A stretch of DNA of 64,000 nt from assembly GCA_905178155.1 (NCBI GenBank), contig CAJINV010000016.1, forward strand, positions 496,001-560,000, in the 5' to 3' direction. This document shows, one piece after another, positions 1 to 64,000 of this stretch (position 1 is the stretch's first letter; the number at the start of each line of letters is the position of its first letter). The stretch comes from Amoebophrya sp. A120. Lineage: Eukaryota > Protista > Dinoflagellata. Under the pieces are notes generated by a model. It was not told the origin of the DNA. It did not search any database and saw only the letters and a list, made by a program, of their open reading frames with translations. The translations under genes were made by a program, and so were the position numbers.

Positions 1-183
1 GCATGATCTAGCATCACAGATTTTTAGACGGCTTCCTAATGCCTACTCCGCATGAGAAATGCCCTCTCCCCGTAACACAAACTGGACTCCTGTTGCTGGC
101 CATGCATATACAGATTTTTTTGGAATCCAACGGCAGCATTACAAGTTGCAACCTTCCAGACCCAGAAATATTTGCAATGCATA
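1..183. mobile_element. TIR introner family A (partial)
   Basis: Ends cttccagacccagaaatatttgcaatgcata. Confidence 0.8.
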
Positions 184-3100
184 TCAGCATCTCCATCGAC
201 TCGTCATACGGGTTCACGGCCGTCGAGACCGCGTGCGGGCTATGAAATGCAAATATGCCTGGGTCTGGAAGGTTGGAACTTGTAGTGCTAGCTTTGCATA
301 CCCAGGAAATCTGTATTGCATAACCAACAAAAGTCGCAGCCTCTTTTGTACATGCAAAGCCGCAGCTTCTCATGCGGGTTTCCTATGAGAAAGCGTTCTG
401 AAAAGTTGTCATGCTGTGTTGCATTCGCAACTGTTGCAATCATCCACATTTTAGCATCACAAGTTTCCGCACCCAGACATATTTGCATTTGATACGGGCC
501 CGGTTGCTGCGCCCCGGGCGGTGCTTTCAACTCCAGATTCATCTGTCGCGGTACGATCCCGCGCTTATTGGTATACGCGTGCTTGATGAACTGTTTTTGC
601 GCGTGCACCATCGCCAGCCCGTTCGGCCCTTCCGGTGCGTTCGGCGGTAAGTAGACCGTGATCCCCTCCATTTCCCCGCAGTAGTGCTCGCCCTCTTTCC
701 CCGGAACTAGGAAGTACCGGTAGGGGTTTAGGACTAACCGCGGGTTCAGATTTTGGATCATCGCCTGGTGCAACTCTTCATCAAATGCAAAAATGTCTGG
801 GTCTGGAAGAATCTGAGACTTGTCATGCACAGTTTGCATGAGCCATGATGTCTGTGATGCATGCCCTAGCATCACAGGTTTATTGAGGGACTCATGATGC
901 CTATTCCGCACGACAAATGCCCTGTCCGCGTAGCAAAAATTAGATTCCTTTTGCTGCTCATGCAACACAAATTTTTTAGACATCCAAATGCAGCATCACA
1001 AGTTGCATTCTTCCAGACCCAGACACTTTTGCATTTGATATTCTTCATCCGACATCAGCGCCTCCTTCACCATGCCCTGGATCAATTTCTCGAAACTCGA
1101 CTGTTTCCTTCGCAACATATTGCGAGGAAAAATCCCCCCTCCCCATAATGGACATTTGTGATGCTGGATTTGTGTACACAAATCGACTTGTCTTGCTAGA
1201 AGGCCAAGAGACGCAGTTGCGGCCTAAATTGTAGACGGTTTGTTATGCTGTTTCCCACTTGCAGTGGCCTCCTGTGATGCTGAAGATGCAAGGTTTTCCC
1301 ACGTCAGCGAGCACTACAGTCCGTGTCCGCATCTTTTGCCTTCTAGCATGACAACATGATTTGTGGAAGCAAATCATGCTACACAAGTCGCCGTTTTAGG
1401 ATGAGGAGGGGGGATCGGGATTTTTCATTTTGATACAACACCAGCGCTCGTCGCAGAAAATCCCGAACGATGGTGATCAACTCGGAACTGGATCGGAGCT
1501 TCACCAAAGCGGTCAACGTCCGTTGTAACAGCTTCGCGTTTGGATTCGCTTCGTCGTTGGCGCAAACTTCCGATTCTATATCAAATGCAGAAGTGTCTGG
1601 GTCTGGAATAAACTTGTGATGCTAAGTGGCGTAGCATGGGGAGGCCACAAGTGCTGGCTCAGCATGACAAATTTCATCTGAGCTACTAGGTGTTGCCTAT
1701 TCTGCATGACAAACTGCGTCTCCGCATGACAGAAAAGCGCGGCTCTTGGGCAACGTGCATGACAGATTTAAGAGTCATGCCAGACAAGCATGACAAACGT
1801 GCATTCTTCCAGACCCAGACATTTTTACATTTGATATTCTAGTTGCTTCTTCAACTCCTTCTTTTTCTTCGCCGCTTCCTTCTTTTTCTCCTGCTCATCG
1901 GAGGTGGTTGTGGAAACGCCAGACGATTTCATCTTCACAGTGGATTCCGTCCCAGATTGCCCCGCGGAGGAGACGTCTTCGTCCATGTTGCACGTGAGAA
2001 AATACTGCGTGGGTTTTCCGCGGTCGAAAAAGATTGTGTCAGGGAAAAGGACCCGATGGACCATCTGGCTCATATGCATTGCAAAAGTATCGCACTCGTA
2101 GTGATCGCAGTTATGCATTACAAATGTAGTTGCTTTAAGGTAAATCCGCATTACAAATTTAATTTGTAATGCTGAGCCAGTTTGTATTGCGATTCATACG
2201 AGTACGATACTTTTGCACAGGATAGTTCATCTTTTCCACCAGCTCGTTTTTTCGGGATGCGCCGGTAGCCTGTAATGGGTCGTGTGGTTTGTGTTGCAAG
2301 ATTGGGATTGCAAGATTTTGGAACTACATTTTGAAGAAGATAAAACTCAAACCAACGTGTCAGTCATGCACATTGAGACACAGAGCGAGAATACCACCAA
2401 TCATGCAGACCAATAAATGATTTTTCACATGAGACAAAATCAAAAAATCATACGTCGTCACTTGCCCCAGCCCTGCTCGCGCCGCTTGGGTCGACAACGG
2501 TTGAGAGTTGAATATCGTACGACTGTCTCCCTCGTTCGTCTTTGTAAAGCGTGTATCAAATGCAAAAATGTCTGGGTGTGGGAGGATGGAGCTTGTCATG
2601 CTAAATCTGAATCATGTAAAAATCTGTGTTGCATGATTACCAAAAGCTGTCCACGTGTGACCTAATCGGGATGCAGTTTTTTATGCAGCAGAATAGGCAT
2701 CATAGAGAGAGAACTAATCACAGAATCCGTCATGCTATGTCCTACATAGCAGACATCATGGGTCATGGAAAACCTGCATGACAAGTCTGGCACTCTTCCA
2801 GACCCAGACATATTTGCAGTTGATAGCGTGTTGACGCCGACGATCACGGATCCCTTCATCTTCATCATCAGCCATTGCAGGTCACGGTATTTCTGTATTG
2901 CAGATAGAAACTTTGCGTAGTTGCGTCGGTTGTTTATTATGCAAGCATAGAATTCTAATTTTGCAACTTATTTGATGCTGGCATGCAAAACCCCAGTTGT
3001 GGAAGTCGAAGTTCTTATGAACGGCATCAACACGAATTAATACCCTTGCCGGCGCAACCTCCTTCTTGACGACGGTCTTGGATGATTTTGCTGGTGACCC

Positions 3101-3521
3101 GCGACCACGCTGTTAGAAATTTTGAAGACAATCGCACCAGGTTGTAGTTGTTCAAACAGGAGCATCAGAAACTGAACCGCAGTACTAGGTAGTACACTCA
3201 CGCATGACAAAGTCAAAGACAAACCTCCACTCGCATTAATTATACCGGTTCCCCCGCGGCCCCGCTCGCCTGACTGCCCGCTGCGCCGATGCTGGTTGTC
3301 GCGGGGGCACAGACCAGCGGGTCGATCAGTGAAACCCGGTTTTTGTTGACTTCCTCTAACACCGAGTCGGGAATTTGGATCCCGAGTTTCGGGGCCGTCC
3401 GGGCGAACTTCGCGCATTTCAGACAGCGACAGGTGTCCGAGTGCTGGATGTGGGTCAAGTGCTCCTGTTCGGCGTGGAACCGTCGGCGGACGAAACGCGG
3501 GGAGTCCGCGAAATACTCCAT
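1..3521 (-). CDS. Multi-exon hypothetical protein; 3' end lies outside the window
   Basis: ATG at 3521 (MEYFADSPRF...). Coding-like exons (...LFPDTIFFDRGKPTQYFLT..., ...DEELHQAMIQNLNPRLVLNPYRYFLVPGKEGEHYCGE...) are separated by TIR elements and short introns. No recognisable domain. Confidence 0.6.
241..494. mobile_element. TIR introner family A
   Basis: TAT...ATA ends; TSD cgggc. Confidence 0.9.
780..1040. mobile_element. TIR introner family A
   Basis: TIRs atcaaatgcaaaaatgtctgggtctggaag; flanking tcttc; left terminal T missing. Confidence 0.85.
1118..1435. mobile_element. TIR introner family B
   Basis: TAT..gaaaaatccccc / gggatttttc..ATA; TSD caaca. Confidence 0.9.
1579..1836. mobile_element. 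TIR introner family A
   Basis: TSD ttcta. Confidence 0.9.
2073..2224. mobile_element. TIR introner family C
   Basis: tgcaaaagtatcgcactcgta / tacgagtacgatacttttgca; TSD gctca/gttca. Confidence 0.85.
2554..2825. mobile_element. TIR introner family A
   Basis: TSD gcgtg. Confidence 0.9.
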
Positions 3522-4379
3522 GATGGGGACGAGGGAGTGGTGCTAATGCGGCGGAGGGTTTTGTTCAAACGAGGCTCAGCAAAGAACGGTCGTCATTTTG
3601 GCTTGCACTTTAGTGCTGTACCAATGGGTGAATATCGGCCCGCGTTTCATGTAGTAAGCTCGCGGTACCTACGTAGCCTGAATATGGATCAGAAATGTTT
3701 ACACATAGACGCAGACGAGGACGCCCGGCGTGCCTCTCATTGTGGTTGGCTTTGCCGATAGGCATCGATCACATAAATGGACCTCGATAGCGTGATGATC
3801 ATCAGGAAAGCGACAAAGTAAACGCAGCAACACAAGCTCGCTCGGAGGTACGTACTGACACACTAGCTCAACGTCGACTCTCTGCTAAATGCACCTGGCA
3901 CTCTGCTTTTGAACAATCGATCAAGATGATTGTGTACCATGGTCGACGAGAGCGTCCGAGCCGCCCTGCGTAGAATTCATGTGTGCTCGCTCAAGAAACG
4001 ACTCACTCCTTAAAAAGCTCCCTCAAACAATTTCTCAGCAAAAGATCCAGAACAACGACGACCACACGAAGGCGAAACAACTCCGCTGCAAGCAGATTCG
4101 ACTGAAAGATCACCGCGGGCGGCTAGCTTTAGTACAACCGCGGCCGGATGGCCACGTATGAACGAATGCCGTATGAACGAATAGCGCTAGGCCATTGCCG
4201 CCGAGATGCTGCACGGCGATCACGACAACCTATCCAGCACCAGCTGCAGCGCCACGTCAAAATGCTTTCGCGCAGCGAGCATGTGGCCGAGTGCAACGCT
4301 CGGCAATCAATAACTCCCCTCGCCCACCGAAAAGGGACCGTCTACACCACCGACGGGCGGGCCACAGAGAGACAAGCGA

Positions 4380-5260
4380 GCTGGCCGGCGAAAGGACTAG
4401 GGCCACTCCCGGATCAAAGACAAACAAGACGAGCCCGAAGAGGGCGCCCAAACCAGCGCAAAGGCGGGCGATGAGGGCGGACCCGGCAAACAGCCCGCGG
4501 GCGGGGCGCGCGGGGGCAGCGGGCGCGGGCAAGCAGAAAAAGAAGGCCGGGGGCCGACGCGCGACAGCTTTTTGCCACTTCTCGCGAGACAGTAGTCGGC
4601 ACCCTCGTGCAGGACTGTCTCCCTCGGCCCGCCGGCCAACCGCCGCGGCGGGGCGGGCGCCTGGCGCTCTTTGTCCAGGCATGACGCGCAACGGCGCCCC
4701 GCGTTCTCGAGAACCTCCCGGGGGGGCCAGCCTTCCAATAAACCAGCGCCGCGGGCCCCCGGCGTGCGTCCGGAGCGGAGGACGCTTGGGCGGACGGGGC
4801 GGAAGGAGTTCGGCAATGGGCGCCGAAAGTAATGGGGCGCGCAGGCTAGGCGCCGGACCGCCCTGGTCAAGCGCGCGAGCTGCTCCGGATGTCCCTGGCG
4901 CAGCGTCCCGCCGAGGAAACTTCCTCGATGTACTCCTCTGCCCGGCATTCCCTTCTATGTGGGGGCGCCGGAACCAGTAAGAAGCTCGCTGCGCTTGGCA
5001 TGTGGGAACTCGGGTAGGGGCAGCACCTTCTGCCGGCGGCTGTGTTCGTCCAGCAATAAGGCGGCCACCTGGGGCAGCGCGTTCCGATGGTGGCGCAACT
5101 CTCCGGCCCAGTCACGTCCTTGCCCAACACGAACAAGCCGAAGCCGAGCGCGCAAGCTGCAGCGGCGCGCTCCGCCTGACGCCCATGATTCGGCGGGGAA
5201 AATCGCGAAGCACCTGCACGCGCTCGGTCATCACAGAAATCTTAGTGCGCGATGCGTCCT
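4380..5260. other. GC-rich intergenic island
   Basis: Abrupt rise in G/C runs interspersed with short A/T tracts; only spurious Arg/Ala/Pro/Gly ORFs. Confidence 0.6.
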
Positions 5261-5372
5261 AGCGCCGCTCGGCTCCTTGAACTACAAATGCTCTTGCTCC
5301 GCTGCAAGAGACAAGAATAGGAACACAAATCACCCACACTAAACCTCCAGGCCAATTTCCAGGACGCTTTTC

Positions 5373-8300
5373 CTAGCAGCGAATACTACCACAGGTTAAT
5401 TTTGTTGCATGTGAACCTTGACGTTGAAGATCTTTAAGTCTATTCTCGTCCATCGCTTCCATCTCTCTTGGCTTTTTCAGACGCAGTCTTTCAATCAAGC
5501 TCAGTGGTTCTGCTCGAGAAGTAATTTTAGTTTCCAGACCTTTCAAAACGGCCTTGCTTTCATTTTTCTGTCCGTCTTTTCCAACTTCTCCCGGACTATA
5601 GTTCGGAGCGAATCCTGTCGGATACGACTGCGACAGAGAAACCGGCCCACCAGTCCCCGTTGCCCCACCAAGACCGCTCAACTGACTGTTCCCGTTCAAA
5701 CCGCTGTTTTGGCTGTTGGTCCCCATTTCCTGGCTGACTTCCTTGATCGTCGAGAGCTTCTGTCTCTTCAGCAATGGATCCTGTTCTACTTCATCGTCGT
5801 CCGCAGCATCTTCCGCAAACCCGGTGTCAAGATGTTCACCATCTGCTCCAGATTGTAAAAAACTACCCGAAGAATTCTTCCTCCGCTTCCCGCTGCTGCT
5901 CGTCACTTGTTTCTGTGGCGTGAAAAGACCTAGCGTGCCAACATCTTTTGACCGCGAAGATTGGGCGGAAGATAGCTGCGACGAGGATTGTTGTGACGAA
6001 TCTGATCTTGATGATGTTGTCCCTGCAGTTTGTCCCTTGTAGTTCTGCGATCGTTTGCTTTGCTTCGATTTGTCGTTGTTCTTCCTCTTCCCTCCACTGC
6101 TTGTAGTCCCCCCGTAGAACAGAAATTGCGATTTCTGGGACATTTTTCCAAACGCGATGTTCTTCTTCGAAGCTTGTTGACCGCTGGTTGTTGTACCAGT
6201 TGCGCCGGTACTAGCGCCTGCTGCTGCTCCCGGTTTCTTGTTCCTCTTCCGGGACGAAGAAGCACCAGCAGCACTGTCAACATGCTGCGAGGAAGATAAA
6301 TTCTGGCTTTTCTGGCTGGACACAGAAGTCAAAACCCGGGAGTTCAAATCGTCCCCTTCCTCGTCGCCCGAGATGGACAGATCATCCTCCTCTCCTGACA
6401 AGAAATCAGTTTCCCGAATTTCCGGCTCAGCTTCCTCTTGGTCCTGCTGCAACGCCACAAAACTACTACCCAGCTTATAATTTCCCGCAGCCTGCTCCAT
6501 GTCGACCGTGCGGACTAACACCGACCAGGAAAATTTCGCTTGGCACCTTGGGCACGCGACCGGTAATTCGGTCGGGATCAACGGTAAAACAGGTTGTGGG
6601 GGGTTTTTGTCGCTCCAAGTAGATGCCATTTTTTCCACTTTAGACGAAGAAGACGAACTGCTAGTACCACCGACCACATTAGCTGCTGTCTGTTGCTCTA
6701 CTTTCTGCTGCTCCTGAAGGAAGTGGTTCGCCAAACAGCCAACGTGGAATTGCGTTGCGCAAGAGAGACAAGAGATCAGCAACGGGGCCCGTCGTCCTGG
6801 AAGATTTTTCACCGCTGCAGATGAGGCAGAAGCGGACGAGGAACTGGCACTGCTGCTTGAACTTGTACCAGCAGCGACACTGCTTCCAAGTTCATGTCCT
6901 GGGTTGAGTGGAAGATCACCTCCGGTACTACCAGGACGAGCCGCTGCAGAAAAAAGACTTTTCTGGCACAAACTGCAACTCGTTTCTCCGGCGGCAAATT
7001 GTCTCGATTTCAGCTCTTCCACCTGCTTAAACAGGTAGTTGCAACTCTGCTCCAGGCTCTCAATGTCCCCCTTCGTAATTGCCATGTGCTGCGGGATAAT
7101 TTTCGACGTCACGGGATGTTGAATCACAGGACGACGAGCTCCTGATGTTAACCCATTTCCTATCGCTTCGTCGCCACTCAAACTACCACCGCGTAATGTG
7201 ATTTTCGCCGCGACACGAATCTATCCTGAGTAAAAACGTACCCACACCAGAGTTGTAATGCAAATCTGCATGCTGAAAATGTTTCTCATGCGGAGCTCCA
7301 TGAGAAGCATTTTCTAGTCGTGTTTTGCAATTTGCCATGCTCCAATCAGCATGGTATGCTAGATCTCTGATGCTGCTGAGCTAGCTCAAACAGCACTACA
7401 CTACGAATCCAAATTTGTCATGCAAAACAGCCAAAACTTGTGGATTTGTCTAGCCGATTCCCCATCTTGACTCTGGTGTGGGTACGTTTTTACTCAGGAT
7501 AGAATCGCGTACTTGTTCGTTTGGGTGAATACCTGAGAGCCAGCAGTTGTCATCTTCAAACTGCTTGACGATATGAAAGCAGTACAGTTTTTACTACCTT
7601 CAGTTCTGTCACCAGCATTGTTTTTGTTTTTCTTCTTGTTCATTTCCTTCAGTTGCTTCTGCCTCTCGTCCTCTTCCCGTCGCTTTGCTGCTTCGTCCCG
7701 AATATCGCTGATTTATCCAAAGGAAAAATCCCCCCTCCCCATATCGAAAAGGTATGTTTCCGAAAATTTGCGTTGCTGATTTGAGGTCACAAATCACATT
7801 TGTCTTGCAAGAAGACAAGGGCAGAAGCTTCCGCCCCGTTATGGAAGTGATTTGTCATGCTGTTGGGCCTAAAAGTGGGCCGCTTGTCGTGCTGAATAAC
7901 TAGACCCATACGCCCCTACCTATCCTGGGGATCTGGCCGCAATGCCTCTCTGCAATACAAACCTGATTTGTGTACACAAATCCAGCATCAGAAATTCCGT
8001 TTTGATATGGGGAGGGGGATTTTTCCTTTTGATATGATTTCCTTCAAATTCGCTTCAAATTTCTGCACGTCTTCGTTCAAGGTGGAGCAAGCTTGCATGT
8101 TGTAATTGATGAACTTCTATCAAATGCAAATATGTGGTCTGGGTCTGGAAGAGGACAAGTCTGTCATGCAGGTTTTCCATGATGCATGATGTCTGTGATG
8201 TATGCCCTAGCATCTCAGACTTTTTGAGCCCTTATCGATGCGCATTCCGCATGACAAATGCCCCCTCCGCGTAGCAAAAATTTGACTCCTCTTCCTGCCC

Positions 8301-9337
8301 GCGCAATACAGATTTGTTTAGCATCCAAATCCAGCATCACAAGTTGTACTCTTCCAGACCCAGACACATTTGCACTGCATAACTTCAACGCGGTTTTCTC
8401 ATCTCCCATCGTCCCTAGGTATTTGAGCGCAGCGGCCGCGACTTCCGTAACTCTCGCCTCGTTGGCCAGAAACGGATTGCCGTTCTTGGATGAAGAAGCA
8501 TTTTGGGGGTGCTTCTTGTTCGGTTTTTTACTGTGCGACTTTACAGACGCCGACGCTGCAGTCGCGGCAGCTACGGCCGGCGCTAGTTGTACTGCTCCCG
8601 TAGTTCCCGCATAATTTGTCGTGTTGGTGTCATGATCCCCCAACATGTCACTGTCATTCTCAAAAACGTGTACCCGCAGCGCCATCCGCTTGAAAGGTTC
8701 GCAGTGCAGTAAGAGTTGCGCGACCTGGAGATGCTCGGCATTTGTCAAATACATCCGCCGTCTCCGCCCCGTGGTTTTCGGTTGCAGTTTCCGCAGAATG
8801 TTCTGCAAGGAAGGCACTTGCAGTTCCAGGCTGGTGTTCATCTCAGTTGCGTTGTTGTTCTCCCGGATCCCCGCCTTGACGTTCCGGCTCAAGCTTGGGT
8901 TCTGCCAGGCCCATTCGAACTGCAAAGCCGCGACCTTGTTGGGAAACCCATACACGACAAGCACCATCTTCCAGGGTCGGCCGTCGCCCCGCTTCGTGCG
9001 GTTCGCCCCGCCCTGTTTCTCGCCATTGTGCTGGCGAAGGCGGTTTTTGGGATCGACCGTGAAGCCGACATAGGACTTATCGCAAGAAAAAGCTGCTTCA
9101 CTGTAAACTTGTGATGCAGAAAATGGATCGCAGAAGTGTGTGTCATGCTACAGATGCAAGAGACTGGATTTCTAGCTGCGTTTTCCCTTAGGAACCCCGC
9201 GTGGCAAATTTTCGCTGTCATGTAAAACAAACTTGTGATGCAAAACTTGCAAAATCCTTACAGTGAAACACTTTTTTCGTGCGATAGGACCGTTTTGGGT
9301 GGGGGATGGAGTTCAGCAGGTAGCAGCCGAAGAACAT
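5373..9337 (-). CDS. SLX1: Structure-specific endonuclease subunit SLX1 homolog (GIY-YIG domain, C-terminal RING/PHD-like finger, long low-complexity tail); 5 exons
   Basis: After removing 4 introners the frame reads [17 protein letters not shown]|[59 protein letters not shown], then CSLC...[14 protein letters not shown]...LIP...CPRC...W. I checked frame continuity through all junctions. Confidence 0.9.
7222..7501. mobile_element. TIR introner family D
   Basis: Perfect 32-bp TIR tatcctgagtaaaaacgtacccacaccagagt; TSD gaatc. Confidence 0.95.
7714..8034. mobile_element. TIR introner family B
   Basis: TSD tgatt. Confidence 0.9.
8118..8381. mobile_element. TIR introner family A
   Basis: TSD acttc. 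Confidence 0.9.
9078..9286. mobile_element. TIR introner family E
   Basis: tatcgcaagaaaaa..ttcactgtaa / ttacagtgaa..ttttttcgtgcgata; TSD ggact/ggacc; splits the GIY-YIG motif. Confidence 0.9.
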
Positions 9338-10043
9338 TTTTTTTCATACACGAAGTGCGTTTGAAGGAGGAATTTTTTGGGAAAGCTGTTGAGTCATGTT
9401 ACTTGTGCGTTTTGGCTGGAATAACGGACTGGCTTCTGGAAAAGGTACCTCAAGGAACAGCGACTGACATACTACACAGAAAAAACTGCTTTTACTTCTA
9501 GGACATCTCCACATAGATGGTACCATCGCTCGAAAGTGCTGTAAATTCATGTTTATACAGCACAAAAAACTGACAAGAACAATGAATCGCTGTATCGACC
9601 AGGGAGCATGTTGCACTTGCTTAACCCTAAACCCATCATATTAATTATCAAAGTTCAATCTTCCTACACGGTGTTGAAGGCAAAAAAAAAAAATCATTCT
9701 TTCGCAGAAGGACAACACAACGTAAAAGTTTGCTGTATTCAATTCAAGTTTTGCAGATTCTCAGCATTTTGAAAGTTTTTGTGCTTTTAATAATTTAAAT
9801 TCATTTTTTTCTTCTTGACAGAAGGTGACAAAGCGAAACAAACGTTTTCATTTTGAAAAACTTATACATTTCCACTGTAGTACTAGTCCTACTCATTTCC
9901 AAAACAATGTATGGAGTTTACCACGAAGATGTCGATTCCTTTTCTTGTAAATCCAAAATTTCTTTCATAATGTACGATAAAACGAATCGGAATTTCACGC
10001 AGAGCTTCCAGAGGAGTTGTGCTGAAATTGACTCTGTTCTTTC

Positions 10044-10847
10044 TCACAACTCGGTGTTCCTGATCTGCTGTATTTTCCACACCCCCAAAGACACCACCGC
10101 AACCGAGGCTCCACCCCCGATGTAGAAGAGGGGCGAGGAAAAAATGTTCGCGAAAGAAGACGAGCCAGCAGTTGCAGCTCCAGTATGTTCCTCCGTGCTG
10201 GCTCCTTCTGTCGCAACAGTACTACTTGTTTGTTCCGCGGTACTACTAGTACCCGGCGGCTGATTGGTGCCATCATTGGTCGACAAAGTCGTGACAGTAG
10301 TCGAACCTTCTGTCGGAGGAACGACAAGACCAGAAGAACCAGTCGCACCAGCAGGGGATAACGTCGATTCGGAAATTTCCCTTCGCTCCACCAAGCCGTC
10401 GGTATCGTCTTCACCAAGGATCGTTGCTGTACTAGCGCTATTTGTGTTTCCTCCGTCCAAATTCACCGACCTGGCAACAATAATATTGTTTCCCGGCGAA
10501 GACGAATTTGTGGTAGAAGAAGCTCCTCCTGTAGTGCCGGTCGGGGAAGAGGTGTTATCCGCGTCTGGATCTCCTTCTTCTTCTTGATCCTGTCGACCTT
10601 GGTCATCATCTTCATCAATGCCCGCAGTTGTGGTGGTTGCTTCGGGTACTAGTTGTCCACCCGTGGTGAAATCGGCACGATTGGAAGACCGGTCCTGAAC
10701 AACCGTCGAGGTTGTCGCTGTACAGGAGTTAGTACTCATAGAAGAGCCGGTCGCCGCTGTATTTTTCTCGTCGGGTGTTGTTACATCGCAGTTGTTGGCC
10801 TCACTTCCGCCTGTTTCCACCGCGGAAAGCGTGCTCGAGATCTTCAT
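10044..10847 (-). CDS. Ser/Thr-rich low-complexity protein with a C-terminal transmembrane helix
   Basis: 267-aa ORF ending ...FSSPLFYIGGGASVAVVSLGVWKIQQ. Upstream exons are possible. Confidence 0.55.
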   Translation of the reverse strand: MKISSTLSAVETGGSEANNCDVTTPDEKNTAATGSSMSTNSCTATTSTVVQDRSSNRADFTTGGQLVPEATTTTAGIDEDDDQGRQDQEEEGDPDADNTSSPTGTTGGASSTTNSSSPGNNIIVARSVNLDGGNTNSASTATILGEDDTDGLVERREISESTLSPAGATGSSGLVVPPTEGSTTVTTLSTNDGTNQPPGTSSTAEQTSSTVATEGASTEEHTGAATAGSSSFANIFSSPLFYIGGGASVAVVSLGVWKIQQIRNTEL

Positions 10848-11089
10848 ATCTGAGGAATTTAGAAGTGCTTCGCCTGTTGTTTGATGTCATCGAGCATTGT
10901 TGTTGATGAATCGTGTAGATCTACTCTAGCAGTGGACACCAGTGGTCCGCGAGCGGGCAGGTATAGATTGTCACAGATTATCAAACATCGTATGCTGGGA
11001 ACGTCTTCGTGGCGCTCTTTGTTGAATCGATTCATTTATTCAGAGCTGGTGCGAAAAGCAAAAGTTAAAGCGGGAACAAAAGCATGAAG

Positions 11090-13548
11090 TCATAATATAC
11101 TGACGGAAGCACCTTCTGTTCCAGGGGGTCCTGGCAATTCCTCACCCTCCTCGGGCCCCTGCTGGACAGAGTCTACTGCTGTGTCTGGTTGCTGCAGAAG
11201 GAACCCCTTGTAATTCTCGTTGAACGTCGGCAAAGAATTTTCATTCACATCCTGGACACCACTGCCAGACTGCGTGGCGCTAGAGCCACTTCCTGCTCCT
11301 GCTGCCTCACTTGGTACTACACCTTCCTCGTCGGATTCATCAATGTCCAGTGGATCGTACGTTTTTTCTGCTGGATTCTGCTGTGCGCTGGTGTCCATTC
11401 CATCTGGTCCAGCAGCAGCTGCACCTCCAAACCGCGCCGTTTGCTGTTGTTCATCTTCTGTGCTGTGCATCTTTGTTCCGACATCGTCGTCTAGTTGCAA
11501 GGCCGCCAAAGCGGGTCGCAAGGGGCTTGTCGGCTCCTCCTGGTCGGCATTCATTCTGCCTTGAACTTCTTGATCATCTTGCTCTGCTAAATTCAGCGTG
11601 GCCTCCGATATTGTCCTCTCCGAGGTTAAGGGAGTAGAGCTACCGACGCCGGCCGGTGGAAGTGCAGCTCCTCCCGCTGCCGTGTTTCTGGTTTTGCTGT
11701 CTAGCGACGCTCGTTCTTGTGTGGTTTCGTCCCCAGAAGATGAGTCGTTGTCGTTTTCTGCCGTGCTCTGCGGCGCACGAACAACTCTGGTCATTTGCAC
11801 AGGTCGAGGAGGATAGTTCGGCTCCACAAAGCCTTTAACGGGCGTCAATTGGTACACTTCTTCCTCCTGGTCTTGTGCACTATCGCCCTGGGCAACATTA
11901 TTTTCTGGTTGCACAGAAGACGTCGCAGACGACGCAGCAGCCGCACCTGGTGCGCGACCTTCTTCACCGGGAGTAGTTATCCCTTGCTGTTGTTGATGAT
12001 CCATCGGGGAATCTTCATACGCCACCCGATGCAACCGGGGCTTGATTGGCACCGGCTGGGTCGTCGAAGGACTTTCTGTGCCCTCGATAGAAGAAGTTCT
12101 CGCGGATAAAGCCGGGGGCACAACTACCCCTGGTGGCACAACTACCCCGGAACCAAAAATCGAGTTCAACTTCGGCTGTAGTTGCAAAGACCCGATCGCG
12201 TTGGGTGGCGGTAGACCTGGCGTCCCGGCTCCACTAGCTGCACCGGAGGCCAGAATCGCGTTCGGTTGTTGAAAGTTCCGGTTTGCTGCAAACATGGCCG
12301 CACCCCCGACGCCGAACTGATGCATCGGAAAATTCACCCCCATAGAAGAAGAAGAAGTACTGGGCGCCGAAGACATCTGCTGCAGTAGCGGGTTTTGAAA
12401 CGCATTGGGGTGGATCCCCTGGTGGGATTGCAACTGGGGGACAAAGAGCTGCGGCGGCTGCAGCGGAAAGGTGGTGGACGTTGGTGGTGCACGAGGAGTG
12501 ACAACTCCTGATAGTCTATCAAAAGGAAAAATCCCCCCTCCCCATACTGAAAAGGTATGCTTCTAAAAATTTGCCATGCTGATTTGTGACCACAAATCCT
12601 GTCTCCCTTGCAAGAGGGCAAACTCAGAGAGTCCGCGACGATATGCAGGCGATTTGTAATGCTGCAAGGCCTATAGGGCAGACGTCTGCCATGCTAGGGC
12701 CCTACACCAAGAGGCCCCCCCTTAGGCTTGCGATCTGCGTGCAGTCCTTTACTGCAAGACAAACGTGATCTGTGTACTCAAATACAGCAACACAAATTTC
12801 GTTTTCGATATGGGGAGGGGGGGTTTTTCCTTTTGATATAGTCCCGCTGTTGATCCTGTGGGCAGGTTGAAACCACCGAGCGGCAGCGGTGCCGTGGTCC
12901 GCTATCTTGAGTAAAAACGTACCCACACCAGAGTCAGGATGGGGATTTTGCAACACAAACCTAGGAGTTTTAGGAGTCACGCATGACAAGTTTCAGTCCG
13001 TAAGGTAGTGCAAGTTGGCAAGGAAAGCCGCATCACAAATCGACCTTCTGATCCTGTTTACAGCATTACAAGTTCCCAAACACGATTGAAAATGCCTGTC
13101 ATGGGGTTGCGCATCACAAATGTTCCTGTCCTGGCAAATCTGCATGACAACTCTGGGGTGGGGACGTTTTTACACAGGATATCCGCCGGGCCGACATCAT
13201 GGGCGTACCTTCACCAAGAGAGGCTGTGGACCCGGACCTCCGCGGTGCCAAAAAGCCACCGGTCGAACTACCAGTTCGGCTAGTGTCCGGCACGAACGCC
13301 TGGGGCGGCTGGTTTGGATAATTCCCGTTATTCAAGTTCTGGTTGATCATGTGTGGTGGGATGTTGGAAGACGCGAGAGCAAACACAAAGAAGTAGGGAG
13401 TCAATACAACTTCACTCGCCCCAGGAGAAAACAGCTGCAACATCAAGGTTGACGACGAGAGGAGTGCGAGCAGTGAGAGCCACGGCGCCATGGTTGGCTT
13501 CATCTGCTTGGCCCGGTGGCTGACGCGGCGGGGGCGGCCCTCGTCCAT
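11090..13548 (-). CDS. Hypothetical Gln/Pro/Ala/acidic low-complexity protein, multi-exon
   Basis: 447-aa terminal ORF plus upstream exons separated by introners at 12517-12838 and 12903-13181. ATG at 13548; the 5' exon structure is uncertain. Confidence 0.55.
12517..12838. mobile_element. TIR introner family B
   Basis: TSD tagtc. Confidence 0.9.
12903..13181. mobile_element. TIR introner family D
   Basis: TSD tccgc. Confidence 0.9.
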
Positions 13549-13902
13549 TTTCGATTTATATTAGAAGTGGTTGAAAACCAACCACGAAGATCCTGCGGGC
13601 GACTCGGCGACGCGTGAGGAGTCGCTTAATATTTCTATACCGAGGTTTCTTGTTGCACCTTCCGGACCTTGGTCCCCCGACTAAAGCCGTGAACAACGAC
13701 TACGACAGCAGCCACCTTTCACGTGATATCTAGTATAACAAGTCGGTCGTTCAATCTGAGCACTTCCACTTGCGCGACTAGGTTAAGTCATCATCATCAT
13801 CATCATCATATTTGTGCGTGTCCTGGATGTTTCTTCATCATCTCTCTTTATCTTATGAGTGGACGGGCACCCAGTACTGCTTTATTCGGAATGACCCGAA
13901 AG

Positions 13903-14292
13903 TCACTCCGCTTGCCAGGTGTTATCCTGGCTTTTGTAGAAGGCGATCCCGCAGACATATTTAATCTCCCTTCCTGTATTCTCACAAAAATCTTCGCTGT
14001 CCACGTCGAACTGCACCCGGTCGTTCTCTTCGAGGTGCCAGACCTCCCTTCTTTGGCCGGGTAAACGCACCCAGCTCTTGCCGCTGATCGTTTGAATTGA
14101 TTCTGCCCGCCCCCGTTCCGCTTCTTGCTGTTGCTCCACTATTCTTCTTCGCTGCTCTTCCCGCATTTTTTCGGTTTTTGCTGTTGCTGGCTTTTGTTTT
14201 TTCGCTCTGTCCAGTCTACCTGTGTCGACCTGTCGCTTCTTTCTCATCAGCTCCTTCACTGTTGCTGCGTCCGGTGGCTGCTGCGCCATCAT
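13903..14292 (-). CDS. Small basic/coiled-coil hypothetical protein
   Basis: ORF from ATG 14292 (MMAQQPPDAATVKELMRKKRQ...EEQRRRIVEQQQEAE...KYVCGIAFYK). Confidence 0.4.
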   Translation of the reverse strand: MMAQQPPDAATVKELMRKKRQVDTGRLDRAKKQKPATAKTEKMREEQRRRIVEQQQEAERGRAESIQTISGKSWVRLPGQRREVWHLEENDRVQFDVDSEDFCENTGREIKYVCGIAFYKSQDNTWQAE

Positions 14293-14299
14293 TGCAGCA

Positions 14300-14640
14300 T
14301 TTTTTTTTCGGGATTTTCGCGCCGCCGCCGGAGTGCCACGGCCCAAGGGTTACACGCCTACGGGGGCCGGCTTTTTATTTTAAATGATACCTGCTCCCCC
14401 GGTGGGGCTCGGGCCATAACTAGCGGCGGAAGGTAAATTTTGCCTGGCGCCTTTGTTTGGAGCTTGCGGCGGTTACTCCGCAGCCCTTGCTGTAGTGGTA
14501 TGTCGGTGGCGCTTTTCTTTTTTTTGGGGGGATTTTCGCGCCGCCGCCGGAGTGTCACGGTCCCAGGGCTACACGCGGAAGGGGGCCGGCTTTTTGGTTT
14601 TTTTAATACCTGCGCCCCCGGCGTCGCTCGGGCCGCAATA
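14300..14640. repeat. Diverged direct duplication of ~120 bp (period ~220 bp)
   Basis: gggattttcgcgccgccgccggagtg..cacg...gggggccggcttttt...atacctgc.cccccgg...gctcgggcc at about 14310 and 14530. Confidence 0.85.
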
Positions 14641-14875
14641 GAGAAAAACAAAAACAAAGGCAAGCGTCGTACTACTGTGTTATGGCTGAATAAAAATCAA
14701 TAGCCTGCTATTTTCAGATCTAGTTTCTCAGTGTGGGATTGAGACTTTTATATTTCGTCCGATCGAACTACTGCTGCGAGCACGCATTGCTCACGGACGG
14801 CTTCGGCTCGGGCGGGGCGTTGAAGGCATGCAAAAGTGGTTTTGGACGTAAGACCTACTCAGCTGCCTTCGGCCA

Positions 14876-16852
14876 TTAAAGTTGCGGCGCGTTTCCAGTT
14901 GTCGCAAGCATTTCTGCTAAGTCTTCGACAGCAAGTGCTTTTTTCTCCATTTCGGTCGCAAATGCGTCGATATTCTCCCGGAGCACCTTCGTTCGTGCTG
15001 CGACCGCCGCGACGGCTTCCGAGATCTTTGCGAAGCCGGCAGTCTGGGAAGATGTAGACGCGTCATCTGTCGCGTACTGTGCCGGCAAGACCCACTTCTG
15101 CGGGAAAGCCTTCGGCTCGCCGATGTACCCTTCGTAGTTCGCCCCGGCCTGCGAGGCGTCCACCCCGAGCCCGTGCGCCACCATCAGCTTGTCGCTCGCC
15201 AGTTGCTCCACCTGCAAGGGCATCAACACCGTGGGGACGCGCGCGCGGAGCGCCTCGGAGAGGCTGCTAATGCCTCCGTGCGACACGAAGATAAGGCGAT
15301 TCTCCCGCGCCGACCGCGCGCCGAGCAGTGCCTTTTGCGGAAAATACCCCTCATACAGTTTCACCGTGGCGCGGCCGGTAGTTCCATCTTCCGTCAGCGC
15401 AGCCAAAATTTCCGCCGGCGTTTGGACGTTTTCCCGCTCGGCCTGGCCCTCCGGATAGTTCACGCGCACCGCGACGACGTACTCCTCGCCGAGACTCAAC
15501 AGGTCCTTCAGCATCTCCTTGTAAGGGAGGCGGCGTTCTCCCTTGTTTCCACCCCCGACCAGCGGAACCCCAGCGAAAGTGCCGAAAGCCACGAGCACCA
15601 GCGTCTTCGGAGGTTTCGCCACCACTACTTGCCCCGCACCCGCCGCGGCGCCCGAGGTGGTGGGCCCGGCTCCTGCGCCGGCAAGTGCCAGCGCTTCGAG
15701 CTCCGCGACTTCGGGCGCCACGTCAGTTGCAGCTTCCGGTGCTCCGGCAGGCGGAGCACCGGTGTTCAGCCAGAACACCCGCTTCGCAAACGCCTGATCG
15801 TCCCCGGCGAAGAGCGAGTGCACCGGCTCGCCGGCTGTCCCTGTGACGAGTCTTTCGTACCCACCTTCCGCCAGCGCCACGTTGTCGCGCGGAAACCAGG
15901 GCAGCGCGGCGCAGATCCGATCGACCGGAAACCAGTCCGGGAAGGGGCGCGAAACCTCTTCCCCCTCGCTCGGGCCTCCGGGCAGACGGAGCAGGAGCCG
16001 GACGACGGCGGCGGCGTCCCCCCCTCCCGGGAGATAGGGACCAGTCGGCGCGACGAAATTTAACTTGTGCATGTCGGCGACGGCAGCTGCGTCGGCCGCT
16101 GCAGTCGAGCCCGTCCAGGAAAATACCGTCACCGCGAGAAACGGAGTGCCCACCCACGCAAACAGCTTGCCGCCCGCCGGGAAGACGCGGCGGTCCTCCA
16201 GAAACTCGGCTAGGAGACCAAGAAAAGCGGCCCCCGGGTAGAGGAAGTCCGACACGATATGGATGGGGCGTCGTTCCTCCTGGGGACTCTTTCGCAACGG
16301 CACGCCCCAGGCGGCGAGCAGCCGCTGCGCGATCCGGCGTCGCTCTTTTTCCTCTGGGACTCGGGCGCGGAAGGCGGAAAATAACTTCCACAGCACGCGC
16401 TGAAATTCCTCTATGACACCAGCGGCCATCTCTCCGAGAGACGTTGCGCCGTCCGCTGCACGCAAGGGGAAGCGGGCAAAAAGGGCGAAAAACTCCCCCA
16501 CCAATGTCCCGTCTGGCGACCCCGCCGGCAGACCGAGCCCGTTCAACGTGTCGATATTAGCGAAATTTTTCTGGGGGACCTCCGCTGTGTCGTTGTACCC
16601 ATAAAAGTTACGCAGCGCGTCCTTAACGGGAGCCAGCTGATTCAGCTCCGTGTGAAAAGTCTCCACAAAAACCAGCCTCGGGCGACATTCTTCGCGGATC
16701 ACCTGCGGATCTTCTGAATTAGCCGCCGAGCCGGCCCCCGCACGCAAAGTGACGCCGTGCACAAGGCCGGGCGCAAAGTACGCGGCCCCCAATACGGCCA
16801 GAGCCGAGAGCATGACCCCGCGAGGCGCCTTCTCTTTCGTGGTAGCCAACAT
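14876..16852 (-). CDS. UDP-glycosyltransferase (GT-B, family 1/UDPGT-like), intronless, with an N-terminal signal/TM segment
   Basis: C-terminal signature LVLVAFGT...YFPQKALL...IFVSHGGISSLSEALRARVPTVLMPLQVEQ...LMVAHGLGV, plus HIVSDFLYPGA. Candidate ATGs at 16852 or 16813 (MLSALAVLGAAYFAPGLVHG). Confidence 0.85.
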   Translation of the reverse strand: MLATTKEKAPRGVMLSALAVLGAAYFAPGLVHGVTLRAGAGSAANSEDPQVIREECRPRLVFVETFHTELNQLAPVKDALRNFYGYNDTAEVPQKNFANIDTLNGLGLPAGSPDGTLVGEFFALFARFPLRAADGATSLGEMAAGVIEEFQRVLWKLFSAFRARVPEEKERRRIAQRLLAAWGVPLRKSPQEERRPIHIVSDFLYPGAAFLGLLAEFLEDRRVFPAGGKLFAWVGTPFLAVTVFSWTGSTAAADAAAVADMHKLNFVAPTGPYLPGGGDAAAVVRLLLRLPGGPSEGEEVSRPFPDWFPVDRICAALPWFPRDNVALAEGGYERLVTGTAGEPVHSLFAGDDQAFAKRVFWLNTGAPPAGAPEAATDVAPEVAELEALALAGAGAGPTTSGAAAGAGQVVVAKPPKTLVLVAFGTFAGVPLVGGGNKGERRLPYKEMLKDLLSLGEEYVVAVRVNYPEGQAERENVQTPAEILAALTEDGTTGRATVKLYEGYFPQKALLGARSARENRLIFVSHGGISSLSEALRARVPTVLMPLQVEQLASDKLMVAHGLGVDASQAGANYEGYIGEPKAFPQKWVLPAQYATDDASTSSQTAGFAKISEAVAAVAARTKVLRENIDAFATEMEKKALAVEDLAEMLATTGNAPQL

Positions 16853-17937
16853 TCGATTTTTTTCCACTGGAACTGGAAAGGCAAATAGTGCTATCTTCGG
16901 TGGCTTCAACAGAGTTTCTTGCTGGGCCGACCCTCGCTGTGGTCGGCTAGTGGTCGTTGCTTGATGTTCGAGAGCAGCAGCTGCACAGCGTGTTTATTCA
17001 GGACTTCAGCGCCAGCGTTCGATTTTTTGCTATCGTTTGGTATTGGTTCGCTATTTCGTGACGCGACAATAATAAAAATTGAATTTGAAGAGTGAGAGCG
17101 GTTCTGGTTTCAATAAAAGTTAAGTTTTAATAGTTACAGGAGCGCCAGAGTTTTACAGAAAATCTGTGCGCGGCGGAGGGAGACGTCGATCGATCGTATA
17201 TCGTTTTACTTTTTTTCTTGTTTGTTCCTCAAGAAAAACAAGAAGGACAAGTTGTACTGCGCCTGTTTTTTTTGTAGCTGAAGATATGCACTACTAGCTA
17301 CTTCTTGGAAAAGGTCGCCGCTCCTAGGGGAGCAAGTTTAAATCGTTTTTGGTCTGCTTTGCCAGTACCACTACCAGAGGACCAACAATACTATCTTCCT
17401 GCGCGACGCCAGTGAGAGTTTTTAGTTTTTCGCAGTTATACACATCAGAGCAGAAACTACCGAACTTTTGGTCGTGCGTGCGTGGGCGACGAGAGGAGGC
17501 CCGAAACCGAGTCTCAGATGAATGTGAATGATGCATAAGAAAGAAAATTCTTGCAACCGAAGATATCACTATCATGAGGCTACAACTCGAACTTGATGTC
17601 GCAAACCGAACCTTGTGCGACAGACGACTTCAACCGAACCTTGTGTGTCATGTCGTAGACCGAACCTTGCAGACAACTTCAGGCTTGTTTGTTACGGCGA
17701 ACAGGCGCGCAATGAGCGACGACTTCTCGTGCTAGTAATTTATTCCACACATTTGGCGTTCTCCTTTCACATTTGCTATAAGTACCCAGACGAGCAGACC
17801 ATCGCGACGCCTCGGTCCGTTTTTCAGCAGTGGTCCTTGCGTCAGTAAGAGCAGTAGAGATGATCTTTGACTATTCAAGTCAGTCTCCTTCTATGCTGAT
17901 CCAAACAGAACTTCTCCCGTCGAAGATGAGTCACGGT

Positions 17938-20900
17938 TCAAAAGTCCGGCACCCGTTGCATGAAGCTCTTCCCGATGGACTTCAGTAGCCTCTGTGCGTA
18001 GTGCGCCGGGTCCAAGATGCTGGGTTGGTACCCGCTCTGCGGATAGTTGAAAACCACCTTCGCGTAGTGCTCCACCTGCTTGTATGGATTGCAAAAATGT
18101 CTGGGTCTGGAAGATTGTAACTTGTCATGCTAAATCCGAATCATGCAAAAATCTGTGTTGCCTGAGTGCCAAAAGCTGTCCACTTTCGACCACGTTGGGA
18201 CGGAGTTTCTCATGCAGGACAGGCATGACAGAGACCTTACAGACTCTGTCATGCTAGGTCCCGCATTCCAGACCTCAAGGAGCATGGAGAACCTGCATGA
18301 CAAGTTTACACTCTTCCAGACCCAGACATATTTGCAATGCATAGCTTGTCCAGGGTGTAGGGTCGGACGTAGTCAATCAACCCGATGCGAATTTGGTTTT
18401 GTTCCGTATTGGTCGGAAAAAAATCAACTTCCTGTCCGCCACCGTCACCGTCATCTTCCCGCTCCCCGACGTCCTCGCCCTCCGTTATGAGAAGTAAGAC
18501 CGAGTAGTCCATCAACTTCATCTTCAACAGAAAAAACGTGTCGTTCCAAATTGCGGTGCGCAGAAAATCCAAATCTTTATCAAGTGCAAAAATGTCTGGG
18601 TCTGGAAGATTGTAGACTTGTCATGCAGATTTTCCATGACCCATGAGGTCTGGAATGCGGGACTTAGCATGACAGACTCTGCGAGGTCTCTGCCATGCCT
18701 ATTCTGCATGAGAAACTCCCTTCCAACTTGATCAATAGTGGACAGCTTTTGGCATTCATGCAACACAGATTTTTGCATGCTTCAGATTTACCATGACAAG
18801 TCACAATCTTCCAGACCCAGACACTTTTGCAATCCATAATCTTCCTTCGATACGGATAAGGGCATGCCTTGGGCCCACTCCCGGAAATTCTGGTCCCACA
18901 GGGTACGCTTCGGAAAATCGATTCTACTCCTCGCAATAGCAGTCGAGGGTCGTGGTGGGGGTGGTCTAGAAGTGATTTCCGTTTCATTTTCTTGCAGGGG
19001 GGCTGATTTTCTTTCCTCTTCTACGGGCGGGGACATCTTCTTCAAGGTAGTTGTGGGAACTTCTTCTACTGCAGCTTGTGGGACATCAATTTTTACGGCA
19101 GTCCTGTTTAATAATATTCCTTTCTTCTCTTCTTCTGCATCTTCATGTTCATGCGCAACGGACGATAGCTGTGTCCCTGGCTGCGGAGTGGATGTTGGAC
19201 CATCTATTTCCTGGTCGTTAATATTTTCTTCATAACGCTGTTGTATATTCGCGTCGATTTTTCCAGCATCAAGCACTACATCTTCGGTTAGTAGAGCGTT
19301 GCTTGCACCCTCCTGGCCTGCTTCCGTGGTAACTACCCGAACTGTTGTTTCGGTTCCTCCGTCTGCGGTAGTAGTTGTGGTGTAGTTCTCGACGTTGGTT
19401 GTAGTACAATTCTCCTGCGCTGTAATACCTTGTGCCTCCTTGTCGAGGACCATCTCTGAAGCTTGTTGTGCTTGGTCATCCGCTGCAAGCAAACGCGGTC
19501 GCGTACCCGTTGTATAATTTCCCATAGCTGTTGTACGCATTTGTTCCTCAACAACTTGACTACTTTCCAATACAGGATGCAGTGAAACATGCTGCTCCGC
19601 CACTCTCGCCACCGCCTTCGGAGCATTAGGAGGTGGATCCACATAGGATTTCTCTACTTCACCAGCCGTACCAAAAGTTGCTGCTCTACTTGCAGGAGGG
19701 GTCGTAGTTGCACTATCTTCCTCCACTATTTCTTCCTCTTGTCTGCGATTTTTCCCGACACCTTTCAGATCAAACGCAAAGGCCTTGTAGTGCTGCACAC
19801 TGCCACGAACTTCTTCTTCTTTCCTCGCCAGAAGACGCGGCCGCGGAACGTCCTTGGTTGTACTATCCTTTGCAGCAGAGTTGATGTTCGTCCTCATGCT
19901 ACTACTCCTCGACATATTTGTTCCGCTTGTTCCGTACGGCAGGTGATCCGCATGATGATCCACCACGCTGTGCTTCAAATTTTTCAATACCATGAAACTC
20001 CGTCGGTTTCTCTTCGGGTAGGATTGGTACACGGAGAAAACGCCGTAGATAGGCGTGAGAATGGAGGGGAAGATGGTACTTCTATTCGTCGTTCTGGTTT
20101 TGTTCGACGGTAGAGCGGCGTCATCATTTATGCCGTTTTTTAAAATTTCTTCCTGTTCGAACAGCGTTTTTGAGTAGTACCACAACAGCGCGTCGTATCC
20201 AAGAAAAAAAGTGTGTACTCAATAAGTGCAAACATTCTTGGAGGAACAGCATCAGAAACGTGCTCTGCATGACAGAGAAAACCTCTCATGCGCAGCTAGT
20301 ACGTGCAAACACGTACAAAACAAACCTCTGATGCATGTCCAGCATGACAAGTGTGAGTGTCTTTCATTTTCTGCAACACAGATTTACATACACTTACACG
20401 GTTTTTTTCTTGCATACGTCGCCTTCCTTCTCAAACCACTTGATTTCCGGTTTGTTCATTTGTTTCAGCAGATATTTTTTGTTCGAAGTGATCAGAAATG
20501 ACGCGCCGGACTTCCCGCCCGTGACCTGAAACGGATCGCACTTGGACAGAGAAAACGCGAATTGCAGGTCCCCGTTGGTCAGAAAGTGCCGCAGGAGGTG
20601 GAACATGTGCGCGTGATAGAACAGCACCTCGAACGAGTGCTTCTTTTCATTCGTCTATGAGAGTGCACCAGTCGCAGTCCCCCTCTTCCTTACTTGTATA
20701 GCATGAAGAACAGCAATACAAACACAAGCACAGCCACAGATGGAGCATATGCATGACAAATGTGTGTACCCAATGTGGTACTATTTTGGACTTCATCCGG
20801 AATTTGTCACGCAAGCAGTGCCACAATGCAGCGACTGGATTAGGATTTCGCATGACAGACGAGGGGGACGAGAGGGAATTGTGCACTGTCATATCGTCCA

Positions 20901-23900
20901 CTCGATCTTGATAGAGGAGTCCGTTTGCTGAAAGAGTTGCGCAGCAGTAGAAGTACTCCCCGCGGCGGAGGCAGTCGCAACAGCCGCTAGGTTCATTTCC
21001 GCATTTTTGAGAGCAGCTGCTGCTCCTGTGCCACCAGCGGCTCCGGGAACAACAGCCATCAAAGTAGACGTCGCATTTGTGTTGCTCGTAGAAGAGGAGG
21101 AGGATTTGAGGGATTTTTTCTTCATCTCAGCCATGGCCTTTAGCGAATGCGCAAACGCGGTGTGGCAGTTGCGTGTAAAGGTTTTCGTGATGAAATTCAA
21201 ATTGTCTTCGAAGTCCTCTGCGTCCGACGTTCTTGCTGCACCAGAAGTGGATCTTGAGGATGTTTGTCCTGCCACGACCTCTTCTAACGTTTGTAACGCC
21301 GGAAAAATCTCCGCGGTGGTAGGGGTCAGCAACTCAGAATCTTTCGGTCGCGCCAGGACCCGTCGGATGCTGTGGCGTTGTTGTTGACCAGAACCCGGTC
21401 GTCCATCTTGTTGTGCAGGAATTCTGCCTGCTTTGTCCACTCGTTGGGCTGCGCGACCTTGTAGTTCTTCCGTGTAGTAATCCTCTGCGCCGACATCGTC
21501 GAGATCAATTTCTGCGCAGAGCACTACTTCCTCATTTTTGTCTTCTTCCTTATGCAAGAACGACCTTGTTGTCGACGAGAAGTTATTTAGGCAGCAGCGA
21601 AAGGTTGGGAAATGGACGGTCGTTTTCGCATAAGATTCTTCGCCGACACTTCTGAGAACTCCTGCCGGTGTCCGCCGTTCTTGCTCTGCAGTCGCAGCTT
21701 CGGCTACTCCGCCTGTGGTCGCTGTACTTCCTCCGCCTGGGAAATTAGTTTTCCCGTCTTTATGTTCCTTCGCCAAAGAATCATTCTGGGATGATGTTGA
21801 TGTTGTTGGTTCTTTTTTTGCTTTTGTAGAATTAGTAGTGCTCGTCATCCTCGTCTTCCGGGCGACATTCAAAAGGGGACACTGCCAGATAGACGACGAT
21901 GCAGTAGTCTTATTATTTCCCGTGCTGGTCGCAAGAAGTTCTTGTAACCTTTTACTGCCCGCCGGTGGATTGTACCCCCCATACACCCTTTTCACTTCCA
22001 TCTGCTCAAACAACTTTCGACTCAGCAACGCACTGGCCAAGATCGAGCCCCAATCCTCCTGCTCATACCTTTTGTTCAGGTCCTCCAGCATCTCTTCGGG
22101 CAGATCCTGTGCGAGCAATGTCAAGCCATTCACCTCAATTTCAATCGGGTCTTCCGGGAAACTCTGGCGCGAGAGCCGGATTATGTCATCTGTTTGCGCT
22201 TTACTTTGTTCGACAGCAGACGGACGCGGCGAGGTGGAGGTTAGAGTACTTTTGTTGGTTGCAGCTGGTTCTGCTGCTGCATCTTCTTGTTTCGAAGTTT
22301 TGATGTTATTGCCGACGTCTTGTGCTGCAATTGCAATTCCTTGTTTTTCTATTTGTTTTTCATCTTCAGTGTTGTCCAGGTTTACCTCCCCAATGTCCTC
22401 TTGTTGTTGTTCCGATTCTACGACTGTCATGGCGTCAATCGGCGGCTCTTTCGCAAGCGAGGCTGGGGTAGAAGAAGGAGTAGTCTGTTGCTGGTCCGAC
22501 GATTCTACTGGTGTTGCTTCAACAAAATCAACAACTTTTGGAACAGCAGCTACGCCGGGTACTAATATTACCTCGCCACTTTGCAGCTCATGCCCCTCCT
22601 CTACTTGCTCCTCGCCGGGCTGCACTGCAGTACCTTCTGTCGCAGCCGGGCTGCAGTACCTTCTGTCGCCGGGCTGCACTTCTGTCGCAGCCGGAGCTGT
22701 TCCTGCGGCTTTTTCCCCCTCCGCTGCAAGAGGAAGAGATGATCCAGATGAGTCTACTTGTTTCATGAGCGGTGTCTGCGCATCATCTGCTCCTTTCGCA
22801 GCTGTCGCACTATTGGCTGCCGTCGTGCCACTTGGAGCGACTGCAACAGCCCCAACTTCTGCCACGACTTCCGCTTGATCATGCTCTTGCTCCACCTTGA
22901 GCCCAGCAGATTCGCGAAAAGCTGAGGCATGATCTCGAACACGTTCAGCATCACCTCCCGAGGGCGTTGCTCTCGACGCTTTGGGTGCTGTGTAGTCCTT
23001 CACCAGAGAGCTGGGCAGCTTCCTACTTTCTACTTCGGCAACATCAAACAAGGGAAACAGCAAGTTCCGCTCCCGCACGATGGAATAGGTCTTGGCTTCA
23101 AAAAATTCGAAGGACACCAAAACTTTTTGCCTTGCGAAATGGAAGATGTGGTTTTTGAAGGTGGTGGAGTGAAGCTGTTGTTGTGTGGATGAAACAGTAT
23201 TTGCAGAACGAGGCCCCCCGCCTCCGGTGCAGCAGAGAAAAAAGAAGTTCACAAATTGCACAAACGGCAGTCTCGCCAGCGCCTGTGACAGGTAGTGCTT
23301 TTTCTCTTCTTCAACATCATTGGACTTCAACTTCTTTGTTTTCGTCGTCTCCGGCCCCCGCGCAGTTGTGGAGGACTTATTGTAGAAGTTTTTACTGCTT
23401 TTTGCGCTCTTCCAGTGGATAATTTCGGTCGTCGCAATCGGATGTTCGTCGGATGAAATAAAATTGTAGTCCGCCGCAGTGATCACGTTTTCGTTCGCCA
23501 GCTCCCGCGCGCTAATGCACACCCGCGCAGTCCCGTGCTGAATCACCAGTGTCTGTTTGAAGTTCGGCCGGAACCTCGACGGGTCCCCCCTGTTTTCCAA
23601 CAAGATCGCAGTCTGTGCCGAGGTACTACTACCCCCGGCAGCTATTTGCTGGTTCATTTTGGAGGAAACGGTTGGCTGGCCAGAAGCCGTTAACTGCTCC
23701 GCTGCAGTGGTACTATGGTCGACCTCAACAACAGAAGTCGTACCAGCGCCCGCTGTTCCTCCGAAATGCCCCTCGTTGCTCACCGCCACTAACAGTTGTT
23801 CCTCGGCTCTGTTTGAAGCCGAGGTACTAGAATTTGTGCCCTGCTCTAGCTGCGCAGTCAAGGGTCCGAAGGCTTCGAAAACTAACCACTCGCCAAGAGT

Positions 23901-26900
23901 CAGGTCGAAGAAAGCGCCGACGGCGGTCGTGTTTACTGCGTTGTCAGTACTAGCAGGTTCTTGCTCGTCGTTGTTCTTGTTCTTCCACTTCCTTCCCGCA
24001 TCTTTCACTTTCGAATTTGACGTCCTTTTCGACGTATCGGTGTAATCGCCGCCCACAGTTGGAACTACAAACGAATCGTCTACATGCACCCGCTCATATT
24101 CCGTGACCTGCAGTCCGCTCGCCTGTACGCTCCCGGCCGGAATGGGGAATGGGTAGGAAAACCCGACTCTTTTACTGAGCGACGATGAAAAGGCTCCATC
24201 AAGCTCAAATTGACCTGGGTCAAAACCACTTACAACTTCGTCGTCCGCATGCTCGTCCTCCCCCGAACAAAAATCAAACGTCCTCTTCTCGTTGAAAGGC
24301 TCTTTGCCCCGCGGTAGGGACGCGTGCGCGGACAAGACTACCCGGTTGACGCTGCCGTCCAGGCCCGCGCTGTCTTCGTGATTAATGAGAAACAGAGCGA
24401 CGGGCAGTCGCTGCGCCAGGGAAAAATTGAGCGTATGTTTGGAAGTAGATGAACTTGTCACGGTGCTTATGCTGCTGCCGTTGGTACTATTCCCACCCTC
24501 AACATGTTCTTGGCGATCAAACGGCAACAACCTCCTTTCCAACTGCAATTTCTTGGAATACTGCACGGAACCGACGCAGCCAAGGAGCGAGCGGTGGCTG
24601 GTTTTATTTCCGATGGTTTCACCAACATTTATGTCCTGTGGTGGTAGAGCAGCAATAGAAGAAGCCGATCCTTCTTCTTCTTTGTCCCGCTGTTCCACTG
24701 GCCGTAGGATATTCTGCTGGACTAGAAAGTCGTACTCCAAACGAAAAATTAAGGCAAAAAAATCCGAGGCGTTGGAAGGGTTTCCATTTGCATAAAGCTA
24801 ATTTTTTTTGAAACACAAGAATCAAAATCAATCGTAGGACTAGGACTTTACTAAAATTTCTTTCTCATCGTTTGATCAACATAACCCCTAACTGCGCCAA
24901 ACAAGGAAATAGCATCTGCAACGCCTGGAACCAATTTCGTATTAGCGCGTGGCACAAGCGAATCGCCCACTGCAAAACCTTCTTCATCTTTCTCAACTGG
25001 CCAAAACCGCCCTGGCCCATCAGATAAATCGTCACCCCGCGGCACACTGCTTTGTCGGAGGAATCAAAGACACACAGCGACCGGGTTTTCTTCGCTTCCG
25101 CTTCGCTTATCAACGCTTTTCGCATAGACAAAAGCTCTTTTTGCTTCTTCTCTTCCAAAGTTTTGTTCCTCAAACCTTTACCGTAGAAAAGAGCGTTCAG
25201 AGGCGGTCCTGACGGAAGTAGATGCTGGGAAGAAGTCGGAGACGTTTTCGCAGTGCTGAGCGGTGGTGCGCCAGCCTGCTGTTCTGGGACGACCGGCATT
25301 GTTTTCGTGGCGGATTGTAGTGCGGTTTCGGCAAAGTCCAAATGGTCATGATCGTCAGAAGAAGTGGAGTCTGAACTTGTTGCAACCGGCAAGTTCATCT
25401 TCACGTCGTCTTGGTCGCCAGCTCGAGTTATTGCCGTTCTTTCATCAGCATCATCATTTTTCTCCCGCCCGGTGCTATCCAGAGCCTTCCTACTTGTCGT
25501 TGTGCCAGCAGGTGGTCCTCGTGTAGCAGGCACGTAGGACTCGGGCAAGATCTTATGGGCTGCAAAAGTATCGCACTCGTATAAATGCATATACAAAAAA
25601 TTTCCTCAGCAAGAGAAATGGAATTTGTCATGCTGATTTGCCTTGGCAACAAGATTTGTATTGCAAGACTTGCATTTATACGAGTACGATACGTTTGCAC
25701 AGGATAGATCTTGAAATCCCGCAAGGTCCCTAGCAACTGCGAGCTGTCGCCCCGACACAAGTCCGCGTAGAAAGTATGGATGGCAAAAATGTCTGGGTCT
25801 GGAAGAGTCATCATGTTTCTGCATGACACAGAAGGTCTGGCATGGACGCTCTAGCATCACAGGTTTCGAGAAGCTTCCGCAATGCCGAATCCGCATGACA
25901 AATCCCCCATTTTGGTGACAGAAAGTGAGCAGCTCGTGCTGCCTGTGCATCAGAGATTTTTGTGTGTTCTGAAATGCGCATCACAAGTTACATCCTTCCA
26001 GACCCAGACATTTTTACACTTGATAGAAAGTCCTCGCGGATAAAACTGGTGCGTTGGAAATCCGGGACAAAAATTGAATCGACTGCGATGGGCAGTCTTT
26101 TATCAAAGGAATTCTATCAAATGCAAATATGTCTGGGTCTGGAAACTTCTAATGCTGAGTTGTATATAGTGAACTCTCTGTAATGCACAGCCAAGCATGA
26201 CAAATATTTGCGTTGCTTAGTGTTTCGCTTTCCGCATGACAAACTGCGCTTTGCATGACAAACAAAAGTGTCTCTTCGTGGACACGCATCACAAATTCTT
26301 CAGTCATGCCAGACAAGCATAACAAACCTTGCATCCTTCCAGACCCAGACATATTTGCAATGCATAAATTCTGGCCTTCTTCAACTGCTCTTCCGGCTCC
26401 CGGGAGGTCACCCCGCCCTGCTCCACCACCACGAGACTTGGTTTAAACTCGATGATTTTGCTCGTGATCGACTGACATCAATTGCAAATATGCCTGAGTC
26501 TGGAAGATTCTGAGACTTGTCGTGGACGTTTTGCATGAGCCATGATGTCTGTGATGCATGCCCTAGCATCACAGCTTTTTTTTGGGGCTTCTTGATGCCT
26601 ATCCCGCATGACAAAGACAAATGCCTTCTCCGCGTAGCAAAAAGTGGACTTTTCTTGCTGCTCATGCAACACAGAGTTTTTTCGAATCCAAAGACAGCAT
26701 CACAAGTTGCAGTCTTCCAGACATCCAGGGATATTTGCACTTTATAACTGAAAGTGCTGCTCCCGCTGGGTGCGGAGAATATCGAGCGATGTGAGGAGAT
26801 TCTTCTGAAAATCGAAGCTGCCCTTACCGAGCAGGAGAATCTTCTTGGAAGTTGTAGAGTTTTGCTTGGTTATAGTTACTCGTAGTTGGGACCCCGTCGT

Positions 26901-28118
26901 GTTGAGGTTGTTGCGCAGAACTTCTACTCCATTGCCATTCACCGCAACAGAAGTTGTTCCATTAATGGACATTGAACCTCCTGTGCCCGCCTGGTCGTCT
27001 CCGTTGTTCTGTTGCTGCATAAAATCGGTTACGAAGTTCGCTGTCATGGCGAAGCCCTCGAACAGGCAGGAGTCTTGAATTTTTTTCCCCGGATCGTTGC
27101 ACTTCTTAATTTTCACGTAGCTCAGCACGTCATTCGCGAGGATACAGGACTCCCGGACACGCTCTGCCTCGAAACTCGTAGTGTAGGTTAGTTGCCGGAA
27201 AGAATTTTTCTGGTCACCAGCGGTTAGGATCTTCTTGCTTTGCTTCGTTCCACCAAGAACTGCGCTATTCTCGATTTTTTCCCTCCACGCTCGCTTTTCC
27301 CTGCTTCTGGGCGGAAACCACGCTCGCTTGACGTTCGTCGCCAGCACCGGCACCAAGGTCACTTTCGCTACTGCCTGCTCGGCCAGCTTGCAGATCGTGT
27401 ACACCAGTTCCTGCCGTTCTTGATCTGACATACCACAAGCTCCTGCAGCGTTAGATTCTTCGACAACGGTGTTAGGTCTTGTTTCTACTGGAAGTGTAGT
27501 AGAAGTGCCCGGGGTCGTTCTCGTCGTCGAAGCTGCGGCTAGTATAAAAATTCCGTGCTCTTTCCCAAAACATTTTTCGTACACCGAATTGACCAAGTGC
27601 AAAGACTGCTGCTCCGAGTACAGTAATTGCTGCTTCTCCTGGAAATTATTCGCCGCCGCACCATTGCCATTGGTTGCAGCCGCCGTTGCGGAGTCGTGCA
27701 GAAGCTGTGCCTGTTTGATATTATTGCCACTACTTCCTCCTGCCGCACCTACGCCGCCCGGCTGCCCGACGAGGACCCTGGTGGCGAAAGAACTACTACC
27801 AGCCTGGGACGACGACACCACATTCGGCGTGACGCCCGAGAAAGCAGCGGCTCCACCTCCTGCGCTAGTAGAACTCGTGTTTAAAAATCGGCTGTTGTAG
27901 CAGTACTCGCACACCCGGGAGCTCTCCTCGTCGGGCCTCAAGTTCGGCACGCGGTGGTCGCTGCAGCGTCGGCAGAAAATGTTGCCACAGAACCGACAGT
28001 GGTGCTTCCGGGTGAAGAAGGAGAAACGGACGCCGCAACGAAAGCAGTAAACGGACTTCTCGTCCGGCACCCAAACCGGGGCCGGATTCGACGCGGAAGC
28101 CGCGGCGAGAAGATTCAT
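17938..28118 (-). CDS. FAB1: 1-phosphatidylinositol-3-phosphate 5-kinase FAB1/PIKfyve homolog, multi-exon
   Basis: N-terminal FYVE domain (WVPDEKSVYCFRCGVRFSFFTRKHHCRFCGNIFCRRC...RVCEYC) and a CCT-like segment (YVKIKK...DSCLFEG). PIPK motifs TGGKSGASF...YLLKQM, FDLKG, MDYSVLL and GLIDYVRPYTLDK|QVEHYAK...PSILDPAHYAQRL. TGA at 17938-17940. Confidence 0.92.
18083..18343. mobile_element. TIR introner family A
   Basis: TSD gcttg; opposite orientation to the 18578 copy. Confidence 0.9.
18578..18838. mobile_element. TIR introner family A
   Basis: TSD atctt. Confidence 0.9.
20196..20416. mobile_element. TIR introner family E
   Basis: TSD cgtcg. Confidence 0.85.
20656..20893. mobile_element. TIR introner family F
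   Basis: tatgagagtgcac / gtgcactgtcata; TSD tcgtc. Confidence 0.88.
25554..25706. mobile_element. TIR introner family C
   Basis: TSD gatct. Confidence 0.88.
25775..26025. mobile_element. TIR introner family A
   Basis: TSD gaaag. Confidence 0.9.
26115..26366. mobile_element. TIR introner family A
   Basis: TSD aattc. Confidence 0.9.
26476..26745. mobile_element. TIR introner family A (CAT left end)
   Basis: TSD actga. Confidence 0.85.
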
Positions 28119-28769
28119 GGAAGGGAGAGGTGGCACGGACCGTGCTGGTGCTCTTGCAAAAGCATTTTATTTAGGCGCTGCTGTATAGCAGCCGTTGGTG
28201 ACGGCGATTCGCACTTCTGAAGGAGGAGCTGCCGATGTATTTATAAAAAGATCATATGCGTTCATCTTCTACATTATTTATCAATTGCTGATGAAAATAG
28301 GTATCAGCGAGCAAGTCCTCGCTTGCAGCTTCATACACAGATATGCATGAGGACACACTAGCTTTCGAGCTGAAGTACACGATGGCCCCCTGAGGCAGAT
28401 CTTCGTTCTCAAATGATGCGCAGCGCCGCAACCAACAACATGAAAAGGATCAACCAGTAGTCGTGGAAAGGGCCGCCCTAGCCTTACACTTGCACCGAAA
28501 CACGAGAACGACCGAAGCAATACGCGGAACACATGCGCCTTCACCATGACGATGATAGGGCGATCGACGTAACTTGCGAGAGATGACGCACCACGTCCGC
28601 ATGATACTTGCACCCACGCTCTGCGATAGCAGAAAACATCGCCGGGATAGCTATTCCTTTAAGCCTGCACGCCGCACCACGCCCACGCAATCGTTGCGCG
28701 CTGCGACAGCAAAAGGCAACGGTGAGGCAGTTGCTCCGTCATCCACGCACCGTACGTAGGTAGGCAGCG

Positions 28770-29880
28770 CGGCCAGGCACCAAACGGGGCGGCGCAGGAC
28801 AAACTAGGTTGCGCGCCGGCACACGACAGTGCGAGACAACAAAAACTGCCTGAAGGCCGCGCGCTGTCGGAGTGGCGGAAGCACGCAGGCAATTAGGGGC
28901 GCCAAGCAAAATGAACCCGCCCACCGAAATAAGGGGGCGAGAGGACATGCCGGGGCGAGGGCCCTGGACGTACGAGCACGCCCGGGCGCGGGGGCAGGCT
29001 TCCGCCGAAAGACATCGGCGGGGCCACGAGGGCCGCGGCACGAGGGGCCTCCTAAATGCTTGCGAAATCACGGGCGGGGGGGGGGGGGGCGGGGCGCCAC
29101 ACGTCTTCACTCTGCGGCTTCTGCGGCGCCTTTCCCTTTCTTTGTTGGCGATCGCCTTCCGCAACGCGAAGTTTGTCCGGCGCCCGCGGCGCCCGCGACT
29201 TCTTGGCTGTCTGGCGGTCCCCGGCCCGCCCCTCTTGCGCAGGGCGCGAACCCAAACAAAGAAAGGCCGGGAGGCGGCCCGAGGCGCCCGCGCCCCCCGC
29301 GCGCAAGCTACGCCGCCGGCCCAGGTGGGCCGGCGCCCTGTGTGTTGGCTACTTACCGGGTGCCCTTCGTCCGAGTCCCGGGAAGAAGCCGCGCCGGCTT
29401 TTCTTCCTTCGCACACAGTGCCAGGGGCGCGCACTCACGGGCAAGGGAAAACCACGCCCCCCACCCACTCCCGGGGGCGCGGGGTCGGGCGGGCCGGGCG
29501 GGGAACCGCGCAGGCAGGCGAAGCCAGCCGGGCGCGGTGCCGACACTCCAAGCGCCCACCGAAAGAAACGCGCCGCGATGATCGGAAAACTGTCAGTCGG
29601 CCCGCCCTGATCGGCGCCATGTACTCGATGCACGAGGTCGGGGGCTTGTCGGCGTCCTCCGGGGAAAAAGCGTAGCGCCCAAATGGCGCAGGGCGGGCCT
29701 GGTTGTACAGCGATACGGACGGGGGGCCGCGCTGCCCCCGGTTTCATGGGGCCCGGAGAATAATGGCGGGCCGGCTTCCCAGGCGGCTACTGCGTAGGCG
29801 GGGCGGGGCCCGCCCCGGGCGGCCTGCTCGCGCCTTCCGCTGTAACACCGTAGCAGGCCGCCCCTGCCTCGCCAGAAAGC
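28770..29880. other. GC-rich intergenic island
   Basis: Same composition; includes a long G run at about 29077-29089. Confidence 0.6.
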
Positions 29881-30899
29881 TTACACTGGTGAAACAGTGG
29901 CAGCATCTTACTCCATCGAAAAGGCAGCGCCATCGGCATCGCAGCATTTCATATGCGACAGATAATATTTCAGTTTGCAACTCCTTGCCGGGAACACAAG
30001 TGCACACATTGCCAAGCGCGCCACACTCTTGGCGTATTCCCGTACTTCTTTTCGAGATGTAGCTGATTTACTCCACTAATAATCATGTGGCATAAAGACC
30101 CTGTTTCTTTTTTTGCTTCAAAGATCCTTGTCCCGGTGTCAGATCACGGCACTTACCTAACTTTCTTTATCTATGGGACGTCACTTCTTTTCTTCTGTGT
30201 TTATCGACTGTCAAACTTTCCGACTGTGCCTTAGCCTAGTGCATACTCTGTTGAGCTAGGAAGTCATAAATTTTGTCTTTTACAGACCCCCTGTTATTCA
30301 TGCTATACTGGCTTCAAATCTTCTTTTTCAATATACAACTATGTACTGCTTAGGGCTGAATTAGAATTACTCTCGGGTTTTATAGAGACGCACTGCTCGT
30401 CTGCTCTGTTCTGCATTGGTAATGGTATTAACTGGTAGAGTTTTGCATCTTTCCTGTCTTGTGAAAAGGATGAGCTGAACGAAAAGCTTTGACTCGTTTA
30501 ACATTTCATAGTGTTTGTTTTGCTTGATATTATGGAAACCTGTTAGTGTTGGAAAGAAAGGAGAAAGTGAAGCCTGCTGGTCGTGCTGTTGCTGGTGGTG
30601 GTACGAGATGAAACGACTCTAAAAACAATTAACGTAATATCGTACTTGTAGGTGAAGTGAAGGCACTTCTACCGTTGGTCTTGGGAAGAAAGATAAAAGT
30701 GTATCCATGAAACGTAAGCCTAAGCGTATAACTAACTCTCTATGCATAAAAATAATTTCAGTCCGACTTATTTTTTTCACTGCCACTGCAAATGAAATAG
30801 GAGCTTTGGTGAAGAAGGCCTTGAAGCAGTGAAACAAGTTCATCTTGTTGAATTTTGTACTACATTGTTCCGCGAGGGGGCGAGCGAAAGTAAAAATCG

Positions 30900-33800
30900 C
30901 CATCGTCCCGATCGCGCCCCATAGAAGTTTTTTGCATAACCTAATTTTCCCATCCTCAAACTGTTTTGTTTTTCGACTGTTATCCTGACGGATTGGTGGA
31001 TGGTATTTCTGATTCGGGCCTTATGCCGCGTCAATCACCGCCTGCTCTTCCGTTGTGGCGTTTAACATGCGCTCCCGCAGACTATCCGCATGACTGCCCT
31101 ATCAAGTGCAAAAATGTCTGGGTCTGGAAGAGTGTAGACTTGTCATGCAGATTTTCCATGACCCATGACCATGAGGTCTGGAGTGCGGGACTTAGCATGG
31201 CAGACTCTGTCTGCGAGGTCTCTACCATGCCTATTCTGCATGAGAAACTCCGTTCCAAATTGGTCAAAAGTGGACAGCTTTTGGCACTCATGCAACACAG
31301 ATTTTTGCATGCTTCAGATTTACCATGGCAAGTTGCAATCTTCCAGACCCAGACTACATTTTTGCAATTCATATGCCCACTCCCGATCCGATACTTGGGC
31401 TCGCGGTGGAGATTTTCTTCGGGACGGAGGGCATCTGGCTCTGGGAAACGGCTTATCCGGGTGAAAAATGGGTCCCACACTCCAAAGTCACGCTGCCAAA
31501 TCTGCAAGACAAATGCAAACCCCGACGTTTTGGTCGTGTCGCATGACAACTTTGGCTCTGTCTTGCTGGGAAAGATTTGGGCACGAGCTAGTCCAGCCGC
31601 ACCACAAATTGGAATTGCCCACTACATCCTGATAGATTAGAAAATCAGAATTTTTTCTCAAACACCATTGAAAAAGAACGGAGCTGCTGCGCATGACATA
31701 CACTCTCCGCATGTAGATTTACATGATACATCTGGGGTGTGGACGTCTTTTACTTCGGATAAGGCTTCCTCAAAAGCGACGGCATCTGAACCAGAGCTTC
31801 CTTGTGGGCTGTCGGACTGATAGTGATGGGTTTACAAGTTTTGATTTGAGTACTTTGTTTGTCCTACATCACAAACATCGTTTGTTTTGCATCAGTACGC
31901 ATCACAAATCAAATCTATACTGGTGGTTGGATCTCTGACACTCTTGGCCTTTCCGCGTAGTACGAATCCAACTTAAGGATATCCTGTAAAAAAGTAGTAT
32001 CTCACACAACTTGTAGCAATTGCAATACTGCGTGACAAATCTCATATCTTAGGTGCAGCAGCATCACAAATTCCATTTGTTCTCATGCTAAGCTAATTTG
32101 TATCGCAATTCTTACTAGGAGGGTATGATACTTTTTCTTAGGATACGTGAAGAAGTTTGACAATTGCTCGAACAGAGTCCCTTGTGATCGGCAGATATGC
32201 AAGGCAAATTTGCTGAGTTGAGCCATGATTAGATTTTGTTCACCAGGTATGTTTACTTTCATTCCATCTTGTATTAATTCACATACTCCCTTATGCACTT
32301 TGATAAATGCATTTTCAGACGTGGTCCTGGTGTGGTCCCTAGGTTGCTCTTATGCAAATCTCAAGAACAAATGCTCCGACCAACTCAGCCATATCAACGT
32401 CCGCTGGATAATCACCCTGCGTGAAGTTGTCGTAGTAGTTCAGCACCATGAAGATTTGTCGCTTGAAGTCCCGCAACGCCACTTTCTTTTGCTCTGTATA
32501 GAAATTTTTGATGTTTTTTATGTCGACGGTGTTGTTCTATCTTGGCACGAAACATGATTGAAAATCCGCATGAGAAATCACTCTTCCCTAGGTGCATTTT
32601 GCAACACAAATAATTTTCATACATCTCTAGTACAATAGAATACCGTCCATCTTCTCCTTCATTCGCTTCGATTTATTCTTCGCGACGTCGTAGTGCACGA
32701 CATACTCATACCACAAGCTCATCGCGGCCTCATAGCGGTGCGCCGAGTACCACAGGATCATGACCGCCACACCCATCAGCGCCAACCCAAACGGCGCCAG
32801 CCCGACCTGTTGCGTGGAGTCGTCGTTTTGCTTTTCCTCGGCCGCTCCTGCTGCCATCGTGGAGTTCTATCCTGTGTAGAAACTACGACAGCAGTCCAGC
32901 AATTGAAATTTTTGTCGGTAAGCATCTGCAAATAAATGTTTCTCATGTAACGCAGCCACATAAAAAGCATTTCCTCAATGCTATCCTGAAATTTGTGATG
33001 CTAGGGTCAGGATGAGGCGATCCACATGTGATGGTGATGGTAAGGTTGCAGCTGCACTACCTAAGTTTTAAACACGACCGTACTACGAGCGTAGCAAACT
33101 TGTCATGCGCGACATTCAAAGGCTGTTGGCTTGTCTAGCAAAATCCTAGTGTAGTTGACTCTAGAGAGAAGACGTCGTCGTGTCTTTACACAGGATAAGT
33201 TCGTTGCCGCCGTCGCGTTTGTAACCACTGGCGGTGCGGGGGTAAGTGTGACACCATAGAAGTCACGGGGCTTCTCGACCAGGCGGATCATCCCGGAGGC
33301 AAAGATCTCGTGGACCGGCGCAAAGTCGATGAAGACAAACAGAGCGCCAAACACGAAGAGGCAAACACCGGTCAGCAAACCTATTTTTGATTCACATTCA
33401 ACAAGAGGAGTCTTTTCACGATTTTTGTGAAGATGCAAGGTCACGCACAACATGCCGAGGAGTTTTGTCATGCCTAAATGCGATGTGAAGTCGAAAGAGT
33501 TCAACAAGCCTTTCGGCTTTTTCAATTTCATTTTCCGCTACAGGCACTACACTCATAACTACCTTTCCTCGGGTGGAAGAACAAGCCCTGGAAATCGATC
33601 GCCCCGACATCCGACTTATCAAATGCAAACGCGTCTGGATCTGGAAGATTGCCAGGTTTGTCATGCATATTTTGCATGACCCAGAATGCCTGTAAAGCAT
33701 GACCTAGCATCACATATTCTTAACGGGCTTCCTTATGCCCATTCCGCATGAGAAATGCCGCTCTTCGCGTAGCATAAACTGGACTCCTCTTGCTGGTCAT

Positions 33801-36800
33801 GCAACACGGAAGTTTTTAATATCCAAAAGCAGCATCACAAGTTCTTGCAACCTTCCAGAGACCCAGACATATTTGCAATGCATAGGACTCCTCAAACCGC
33901 ACGATCTCCACGTCGTGCGGCAGCGTGCGACTGGGTTCGTACCCGTACGCCTCTGCCTGCGACATCTGCCACTCGTCCGCGCCTATCTCGAGCGAGCGCC
34001 GCCGTTGCCGGGCCATCTTCACCGCGTTCTTCGTGCGCAGGACGCACACATTCCTGATTTCGTCTGGATAGAAGTAGAGCAGGCGCGTCTCGTAGATGGG
34101 CAGAGCACGGACGTAGGAAAGATCCACCTTGTACTGTTTCTCGTCGTCCTCATCCCCGTTTTCAAACATGGAAGCGCGCGCGGCGTTGGACTGGGATTTG
34201 CATTTCGATCTGCATCTTGTCTTACTTCTGCCTAACAAAGCTCATTTCAGATTCGAATCCTGCAAAAATCGATGACAGAAAATTCGATCATCCAAAATCC
34301 TGAACGAAGCGCTTTTTACCTGCGACGCCGTCACACTCGCCCTTCTGGAATCCCGGGCTTTTTTGTTCGACATGGACTGCGAGCCTGTGTCCTTTGCGGA
34401 ATCGATTAACTTCTTCACGTCCTTGGAGAGACTGTGGTTTTGCAGCTGCTATGCATTGCAAATATGTCTGGGTCTGGAAGGATGCGAAATTGTCATCCAC
34501 ATTTTGCATGACCCGTAACGTCTGTGATGCTGGTGCTAGCATCACAGATTTTTTGAGAGCTTCTTGATGCTAATTGCGCATGAGAAATGCCCTCTCCGCG
34601 TGCCAAAACCTGACTCCTCTTGCTGCTTATGCAACACAGATATTTTTAGAATCCGCAGACAGCATTACAAGTTCTACTCTTCCAGGCCCGGACATATTTG
34701 CAGTTGATAGCTGCGCGTACGCTTCCGGATCTTCACGCATCAGCTCCTGCTCCTTCTCGTAGATTTCGAACGCCAAATCCTCCAAATCCGTCCCCTATGC
34801 ATTGCAAATATGTCTGGGTCTGGAAACTTGTAATGCTAAAAGTGAATGAGAGGCCCACGGCAATACGGAGCCAAGCATGACAAATTTTTGGGCTCGTATG
34901 TGTTGCGTGTTCCGCATTTCAAATTGCGTTTTTGCATGACAGGTAAGAGGACCGCTTCGTGCCCATGCATCACAGATTCTCGAGTCATGTCAGATATGCA
35001 CGACAAATGTAGCAATCTTCCAGACCCAGACATATTTGCATTTGATATCCCCTGCGGCTGCTCGATCATGGATGCCGGCGCCTCGCAGACGTGCCCATAC
35101 AGTGGGTCGACTGCAGCGAGGCCTTTGGAATGTTCCACGGAGGCGTCCTTGATGTACTCGGACTGGTCCTGCTCGCGCAACGGGAACCAGAGCAGGTAGT
35201 ACACGGCGATGATGTAAAAGAGGAAGGGCACGTAGGAAGCGGAGGCCCGCATGACAATCAGGACCCCCTTCGTATCCTCAGCAAAAACTTCCCCTCCACC
35301 CCAGAGTTGTAATGCAAATGCACAATGACAGGAACGCTTGTAATGCGCATCCCCATGAAAGGCATTTCCACTCGTGATTTGGCATTTGTAATGCTGTAAA
35401 CAGGATAAGCGCATGGATTTGTAATGCCGCTGTCCTTTCCAACCAGAACTACACTGCGTACTGCAACCTGTCATGCGTGACTGCCAAAGCTTCTGGATTT
35501 GTGTTGCGAAAGCCTCATCTTGACTCTGGTGGGGGGACGTTTTTACCCAGGATACTTCGGCTGGCACTCCCCGTTCGGGCAGTCCTGCACCAAACCGTCC
35601 GGGGTTTTGTTCAGGTTCGGGTCGTAGCCGAAGTTTTGCATCAGGACGAAGGGGACAAACTGTGCGGGGAGCTCGAGGAATTTAGGAATGAAGCTTTTGC
35701 ACATCATGTACTGGGCTTCCCGTCGCTTTCCCGAGAGAAACTCGTCGTAATCCACCACGTCGTTCAACATGGAGTCAAACAAAAAGTGGCTGCCCTGCGC
35801 CAGACCCATGAAGACCGCCTGCATCCCGAGACTACTCATTTTGGCGTCGTACTTGAGGACGAAGCCCATGTTCAACCACACCAAAGCGTACAGGATCGCA
35901 CCCAGGAAGAAAGCGCGGAACTTCCCGATGCGGTTCGACAGCGGCTTCCAGAACGTGGGGACCGAGATATTGAGAGGAAAAATAAATCCCCCCTCCCCAA
36001 ATCGAAAGGGTATGCTTCCGAAAATTTGTGCTGCAGATTTCTGACCACAAATCCTGTCTGTCTTGCGAGACGGCAAATCCAGGCTCTCTGCCACTCTATA
36101 CGGGCGATTTGTAACGCTGTAAGGACTATAGGGCAGCCGTCTACCATGCTAGGCGCCTACACCAAAAGGCCCCTAACTAGGCTGGCTATCTGCGTGCGGT
36201 CCTCTACTGCAAAACAAATCTGATTTGTGTACGCAAATCGAGCATGACAGATTTCCTTTTCGATATGGGGAGGGGGGATTTTTCCTTTTGATACGAGATG
36301 ACCGCAACGAAGGCCATGCCCACCAGCACCGTGGCGATCGCAGAGCTCGCTTATCCTGTGTAAAAACGTCCCCACGCCATAGTTGTCATGCAACTCTGCA
36401 TGCGTAAAATGTTTCTCATGCGGAGCCCCATGAGAAGCGTTTTCTAATGCGGTTTTGAAATTTGTCATGCTCCAATCAGCATGAGCTACTAGATCTGTAA
36501 TGCTGCTGAACTTGCTCAAATAGCACTACACTACGCGTCCAAATTTGTCATGCCAAACAACCAAAGCTGTGAGATTTGCTTAGCAGATTTCCCATGTTGA
36601 CTCTGGTGTGTGGACGTTTTTACAACACAGGATATCGCTTCAAAATTGTTTTCGCCCACCAGCCAGGTCATCACATACGGGAGGACGATGAAGGGGAACC
36701 GCGCCCCGACCGCTTCGATGCACTCGGCGACTATCAAATGCAGAAATGTCTGGGTCTGGAAGAGTGTAAGCTTGTCATGCAGGTTTTTCATGACCCAGGA

Positions 36801-39800
36801 GGTCTGGAATGCGGGACCTAGCATGACAGAGTCTGAGAGGTCTCTACCATGCCTATCCTACATGAGCAACTTCCTCCAAACTTGGTCGAAACTGGACAGC
36901 TTTTGGCACTCATGCAACACAGATTTCTGCATGATTCGATTTTACCATGACAAGTTCCAACCTTCCAGGCCCAGACATTTTTACATTTGATAGCGACGAG
37001 GAGCAAGCGAAAGGGGGCGTTGAGCAGGGAGCTGATCATGTTCGGGATGATGTCGTTCGTTTTGAACTCGTATGCATTGCAAAAATGTCTGGGTTTGGAA
37101 GATTGCCAGGCTCGTCATGCATATTTTGCATGACTCCTGACGTTTGTGATGCATGCCCTAGCATCACAGATTTTGCGCGGCCTTCCTGATGCCTCTCCCG
37201 CATGAGAAATGCCCTCTCCACGTAGCACAAATTGGACTTCTCTTGCTGCTCATGCAATACATTTTTTTTTAAGAATCCAAAGACAGCATCACAGGTTCCA
37301 TCCTTCCAGACCACCGAAACATATTTGCAATGCATAACTCGTACGGCTCCACGCGTCGCTTGCAGCACTATCCTGAGCAAAAACGCCCCCAGACCAGAGT
37401 CAAGATGCGAAATCTGCTAGACAAAGCAGCCAGCCTTCGTTGTTCCGCATGACAAGTTTGGCCTCGTAGTGTAATCCTGTTGAGCTAGCTCCAGCAGCAT
37501 CACAGATCTAGCCCACTATGCTGGTTGGAGCATTACAAATTCCAACGCACGACTAGAAACAAAACGCTTCAAATGGGGCTCCGCATGACAAACATTTTGA
37601 GCATGCGGATTTGCATGACAATTATGGGGTGGCGACTTTTTTCCTCATGATAAGCACTCCTTGAAAAACTTCTTCTTCTTCAGTTGCGACCGCAGCTGCG
37701 TCTCCTTCTCAGTTGTGGTGCCGCGAATCTGGTCCTGCGGAATCCAAGTCGTGGAACCGAACAAAGTCTCCTTCAGTTCCGCAACGAAAATGAGGAAGTT
37801 CGCGCGCAGGGTTTCGTCCGACAACATCTCGCCAGTATGAGAGTACAGCACACCTCCCCCTCCCCCTCATTTGTATGGCATGAACAGCAATACAAGAGCG
37901 TCAGTCGGAATGCGAATGCAGGTTCTGCATCACAAATTTGTGCAAAAGTGTAGTGCTATTTGGGCCGCTGCCAGAACTTGTCATGCGAATAGTGCCAAGC
38001 GGCAACTTGTGAAAAATTTCCATTTCGTGTTTTGCATTACAAACGAGGGGAAATAGGGGGACGAGTTGTGCACTCTCATACCCGGTGTTCTGGGTGTAGA
38101 GGTAGTTCTCGGATAACCGGTAGTCCCGTTCGGGCACGGTCTGCAGAAAGTAGTAGAGCGGGAGGGAATATCAAATGTAAAAGCGTCTGGGTCTGGAAGA
38201 TTAGAACTTGTCATGCTAAATCTGAATGATGCAAAAATCTGTGTTGCGTGAGTACCAAAAGCTGTCCGCTTTTGACCAAGTTGAGAGGGAGTTTCTCATG
38301 CAGGAAAGGCATGATAGAGACCTCAAAGAATCTGTCATGCTGGGTCTCGCATTCCAGACGTCATGGGTCGTGGAAAACCTGCATCACAAGTCTTGCATTT
38401 TTCCAGACCCAGACATTTTTGCATTTGATAGGGAAAAGGAGAGCAGACCGAGGACCAACACGTTAAACCCGTGGGACAGACTATCGCAAGAAAAAACTGT
38501 TTCACTGTGAACTTGTGATGCAGAAAATGGAGCGCAGAACTATTTGTCTTGCTACACCTGCAAGACATTGGATTTTCAAGCGTGTTTTCCCGTGGGAAAC
38601 GCGCATGGCAAATCTTCTGTGTCATGTGTATACAAACTTGTGATGCGGTTCTTGCAAAATCATCACAGTGACACAGTTTTTTCGTTGAATACAGACAGCC
38701 GCTGTTCGCGGACCCGTCGCAGTCCGGCCCCCACTTCATCATCCCCACCATGGCCATGCCCATGATGGAAATAATTGTCCGCATCATGAACATGTATCCC
38801 CACAGGCGGTCGCGCTCCTTGTAGTGCGGCGTCAGTTCGTTCCCGAAGGCCTCCATCGGGAGCATGGTCAGGGTATCGGCTAACTTCGAAACGATGTGCC
38901 AGAACCCGAAGTAGAAGGCAGAAAAGGAGGAACCCAGATTCGGCGGAAAAAAACCCAGCACAAACGCGAGCGGGGTGAACCTTTTTTTTTGGGGGACGAA
39001 GATTATAAATGTTTTTTCTTTTTGGTTTTTTTTCCCGGAAAGATCATGTCAAGCAGGTAAACCTAATTTATGCACGAATTCATCAAATTCTTTGCTGGAC
39101 GAATGCAGTACAATAGTACTTGCTTACGCTAATATCCACGTAGAAGTGAGAAGTACCATACGGCGACTCGCAAGAACGGTTTTCTCCGCCCCTGTTTACT
39201 CACCCAGTTGTCCGTGATGCGCGCAAACCAGGGATCCGTAAACGCGTCGATGAGCACCCCTAAAATCATGAACATGCTCATGATGCCGATGTTTGCCTGC
39301 GGGTAGTCGTCCGTGTAAAATTTCTTCATGTACACCTCCTTGGAGAACTGCATGACGCGAAACTATCGCAGAGAAAAAACAAAAAGCAGGCAGGGCATGT
39401 AGTTTGTAATGCAAAAATAAATACACAGAAAAATCTGTCATGGGCGGATGCACATAGCATGCTGTTTAGGATACGCGCTATGTGCTGTTATCTTTGCATT
39501 ACAAATGTGCCCTGCCTGTTGTTTTAGATGTGTGATAGAAACCCCGCGATGCTCATGCCGAACAGAAAGATCGTCAGCCGCGGCAGCCTATCAAATGTAA
39601 AAGTGTCTGGGTCTGGAAGCATGCAACTTGTGATGCTGCGTCTGGATTCTACAAAAATCTGTATTGCATGAAAAGCAAAAGAGGTCCAGTTTTTTCCACG
39701 CCGAGAGGGCATTTCTCATGCGGTACAGGCATCAGGAAGCCCTCACAAAATCTGTGAAGCTAGGGCATGCATCACAGACATCAGAAGTCATGCAAAATGT

Positions 39801-40983
39801 GCACGACAAACCTTGCATCCTTCCAGACCCAGACACTTTTGCATTTGATACAGCCGGCCCTGCCGTTTGCCGTTCGCGTTCATCGTAGCGCCCCCCATCA
39901 GGTCTCCCTGCTGCACCCGCGAGTTTCGGTTGTCGAACTTGGCCGCAGGCTTATTGTGAGGAAAAATGCCCCCACCCCAGAACTTGGGAACATTTGTGTT
40001 GCAAACCTTTCCAATGGAACCGCTCGCCGTCTTGCATGTATCAGCATCACAGATCTTCAATCGTGAATAGCGAAAATTTGTATTGCAAAAGATCCCAGCA
40101 ACAGCGCCGTTTGTCATGCAAGCGATGCTGTATACGACTAGACTCCGCATCAAAAAGATTCATAGTCCTTTCATGCATGACAAAAAGTTTTCATTTGGAA
40201 ACCTCGCATCACAAATTACTACAACTTTCGGGGTGGGGGCATTTTTCATTTTGATAGGGGTACAGGTCGCTGTACGGAATCGCGGACAGGTTCACGCGGG
40301 AGGAGAGCTTGTACAGCTCCTGTTTTCTGGTCATCAGAGCGCCCTTGGAGGCCACGATATCAAATGTAAAAATGTCTGGGTCTGGAAGATTCATGCTGTT
40401 TTTGCATGACACAGAAGGTCTGGCACGGAAGCTCTAGCATCACAGGTTTCGAGAAGCCTCCGCAATGCCGAACCCGCATGAGAAATCCCCCATTTTGATG
40501 ACAGAATTGAGCAGCTTTTGCTACCTATGCATGAGAGATTTTTCTATGTTCGACAATGCGCATCACAAGTTCACATCCTTCCAGACCCAGACATTTTTCC
40601 ATTTGATACACGAGGTGCTTCAGCGACTCCGGAATCTCCTTCGAGTCCTCGTGCTCCGGCGGAGCGGGGTTGTATCCTGAGTAAAAACGTCCCCATACCA
40701 CTCAGAGTCAAGATGGAAAATCTGCTGGACAGATCAGCCAACTTTGGTTGTTTCGCATGACAAGTTTGTCCTCGTAGTGTAATCCTGTTTGGCTACTTTA
40801 GCAGCATCACAGATCTAGAACATCATGCTATTTCTAGCATCACGAATACCAAAACACGACTAGAAAAAGCTTCTCATGTGGCTTCGCATGAGACACTTTT
40901 TTGGCATGCAGATTTGCATGACAACTCTGGGGTGGGGATGTTTTTACTCAGAATAGTTTGCCTCCGCCCTTCATGGTCGGCAT
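30900..40983 (-). CDS. MFS_2/GPH (Na+/melibiose-symporter-like) transporter with a long C-terminal extension, about 25 exons; 3' end approximate
   Basis: Motifs IDAFTDPWFARITDNWVSKQGRRKPFL, MLPMEAFGNELTPHYKERDRL and SMLNDVVDYDEFLSGKRREAQY. The frame is restored across consecutive introners. ATG at 40983. Confidence 0.8.
31100..31373. mobile_element. TIR introner family A
   Basis: TSD tgccc; very similar to the 18578 copy. Confidence 0.9.
31454..31761. mobile_element. Degenerate TIR introner family D
   Basis: TSD cggct/aggct. Confidence 0.7.
32868..33197. mobile_element. TIR introner, D-related
   Basis: tatcctgtgta / tacacaggata; TSD agttc. Confidence 0.85.
33617..33884. mobile_element. TIR introner family A
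   Basis: TSD cgact/ggact. Confidence 0.88.
34450..34709. mobile_element. TIR introner family A
   Basis: TSD gctgc. Confidence 0.9.
34796..35047. mobile_element. TIR introner family A
   Basis: TSD tcccc. Confidence 0.9.
35273..35554. mobile_element. TIR introner family D
   Basis: TSD cttcg. Confidence 0.88.
35968..36293. mobile_element. TIR introner family B
   Basis: TSD cgaga. Confidence 0.9.
36352..36634. mobile_element. TIR introner family D
   Basis: TSD tcgct. Confidence 0.9.
36732..36992. mobile_element. TIR introner family A
   Basis: TSD gcgac. Confidence 0.9.
37071..37336. mobile_element. TIR introner family A
   Basis: TSD actcg. Confidence 0.9.
37369..37652. mobile_element. TIR introner family D
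   Basis: TSD agcac. Confidence 0.85.
37836..38080. mobile_element. TIR introner family F
   Basis: tatgagagtaca / tgcactctcata; TSD degenerate. Confidence 0.8.
38169..38430. mobile_element. TIR introner family A
   Basis: TSD gggaa. Confidence 0.9.
38482..38691. mobile_element. TIR introner family E
   Basis: TSD cagac; similar to the 9078 copy. Confidence 0.9.
39364..39537. mobile_element. TIR introner, E-related
   Basis: TSD gaaac. Confidence 0.8.
39589..39850. mobile_element. TIR introner family A
   Basis: TSD cagcc. Confidence 0.9.
39952..40256. mobile_element. TIR introner family B-variant
   Basis: gaaaaatgcccccacccc TIR; similar to the 59431 copy; TSD degenerate. Confidence 0.85.
40358..40608. 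mobile_element. TIR introner family A
   Basis: TSD cacga; similar to the 25775 copy. Confidence 0.9.
40673..40955. mobile_element. TIR introner family D
   Basis: TSD ggttg/gtttg. Confidence 0.88.
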
Positions 40984-41689
40984 CTTATTTTGTCCTCAAG
41001 GTGCCTCTGTCTGTGTCTCAGTAGAGGGCGGTCACGGTGCACAAGAAGCTGAAAAATAGACACGACGTGGTCTCTAAGAATCTATCAATACTAGTCGCGC
41101 CCCGTGGGCTAGGTAGGTTGATTGGCTGCTGCAATGCCGTGGTCTACGGTGAAACAACTCTACAAAAGTGCCATCAATGTAGCTGCAGCATGATTCATTC
41201 TCTCGTATAACTCGGCTGAAATTCGATATTGATTCAGTGAGGTACTGTGACGGCCTGAATCAATGTGAAGTATCTTGAATTTGATATAATATATCAAATT
41301 CCTTCGGAGAGAAACAAACAAGCTGCTTCCATCTGAGTACGACCAAGAAAAAACATAGGTGAAGCCAACCCAACGGAAGCCGGTGGAAATCGTGAAAAGA
41401 ATAAAAAACTGCGCCTCATGATCACCCCTCCTCTTCTCTCAATTCAAAAAAAGAGACAGACGGCCAAAAGGAGAAATGCCTGCTGTTTGTCTGCTCTCTT
41501 CAGAAACACAAACCGCCCGTCTGTCTGATCTCAGAACGACTTTACGCCTGTGCGCTCTGGCTGCGCGTCAAGCCAAAGCTGAAAAGATTCAAACCAATAA
41601 AGGAAAAGGAATACTGCCAAAACGCACGTCGCCGCTGGCCCATACAAACCACAAGCCGCACCATGCCTTACTCACCCATGGGTGGGCAC

Positions 41690-42640
41690 ATGGGCCGGTG
41701 GATCAAGAAGCATAGCGGCAACCAACACGCCCGGCAAGGGCCGACACTACCAAAGGGAGCGAGGGCCGCGCCAGAGGTCGGTGGCCTCTCTGCGCATAGC
41801 ACCGGCTGAAGCGGCGGACTTGGCCGCCAAAAGCCTGCGCCAGGGCCCTCCCACCGGGCACTGAGGCGCCCTGCCTGTGGTGTGGGGGCAGCGGCAGCCG
41901 CGGCCGGCAGCCCGCCGGGCGCGCCGGTCCTTCCTTCGAGGCGGCCCGGTAGTGAAAAAACCAAACGAACTCGTGGGGGCGCTCGCTTTGGCGCGGCGGG
42001 CTGGCTTGCAACGATAAGGCGCGGCCGGGGGCCCCGCCCATGCCGGGGGCCGGCGGCCCGATGCTTCATTCTTCAGAAAGTCGCGGCAGATTGATTGCAG
42101 CGGCCGCATCGCACTCGGGACGCACTACCTCAATGTGGCCGCGGTTTGCGGCCCTGCATGCTGGAAGAGGGGACGGCGGGGCCCTGCGGCAAAGAAACCG
42201 CTACTGCCCCGCGGAATGATCCCCGAGCGAGTCCCCATATTGACGGCTCTTCCTGCTTTGGACGAGCTCCCTTATTCGGGGAGCCCGCCCGACCTTGCCC
42301 CCGCCCCCCCCCGCGGCATGCGGCGCGGCCGCGCCCGCCCGGGGCCTGAAAGTGGCGCACGCGTCGCGAATATGCGCCCGGGCCGCCACGTTCCTGGCCC
42401 ACCTCCCAGATGATGCGCGCCACGCTGCGCGGCGCAGCTTTCGCGCTGCCGTCCCAAAGCGGGCGCAGAGTATTCGCGCCCGTCCATCTGGCGAATGGGC
42501 TCCCCGCGCCATTAAGCACCTTCGCGAGCGCGCGCGCTGTTCCGTGTCGCAGGAACGCCACGCCACGACGAAAGTCCCACCCAACCCAAACACGCCCCGA
42601 GGGCGGACCCGGCTCCCATGCACACACTGCGGAGGGCGCT
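41690..42640. other. GC-rich intergenic island
   Basis: Same composition as the other two islands. Confidence 0.6.
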
Positions 42641-43335
42641 AAGCTTTCCCCTTCTATTTCTCTTGTTCCGTTGACATGTGAAAAAACAAAAACACCTCTC
42701 AGCACTGCGCTTGCTCCTGTGAAAAAAAGTCGAACATCAAGTACTTAAGATGCAGTGCAACCAGTGAAACTGCAGCCCCAAAAAAAATTCACCAGCACAT
42801 GGCATTTGCTTTTGATTCGACACCTTCTTGGAAGGCTACTTTTGACACAATTGCAATTGATTGAGAGAAAATCTTTTGAGGTTCTACATTTATTTCTTTC
42901 AAAAAAAGCGGGACAGGTATAGACAATTCACGCAATGCAGTTCTGCAGATCAACTCACGGCCAACAAGCCGTGGCCCTACAATCTACGAGCACGTAAGTT
43001 CGCCGACCACGGACAAAAAGTAACGTGAAGAAAAGACAGCGCTCAGGCCTTTTCTGATTTGCTTTTGCTACACAAGTTCATATTGGCCCACGACGCGGCG
43101 CCGCAATCTGTTTGTTTGTATGTACCTGCGTAGAGATAAGGTGGCAACGCGAGTCTATTCACCTATTTTCCTTTTGCCGAGCGCTGCTTCAAGAAAAAAG
43201 ACAAAAGCTTCATAGTTTGGGGTAAAGATGTGCTTGATAGAATCAATTACAATCGAAACGACAAACGAAACAAAATGCTGCTTGGACACCAGAACATCGA
43301 AAAAAATCCCCACAAGGAAGACCTCCCTTCCCCCG

Positions 43336-46300
43336 CTACCGGTTCTCCATGACAAAATGGTTCGCCGAGCTGTGCCAGTCCATTTCCTGCGGGGTCTGCT
43401 GCAAAAAAGACCACAGCTGGTTCCCGTACATGGCAATTTTCATCCCAATGCATTGCCGCGAGAACTGTAACCGGAGCAACAGGTCGAAGTGCGCCCGGCT
43501 CGCGTCCAACCGCTCTTCGCCCTTCGTGATCGTCGCCATGCTCGGCGTGTACTTGTCGACTTTCAGTTCCATGTTTCGCATATCCCCGACAATCCTCGTG
43601 TACGCCTGGATCTCGACCAACTTCGGTTGCCAGTACTTCAATTCGATGAATTCCTGCCGGTCCTCGAACAACATCCGCCCCCGGCCGCCCTTCATCATGT
43701 TCTTCAAGTCTTGCACTTTCTTCGACAAGAACAGCACCCGCTTCTTCACGTCGTACGCCAATGTCCGCGCCGCTCGTTCCAACGCGTCCGACGTCCAAAC
43801 GGGTAAGTCAATCGTCAAATTCGGCGCGGTGGTCCCCGGGATCTGCAACGCCGCCTGGTACTCGGGGTCCGTCGCCCGGTTCCAGATTGGGAAGTTGTCC
43901 AGAATGAAGTTGTTCACGATCCCGTAGGCCATCATCGGCATGTCCTTGTCAATCGGCCCCTGTCGCTGCGACGCGTCCCGTTCCGCCTCGACAGAGACAC
44001 ACGTCCGGTACAAATGGTGCGCGACGCAGTGGACCGCGGTGACGCAGAGATTGCGGAAGTGAAGATCAATCCCCATGGCTTGCAAGAGCTTTCCGATGTC
44101 CTGCCTTTTCACGCTCGCGGAAGGCGACTGGTTCTGCAGGTAGACTTGCAGCATGTCCCACGCGCCGTGGCCGAGGTACTTCTCGTGGATGGCTTCCCGT
44201 AAATCGGAGAACAGCCCGTAGTCCTGCAGAACCGATTCTAATTCTTGCTGGATAGCGGGAGCGTTGTGCTGGGAAACCTGATAGTTTTGATTATGGACAA
44301 AATTTTGATGTGGATACGTTAGTTTGTCATGCGGGTGTTTGTTCCAGCTTGAGAAACAAGTGCTCTTGACATGCGAAAAATTTTCTCGTCCACAAAAGCC
44401 TTCTTCGCACCATAAGTACTTACTTTGTAGTCATCCGCCGCCATCGCAGACATGCAGGTGCCGAAAAGAACGTCCCGAAGAGCTTGCAACGAGGCCATGA
44501 TCCTTTTGTTCAAATCCTTCTTCGCGGTGCTGTTCGGCCCGAAACGGACACGATTTGGATCGGCGGTAGCTGTTGTTTGATTTGTCAAGTGAGAAAATGC
44601 ATCAGAAATACGCTTTCTCATGCACATTACAGCAATAGAAATCTACTGACAAACCGATCAAACAAAACAAATCAAAGCAAGTACTCGGCCCCATGTCCTC
44701 CAGCACATCCTGCATGGTGTATCAAAATGAAAAATCCCCCCTCCCATATCGAAGTGGAAGTCTGTGATGCAGGATTTGCGTACACAAATCGGATTTGTCT
44801 TGCACTAGTGGACTGCACACAGATACAAAGCTGGAGTAGAAGGGGCGTTTTGGTGTAGGGGCAACGCAAGGCAGGTATGTCCTCCCTAGGCCATACAGCA
44901 TTACAAATTGCCTGCCGAACGCGGCCAGGTTTTTGGATTTGCTTTCTTGCAATACAGAGGCGATTTGTGGCCTCAAATCAGCATCACAAATTTTCAGAAG
45001 TGTCCTGTTTTGGTATGGGGACGGGGGATTTTTTCTCACAATATGGTGCTCCGTTCCAGACAGCTCTCGTCGTAGCGCATCTGCAGCATGATTTGCTCCA
45101 CTGGATTGTCCAATTGGTGGGCGTCGTGCCCCGCGGCGAAGTGCAGCTGGTCGGTGAGCCACGGTCTTGCGAAGTCCATGGCCCCGGTGGCGATAAAGGG
45201 CATTCCCTCGGTGATGTCGAAGCAGGACTGCCGCAGGCTAGAAATCGCCGTGGCTAAATCTTGCGGGACCGGCAATCTCCCCATGTACGGGCCCGGCTGG
45301 TACATTTTCTGCTGTTGCGGGCCCCGGGCGTTCTTGTACTTTTCCAACTTCCCCTCAATGTGCCCGACGTTGTGCGCGACGCCGGTGTTCACTGGCACCC
45401 CTTCCGCTAAAGGAACGATGTTTTGCTGCACGATTCCGGAGCCCATTTGGTCCCGGTAGTCCATCGGGCCGGGGGAGAACACCGGATTGCCCCCGGGTTG
45501 CCCAACGCCGCCCTGCGGCCCGTAGTACAACACGCCGTTTCTGCCCGCGGCCGCAGTCGGCGCCACACCGAGGTCCATCCCGACGGAGTGGGGCGCGCGG
45601 TAGCGGTCCGGGTCCATGCCGACGAGGTTTCCGCCTAGGCCGGGAACAGTATTGTGAGGAAAAATTCCCTCTCCCCTTATCGCAACCGAAATCTGTGCTG
45701 CTGTATTTGAGTACACAAATCCACTTGTATTGCTAAAAGGCCAAGAGACGCAGTTGCTCCATCTTTTGAAGGCAATTTGCAATGCTGTTTCCCGTTTCCA
45801 GTTGCTTCCTGTCATGCTGAAGACGCAAGGCTTTCCTGCGCCAGCCAGCACTACAATACGCCTGATCTCTTCCCTTCTCGCATTACAAATCATGCTACAC
45901 AAATCTCCGGTTTTATGTGGGCAGGGGAGATTTTTCATTTTGATAGACAGCCCCGCCCATCCCCCCGCCCATGCCGTAGAGGTCGCGACCGGAGCCACCG
46001 AGCTGGAGATCTTGCGGCAGCATGGAGCCCACGGGGTTCATTTGGTTTTGGTTGAAGTTCGCAAGGGGGGAACCGGAGATCTGGTTCGCCATCAGCGCAG
46101 GATCGTTCATGTGCTTCAGGTCTGATAAAAGTTGTGTTTATTTCGTGTGAGAAAGGTGATGTTGAAAAATCATACGCATACTCAAGCTCAAGCAGAAAGA
46201 GCATCACAAAAAGTGGCGGCCTACGCGTACGCCTACGCCGAAAAGATTATCTGAAATTAAAACCGTACTTGTCGACGCCTCCCTTTGCACCTCCATGTTG

Positions 46301-49300
46301 CCCAGCCCGTCCTTCCGCATGTATTCGCTGACAAACCGACTGTGCATGGCCTGCATCTGTCTTTCATTCGGCAGTTCGTACCCGAACGACTGGCTCGTGT
46401 TTTTGTAGTAGTTCCCGAAATCGGGCTGCTTCCGGATTTCGCACAACTCATTCATGATATTCCGCATTTTCGACACGGTTTCTTCCGTTTCGAGTCGTTT
46501 CAACCCGGAGACGATTTCCCCTAATTCCCGCATCTTCTTCTGGTGCAATTCGTCGTGGAGAAATTCCCGGAGATTGTCGTCCATTACCTCTCGAATGTTG
46601 CTTGCCAGTGCCCGGTTCATCTCGGTTGACCGGATTTGTCCGTTGATGGTCATACCAGACTGCGGGTCGTCATCTAGCGGGATTCCGCCGTAGCGCGTGA
46701 CTAAGTTTGGTCGCTGAATGGTTTTCAGAAGGACCTTATTTTTCTCTTCAATTTGTTCCTCCAAATCCTTGATTTTGTCAATCCACTTCCTCCGGGCGTT
46801 CTCGCGGGAAAGTTCCACTTGTGTTGCGAGCGGAACATCGGAATACTTCTCGCGGTAGTACAGGAATGACGGGTCGTCCGGAGGTGGTTCTTGTGCAGGA
46901 GCTTCTTTCAGATTTTTCACCTCACGACTGAGAGTTGTTGCATCCGCGGTCAACACTGCTTGTCTTTTCTTCAGTGGCGAGAAAGAAGACGCAGAAGTAT
47001 TGCTCTGTTTATTGTTCCTAGTCGACATATTAGATTTTTTCTCCGCTTCCTGCTGCTTCAATAAAAGCGACGACACGGTTTCCGCGATGATTCTTTTTGT
47101 TTTCTTGGTAACCGAAGAACTACTAGTGCCCTTGTTCTTCCCACTTGTTTTATTGCTCCCTCTATCCTTCTTCGCATTGGGGCTTTTCGTGGGCGAGATC
47201 GAGCCCTGATCGGTGTAAAATCTGACCCGCTTTTTCATCCCTCTGCTCGCGTCGTCATCGAGAGCGGAATCTGGTCTGTTGCTTTTTTTACTGCTAGAGG
47301 TACTCAAAATCGACTTCGACCGTCGCTTCTCTACCGGGGAGGCCTTGATGTTAATAGGCGGAGTTGTGCTATTTTTATCCGCACCGTGTGGGAGTTGCGC
47401 TGCTGCCGCTAACACTTTCTCCGTCTTACTCAGCAACTCGTCGATGGCAGAAGTAGGCCTGCCGCGGGTTGGCGTTGTTGTAAGGTTCACTCCTACTTCT
47501 CCCTCTGCCCGTACCGTTTCCTTCTTTTTTTTTGCCGCCGACCTGAACTCGCCGATAATTGCGTCCATCTTGTCAAAAGCGGACTGTCCGTCTCCTGCAG
47601 AAGCGGAAATTTGTGAGTCCAGAAACGGAGTCGGCGAGTTCATGATCTGGCCGAGGTCTTTGAGGTTGCTGTCCTTCTTCCCGTCTTGTTTTGATACCTT
47701 GTCCTTCTTCAACGTTTTGCTCTTCGCCGTGATCGTGGGCGTACTACGCGTAGAGTTTGTACTCTCTAGAACTGCTCTATGTTCCTTCTTGATCCAGTCT
47801 ATGCCGGGGGAAGCGTCTTGTCTTTTCCTCATCAACACCTCGAGCTCGTTCCTGCTACTCCCCTCTACTTCCACCAAAACTGGCGTTGCCGTTCTGCTCG
47901 CGGGCTGAAAATCCATCTCGTCCTTGACGGAATTCCGTATCGCCGCTAAGCCCGCGACTATGGGGGACAGCATGTCAACTTCTTCCGGTTTCTGATTTGA
48001 TGTTTTCACTGGGACAATCGAAGGCCTGGTGAGATTGAGTGTCGGCGTTGTTGGCTTTTGCAGCTTGGACGTTTTGAAATCCGTGCTGGAACTCCGGATC
48101 GTGGGCGTCAAATCTAACAGCTCTGCGGCTGCTGCGTCACTGCCCAGAAGGTTGTCGCGAATCTTGTTGCTCGGCGACGGAGAATCATTCTTTGTCGTTT
48201 CAATATTCTCAAGAATCTCCTGCTCACCGTCCTGTTTCTGCAGGTCGTGGCTCATTTCCTTCGCTTTATTCTCCCCATTTTTATCCTCGTCCGGATAAAA
48301 TAGCACATACTCCCTCGCTCTCCCCGGGTCGATCGCGAAATCGGTTTTTTCCTGCACCTCCCGCTGCCACTCCCGCATCCACTTCGGGGCGTTTTCGACC
48401 CCGCCCGCCTTCTCGATCAGCGAGAAATACAGGTCCGCGTTGTGGACCTTCTCGCCCTGCGTCGGGATTTTCGAGCGCGCGGCGCGCACGGTCTCCCCGT
48501 CCCACCGCGCGATGTCTTGCAAGACGGAGGAGCGTCTCAAGTGCAAATATGTCCTGGTCTGGAAGAATGCAAAGTTTGTCATGCACATTTTCCATGACCC
48601 GTGCTGTTTGCGATGCATGCCCTAGCTTGACAGATTTTCTGAGTGCTTTCTGATGCCCATACTGCATGAGGAATGCCCTTTCCGCGTCGCAAGAACTGGG
48701 CCTCTTTTGCTGATGGTGCAATACAGATTCTGTGTAGAATCCAAAGGCAGCATCACAAGTTGCAATGTTCCAGACCCAGACATATTTGCATTTCATAGAC
48801 CGGATCCGCGCCGACCGGATCGCGTCGCGCATGTGGTTATGGATTGCAAAAATGTATGGGTCTGGAAGAGCACAACTTTGTCATGCACATTTTCCATGAT
48901 CCATGATGTCTGTGATGTATGCCATAGCATCACAGATTTTTCGAGCGCTTATCTATGCGCATCCAGCATGACAAATGCCCTCCTGCGTAGCCAAATTTGA
49001 ATCCTCTTGCTGGTCATGCAATACAGATTTTTTTAGCATCCAAATGCAGCATCACAAGTTTGGCGCTTCCAGACCCAGACACTTTTGCATTTGATAGTGG
49101 TGGGCTTTGAAGTAACTCCCCATCGGGTCGATGTTGTTCAAGACTTCTTGTCATCAAGTCCAAAAATGTCTGGGTCTGGAAGAATGCAAGTTTGTCATGC
49201 TTGTCTCCCATGACTCTTAAACTTGTCCAAGACCCACATTTTTCTGTCATGCAGAAACGCAGTTTGTCATGCAGAATAGGCGACACCTAGAAGCTCAGAA

Positions 49301-52300
49301 ACTTGTCATGCTGAGCCAGCACTTGTGGCCTCTTGGTGATACGCCACCCAGCATCACAAGTTTCCAGACCCAGACATTTTTGCATTTGATACTTGCTCCA
49401 ACAAGTCTCGTGGTATATCCGCACCGATTTTCCTATGTAAATACCGGTCCAGACCGTCTTTCTCTAAAGCGGACTTCGGCAAGAGACTCTCCAAATCTAA
49501 TTCCGGCATCTCCTGCCTGCTATCAACTGCAAATGTGTCTGGGTCTGGAAGAGTGCCAGACTTGTCATGCGGGTTTTCCATGACCCATGAGGTCTGGTAT
49601 GTAGGACATAGCATGACAGATTCTGGGATAGTTCCACGATGCCTATTCTGCATGAGAAACTGCGTCTCGATTAGGTCACAAGTGGACAGCTTTTGGTAAT
49701 CACGCAACACAGATTTCTACATGATTCAGATTTGGCATGACAAGTTCCAACCTTCCAGACGCACACATATTTGCAATGCATACCTGCGATGTGTCCGCAA
49801 CATGTCCTCCACCGCGGTTTTTTTGTCCACCACTTGCCTTAACTCCGTATGTCTCGCCGCGATCAACTTGGCCATCTCCTCTCTTTGCCCCTGCAAGTCG
49901 ACCGCGATGGACTCCTATGCATTGCAAAAGCAATATCGTACTCGTAGCGTACTAACTGCAGATATGCATGACAAATCGCCTTCCTAAGCCAAAACAACAT
50001 TACAAATTCCATCTGTCATGCTAACGAAATTTGTGATGCAATTTATACTAGTACGATGCTCCTTTTGCATTGCATAACTCCAGCTGGGATTCCTTCCCTG
50101 GAAGTTGCAGGTCCGGACCCATCATTATTTTTTCCGCCACCTCGTTCACGTTGTGCGCCGCCCCTTATGAGAGCGCACAACTCCCCACCCTCCCCTTCAT
50201 TTGTAATGCAAAATACCGAGTCAACCTCTTGCCTTTCAGCACTTTGCGCATGACAAGTTTTGGACGCTCCAACAGGACTACAATCCATGTCCGGATTTGT
50301 CATGCGGGAGCCACATAGCTGGTGTTGCTTGTGTTGCTGTTCTTGACATACAAATGAGGGGGACGGGGAGTTGTGCACTGTCATACCCCTAGACCGAGGG
50401 AATGGTGCAAGGATTTGGACCGCAACGCCTGCGTGTCGCCCAACTCCCGTTCGACCTCGGTTCGTTGCGCGTTATGCAAGAAAAAAACTGTGTAAGTGTA
50501 ACTTTGTAATGCAAAGCATGCAATAGAGTTACGCCTGTCATGCCAGACAGCCATAAAGTCCTCTTTTCATGTGTGTTTTCCCTTACAAGCCACGCATGAC
50601 AGGTTTTCGCTGTCATGTAGAGCAAATTTGTGATGCTATCAGCCAAGGAAAGTTACATTGACACAGTTTTTTTCTTGGATACGCGTGGAGAAGCGTGTAC
50701 TGCCGGTTTAATTCGTCGATCTCCTCGAGGAGCGCTTTTCTCCGTTCTTCCAAATGCTTCAACTTCAGCGTCATTTCCCGCGCGCGGACATCGTACATCT
50801 CTTCCACCGGTTCGATCTTGGCGCGGACACCAATGTTGGAGAGAACCTGATGAGTTGTGTTTGTAATGCGATTGAAGACAATCACAATGGTCATTGTCAT
50901 GGTGCTAACCGCATGGTAAATTCGCTTCAGATCTTCACACAGCGGGGCATAATGAAAATTCTGAAATCAGTACCTTGTATTTCCGATCTTCCGGCGAGAT
51001 CATGGGCCCGCGCATCGCGTCCAAGTCGTTCGTCTCTTCGTCCATCACGTGCCTGAGTCCAATCAGCCGGTTCGTCTCCATATCCACCGACCGCAGCTCC
51101 TGCCCGGCGTCTTGCAGCATGGTCATGATGTCCAGTCTCGATTCTAATAGTCGCATTTGATTCAACGTTTTTTCCTGGTCGCGGTCACCCAACACCGTCA
51201 CATCCGGCTCGGCAATGCGATTCATCTGGACCAAGCGAATGATGGTGGAAAAATCGTCGAACTTGTCCATCAGAACCTTGTAGCGGTGCCTGGTTTCCTC
51301 CTCCTCTCTCGTCCGGGGGCGGGCGCTGTTGATCATTCGATAGTTGTGCTGTACAAAAAATACAAGTGCCACAAATTTCTAGAAGTGCCATCTTCCAGGT
51401 AACAATGCACTCTGATTTCAACACTTGCAGAACAAAAAAAACAAGCTGAAACATTTTAATACATTCCCCGCAAGTGCCTCGCTGACTGCGCGGTCTGATT
51501 CGCCTTCTCGATGTCCGCTTCTAGCTGCATGATCTGCTGCAACATCCGCCACTTCCACTGCATCAGTTCGCACAGCCTGCACGTCTGTTCCCAAAACGCC
51601 CGTAGGGACTTACACACCTCCTCGATCTGCGGGGCCTGCTCCGCTAAATCTGCTCGTTGCTGCTCGGACAATTTGTCGTACTCGATACAGAAAGAAATCC
51701 CCCTATCCGCCAGCTCCTTTGGATCGTTGTTGTAAGCCGGATTCGTCTATGAAATGCAAAAATGTCTCGGTCTGGAAGATTGCTAGGTTTGTCATGCAGG
51801 TTTTCCATGACCCGCGCGCTCTGGCATGCACGGCCTAGCATGACAGGTTCAGTGAGATCTCTATCATGCCTATCCTGCATGAGAAACTGCCTCCAAACTG
51901 GTTCAAAAGTCGACCTCTTTTGGTAATCACGCAACACAAATTTTTCCACGATCCAGATGTAGCATGACAAGTGACGCTCTTCCAGACCCAGACATATTTG
52001 CAATGCATATCGTCCTCAACAAAGCTGTCATCGTCGCTTCGAGGTTTCGGTCCAAGTAGCTGATGTGGGCGAGCAACGTTTGTCTCCGGATCATCAGCAA
52101 CCTGGCGCGCTATGCTGAGCAAAAACGTCCCCACCCCCTAGTCAAGTTGGTATATCTACAACACAAATCTCCAAGTTTTGGGAGTTGTGCATTACAAGTG
52201 TTCATCTGCAGCGTTGTGCTGCTTAGCAAGGGAAGCCGCATGGGAAAGCCATTTTCTCATTCTGTTTACAGTATTAGAAATGCCAAAACACGATTGGCAA

Positions 52301-52990
52301 TGCCTCTCATGGGCGTGCGCATTACAGATGCTCCTGCCATTGCGCATTTGCATGACAACTCTGGGGTGGCGAGGTTTTTACACAGCATACGCGGGACTCG
52401 ATCGTCTGCCGCCCCATCAGACCCCGCGCGCGGACGTTCACGCCCTCGGATTCGAGCACCGCAACAGGGGAGGGCTCTTCGACCAAATCGTACATTTTCG
52501 CCGAGTCCTGGTCGGGAGACGCGTGTGGACCGCCATAGGCGTCGTCGAAAAAGAGGAAGTTCTTGTCTTTTTTGGAAGAAGATGACAAAGAACTTGGCAC
52601 AACATGCCTTGCCGTACTGCTGCTGGAGCCTCCCTCCTGCAGCCTTGACGATCCGAACTGTGACTCGAAATCGTCCAGATGATCCACCGCATAGAATTTC
52701 TTGGCCGCTGCACCAGTGGTCTCGTCCTTCTGCAGCTCCTTTTGATGCAGACCTGCACTTTCCTTCATGTCCCGGCGGAGATCGGCGGAGAAAAGATCGT
52801 CCGCTTCGCCGGAGAAGCTCATGCCAGGTATCAGATCTTTCACACTGGATTCGATGTCTTTTAATTGTTGGTACAGCTTCGCGTCCTTCGCCCTGCGGTC
52901 ATCGATACTCAGTTCGTGGTTCCCGCTTCGTTTTGAAGCTCCGCCGATATGATCAGGCGGAGCAAAGACGAGGTCTATGGAACCTGCCAT
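43336..52990 (-). CDS. Large multi-exon hypothetical protein with coiled-coil and low-complexity regions
   Basis: ATG 52990 (MAGSIDLVFAPP), coiled-coil exons at 50.7-51.7 kb, a ~2.2 kb exon at 46.3-48.5 kb and a terminal exon to 43336. Introns are a mix of introners and GT-AG type. Could be two genes. Confidence 0.6.
44720..45043. mobile_element. TIR introner family B
   Basis: TSD tggtg. Confidence 0.9.
45650..45945. mobile_element. TIR introner family B
   Basis: TSD aacag/gacag; similar to the 1118 copy. Confidence 0.88.
48535..48797. mobile_element. TIR introner family A (TCT left end)
   Basis: TSD gagcg/gaccg. Confidence 0.82.
48838..49096. mobile_element. TIR introner family A
   Basis: TSD gtggt. 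Confidence 0.9.
49152..49391. mobile_element. TIR introner family A (CAT left end)
   Basis: TSD cttgt/cttgc. Confidence 0.85.
49521..49782. mobile_element. TIR introner family A
   Basis: TSD cctgc, which allows a GT-AG register. Confidence 0.9.
49916..50076. mobile_element. TIR introner family C
   Basis: TSD actcc. Confidence 0.88.
50166..50385. mobile_element. TIR introner family F
   Basis: TSD cccct. Confidence 0.9.
50473..50681. mobile_element. TIR introner family E
   Basis: TSD cgcgt. Confidence 0.88.
51748..52009. mobile_element. TIR introner family A
   Basis: TSD tcgtc. Confidence 0.9.
52111..52389. mobile_element. TIR introner family D
   Basis: TSD cgcgc/cgcgg. Confidence 0.85.
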
Positions 52991-53922
52991 CTTGTAGTTT
53001 CTCTTCTTTTCGCAAAAGGTATTCAAGAACTACACGCACCAAGATGAAAGAACTATTATGTACTTTTTTGACACTCAAAGACTCACCACATTTGAAACAG
53101 TCGCTCCATAGATCGAAATCAATGCACATGCCAAAAATCGGGTCGCGGCTCTCGCTTTTCTTCTTGCTCTCGGTCGTTTTAGGCTCGTCCACGACACCGT
53201 GCGGGTCTTAATATTTCTCAAGTACGCAAAAAGTCCCTCAAAAACTCGCTCCGCGAAAAGAAAAGCAGATCGACCAAACGTTTTACGAAGACATGGACCG
53301 AGTGTGGATTTGGAAAACGAAGACGGAGATACGAGTTAATAGTACCAGCGCAAAGGCAACGCTCAGATACAGAGATTTAATGGATCTACAGTTTCTATGA
53401 TTCTTCAGTGTCTTTTGCAACTCTAGGAATTGTCACTGTGCTGAAACCTCTATTGTGCTTCTGGTGTTACGTGTGCATTTGTAGAAGTTGTGTTTTCTCC
53501 AAAAAAATATTTCGAAACAATTGATCACTATGTTTTTTTTCTTACGTTACATTCTACAAAAAAAGCCGCCGTTCCCTGGACAAGAACTTACACGGCATCT
53601 TCAGGTGTATTTTGGACGATCTTCGATCCCATAACTGTCGTGTCTGCAATCTTCATCATCTCTCTAGTCTCTCGATGCAAAAGACCTTTCTTTTTCGCTA
53701 AGTGTAGTAAAAGTGAGTACTCTGAAACTTTGCTGTACTTGTTTCTGCAAATCTGAATTCCCGTCGTGGTAAAAGGTGCTCCACATTACCCGGCGCGCTT
53801 CTCGTAATGTAAAAGTCGTACTATCATCTTCAACATCGGTGCTGTGTCTACAGTTGCTCACTCCTAGTCATCGCCCCAACTACTCCTGCTTCACATCAAC
53901 TTTGTGACCTGCAAGAAGCCGC

Positions 53923-56900
53923 TCACAAAAACGTGTACTCCTGGAAGTTGTTTGCGAAATCCAGGTGCTCGTAGTTGTCGATGTTGGGTTTTTGATGCAC
54001 CGGCACGCTGTTTCTTTTCTCGGAGTGGTAGTACACTCTTTCCGGTTGGTTTTTCCGCTCGAAGTCGTCGTCGTGCCACAGATCCTGTTCCGCATAACGG
54101 GTTCGCTTCGACTTGTGATCGTTGTAAAAATCTTGGTCCTCGTCGTTCGAGTCCCCCGGGTGCTGGTTTGCCGCCTCGGAAAAAATGGCGTGACCTTTGA
54201 TACAATTTTTTGTACACGAGTAGTGCATGACATCAAAGTGCTTCCACTTTTAAAGTAGATTTTGCATGACAAAAACCAAATCCGCAGTTGCAAAACAAGT
54301 ATAAAAACAGTTACCGCCCAAAAGTGGTTCCTCGTCTAGCATATCCAAGTACGGATCGTCCCCAAACCCGTCCCAATCGTGGTGGATTTTATGCATTGCA
54401 AAAGCATCCCATCGTGATTGTACTGCATTACAAATTTCTTCAAAACCAAAACGGAGAATGAAACTTGTCATGCAGCTTCCGGTTAGGAAGTAGCTTTGTC
54501 GTGCGTGGCTGCAATCTTCAGTCCGGCTACACTACTTTTGCACAGGATAGATTTCCCCGTGCTGGACCTCGTTTTTCTCTGCTTGTGGGTCGTCTCCCAG
54601 CCCGTCCCACTCCTTCGATTCCCCGTTGTCCTCCGGCCAATCGTAATCCGACCAGTCGTAGAGTTTCTTGCCCTTCTTGTGAAAGTCCCGCTCCGCGTCG
54701 GGATGGTCCGCTGGGTTGTGGACATGTGTTGTACTCTTTTCGCTGTAGTCGTGATGCGGGTCGAGGTGGTGGTTCAGCTCATCGTAGTCGTCAACGTCGA
54801 AATCTTCATGTTCGTCTGTTTTCTCCCCAGCATCATGCTGTTGACCTTTTTCTTCGCTTGTTGACAAGAAATTGTTGTTCTGGTCGTCTTTTGATGATAG
54901 TTTTTCATCATCATCTCCGTTAACACCTTCATTGTCGGTTTGCAAAAACGATTTCGTATTCTCCTTTTTCACGACCTTGTTGATATTACCGGTTTTCTTC
55001 TTGCTCACCGGGTTAATCTTCGGTTTCCCGTCATACACCGGCGTCCCTCCGCCTCCGGGTGGCGGCTCGGAACAAGCGGGGATGGAGGTCGTTGGGGTGT
55101 TTTCATCACGAGATCCACCATCGCCTTCTGCGACCGGTGCATCAGTGCAGAGGGGAACGCCGGGGGTCGTAGCTTCATCTTCACCTTTACCGTCTTCGCT
55201 GTGATCCTTTGGGGCTTCTGGTGGGGAGGTAGCAGATGAAGCAGTGTCATGATCTTCCTTCTCGTCTACTTCTTTCTCCGCTTTAAGCTCGGTCAGGGTT
55301 ACTGAAGGATCGGACTTTTGATGGGTGGTTGTATCTGCTTTCTCAGTCGGCTCTTGTTCCGCGACGTTGTTCACAGTTTTGATCTTGTTCCCGACCTGAA
55401 AGAATTTACGTGCTTGCTTATATTCGCTTCTGTTCGTTTCTCAGTGAAACCAGATCAAGATTGCATGCTGTATGTTCTTCCGTGCGGGTTCGCAGGCAAA
55501 GATTGCAAAAGATACACTCCCCTGAAAACCTCAAAAAAGCGATAGGGCGAAGGGCTCAAATCAAGCATGCCGTCGAGGCTGGCAACCACAAGTATGCCCG
55601 AGGGGGACCGAGGGGGGACCGGGGTCGAGCGACTTTTTTTCCCCCCACCAGCCGCAAAACACGACCTGAGTCTGGTTTCTGAGCGAAAACGGCACTCAAG
55701 CAACCAAAAAAAGTCGCTTTTCACTCAAAATTCCGCAACCCCGAGCGCATTCGGTCTCTTTCGATGGCCAACAACACAGAAAAAAGTCGCTCCCCCTCGG
55801 TCAACCTCGGTCCCCCTCTTCCCCAGTCTCCCGTGCGGTTTCGCGGAAAAAGATTGCAAAAGATGCTTTCCCACAAAGACGTCAAAAAAGCAACAGGGCG
55901 AAGGGCATAAATCAAGCATGCCGTCGGGGCTGGCGTTCGCAAGTATGCTTCAGGGGGACCGAGGGGGGACCGAGGTCGAGCGACTTTTTTTCCTCCCACC
56001 AGCCGCAAAACACGACCTGAGTCTGGTTTCTAAGCGAAAACGGCGCTCAAGCAACCAAAAAAAGTCGCTTTTCACTCAAAATGCCGCAATCCCGAGCGCA
56101 TTAGGTCTCTTCCGATGACCAACAACCTGGAAAAAAGTCGCTCGCCCTCGGTCAACCTCGGTCCCCCTCGTCCCCAGTCTCCCGTGCGGTTTCGTAGAAA
56201 AAGATTGCAAAAGATGCTTTCCCACAAAAACCTCAAAAAAGCAGCAGGGCGAAGCGAATAAATCAAGCATGCCGTCGGGGCTGGCGATCGACAGTATGCT
56301 CGAGGGGGACCGAAGGTTGACCGAGGTCGAGCGACTTTTTTTCCTCCCACTAGCACCAAAACACGACCTGAGTCTGGTTTGTGAGCGAAAACGGCGCCCA
56401 AGCAACCAAAAAAAGTCGCTTTTCACTCAAAACTCCGCAACCCCGAGCGCATTAGGTCTCTTTCGATGGCCAACAACACAGAAAAAAGTCGCTCGCCCTC
56501 GGTCAACCTCGGTCCCCCTCGTCCGCAGTCTCCCGTGCGGTTTCGCAGAAAAAGATTGCAAAAGATGCGTTCCCACAAAAACCTCAAAAAAGCGACAGGG
56601 CGAAGGGCTCAAATCAAGCATGCCGTCGAGGCTGGCGATCGCAAGTATGCCCGAGGGGGACCGAGGGGGGACCGAGGTCGAGCGACTTTTTTTCCTCCCA
56701 CCAGCCGCAAAACACGACCTGAGTCTGGTTTCTGAGCGAAAACGGCAATCAAGCAACCAAAAAAAGTCGCTTTTCACTCAAAATTCCGCAACCCCGAGCG
56801 CATTAGGTCTCTTTCGATGGCCAACAACACAGAAAAAAGTCGCTCGCCCTCGGTCAACCTCGGTCCCCCTCGTCCCCAGTCATCTCCCGTGCGGTTTCGC

Positions 56901-59900
56901 AGAAAAAGATTGCAAAACATGCTTTCCCACAAAAACCTGAAAAAAGCATCAAGGCAAAGGGCTTAGATCAAGCATGCCGTCGGGGCTGGCGATCGCAAGA
57001 ACGCTCGAGGGGGACCGAAGGCTGACCGAGGTCAAGCGACTTTTTTTCCTCCCACCAGCCGCAAAACACGACCTGAGTCTGGTTTCTGAGCGAAAACGGC
57101 GCTCAAGCAACCACAAAAAGTCGCTTTTCACTCAAAATTCCGCAACCCCGAGCGCTGTAGGTCTCTTTCGATGGCCAACAACACAGAAAAAAGTCGCTCG
57201 CCCTCGGTCAACCTCGGTCCCCCTCGTCCCCAGTCTCCCGTGCGGTTTCGCAGAAAAAGATTGCAAAAGATGCTTTGATGAAGAAAATTGAACTATACCT
57301 CCTCAATGCTTTTTTTCCACTCCTTCTTGTTCGTTTTACCGTCCTCAGACTCAGATAACCCAAGAGTATCTACGCTTTCCTTCTTTCCTCCTTCACTGGT
57401 GTGATCCTTGTCGTCGCCGCTCGTGCTTGTTTCTGCGTCCGTTCTTTCCTCACCTGCCTTCTCCGCCTGCTCCGCCGGCGCTGTTTCGCTTTTTTCGTCC
57501 TGAACCGTCGTTACTGTCGGAGTTACTTGCTCACCTTGATCCTGTGCGACATTTTTTTCTCCTTCGGTTGCTGGAGAAGTTGCAGTAGATAAATTTTCGT
57601 CCTCTTTCTGCAGTTTGTTCATCGTCTTCGCCCCGACGACGTCGCTTAGCTTCATAAAATCCGGATTCCCCAGGTATCGGTGCCGAGTCATCTGCGCAGC
57701 TTTTTCCGGATGTTTCGTATCGACAGAGGAAATTGTTCACCGCACACGGAGATGAAGAGCCAGTGTCTCAACTGAAGAACTTGCATAACACCAAGACCCT
57801 CTACCCTTGATCTTGAATCTCATTGATTCTGCATTACAGCTTTCGGTTTTATTTCAAGAGATGAGTTGGCAAGGTTTTTCATCTTCTACGAGTCGTGCAT
57901 AGTGAATCTCCAATGCGTATTTCGACGCAACCTCTTTCATCGCTTTGTCCTCCATTGCGGCCTCCTCCTTTTTCATTTTTTCCGTGTGGTCTTTCGCAAC
58001 CTGATCCAACATCTTGATTCGGATCTCCCACTCCTTGTGTTTCTGCTCTTCCTCGGGCGTCCGCGGCTTGTGATCTTCGTGGAGGTTTGTTTTGTCCTCC
58101 TTTTGGTCATCATGTGCTGATTTCTCTACTACTTCCGACTTACCTGTTTTGCTCTTTCCGTGCAGAGTACTGGTGGTTGCAGCATCTGTTCTTGACTGGT
58201 GCGACGTGGTCATCGTGGATTTTTTCCGTGCGAGTTGTGCCGTTCCTGTTGTCTCCTCTTCCTTCTTTGCATGATCGTTCTTACTGGACGCTGCTACTCC
58301 GCCGCTTAGTTTCTCCTTGTCAACGACGTGCCACTCATCTTTCGAACCTTTTTTATCCTCGACGGAAATAAATGATTCGTCCGCATGCTTGTTGTCGTCC
58401 GCTTGAAGGAACGACGTGCCAGTCGATGTACTGGGGCTGGCTTTGATGTCTTTGTTTTCCTCGCTAGTAGGTCTTGGCTTTTCATGGTCCAAAACATCAT
58501 CGTCGTCCTGGTTTGATTTTTTCCATTTCTCATTTACACCTCCACGTTCACATTTACGCTTAGCGAAGATCATGCACATCAGCACTTAACGAAATATCAA
58601 AATACCTCATCGTTTTGGTGGTCGTACGGCTCATCCACGGAGTTCATCGGGTTTAGGGGGACAGCTCCCGCTGCCGCGGTATGCATTGGAAAACAAGCCG
58701 ATAGGAGTTGTACTGTCTTCGATGGTCGAGTAACCTACTTCTTCGAGGATGCAGCCATATCTTCGAACATTTTCATGCTGATAATTTATCAGCATGGAAC
58801 TGTTTGATAGCCAACTTACACGACAGAACTACCACGGTGAAAAATTCATTCCTACCAGTTGTTATTCCAAAGCATACGATGGCATGGGTGCTGGTATCTC
58901 ATCTATTTGCACAAACCCTCCGGGCGCGGTGTTATGCGAGGGCGAAGGAACGGGGGGTTGGGTGGTGCCCTCCGTGGCCGGCGGTGGCGTTGCCGTGGTG
59001 GCTGGGCACGTGCAATTTTTCAGGACCCCCAGTAGACGCTCTTGGTCGGTGCAATTGTGGTTGCAAGGTATGCATTTTACAAATACGATCGAATCGCCTT
59101 GACGTTTGGAGATTTCTGTTGGTGAAGCTCGCATGATCGCAGAGTAGCTGCTCGTCTGGCGCAACAGTATCAGAAAAAATTTTGGGAGGCTCATATTGCA
59201 GTAGAGTCATTCGCAAGACGCATGACAAACTGAGTTAAAAATTCGCAGCAAATCATCAAGAGAACTCGCCACTCCTATTCGTGGATCTTCCCAAGTCTTG
59301 CTCTTCTTCATCTTCAAATTATCGCGTCACAATCACAAATTATCCAGGGACCACAGATCAATTATATTTGCAATGCGTACAAGGGGTCTGCTGGCAACAC
59401 GGCGGCGCGGTTACGTTTCCGTTAGTTCCGTATTACAATGAAAAATGCCCCCACCCCCGAACTTGGGAGCCTTTGTATTGCAAACCTTTCCAAATGAAAC
59501 ATTCGCCCTCTTGCATCTATCAGCATCACAGATTTCTAATCGCGAATAGCAAAAATTTGCATTGCAAAAGATCCCAGCAAAAGCGGCGCTTGTCATGCAA
59601 GCGATCATGCGATACCCGCCTAGACTCTGCATCAGAGAGATTCGTACCCCTTGCATGCATGACAAAAAGTTTTCATTTGGAAACTTCGCATCGCAAATTT
59701 TTGCAAATTTGAGGGTGGGGGCATTTTTCACTGTGATATCCCGTTCAGCGTCTGCTGGATCTGCGTCCCGTTCGACGGTGGGGACGCTGTGGTCGTCACC
59801 GTACCGGTTTTCGGTGAACCTTCGGGAATGCTCTTGCTCTTACTATTGCTTCCCGCCAGGCCCAACATTTTCTTCAACCCGTTGTAGTTCTCCCGCAGCA

Positions 59901-62900
59901 TTTCGCTCAGCGTGCCCGCTACACCGGAATCGTTCGGTTGTTCTTTCAATTGTCTCCTCGTTTTCTCCACTAATGACATTTTAGCTGTTTTCTTGCCAGA
60001 CGTCACCTCCTTGCTTTCCGAAGATTTCGCGGTTTTGACCGAGAAAAACAAATCCTTAGTACTTCCCTTTTCATCCGCGTCGTGATTGCCTTCGATTTTG
60101 AAGGAAAGAGAGTTTTTCTCTACCTGTTCGGAAGTTGTAATAGTGGATTTTTGAAGTTTCTTCGCCGCTGCTAATTCCGCCTTTTTCGCCTCCAGTTCCT
60201 GCTCCGCTTTTTTCCTCTTCGCTAGCGCCGAAACGGTTCCGGGGGTGGCGACCCCATTGGGGCCTATGGTCTGCGGCACTTCTTCTTCTTCTTCTTTTTC
60301 CGGGGCGTGTTGTTCGTCTTTTTTGTCTTGGTCCGTGTCACTGCTAGAAGAATTTTCTTCTACCTTCGCGCTGGGGGAAGCGGTGCTGTCGCTTGTGGAA
60401 GCGGCGACACCGGGGCTGACGGTGCTCGCTGCTGTATCCTGAGTAAAAACGTACCCACGCCAGAGTTGTAATGGAGATTTGCAAAGACAGGAAGACTTGT
60501 GATGCGCATCCCCATGAGAGCCATTTCCAATCGTGTTTTGGAATTTGTGATGCTGTGAACAGGATGAGCAGATGAATCTGTGATGCGGCTGCACTTGCTA
60601 ACCTGCACTACACTGCAGAGCGCAACTTGTCATGCGTGACTTACAAAACTCCTAGGTTTGTGTTGCAAAATCCCCATCCTGACTTTGGTGTGGGTACGTT
60701 TTTACATAGGATATGCTGAAGGACTGGCACTGGTTACCGCAGAACTCGGACTGACAGTACTAGCAGCTGCATCCGGAGCGGCGCTCGTAGCCGCAGCACT
60801 ACCGGGGCTGATACTGGTCGCTGCTGAGTTACTCGGACTGACGCTACTCGCTGCTGCACTCGCACCAGGACTGACGCTACTCGCTGCTGCACTCGCACCA
60901 GGACTGACGCTACTCGCTGCTGCACTCGCACCAGGACTGACGCTACTCGCTGCTGCATTCACACCACCGGGACTGACACTAGTAGCCGCTGCATTCACAC
61001 CGGGACTGATGCTGCTCGCTGCTGCATTCGCACCACCGGGACTGACGCTACTCGCTGCAGCATCCGGGCTGGCGCTTGTCGCGGCCGAGGCACTGCTACC
61101 GGGGCTGGCACTCGTCGCCTGATCGAAGTTTGAATTCACGATGATGGTCGTGCTGCTGTCGGGCTCCTGCTGTCCAACCGGAACAGCGGTGCTCGCGGTG
61201 GAGGAGCTGGATTCATCCGCTGTTTTCCCCTCATCGCCTGGACCGGTATCAACTCAAAAAGTGTCTGGGTCTGGAAGATTGCAACTTATCATGCTGCTTT
61301 TGGACTCTAAAAAAATTTGTAGTGCATGACCAGCAACAAGAGGGGCACAGCTTATGCTACCCGGACAGGGCATTTCTCATGCAGAAGGTGCACCACGAAG
61401 CCCTCTACAAGTCTGCGATGCTAGGTCATGCATTAAAGGCATCGTGGGTCATGAGAAATATGCATGACAAATCTTGCATTCGTCCAGACCCAGACATTTT
61501 TGCATTTGATAATCGGTCCCGACAGCCGACTGGTCTTCATTTTTTCCGTCGGCCGCACTCCCGTGCCACTTTCCATCGTGAACAACTGCGTTACTGTTGC
61601 TCGCGGGAGTTGAAGGAGACGTTGACTGCTGCTGCTGCGCAGTAGAAGAAGCGCCGGTACTACCGGTTGCAGTATTGCTACTCTCATTCGGAATAGACGT
61701 GGCAGGTGCTGCACCGTTAGGAGCGTTAGTCTGGCCTGCCGTTGCTCCTGTACTAGCTGCGTTTTCCTCTGCCGTCGTACCGTCGTCTTCATCTCCCGAG
61801 GTTGTACTACTGCTTGTGGAAAACGTCAGTGTCTTCGCGGTTTTCACCTTCGAAGATGCCCCCTCGTCCTGCGAGGAAGTACTACTGCTAGATGCGACGT
61901 CAGCATCAGAAGTTCTCTTCGTCGCCAGGGCTGGTTCCGCAGCGTCCGATCCGTCCGTGGTGAGGTCGACCTTGAGGAATTTTGACTGCAGGGAGTTTTT
62001 TCCGTGGATGTTTTCCTGCATTTTCTTCTCCAAAAATTCCTTCTCCTTCTCCACCTCGTCGTTCTTGTAGTTGTGCTGGATCGCCTCTTTCTGGTTTTCA
62101 TCTTTATTCTCCTCGACTTCTTCGTCCAAACCGATTTTCATGTGCTTTCTCTGCTGCATCTTAATCTGCTCGATCTCCCGCTCCGCTTCCCTTTTTGAGG
62201 CCTCGTTTTTCTTCCGGATCATGGTCTTTATGTCTTCTGTATGCACAGCAAACGTAGAATCGCAAAGTCTGGCGCATGAATTGCAATAGTACAAAGTTTT
62301 TCAAAATCGCAAATTGGAATACAAGCGACCGACCACAGTGCAGATAGTTTTCTTGTCTCAATATGCAACATTGCAATTCGCACGGCTTTATACGATTATT
62401 TTCCACCCGGCGCATACTCTTCCTTCTTTGCAAATGTCGTTTTCCTCTTCTCCGCCTGTTTCTTCCGGATCATGTCCAAATCTTTCTTCACCAACTGCTC
62501 CGGGGTCAGGTTTATCAACTGTAAAAATGTCTGGGTCTGGAAGAGTGTTAAACCTGTCATGCAGGTTTTCCATGACCCATGAGGTCTGGAATGCGGGACC
62601 TAGCATGACAGAGTCTGTGAGGTCTCTGCTATGCCTATCCTGCATGAGAAACTCCCTCCCAACTTGGTCGAAAGTGAACAGCATTTGGCCCTCATGCAAC
62701 ACAGATTTTCGCATTATTCGGATTTAGCATGACAACTTGCAATCTTCCAGACCCAGACATTTTTGCAATCCATAAGGTTTTCCTTCTTCTTAAACGCGCC
62801 CGGCCGTTCGTCTTCGGGTACATCCCCGGAGATCCCCTCTGAGATCTCGCTTGGCGTGTACGCGTGCATGTCGCCGGTTATTTGCTGCATCATGGGCGGG

Positions 62901-63136
62901 GCGTTGTGCCCAGTTGTCAGCTGTTCATGGTCCTGTCCATCGAGATTCAGCACCGCGGCAGACACAAAAGTGACTGCGACACAGGCGAGCGTGGTTAAAG
63001 GTTGATTCGTCTTTCGGGGGTTGAAAATTCTAGTACCGCCGCTTGCCGCTGTAGAGTTGTACGAGGGTCGTCGTGCTGTGCGGCATGACAAACCGCCGCC
63101 GCGGTCTTTTTCTTTTCTCCGCCGCGGCCGATGCAT
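53923..63136 (-). CDS. Large, probably secreted or surface low-complexity protein, multi-exon
   Basis: ATG 63136 with a hydrophobic segment LTTLACVAVTFVSAAVLNL. Acidic, His- and Ser-rich exons. The GT-AG intron 55396-57298 joins ...SIEE|VGNKIKTVNNV in frame. Confidence 0.6.
54390..54549. mobile_element. TIR introner family C (degenerate)
   Basis: TSD gattt. Confidence 0.8.
55470..57277. repeat. Tandem array of about 5.2 copies of a 351-bp unit with an internal ~40-bp inverted repeat, located in an intron
   Basis: The anchor ccgtgcggtttcgc..aaaagattgc recurs at about 55480, 55831, 56182, 56533, 56887 and 57238. Confidence 0.95.
59431..59738. mobile_element. TIR introner family B-variant
   Basis: TSD ttccg/tcccg. 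Confidence 0.88.
60435..60713. mobile_element. TIR introner family D
   Basis: TSD tgctg. Confidence 0.9.
60720..61110 (-). repeat. Coding minisatellite of 33-36 bp encoding (SVSPGASAAAS)n
   Basis: ggactgacgctactcgctgctgcactcgcacca repeated, with degenerate flanking copies. Confidence 0.9.
61247..61511. mobile_element. TIR introner family A
   Basis: TSD accgg/atcgg. Confidence 0.88.
62513..62774. mobile_element. TIR introner family A
   Basis: TSD aggtt. Confidence 0.9.
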
Positions 63137-64000
63137 CTTGTATTCTAATCTCGGCTCTTGATAGATTTAAGTTTTATCGAATGACGTCATTCTCCTTTTT
63201 GTAAAATCACAACAACTGTAAGTGGTCGGACACCTAGAAGTAGAAGAGGTCGGCACTTTTTTTGTGATTTTTCAGACTCAACAGTAGGACATGACTTCAC
63301 ATTGCATATCGCTCTGTCACGGTTCCTCTCCGTTTCGTGATCCATCAAAACCACTCAAGGGCTCGTCTGACTACTGCCGCCCAGAATAGTATTAGAGCCG
63401 TTCGGTGACCTCACTACATATCAACCAAGCTTGCTGCTCATCCCTCTGTCTCAGAAAGAAGAAGGGCGCACCAGAGCCCGTTTTTACGCAAAATCAACAA
63501 ATCTTGGCTCAACAAGTTCGTCCTGCTCTCAGAGACAGAGACAGACGGGTCTTGAACAAGAAAAAAGTGGAAAACTGCTCCGCGTCTCCTTCAATACCAG
63601 CCAGACCGGTGCAGCCTACTGGAAGACTGATATCTTGTCCATGTGTGTCTATTTCGCGTAAAACTGAGAGGAAAAACTGCGTTGCATTCAGGCACGAAAC
63701 GATTACGACTACCTGGATCTGTCGTCCTGAATTCGTGTTTCGTTGATTGTTCATTGAGTCTTAAATATTGTTGTCGGTAACTTGACGTTGTAATCTTGTC
63801 TAAAATAGTACGAGTACCATAGTACCTACTTACTTAAGTAATTGTCGAACTTCTGCTTCATCTTCAAACAAACAATGCCTTCTAAGAGGCACCTGGCTGC
63901 TCACAATGAGCTGCACCGTCTACTGTCCCACACTTCCTACTCCAAACACCGTCCCGCCCGGATCTGGTCCACGCAACAGGCGGGTGAAACTTTGGCCTGA

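Follow-up and report, generated by a model that had tools for sequence, protein, structure and literature searches.

A likely fixed sense-strand border for the introners that interrupt coding sequences in Amoebophrya sp. A120

The 64-kb window analyzed here (the whole stretch of DNA under study) raises the question of how coding sequences interrupted by dozens of short transposon-like elements are restored, and at which nucleotides these elements are cut. Two database proteins labelled Amoebophrya sp. A120 (P0001 and P0045) are 100% identical to window exons, and the element termini agree with the introner motif published for this organism (Farhat 2021). The initial annotation had cited Amoebophrya introners as a related case: the system is indeed a known one, and the window holds the published elements themselves rather than an analogy. 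In A120, about 65% of introns are non-canonical and 35% are GT-AG (PMC7789003). The inverted repeat (IR) of the introners was reported to begin with TAT, seven variable bases and at least three A, with a direct repeat (DR) of 3-5 nt, a mean size of ~240 nt, non-canonical ends and many families, IR/DR being also found in 15% of canonical introns (Farhat 2021, PMC7789003). That work described splice sites as variable relative to the hairpin (1-5 nt away) and left the border open, and how these introns are spliced counts as an open question (PMC7789003, PMC11282704). What is new here is the border rule, the elements and their non-canonical removal having been published previously; no fixed-offset rule was found in the accessible text of the papers searched.

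The elements and the genes that they interrupt

A pattern scan of the window for the form N5-TAT..TIR..ATA-N5 detected 60 candidates, compared to 0 and 2 weak matches in two dinucleotide-shuffled versions. After withdrawal of two weak candidates located outside long ORFs and addition of three degenerate elements recovered by mapping database proteins onto the window, the final set comprises 61 elements of 152-330 bp, totalling 15,600 bp (24.4% of the window). The initial annotation had counted about 57 elements of 150-330 bp (about 23%); the kind of element stands and the count is revised. It had also described terminal inverted repeats (TIRs) and a nearly general 5-bp direct repeat, which we recover: the copies of this target-site duplication (TSD) agree at 5/5 positions in 43 of the 61 elements, at 4/5 in 12, 3/5 in four, 2/5 in one and 0/5 in one. 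Among 41 elements picked on the inverted repeat alone, the 5-bp duplication is perfect in 32, while lengths of 2-4 and 6-10 are perfect in just 0-5. The features are as follows:

241-2825, minus strand: unnamed gene with six elements (241-494, 779-1040, 1118-1435, 1579-1836, 2073-2224, 2554-2825); removal of the first five gives a single 346-aa ORF
5373-9337, minus strand: SLX1-like gene (GIY-YIG, Pfam) with four elements (7222-7501, 7714-8034, 8118-8381, 9078-9286)
12517-13181, minus strand: gene with two elements (12517-12838, 12903-13181); 619-aa ORF once they are removed
18083-26746, minus strand: FAB1-like region with eight elements (18083-18343, 18578-18838, 20196-20416, 20656-20893, 25554-25706, 25775-26025, 26115-26366, 26476-26746); ORFs of 1952 and 784 aa after removal, with a FYVE domain match
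31024-40983, minus strand: MFS_2 transporter gene (P0001, 1114 aa) with five GT-AG introns and 22 elements (31100-31373, 31454-31761, 31980-32145, 32196-32410, 32868-33197, 33617-33884, 34450-34709, 34796-35047, 35273-35554, 35968-36293, 36352-36634, 36732-36992, 37071-37336, 37369-37652, 37836-38080, 38169-38430, 38482-38691, 39364-39537, 39589-39850, 39952-40256, 40358-40608, 40673-40955), the third and fourth being degenerate (d1 and d2)
44720-45945, minus strand: region with two elements (44720-45043, 45650-45945), adjoined by GT-AG introns 44278-44423 and 44570-44684
48535-52389, minus strand: region with nine elements (48535-48797, 48838-49096, 49152-49391, 49521-49782, 49916-50076, 50166-50385, 50473-50681, 51748-52009, 52111-52389)
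54390-54549, minus strand: lone element within a 341-aa ORF
58680-62774, minus strand: region with seven elements (58680-58876, 59069-59379, 59431-59738, 60435-60713, 61247-61511, 62240-62416, 62513-62774), the sixth being degenerate (d3); the database protein P0044 covers the last three
9554-9792, no strand assigned: weak candidate outside long ORFs, TSD 3/5, not counted
30202-30510, no strand assigned: weak candidate outside long ORFs, TSD 5/5, poor inverted repeat, not counted

The inverted repeat joins both ends of the intron and its terminal motif is TAT...ATA: among 120 termini, TAT is present in 117-119 and A at positions 11-13 in 110-113. Sixty elements fall into families of 26, 8, 4, 4, 3, 3, 2 and 2 members plus eight singletons; the highest identity between copies is 91% and six of the eight multi-member families contain both orientations. 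No transposase family was detected among the 33 ORFs that were domain-scanned (of 209 listed in the window), and an Rfam search of the window gave no match. With TIRs, a TSD of fixed length, a small size and no transposase in these 33 ORFs, the elements have the features of MITEs, i.e. TIR DNA transposons that are non-autonomous, as the initial annotation had proposed. Gozashti et al. 2025 (PMC12130899) likewise class A120 families as TIR DNA of unknown superfamily; in the A120 entries consulted, the calls of mechanism vary and TSDs are 2-5 long.

All elements had been said to interrupt ORFs. This holds for 60 of the 61 (56 in ORFs of at least 140 aa and four more within P0001); element 2554-2825 sits between short exons. 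A protein database search with exon 46207-48534 gave no match in its length range, and a 229-nt gap in P0044 was rejected as an extra element, as it falls in a 33-bp tandem repeat.

Probable removal from RNA rather than from DNA

When each element is deleted with 5 additional nt, 52 of 60 junctions fall inside long minus-strand ORFs, compared to 21-27 of 60 for the other two frame classes (within the frame class of +5, +2 nt gives 52 and +8 nt gives 49), and ORFs of 600-1950 aa are restored. The database proteins drop exactly the element and 5 nt at all 29 covered elements (22 in P0001, four in P0045 and three in P0044). The claim that deletion of an element with one TSD copy restores the frame is thus confirmed at these 29 junctions, including the four of SLX1; for the FAB1 case cited with it (PYTLDK/QVEHYAK), the reading frame is open at the two FAB1-like junctions.

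RNA-like contigs of data set X3 lack the elements and likewise lack the GT-AG introns. X3 record 10 has 1247 nt, exactly the length of the window minus element + 5 nt over eight MFS junctions. X3 record 11 lacks element 43 and its 5 nt, together with a further 261 nt (146 + 115) that correspond to the two GT-AG introns 44278-44423 and 44570-44684. X3 consists of contigs rather than raw reads; like X4-X6 it is RNA by presumption, to which its missing GT-AG introns add support. Conversely, one X1 DNA contig carries four elements unbroken at a depth of 43.9, versus 43.5 in an element-free contig, and DNA contigs cross element borders at a depth of 40-49, like element-free DNA. The joint tables of X1 and X7 are occupied by other element copies, and X9 covers no window exon.

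These data support removal of the elements at the RNA level, independently of GT-AG ends. If the host genes were instead dead and the elements ordinary MITE insertions, the absence of GT-AG would be explained and nothing further; the restored ORFs and the 29 junctions of the database proteins speak against such untranscribed pseudogenes, which the spliced RNA-like contigs refute for the MFS gene, and this explanation is extremely improbable.

Ciliate internal eliminated sequences (IESs) are transposon-derived, interrupt ORFs and are precisely removed from DNA. The initial annotation had left RNA-level removal and IES-like DNA excision side by side; only the former is retained. Precise DNA excision in a somatic or stage-specific nucleus would fit the TA-containing ends and the precise loss, and the DNA evidence is one data set, whose contigs drop rare variants. 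However, in this data set the elements remain in DNA contigs at single-copy depth, whereas IESs are absent from transcribed DNA; GT-AG introns are likewise missing from the joined contigs, and one would not expect a symmetric DNA end to obey transcription direction. DNA-level excision is therefore unlikely, since the elements are carried unbroken at single-copy depth and the cut register (see below) follows transcription direction; its stage-specific form is highly improbable. The likeness to IESs thus lies in type of origin, ORF interruption and precision, and the difference in the level of removal.

Position of the cut

We define the register as the number of nucleotides of the upstream TSD copy that are kept; register 4 corresponds to an intron N-TAT...ATA-NNNN, with 1 nt before and 4 nt after the element. 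Eight of the 29 covered junctions, with unequal TSD copies, are informative through their residues, and an RNA-like X3 contig adds a constraint at element 26. The junctions described singly, all on the minus strand, are:

9078-9286, element 10: copies differ at position 1; the Arg of P0045 requires 1 nt or more from the upstream copy
31454-31761, element 24: copies differ at position 5; the Val of P0001 allows no more than 4 nt from the upstream copy
31980-32145, degenerate d1: TSD 2/5; the upstream copy must supply 4 nt or more
32196-32410, degenerate d2: TSD 0/5 with TAT and ATA intact; the upstream copy must supply 4 nt or more (annotation only)
33617-33884, element 26: copies differ at position 5; an X3 contig piece starts at 33886 and not 33885, implying at most 4 nt kept
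39952-40256, element 40: TSD 3/5; an in-frame stop arises in registers 0-1, and Tyr in P0001 implies at least 2 nt kept
40673-40955, element 42: copies differ at position 4; the Lys of P0001 requires 4 nt or more from that copy (putative intron 40669-40956)
61247-61511, element 59: copies differ at position 4; Asp in P0044 implies at least 4 nt kept

Register 4 fits all eight junctions, register 5 fits seven and registers 0-3 fit one to four; the X3 piece at element 26 also excludes register 5, whose exclusion thus depends on two junctions (elements 24 and 26). All but one of the eight informative residues come from gene annotation or from an unnamed protein, the independence of X1, X3 and this annotation from the window assembly is uncertain, and registers may be mixed among molecules; at element 40, registers 0-1 are excluded independently of annotation because of the in-frame stop. 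The "one copy" of the initial annotation therefore needs correction, since keeping the downstream copy at this element gives that stop. The elements are thus likely cut at one fixed sense-strand offset, 1 nt before the 5′ TAT and 4 nt after the 3′ ATA. The residues at elements 10 and 59 had been forecast beforehand and were then matched by P0045 and P0044.

Alternatively, the cut could slide within the duplication, or follow element orientation (register 4 in one orientation and register 1 in the opposite one). The variable sites of Farhat 2021 (PMC7789003), 1-5 nt off the hairpin, and the mixed annotated ends in the part of the A120 data consulted agree with this. So do the availability of AG in some register for 37 of 58 elements (versus 49% expected, p = 0.025) and the two informative copies of the largest family (elements 26 and 59), which have opposite orientations and, taken alone, are compatible with an orientation rule. 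However, no informative junction requires a register below 4; all five junctions that discriminate register 4 from its mirror register 1 give 4 (1 in 32 under 50:50); and elements 24 and 42, of one family and the same orientation, bracket register 4 exactly. Both variants are improbable. Compared to the variable splice position and repeat length of Farhat 2021, the duplication found here is always 5 bp and the informative junctions share a single register; the inverted and direct repeats, TAT-N7-AAA, non-canonical ends, families and RNA removal (from contigs) agree with that description.

The TSD had been proposed to be recognized together with TIR pairing. The elements with TSDs of 2/5 and 0/5 still lose the element and 5 nt in P0001, which does not support this proposal, and the TSD is probably not read by the removal machinery, since the 0/5 element (d2) fits the same spacing.

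Aligners tend to slide junctions towards GT/CT and AG/AC. The nine top A120 motifs of Table S4 in Farhat 2021 (PMC7789003) all have T at +2, as predicted by register 4 and not by registers 0 and 5; this table was rejected as independent proof, being confounded by such sliding. In large A120 families, among the entries consulted, 42-50% of copies have a 3′ end annotated as AG or AC, which exceeds the prediction of register 4. Two other signals were discarded: a G at TSD position 1 giving an ATA-G acceptor (20/58, p = 0.30; register excluded at five junctions) and an excess of synonymous TSD mismatches (hand estimate ~11/18 versus 40% expected, weak).

Mechanism of removal and comparison with other introners

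In register 4, T at +2, A at +3 and A at -7 are present in 61/61 introns; this partly reflects selection, and the three protein-found elements also have them. Neighbouring GT-AG introns do not share the -7 A rule. There is no fixed G+1, AG occupies -2/-1 in only 8/61 (p = 0.14), and the first and last intron bases follow no pairing rule. U2-type ends GT (GC)...AG occur in 1/61 in this register (49521-49782, GT-AG), and the statement that, among 58 elements, sliding gives GT-AG only there and GC-AG only at 39589-39850 was verified.

We propose that these elements are non-autonomous TIR introners of A120, removed from RNA at a fixed offset, likely by a remodelled spliceosome that ignores G+1 and AG; taken as a whole, this reading is moderately probable. 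Insertion by a putative transposase would create the 5-bp duplication. The machinery would then find the TAT-N7-AAA terminus at each transcript end and measure 1 and 4 nt from it, a step that we consider very probable. Because 1 + 4 = 5, the insertion would be healed exactly in either orientation and in any target sequence, and the TSD would be free to decay afterwards. The intron would always read N-U-A-U at +1..+4, retaining U+2 and A+3 of the spliceosomal donor; a U-run lies near -19..-15, and the invariant A at -7 is a candidate for the branch nucleotide. Farhat 2021 (PMC7789003) reported U2, U4, U5, U6 and 83/89 spliceosome proteins but no U1; as 35% of introns are nonetheless GT-AG, this suggests that the spliceosome has changed. 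The missing G+1, the rarity of AG, the lack of a first/last-base rule, a branch A unusually close at -7 and the absence of a -7 A rule in neighbouring GT-AG introns speak against a spliceosome, and we hold its catalytic role to be evenly balanced.

The same offset could be produced by a spliceosome-independent endonuclease and ligase acting beside the terminal hairpin and releasing circular or linear RNA, a route proposed for the nonconventional introns of euglenids. In favour of this, 8 or more of the first 15 TIR pairs form in the predicted folds of 51/61 introns, the ends lack a G+1 or AG signal, and Euglena introns, reported as circles, also have fixed and unequal spacers of 3 and 5 nt (PMC12501133). 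However, d2, devoid of a terminal stem in the predicted fold, still fits the spacing; TIR positions 4-10 pair in just 51-82%, versus 95-98% for TAT; and the reported lack of U1 points to a changed spliceosome. G-U and A-C mismatches are balanced on the sense strand (60:64), with no signal at 10, 15, 20 or 30 pairs, so that RNA-level selection of the stem finds no support here. A nuclease-ligase pathway seems somewhat less likely than the remodelled spliceosome.

TIR-DNA introners of other eukaryotes (PMC12130899, PMC11282704) are likewise non-autonomous, carry TIRs and a TSD and become introns upon insertion, but in most cases they bring along or recruit GT/GC and AG, whereas here neither end is fixed. 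The nonconventional introns of Euglena, a lineage unrelated to Amoebophrya, share the lack of GT-AG, a paired terminal motif, a proposed MITE origin, coexistence with GT-AG introns and fixed unequal spacers, longer on the 3′ side (Nomura et al. 2025, PMC12501133). Their signature N3-CDG...CHG-N5-6 differs: CAG/CTG motifs, spacers of 3 and 5-6 nt and a purine exon start there, compared to TAT/ATA, 1 and 4 nt and an exon start unbiased towards purine (30/58) here.

If fixed, the N-TAT...ATA-NNNN rule would bring the seemingly endless diversity of splice sites under one code, explain how these transposons can fill exons harmlessly, correct annotated intron borders, define precisely the ends to be probed in lariat, circle and minigene assays and allow direct comparison with the Euglena code. 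More tentatively, and with some doubt, a ruler-type splicing (U1-less or non-spliceosomal) might read only TAT...ATA and cut 1 and 4 nt beyond it, with convergence with Euglena on an asymmetric-spacer code, the same geometry in strain A25 and a lack of phase-1 introns arising from a junction step in need of a wobble base next to the cut; any insertion with a 5-bp TSD, in either orientation, would then be an instant seamless intron. The main text of Farhat 2021 (PMC7789003) mentions neither intron phase bias nor a branch point. A symmetric target-site matrix was rejected as the cause of the bias, as it predicts that 27-32% of introns are phase 1 and only 4/60 (7%) are seen in the window.

Elements and their host genes

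The short TIR elements with a 5-bp direct repeat proposed in the initial annotation are a real and already-known system. Farhat 2021 (PMC7789003) already describes them, with 65% of A120 introns being non-canonical, inverted-repeat motifs of the type TAT-N7-AAA and direct repeats of 3-5 nt. An assumption-free inverted-repeat scan of the window found TAT...ATA ends in 32 of the 36 stems flanked by a perfect 5-bp repeat, and no such stem in three shuffled controls. A scored search of the window returned 60 candidates (0 and 2 in two shuffles). Discarding two weak candidates outside long ORFs and adding three degenerate elements (d1-d3) located via proteins gave 61 elements of 152-330 bp, together 24.4% of the window. 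Among 41 elements picked by inverted repeat alone, 32 have a perfect 5-bp duplication, compared to 0-5 for any other length between 2 and 10. Their termini consist of TAT, seven variable bases and AAA. The 60 candidates form families of 26, 8, 4, 4, 3, 3, 2 and 2 members plus eight singletons; both orientations occur in each of the six larger families, and the highest identity between two elements is 91%. Gozashti 2025 (PMC12130899; 21 of 58 A120 rows) classes the A120 elements as TIR DNA, superfamily unknown, and its mechanism calls for them are mixed. Across the window, almost all elements lie within coding exons and hardly any in introns or spacers. A right-hand element end lacking its partner at position 183 (window 1-183) is probably an element severed by the window edge.

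The restored genes all point the same way, along the minus strand. Pfam matches among 33 exon-level ORFs are GIY-YIG/SLX1_C, FYVE, MFS_2 and UDPGT, with no transposase. The expectation that deleting an element plus one TSD copy restores the frame held: with element + 5 nt taken out, 52 of 60 junctions fall within long ORFs (21-27 for other frame classes). Furthermore, protein searches returned P0001 (MFS_2 gene) and P0045 (SLX1-like), both 100% identical to the window and labelled Amoebophrya sp. A120, and a third protein, P0044. These three span 29 elements, all 29 missing as exactly element + 5 nt; five GT-AG introns are likewise absent from P0001. The acceptor regions of the seven GT-AG introns listed below are A-rich and devoid of a pyrimidine tract, and two of these introns start with GTAT and may be old introners.

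Features of the window other than the elements
31817-31920, 32494-32643, 33381-33562, 34191-34319, 38981-39156, 44278-44423, 44570-44684: GT-AG introns of the same genes
14876-16993, minus strand: 705-aa ORF without elements, weak UDP-glucuronosyl/glucosyl transferase match (Pfam)
55476-57276: 351-bp tandem array, 5.1 copies, 91% matches, internal inverted repeats
60835-61062: 33-bp tandem repeat in coding sequence; 229 nt missing from P0044, with a frame change, probably a collapsed assembly
4133-5241 and 28739-30067: GC-rich (59-63%), element-free, ORFs overlapping on both strands; no Pfam match for the two ORFs scanned

Removal from RNA

Removal had been proposed to act either on RNA or as IES-like DNA excision, and the contig sets favor the former. 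In the RNA-like set X3, record 10 (1247 nt over eight elements) equals the window minus element + 5 nt exactly. From record 11, one element is missing together with a further 261 nt, which matches the combined length of two GT-AG introns. Since these two introns are also missing, X3 is considered as spliced RNA, the type of this data set being otherwise a guess. DNA-level excision finds no support in the DNA set X1, whose contigs run across element borders at depth 40-49; a contig holding four whole elements has a depth of 43.9, compared to 43.5 for an element-free one. X1 is one data set only, from which the window itself may derive, and rare forms are masked in its contigs.

A loose end at 38255 (window 38168-38255) is common to X3 and a further data set, X9: an abundant RNA from another locus retains 87 nt of a main-family element, apparently with one arm only, which would fit a requirement for both ends.

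A probable fixed splice register

Where the two TSD copies are unequal, the product reveals how many bases (k) it takes from the upstream copy. Eight of the 29 covered junctions are informative: k is at least 1 at elements 10 (9078-9286) and d3 (62240-62416), at least 2 at element 40 (39952-40256), at least 4 at elements 42 (40673-40955), 59 (61247-61511), d1 (31980-32145) and d2 (32196-32410), and at most 4 at element 24 (31454-31761). Only k = 4 is compatible with all eight, although gene models underlie seven of the eight residues. At element 40, k of 0-1 creates a stop, independently of any annotation. The upper bound is carried by two junctions, the second being element 26 (33617-33884), where an X3 piece begins one base inside the right TSD (k at most 4). 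Two residues were forecast ahead of retrieving the proteins, and both matched. The intron is therefore likely N-TAT...ATA-NNNN in one fixed register. As the offsets of 1 and 4 nt add up to the length of the 5-bp duplication, each insertion would be removed precisely, whichever way the element points. Element d2 keeps the same spacing despite having lost all TSD similarity and lacking a predicted terminal stem; therefore, distance from the terminus rather than the repeat seems to be read, contrary to the recognition of the TSD initially proposed.

Table S4 of PMC7789003 gives T at +2 in all nine top A120 motifs, as expected under k = 4 but not under k = 0 or 5, although aligner sliding could equally yield this T. 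All nine top A25 motifs in this table start with TT and leave the 3' end free, which would be compatible with the +2 U geometry also applying to a second strain. Annotated AG/AC ends reach 42-50% in large A120 families (among 21 of 58 A120 supplement rows of PMC12130899), above the k = 4 expectation. Farhat 2021 calls the position of the sites with respect to the hairpin 'variable' and their borders 'unknown'. The fixed register is likely a new, directly testable detail, not found in the literature reached.

In register 4 (k = 4), phase 1 is rare: 4 of 60 elements with a frame, assigned by hand (p = 1.5e-6), and 2 of 29 protein-verified ones (p = 0.001). A target-site base preference was rejected as the cause, as the symmetric target matrix predicts 27-32%. 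In the favored phases, the third codon position adjoins the junction.

Candidate catalysts

The mechanism is treated as open in a 2024 review (PMC11282704). In register 4, U at +2 and A at +3 never vary, and +1 and the final four bases are free. This pattern resembles a spliceosomal donor having lost G+1, given that both spliceosome types hardly tolerate any base but U at +2. Such a donor would agree with the reported loss of U1 (not found, PMC7789003) while U2, U4, U5 and U6 are retained. We give the spliceosome about an even chance of being the catalyst. The ends count against it: AG terminates 8 of 61 introns (p = 0.14), no rule links first and last intron base, and the candidate branch A sits only 7 nt from the intron end.

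A somewhat less probable catalyst, by analogy, would be a hairpin-guided nuclease plus ligase, as proposed for Euglena, whose nonconventional introns likewise have fixed unequal spacers (PMC12501133). The TIR pairing initially put forward stands as a predicted capacity, a terminal stem being foldable in 51 of 61 introns, but the sense strand shows no sign that RNA pairing is under selection, with G-U and A-C mismatches in equal numbers (60:64).

No element among the 61 is changed at +2 or +3. Three are changed at -5 (779-1040, 26476-26746 and 49152-49391), too few to test; all are A to G, which preserves pairing with U+2.

Follow-up and report, generated by a model that had tools for sequence, protein, structure and literature searches.

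Introner elements and their shared motif

The 64-kb stretch of DNA from the marine parasite Amoebophrya sp. A120 analyzed here (the window) contains many short elements with different terminal inverted repeats (TIRs), and the question it raises is why all of them should carry the same short motif and whether this motif is read on DNA or on RNA. The window elements have TAT...ATA termini, TIRs, and 5-bp target duplications, and the duplication, which the search did not demand, is exact at most of the 57 elements and lies flush with TAT/ATA. Of 720 copies found by HMM, 465 had a 5/5 duplication and intact ends. The letter A occupied end positions 11 to 13 in 807 to 843 of 900 ends (the leading TAT was a search requirement); group G and cluster 7 depart from this AAA after the inverted-repeat start. 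Element lengths ranged from 150 to 330 bp, and 450 elements formed 49 clusters, the largest with 150 members. The window elements match the published description of A120 introners, for which the text of the report gives inverted repeats of TAT, seven looser letters and AAA, direct repeats of 3 to 5 nt, a mean length of approximately 240 nt, no GT-AG, and co-oriented gene blocks (PMC7789003). The inverted-repeat start, direct repeats, length, lack of GT-AG, and co-oriented gene blocks are alike here, whereas the direct repeats of the window are consistently 5 bp.

Below, each copy of the motif (site) is written as its position in the element, followed by > for TGTNATGC or < for GCATNACA on the plus strand. 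Group A includes 1-182 (truncated by the window start; four sites), 241-494 (5-bp duplication; 44> 75> 131> 170> 218<), 779-1040 (46> 78> 95< 134< 188< 219<), and 62513-62774 (46> 95< 134< 188< 219<). Four sites were found at 2554-2825 and 31100-31373; five at 18578-18838, 25775-26025, 40358-40608, and 49152-49391; six at 34450-34709, 48533-48797, 49521-49782, 61247-61511, and 26474-26746, the last with decayed ends; seven at 1579-1836, 8118-8381, 33617-33884, 39589-39850, 48838-49096, and 51748-52009; eight at 34796-35047; and ten, termini included, at 26115-26366. The A elements at 18083-18343 and 18578-18838 lie in one gene, the former as an inverted copy (89%) of the latter. Group B comprises 1118-1435 (43> 75> 127> 159> 233< 265<), 7714-8034 (six sites forming three pairs with members 32 to 33 bp apart), 12517-12838 (five sites), 45650-45945 (six sites), and two further copies considered below. 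Group C includes 2073-2224 (47< 80< 96> 114>) and 49916-50076 (55< 86< 102> 120>); 25554-25706 and the decayed 31980-32145 have three sites each, and a C-like element at 54390-54549 has three interior sites. Group D is represented by 7222-7501 (36> 66> 115> 148> 198> 229>, a single orientation), 60435-60713 (36> 67> 115> 148> 197> 228>), and, reversed relative to 7222, 12903-13181 (52< 83< 132< 165< 213< 244<), as well as by 35273-35554 (six co-oriented sites), 52111-52389 (five co-oriented sites), 40673-40955 (five sites), and the decayed 31455-31761 (five sites) and 32868-33197 (three sites). The F elements at 9078-9286, which splits the GIY-YIG domain of an SLX1-like gene, and 50473-50681 share the arrangement 36> 67> 126< 160>; seven sites lie in 20196-20416, and 39364-39537 is F-like (45> 76> 137<). 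Groups G and H comprise 20656-20893 (five sites) and 50166-50385 (four), and 39952-40256 (seven) and 59431-59738 (eight), respectively. An alternating triple of sites with gaps of 17 and 16 bp also occurs in a noncoding stretch without TIR (31811-31979).

The original prediction described a motif present in every family whatever its TIR and seemingly rare in exons and intergenic DNA, and read it as a protein-binding code. The window contains 179 strict sites (74 TGT[ACG]ATGC and 105 GCAT[CGT]ACA), 165 of which fall within the 57 curated TIR elements (14,703 bp; 11.2/kb), and the remaining 14 lie outside elements (0.28/kb). In 100 dinucleotide shuffles of the elements, the mean number of strict sites was 4.1 and the maximum 11; the density in elements is approximately 40-fold above both the rest of the window and the shuffles. 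At least one strict site was present in 57/57 elements, across all seven TIR groups, and the observation of a shared motif was confirmed. The stretches 780-1040, 2073-2224, 7222-7501, and 20656-20893, given as examples, hold 4, 3, 2, and 2 strict sites, respectively. The fuller form of the motif is GCA[T/A]NACA[AG][AG]T, with approximately five copies per element, and the core common to several families is one conserved 9-base motif. Furthermore, a site of at least 10 bits was found in 411 of 412 elements sampled from independent loci. The anticipated spacing of 15 to 40 bp does not apply to strict sites, which occur approximately every 90 bp, but holds for a wider matrix motif with 304 interior sites in window elements (3 to 9 per element), where 156 of 247 neighbor gaps fall in this range (median, 33; 82 gaps of 31 to 33 bp). 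Similarly, mixed orientation is not universal: the strong sites of family D point nearly all one way, and the two strict sites at 20656-20893 share one orientation.

The proposal that the motif is the real intron-definition signal does not stand as a general rule, as no site of at least 10 bits was present in 32 of the 46 predicted GT-AG introns of the loci; a role confined to the noncanonical introns is conceivable. The residual density in canonical introns, 2.3 sites/kb, is the level given by 30 to 35% neutral decay of old copies. Within the window, sites were seen in minus-strand GT-AG introns predicted at 2270-2453 (no TIR; one or two sites), 3110-3245 (two co-oriented sites, 40 bp apart), 32494-32643 (a co-oriented pair, 33 bp apart), 33381-33550 (one), 46122-46268 (one; the piece of X1 record 4 begins at 46269), 50847-50973 (one or two), 54195-54314 (two), 57692-57889 (one), and 59002-59380 (two). 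In the predicted intron at 2893-3043, also on the minus strand, the acceptor itself is a site (GCAATACAG). Two more minus-strand GT-AG introns, 44278-44423 (one or two sites) and 44570-44684 (an alternating run, 49> 66< 82>, with a weak 99<), agree in length with X1 record 3.

Conservation and spacing of the sites

On within-family trees, the fixed letters of the motif accumulated 0.88 changes per column on terminal and 0.25 on internal branches, compared with 1.85 and 0.88 for other interior columns and 2.08 and 0.91 for the central N, demonstrating that the motif is more conserved than its flanks. With context-matched expectations for 720 copies, the ratio of observed to expected change was 0.41 for the fixed letters and 0.97 for the central N. 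Constraint on the fixed letters was stronger on internal branches (ratio of 0.28) than on terminal branches (0.48), as is expected if constraint acts during copying. In aged copies the motif is still constrained (0.55 to 0.6), and constraint on the inner TIR is relaxed to approximately 0.9, an observation that counts against a reading by transposition only.

The sites also obey a phased spacing rule of approximately 16/32 bp, which was missed in the first reading of the sequence. Co-oriented sites are paired at 31 to 33 bp. A pair at 30 to 33 bp occurred in 15 of 17 clusters, which are not fully independent because several share a TIR type; 20,000 null placements gave 3.1 such clusters on average and 10 at most. 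An inverted, decayed site often lies midway in such a pair, approximately 16 bp in, and is all that 25 pair spacers have in common. The first site is mostly 36 to 52 bp from the element end, and in some families the outer terminal repeat also comes close to matching the motif. Two observations weigh against reading the array as binding sites for one protein: distances between pairs (39, 48 to 54) fit no single helical phase, and length changes inside pairs (3.2/kb) are only slightly rarer than those between other sites (3.9/kb).

Such regularity could instead be neutral, left over from a 32-bp tandem repeat in the common ancestor of all families, and a tandem repeat is a conceivable starting point for an alternating 16-bp array. 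Spacers between pairs are slightly more alike between TIR groups than shuffled ones (0.361 versus 0.311), but this likeness consists mostly of the decayed inverted site, and no alignment was found between masked interiors of different TIR groups. We consider a neutral relic very improbable, as the fixed letters are 2.4-fold conserved around a free center within families and in matched context; as the sole explanation, it is refuted by this conservation. An ancestral tandem repeat may nevertheless be the origin of the array.

Removal from transcripts

The elements sit inside exons in either orientation, and copies outside exons (1 of 154) provide hardly any control set. Taking out the element together with one duplication brought 119 of the 133 confident cases back into frame, and a GT-AG cut obtained by sliding within the target duplication is possible in just 10 of 221 exon-inserted copies. 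The X1 contigs are RNA-like, their RNA origin being our guess, and lack the elements along with one duplication copy each; two of them were fitted to the base by this removal (552 = 552 and 178 = 178), as read from net length rather than from single junctions. By the same measure, X1 record 2 lacks the B element at 35968-36293, located in an MFS_2 transporter gene, the A elements at 36732-36992, 37071-37336, and 38169-38430 (reversed relative to 36732), the G element at 37836-38080, the F element at 38482-38691, and the D elements at 36352-36634 and 37369-37652, and X1 record 3 lacks the B element at 44720-45043 (47> 80> 151< 183< 234< 266<). Since GT-AG is rarely usable and yet removal is exact, the signal must reside within the element and be independent of its orientation.

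The two D elements bear directly on an RNA-level code, in which sites in the pre-mRNA would fold into nested hairpins or be targets of an RNA-binding splicing factor. On the transcript strand, 36352-36634 carries GCAUNACA only (four strict sites) and 37369-37652 carries UGUNAUGC only (five strict sites), and both are missing from the same RNA-like contig, which disfavors the suggested code on single-stranded RNA. In line with this, a bias in transcript orientation was sought in 200 copies and none was found (104:96 relative to the host gene). The suggested nested hairpins are predicted by folding: site-to-site pairing probability was approximately 0.4 to 0.99 in most of 15 consensus sequences, with interior folding z-scores from -0.8 to below -7. 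However, pairing reached only 0.02 to 0.31 in clusters 3 and 9, the dominant spacing joins co-oriented sites, which cannot pair, and no covariation was found in inverted site pairs, whose central base matches at about the chance level (mostly within 0.1; largest excess, 0.17) and evolves at the background rate. An Rfam search gave no match. Even though 5 of 63 canonical acceptors resemble a site (at most one mismatch), we find an RNA-level code hard to credit. Given the lack of covariation, the presence of both orientations in genes, and the loss of both opposite-strand copies, the motif most likely acts on double-stranded DNA.

A DNA array could also mark the element for removal. An array-bound protein, which might be a chromatin factor of the host or a transposase helper that has been domesticated, would then present the element's ends to the spliceosomal apparatus as transcription proceeds and replace the U1 route, and the host would be expected to keep the sites after insertion. 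This dual use is conceivable but doubtful. It would account for exact removal in the near absence of GT-AG, and U1 was not detected in Amoebophrya according to the text of the genome report (PMC7789003). Where the duplication or an end of a copy was damaged, extra changes in fixed letters amounted to 0.69 (0.47 to 0.99) of background and those in the inner TIR to 1.47 (1.08 to 2.12). This is a weak test, given that the upper limit of the interval is close to 1, a low value was also obtained for the free N (0.28), and subfamilies that escaped sampling can produce the same pattern. Against dual use, the terminal hairpin alone could provide an orientation-independent signal, most predicted canonical introns are devoid of sites and their residual density matches neutral decay, and copies outside exons that could serve as controls are almost nil. 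Still more speculatively, a single DNA-binding protein might read the 16/32-bp array and label the elements on the chromosome both as transposition cargo and as introns. A transposon-derived stand-in for U1 would then define the splice ends at the DNA level, whichever way the element lies. If true, this would be a DNA-templated intron-definition code that let tens of thousands of exon insertions be tolerated.

A proposed binding protein and known systems

We lean toward the interpretation that the GCA[T/A]NACA[AG][AG]T array is bound, as double-stranded DNA, by one transposase or transposase helper that would mobilize all families. The ideas of a protein-binding code and of transposase subterminal sites, already raised in the original prediction, fit the position-specific conservation, the free central base, the fixed spacing across TIR groups, and the independence of orientation. 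As 32 bp is approximately three helical turns, co-oriented sites would face the same way, and a sequence-specific protein could oligomerize along the array, coat the 150- to 330-bp element, and help to bring its ends together, in the manner of TnpA at the subterminal repeats of En/Spm. The array would be maintained by selection acting between lineages that copy themselves, even as terminal repeats and spacers diverge into families. No transposase domain was found in 23 window ORFs or in the 99 long ORFs scanned out of 145 at the loci, no recognizable transposase in seven long TIR elements (long-ORF scan, L031 only), and no IS3-like DDE transposase among the ORFs scanned from window and loci. 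Farhat et al. (2021) likewise report no transposase in A120 and, in the text of their paper, argue against general mobilization by transposase (PMC7789003); an integrase-like ORF is described for A120 TIR introner family 38 in the accessible part of a further report (PMC12130899).

The lack of an element-encoded protein in the scanned ORFs, together with a phased, DNA-acting motif common to all TIR groups, would also suit a chromatin or other DNA-binding protein, abundant in the host, whose role is to aid insertion, survival, or silencing but not cutting. In 83 kb of intergenic-like DNA, however, we counted 41 sites versus 30 in shuffled sequence, no real excess, so that a host factor would have few native sites, and the first sites are placed at fixed distances from the element ends. 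We therefore regard a host chromatin mark as improbable.

Introner elements are already known. The published text on A120 introners, figures S19, S24, and S25 aside, gives terminal and direct repeats and hairpins (PMC7789003), with no mention of an internal motif common to the families or of a rule for its spacing, and in the parts of the literature covered we found no report of such a lattice. Transposase-type binding sites have precedents in the sections available of two studies, in which TnpA binds subterminal motifs of En/Spm (PMC2613891) and Lemi1 proteins bind those of the Arabidopsis Emigrant MITE cooperatively (PMC1636448). These are likewise short motifs inside the TIRs of nonautonomous elements, direct and reverse, read as cis-determinants. 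In contrast, one motif fills the whole element here and is common to families with different TIRs, it follows a 16/32-bp rule, the elements are removed exactly from mRNA, and the binding protein is putative. The termini and duplication are neither of the CACTA nor of the pogo type. As far as the accessible text goes, IS3EU/GingerRoot elements share the TA..TA termini but have 6-bp duplications (PMC10045372), compared with 5 bp here and 6 bp at no window element. Euglena nonconventional introns, in the portion of the report available, are also abundant, lack GT-AG, and have paired ends (PMC12501133); their code, a strand-specific CAG/CTG signature, is found close to the ends, whereas here the array is internal and both orientations work.

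Abundance and spacing of the motif in the introners

The window is eukaryotic DNA with its genes on the minus strand, and Pfam matches identified four of them (6/23 ORFs scanned), namely, genes for a GIY-YIG protein resembling SLX1, for a UDPGT, for a FYVE protein and for an MFS_2 transporter. A search for inverted repeats, curated by hand and with six borders later adjusted, yielded 57 elements of 150-330 bp that start with TAT and end with ATA, most of them flanked by an exact 5-bp target duplication. The elements form seven terminal-repeat groups (A, B, C, D, F, G and H; labels of this analysis) and fit the description of the Amoebophrya A120 introners in the text of PMC7789003, which gives repeats of TAT, seven looser letters and at least three A residues, direct repeats of 3-5 nt and a mean length of 240 nt. 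Amoebophrya carries about 30,000 such non-canonical introners according to that text, with no transposase reported for A120 (Farhat et al.) and U1 not detected. In strain A25, the termini are TTA.

The strict motif (TGT[ACG]ATGC or GCAT[CGT]ACA) occurred 179 times in the window, with 165 sites within the 57 elements (11.2/kb) and 14 elsewhere (0.28/kb). Shuffled elements contained 4.1 strict sites on average and at most 11 (100 shuffles), confirming the predicted enrichment. A family-weighted matrix with the consensus GCA[T/A][GCT]ACA[AG][AG]T revealed 304 interior sites in the window elements, i.e., 3-9 in each. The original prediction of one site every 15-40 bp held for these matrix sites (156 of 247 gaps; median, 33 bp) but not for the strict sites, which lie approximately 90 bp apart.

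To obtain copies beyond the window, metagenome contigs were scanned with the family-A end pattern, which gave at least 130 matches; 128 loci (758 kb), none overlapping the window, were taken from the matches listed. Among these matches, the identity of copies with window elements reached 97%, and 411 of the 412 short elements carried a site scoring at least 10 bits. Overall, at least 458 distinct duplication-flanked elements, 39 of them from the window, fell into 49 clusters. Because the search pattern included one site of the family-A copies, the conservation tests described below were rerun without the A clusters, and the outcome was unchanged.

Co-oriented sites 30-33 bp apart were present in 15 of the 17 clusters with at least three non-window copies, which are partly non-independent since several have a terminal repeat in common; random site placement produced a mean of 3.1 such clusters and never more than 10 (20,000 trials). 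The pair was found in all seven terminal-repeat groups and in four clusters outside them, and it was absent from clusters 7 and 10. Masked interiors aligned within group B only, with no alignment across groups. The distances between inverted neighbours peaked at 16-17, 33-34 and 46-49 bp. Furthermore, 25 pair spacers showed a decayed inverted site approximately 16 bp ahead of the second site (T15 G13 T14.. T13 G14 C12 of 25), and sub-threshold scores in the opposite orientation also increased at +16. This makes the unit an array of alternating sites whose half-period is 16 bp and in which one half is often decayed. Length changes were slightly rarer inside pairs than elsewhere (3.2 versus 3.9 per kb), and this weak avoidance of indels, together with the variable gaps between pairs, counts against a rigid spacing rule. 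One strict helical phase for every site was rejected because gaps of 39 and 48-54 bp do not fall into one phase. The outer terminal repeat TATGCATTGCAAA itself scores as a motif site (e.g., at window positions 34450, 37071 and 49916), and the terminus may therefore be a variant of the same putative binding site.

Conservation of the motif and its putative binding factor

In trees built for 15 clusters, change at the seven fixed letters amounted to 0.88 per column on terminal and 0.25 on internal branches; the corresponding values were 1.85 and 0.88 for other interior columns and 2.08 and 0.91 for the central N. In 720 HMM-found copies, the trinucleotide-matched ratio of observed to expected change was 0.56 for the inner terminal repeat and 0.41 for the fixed letters versus 0.97 for the N, a difference that makes a neutral relic hardly credible as an account of the motif. 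A free base within a conserved word is expected from sequence-specific recognition and not from a stem. The motif array is real, selected and phased.

The occurrence of the motif in all families, its conservation by letter and its rule-based spacing imply one trans-acting factor. On balance, we lean towards a single transposase or helper common to all families: this protein would bind the array in each of them, it would oligomerise along the element, and the oligomer would help to pair the element ends. We liken the array to the subterminal repeats bound by TnpA in En/Spm (PMC2613891) and, on the Emigrant MITE, by Lemi1 proteins (PMC1636448), although the termini and duplications place our elements outside both superfamilies. 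IS3EU/GingerRoot elements have similar TA..TA termini, but their duplications are 6 bp long (PMC10045372) and ours are 5 bp, so the elements were not filed under that group.

The main rival is a second, host-level role in which the array marks elements for exact removal; we regard it as possible but distinctly less probable. In aged copies with a damaged duplication or end (n = 255), the extra change in motif letters was 0.69 (0.47-0.99) of the background versus 1.47 (1.08-2.12) for the inner terminal repeat. This constraint points toward host selection but is suggestive only, because unsampled subfamilies can mimic the pattern and the free N was low too. A host chromatin factor as the reader of the array fits worse and appears improbable.

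The elements are already known; the internal array did not turn up in the literature covered, namely, paper listings, two sections and further passages of PMC7789003 with its supplementary text, passages of the review PMC11282704 and the supplements of PMC12130899. How introners are mobilised and removed was left open in the text of the paper describing them (PMC7789003). The motif provides a ready bait for the trans-acting factor, a defined set of mutations could tell a role in transposition from one in splicing, and introners and their fossils can be annotated by the motif regardless of family.

Removal of the elements and relation to canonical introns

Flanks were available for 441 elements; in 343 of these the nearest neighbour was more than 60 bp away, and 221 were called coding with confidence. 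Among 200 coding copies with a cluster orientation, 104 ran with the gene and 96 against it, with the strand caller sometimes wrong (e.g., for the element starting at 35968). Family A copies in the window seemed biased in orientation (7:19 by alignment), a trend dismissed because it was far weaker in the larger set (29:39 in cluster 0 and 16:12 in cluster 2). A GT-AG cut within the duplication was possible in only 10 of the 221 coding copies, and in 119 of 133 cases scored with confidence the best frame resulted from taking out the element with one duplication. Removal was also indicated, by net length only, in X1, a run with RNA-like contigs that we guessed to be RNA, whose long pieces are exon-only and whose contigs may exceed one transcript. 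Record 2 of this run measured 552 nt versus 2729 in the genome, and subtraction of eight elements and 5 nt for each left exactly 552; record 3 fitted exactly (178) after removal of one element and two GT-AG introns.

Two D copies among the eight removed in record 2 carried the motif on the transcript strand only as GCAUNACA (start, 36352) or only as UGUNAUGC (start, 37369). This, the balanced orientation and the lack of covariation between inverted sites, whose central bases agreed at about the chance rate, argue against an RNA-level code, which we consider marginally less probable still than the chromatin factor. Folding did predict site-to-site pairing for most consensus sequences, although for clusters 3 and 9 the values were no higher than 0.02-0.31. 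The nested hairpins of the original prediction were rejected because covariation was lacking, and an Rfam search gave no match. We infer double-stranded DNA to be the form in which the array is read.

Site density was 0.26/kb in exons, 0.50/kb in intergenic-like DNA and 18.9/kb in elements. Of the 777 introns predicted in 71 loci, the confidence filters retained 85, and 46 were without a family match. Sites were present in 14 of these 46 (19 sites, 2.3/kb; shuffles, 3.6) and absent from 32, so the proposal that the motif is a general intron-definition signal does not stand. The five site pairs found had element-type spacings (16, 33, 39, 48 and 50 bp), and 11 of 17 GT-AG introns predicted in the window, a set partly chosen by eye, carried a site. 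Simulated neutral decay of 30-35% erased the terminal repeat and left 2-3 sites/kb. The site-bearing GT-AG introns are therefore best read as fossils of elements; since neutral decay reproduces their site density, they were rejected as proof of host selection.

Two predicted GT-AG introns of the window, at 2893-3043 and at 2270-2453, have a motif site or near-site as their 3′ splice site (GCAATACAG and CCATTACAG), and 5 of 63 predicted acceptors matched the motif with at most one mismatch; old sites may have been co-opted as acceptors. On the minus strand, the TAT end of a decayed C element at 31980-32147 makes a GT donor together with the G before it, and a non-canonical intron might become canonical in this way.

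Coding-like flanks on both sides were scored for 139 of 154 copies and non-coding flanks on both sides for 1 of 154, by a weak classifier that scores 45% of intergenic windows as coding. This near-exclusive location in exons suggests exon targeting or loss elsewhere. Loci with copies include topoisomerase II, Rpb1 and E1 genes.

Long elements and other repeats

No transposase domain was found by Pfam in the 99 ORFs scanned of 145 long ORFs, the family-A end pattern had no match in viral contigs, and the ORFs scanned in the window and loci contained no candidate motif-binding protein. An integrase-like TIR family (family 38) has been described in A120 by Gozashti et al. (PMC12130899). The loci held seven long TIR elements (457-2459 bp), by appearance captures or insertion derivatives. 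Four long elements (L020:5084-6055, L031:476-2934, L056:1547-2930 and L069:15480-16657), with ends of family A or D and flanked by an exact duplication of 5 bp, carry 0.7-2.2 kb of other DNA between their ends, have sites only close to these ends, and look like Pack-type captures; the 415-residue ORF of the L031 element had no Pfam match. A further TAT...ATA element of 1.1 kb (L005:505-1608) has a terminal repeat unlike that of the other families, a GC-rich interior and five sites, four of which lie in the first 214 bp.

Other features of the window were also recorded. Intergenic stretches of 60-69% GC at 4200-5200, 28700-29900 and 41700-42600, in surroundings of 45-55% GC, contained one motif site in all. 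A 351-bp tandem unit with internal inverted repeats and no motif sites (55476-57276; 5.1 copies, 91% alike) is bordered by coding stretches on both sides and is probably contained in a single intron of approximately 1.9 kb. Finally, an intergenic stretch of approximately 190 bp occurs at 14320-14640 as two diverged direct copies, as judged by eye.

Follow-up and report, generated by a model that had tools for sequence, protein, structure and literature searches.

How can one and the same element be removed from transcripts in which it lies in either orientation? This question is raised by a FAB1/PIKfyve-like gene of Amoebophrya sp. A120, which lies in a stretch of 64,000 nt (contig CAJINV010000016.1, positions 496,001 to 560,000; hereafter the window) and contains two inserts of the same subfamily in opposite orientations. 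The features of this gene are:

17941..28166, minus strand: FAB1/PIKfyve-like host gene, with a FYVE exon at 26742-28166 and PIP5K at the 3' end; the join over 24797-24868 is putative
18083..18343, minus strand: introner element in the minority orientation, with TAT…ATA ends and a terminal helix of ~48 bp
18078..18082 (left copy) and 18344..18348 (right copy), no strand: 5-bp target-site duplication of the 18083 element
18079..18344, minus strand: predicted intron of 266 nt (18083 element), +2 U at 18343 and predicted branch A (-7) at 18085
18345..18573, minus strand: PIP5K-domain exon between the two inserts
18578..18838, minus strand: introner element in the majority orientation
18573..18577 (left copy) and 18839..18843 (right copy), no strand: 5-bp target-site duplication of the 18578 element
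18574..18839, minus strand: predicted intron of 266 nt (18578 element), +2 U at 18838 and predicted branch A (-7) at 18580

The inserts, their host genes and their families

The first-pass annotation described the two inserts as near reverse complements of each other and placed both in the FAB1 kinase domain, and both statements hold. Alignment of 18083-18343 with the reverse complement of 18578-18838 (261 nt each) gave 88% identity over the whole element; without the 50-nt ends, the interiors are 86% identical in the opposite sense and 50% in the same sense. The intervening exon matches Pfam PF01504 (PIP5K) with an E value of 4.8e-5, under the curated cut-off. It is 100% identical to the annotated Amoebophrya sp. 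A120 protein P0001, which carries PF01504, and 48% identical to the A25 protein P0002. P0001 starts at 22430. Since the restored ORF reaches 24797 and the FYVE exon is located at 26742-28166, both beyond this start, the public model of P0001 is probably a split or truncated version of the FAB1 gene.

The window contains 58 such elements, 50 found by a scan for the ends and the duplication, six via repeat families and two decayed ones via an annotated protein. All are bounded by inverted repeats of the TAT…ATA type and by a 5-bp duplication, which is perfect in 41 elements, has one mismatch in 12 and two mismatches in three, and is decayed in two. The terminal repeat consists of TAT (58/58), seven looser bases and a run of A (A at positions 11-13 in 52-55 of the 58). 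With terminal inverted repeats (TIRs), target-site duplications (TSDs) of fixed length, short size and occurrence in both orientations, the elements have the traits of MITEs. They also have those of A120 introners, namely non-canonical boundaries, the TAT repeat with its A-run, a direct repeat at the boundary and families spread over the genome; the inserts are the published introner elements of Amoebophrya A120.

All host genes had been assigned to the minus strand. In line with this, 57 of the 58 elements lie inside restored minus-strand ORFs of at least 100 aa once the element and 5 nt are removed, and the 58th (2554) scores as minus-strand coding. The orientations reported for 31100, 36732, 62513 (18578 sense) and 38169 (18083 sense) were all correct, and we found three further members of the subfamily, 49521 and 51748 in the 18578 sense and 2554 in the 18083 sense. 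Family edges required a local score of 60, shuffled interiors peaking at 35.5; the similarity of family members is far beyond chance. The subfamily members, and the gene which is the main source of evidence on the cut positions, are listed below.

31100..31373, minus strand: same subfamily, 18578 sense, in the MFS transporter gene
36732..36992, minus strand: same subfamily, 18578 sense, MFS gene
38169..38430, minus strand: same subfamily, 18083 sense, MFS gene
62513..62774, minus strand: same subfamily, 18578 sense
49521..49782, minus strand: same subfamily, 18578 sense; the only one of the 58 elements to read GT…AG, in the 4+1 register only
51748..52009, minus strand: same subfamily, 18578 sense
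2554..2825, minus strand: same subfamily, 18083 sense
31024..40983, minus strand: MFS transporter gene (protein P0003), with 22 element introns and five GT-AG introns
31454..31761, minus strand: element of a second family; a duplication mismatch at position 5 gives an upper bound of the cut
32196..32410, minus strand: decayed element, duplication 0/5, fold z -0.83, TAT…ATA kept, removed as element + 5
31980..32145, minus strand: decayed element, duplication 2/5, removed as element + 5

The GT-AG introns 32494-32643 and 31817-31920 (minus strand) start with G-TAT and end near ATA/ATC-AG, and may be old elements which have drifted to canonical ends. Elsewhere in the window, an SLX1-like gene (5376-9343, minus strand) has a GIY-YIG and a weak SLX1_C match and encodes 958 aa after removal of four elements, and a tandem array with internal inverted repeats is present at 55476-57276 (351-bp unit, 5.1 copies, 91% matches).

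A pattern scan of a closely related assembly revealed the same families in 132 loci (479 kb), with one protein 97% identical. From 395 unique locus elements 283 were kept; 97 were dropped because they had no strand call and 15 because of more than one duplication mismatch, and the strands of the 283 come from a codon model trained on the window, not from RNA. When copies from the window and the loci were counted by orientation to the inferred transcript, the ratios were 83:50 in the large family, 14:9 in the subfamily of the 18083 and 18578 inserts, and 23:9, 14:12, 16:8, 6:5 and 5:6 in other families. Some families show a mild orientation bias. Subfamilies rooted at 26476, 2073 and 1579 gave 35:14, 22:9 and 12:2 (uncorrected p 0.004-0.03), and such a bias may mark an interior feature which affects splicing.

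Four longer copies of 457-697 nt (L010:4306-4762, L015:571-1051, L016:3862-4492 and L046:765-1461, given as locus and positions) have the same ends, perfect duplications and unrelated interiors with a largest ORF of 136 aa; possibly they are captured sequence or remnants of larger elements. No autonomous partner with the same ends was seen in the window and the 479 kb of loci, and a search of viral contigs for the elements gave no match. We saw no target-sequence preference in the window and the loci. Intron phase is skewed, phase 1 occurring in just 3/57 in the window and phases 0/1/2 being represented by 128/61/94 of the 283 locus elements (p 7e-6). The spacing between neighbouring elements peaks at 30-80 nt and is below 30 nt in only 10/338, which suggests clustered insertion together with a minimum exon size.

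Removal as element plus 5 nt and the position of the cuts

In the transcript-guided annotated proteins, the element introns equal the element plus 5 nt in 26/26 cases (22/22 in P0003 and 4/4 in P0001, the annotation of both being derived from assembled transcripts). This includes 36732 and 38169, which lie in opposite senses in the MFS gene, and P0001 corresponds to the gene model minus element + 5 at both 18083 and 18578. Comparison with the A25 orthologue points to the same length: the alignment is gap-free at both junctions only when element + 5 is removed (score 411 vs 379-400), and lengths of element + 2 and element + 8 were rejected by the fit to this orthologue.

Further support comes from an RNA-like contig set (X1), the RNA status of which is guessed. 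Its gaps of 234 and 1495 nt match the predictions exactly, and the 1495-nt gap covers nine elements and four GT-AG introns, one family being present in both senses (31454 vs 32868 and 35273). One X1 piece begins at 18838, which excludes other donors for the 18578 element, and altogether X1 supports the removal of 18578, 20196, 20656 and nine more elements. Among the X1 pieces listed there is none with an RNA junction for 18083; removal of this element is supported by the annotation, by the orthologue and by the longest X1 pieces listed, none of which is a retained piece of 512 nt. In the raw RNA runs X8 and X9 just 4 and 3 partial reads, respectively, matched.

It had been considered that each orientation might use a cryptic GT-AG pair of its own. 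No such pair fits: all 41 GT/GC-AG pairs that preserve the frame within 40 nt of the two inserts score 398 or less against the A25 orthologue (411 for the model), and none yields P0001. GT-AG in any element + 5 register is found in 1/58 window elements and GT/GC-AG in the 4+1 register in 9/283 locus elements, so the GT/GC donor and AG acceptor of U2 introns are not a property of the elements. A preference for +1 G or AG was likewise not seen (AG in 22/283). Both orientations are thus removed alike, with the same net length and no use of GT-AG.

Where the 5 nt are cut can be deduced from mismatched duplications, which reveal the copy that the exon retains. According to the annotation, the exon has four or more of the upstream bases at 40673, 31980 and 32196, and the paralogue P0050 and an internal repeat indicate the same for L051:6344 and L051:5751; for L051 the representative search returned paralogues and no annotated spliced protein. 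Not more than four are retained at 31454 according to the annotation, and at L069:3773 according to the A120 orthologue. This upper bound is the weaker side, consisting of two cases, with L069:3773 lying within an indel-rich patch. In-frame stops rule out that no base is kept in two cases and that none or one is kept in two others; they never rule out two or more. It is therefore likely that the cuts fall 1 nt outside the repeat on its 5' side and 4 nt outside it on its 3' side, and that the intron has the form N-TAT…ATA-NNNN. For the intron 18079..18344 the length is shown and the register is taken from the other copies. According to Table S4 of PMC7789003, T is the second base in all nine predominant A120 splice-site types, which may also reflect donor scoring by the aligner.

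Polar ends and candidate mechanisms

From the two orientations the first-pass annotation had concluded that splicing is independent of polarity, and this conclusion is not supported. An element plus 5 nt cannot be divided equally about the stem, and so the cut must be polar. Further, the two ends are not equally conserved. In the window the 5' TAT is present in 58/58 elements and the 3' A(-3) in 58/58, and all four deviations are in the last two bases. The prediction made from the window was that constraint acts on the +2 U, on a purine at +3 and on the -7 A of the intron, and it was then tested on the independent loci. T1 (intron +2 U) is conserved in 283/283 elements, its mirror A in 278/283 (five changes); A(-3) at the 3' end (intron -7 A) is conserved in 283/283, its mirror T in 276/283 (seven changes). 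This gives a mirror asymmetry of 12:0 (p 0.0005). A probable +2 exception with a G-A start is L066:6663, a strand-unassigned copy in a 586-aa minus-strand ORF, with which the ratio becomes 12:1 (p 0.003); if L097:12 and L131:64 are also counted as exceptions, the worst case is 12:3 (p about 0.035, calculated by hand). As a control, the inner repeat positions 9 and 11-13 deviate alike at both ends (54/49, 37/35, 22/20 and 17/15). Given the inferred register, +2 is U and +3 is a purine in all 283 assigned copies (281 A, 2 G). End conservation is thus polar relative to the transcript.

The changes at the third T unpair the -7 A and are nevertheless tolerated, which argues that the identity of this A matters and not its pairing. 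The U2-pairing branch-site consensus is yUnAy. In the elements U stands two bases upstream of the -7 A in 130/283, and this consensus is not apparent. All five GT-AG introns of the MFS gene start with GTA, and A is found at -7 in 3/5 of them. The clearest copies with changes in the first two bases of the 5' TAT, L066:6663-6973 and L079:2657-2916, both have G at +1, as if the canonical G compensated.

The reading we favour, with moderate confidence, is that MITE-like introners are cut out as element + 5 in either orientation by a polar spliceosome of the U2 type, which reads the +2 U and a predicted branch A at -7. Since the 5' and 3' letters of an inverted repeat do not depend on the strand that is read, a polar machine would be served both ways: the repeat would supply the +2 U and the predicted -7 branch A on both strands, and four bases of the upstream duplication would be left in the exon, resulting in the intron N-TAT…ATA-NNNN. 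The start N-U-A would then represent the canonical GUA donor minus its G, and the 3' site could be measured at a fixed 7 nt from the A, so that AG would not be needed. In the second splicing step the +1 and -1 guanines form a pair, and thus a joint loss of both is coherent. The terminal helix could stand in for the undetected U1 snRNA by helping to bring the ends together, without being essential; in A120, U2, U4, U5 and U6 were described and U1 was not detected (PMC7789003).

More tentatively, we suggest that the A120 spliceosome follows a code of only two letters, namely the +2 U and a branch A located precisely 7 nt before the 3' end, and does without the +1 G and the AG. TAT together with the 5-bp duplication would write this code on both strands, and an insertion into any target sequence, whatever its orientation, would at once be a clean intron. 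If true, the spliceosomal code would here be a minimal one from which the guanines of both intron ends are missing; this would account for the tolerance of tens of thousands of insertions irrespective of target sequence, and junctions which aligners leave ambiguous could be placed by rule during annotation. The polar signature can be tested: it has a fixed register and two exact coordinates, the +2 U and the -7 A. It bears on a matter left open in print, namely how the approximately 65% non-canonical A120 introns are removed without a detected U1 snRNA.

An alternative which we regard as rather unlikely is that a non-spliceosomal endonuclease-ligase or a separate RNP, of the kind proposed for the nonconventional introns of euglenids, makes staggered cuts, one 1 nt ahead of the helix and the other 4 nt past it, and depends on the same two polar bases. 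The strong terminal helices in both orientations (~48 bp, fold z -11.9 for the 18083 and -10.6 for the 18578 element) would suit it, as would the lack of a preference for +1 G or AG, the lack of a branch consensus and the undetected U1; euglenid introns, too, have an offset stem, and they leave as circles (PMC11282704). However, the invariant bases are those of the spliceosome (+2 U, a +3 position that in assigned copies changes to G, and an A near the 3' end), and TIR introns of Fritillaria are spliceosomal (PMC11282704). Selection on the helix is also not evident: G·U does not exceed A·C on the sense strand (51 vs 60 in one comparison and 213 vs 233 in the other), a comparison with limited power, as family members have inherited many of their arm differences, and the terminal duplex of the sense strand is the more stable one in 29/58 and the less stable one in 28/58. 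Moreover, the decayed 32196 copy, the duplication of which no longer matches at any base, does not exceed shuffled sequences in its fold and is still removed. This shows that a strong stem is not required, although a short local helix may still help. Of the proposal that removal relies on symmetric features, the part locating the signals in the TAT/ATA ends is retained, and reliance on the stem is not supported.

Less probable still is that removal by the spliceosome uses a branch further upstream and that the -7 A is a protein contact or a determinant of the second step. The poor context for U2 pairing at -7 is in favour of this, and most copies have a run of U near positions -15 to -19 that might be a pyrimidine tract; against it, this U-run and its mirror A-run decay symmetrically. 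Since the interiors differ wholly among families and are inverted with orientation, a branch upstream would need to be located afresh in every family.

We consider it very improbable that a symmetric, polarity-blind mechanism reads the stem and the TAT/ATA ends only. Both orientations are common in each large family and the net length removed is equal, which is in its favour, but the indivisible overhang of 5 nt and the unequal mirror positions speak against it, the asymmetry largely refuting it already, and insertion in both directions also occurs with ordinary spliceosomes (bioRxiv 10.1101/2020.10.14.339549). Finally, cryptic GT/GC-AG pairs for each orientation or excision of the elements at the DNA level have next to no probability, even with 41 candidate pairs and a guessed RNA status of X1, since those pairs fit the orthologue less well than the model does, none yields P0001 and the X1 start at 18838 bars other donors for the 18578 element, while the DNA-like run X5 has even depth and contigs which continue into elements and X1 also skips GT-AG introns and has zero depth over 27038-29705.

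Relation to known introns and transposons

Ginger DNA transposons have TGT…ACA termini and an integrase-like transposase. This identity was rejected for the elements described here, which have TAT…ATA and not TGT…ACA termini, and one A120 family without Ginger termini is mentioned in PMC12130899.

The introner elements of A120 were described by Farhat et al. 2021 (PMC7789003), and the mechanism was left open. The likeness is close: the same organism, TAT followed by seven loose bases and an A-run, direct repeats of 3-5 nt at the boundaries, non-canonical ends and a MITE-like nature. The sections of its text and supplement which we consulted contain no statement on orientation to transcription, on a fixed register or on the +2 U/-7 A polarity; its Fig. 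3 and Fig. S23, the legend of which gives repeats '1-5' nt from splice sites, may show part of the register. In the freely accessible texts on Amoebophrya searched, we found no statement on orientation or register. In A25, repeats start with TTA and the predominant introns with TT (PMC7789003); judged from these letters, the A25 geometry, though different, would likewise place U at +2 and A at +3.

In Polarella glacialis and Aureococcus anophagefferens, introners derived from DNA transposons with TIR and TSD occur in either orientation, biased to one (Roy et al., bioRxiv 10.1101/2020.10.14.339549). As both-way insertion has been published for these introners, it is no surprise here. They carry or recruit GT/GC/GA and AG, however, which restricts their target, whereas the A120 elements need neither +1 G nor AG and have no such preference. 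Thus, the observation of the first-pass annotation is known in kind: the A120 elements are published, and introners inserted in both directions are published elsewhere.

Other comparisons concern the manner of removal. The euglenid nonconventional introns resemble the A120 elements in having a terminal helix offset from the cuts and TSD-like repeats, but they are characterized by CAG/CTG at +4..6 and -8..-6, a purine/pyrimidine rule at the junction and a circular product, in contrast to TAT at +2..4 and ATA at -7..-5 in A120 (PMC11282704). Neither CAG/CTG nor the purine/pyrimidine junction is seen in our end logos and duplication composition. The constant A of the A120 elements is reminiscent of Entamoeba invadens, where the branch A lies at a fixed short distance from the 3' site, at -8, but GT-AG and a full AYURAY are kept there, whereas the A120 elements fix the A alone (bioRxiv 10.1101/2022.06.08.495308). 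The introns of Fritillaria borealis are likewise derived from MITEs, have TIR, TSD and non-canonical ends, and are removed by an adapted spliceosome; they differ by mostly AG-AC/AG-AT ends in a TAC exonic context, and use of the spliceosome is shown there (PMC11282704), while for A120 it is proposed.
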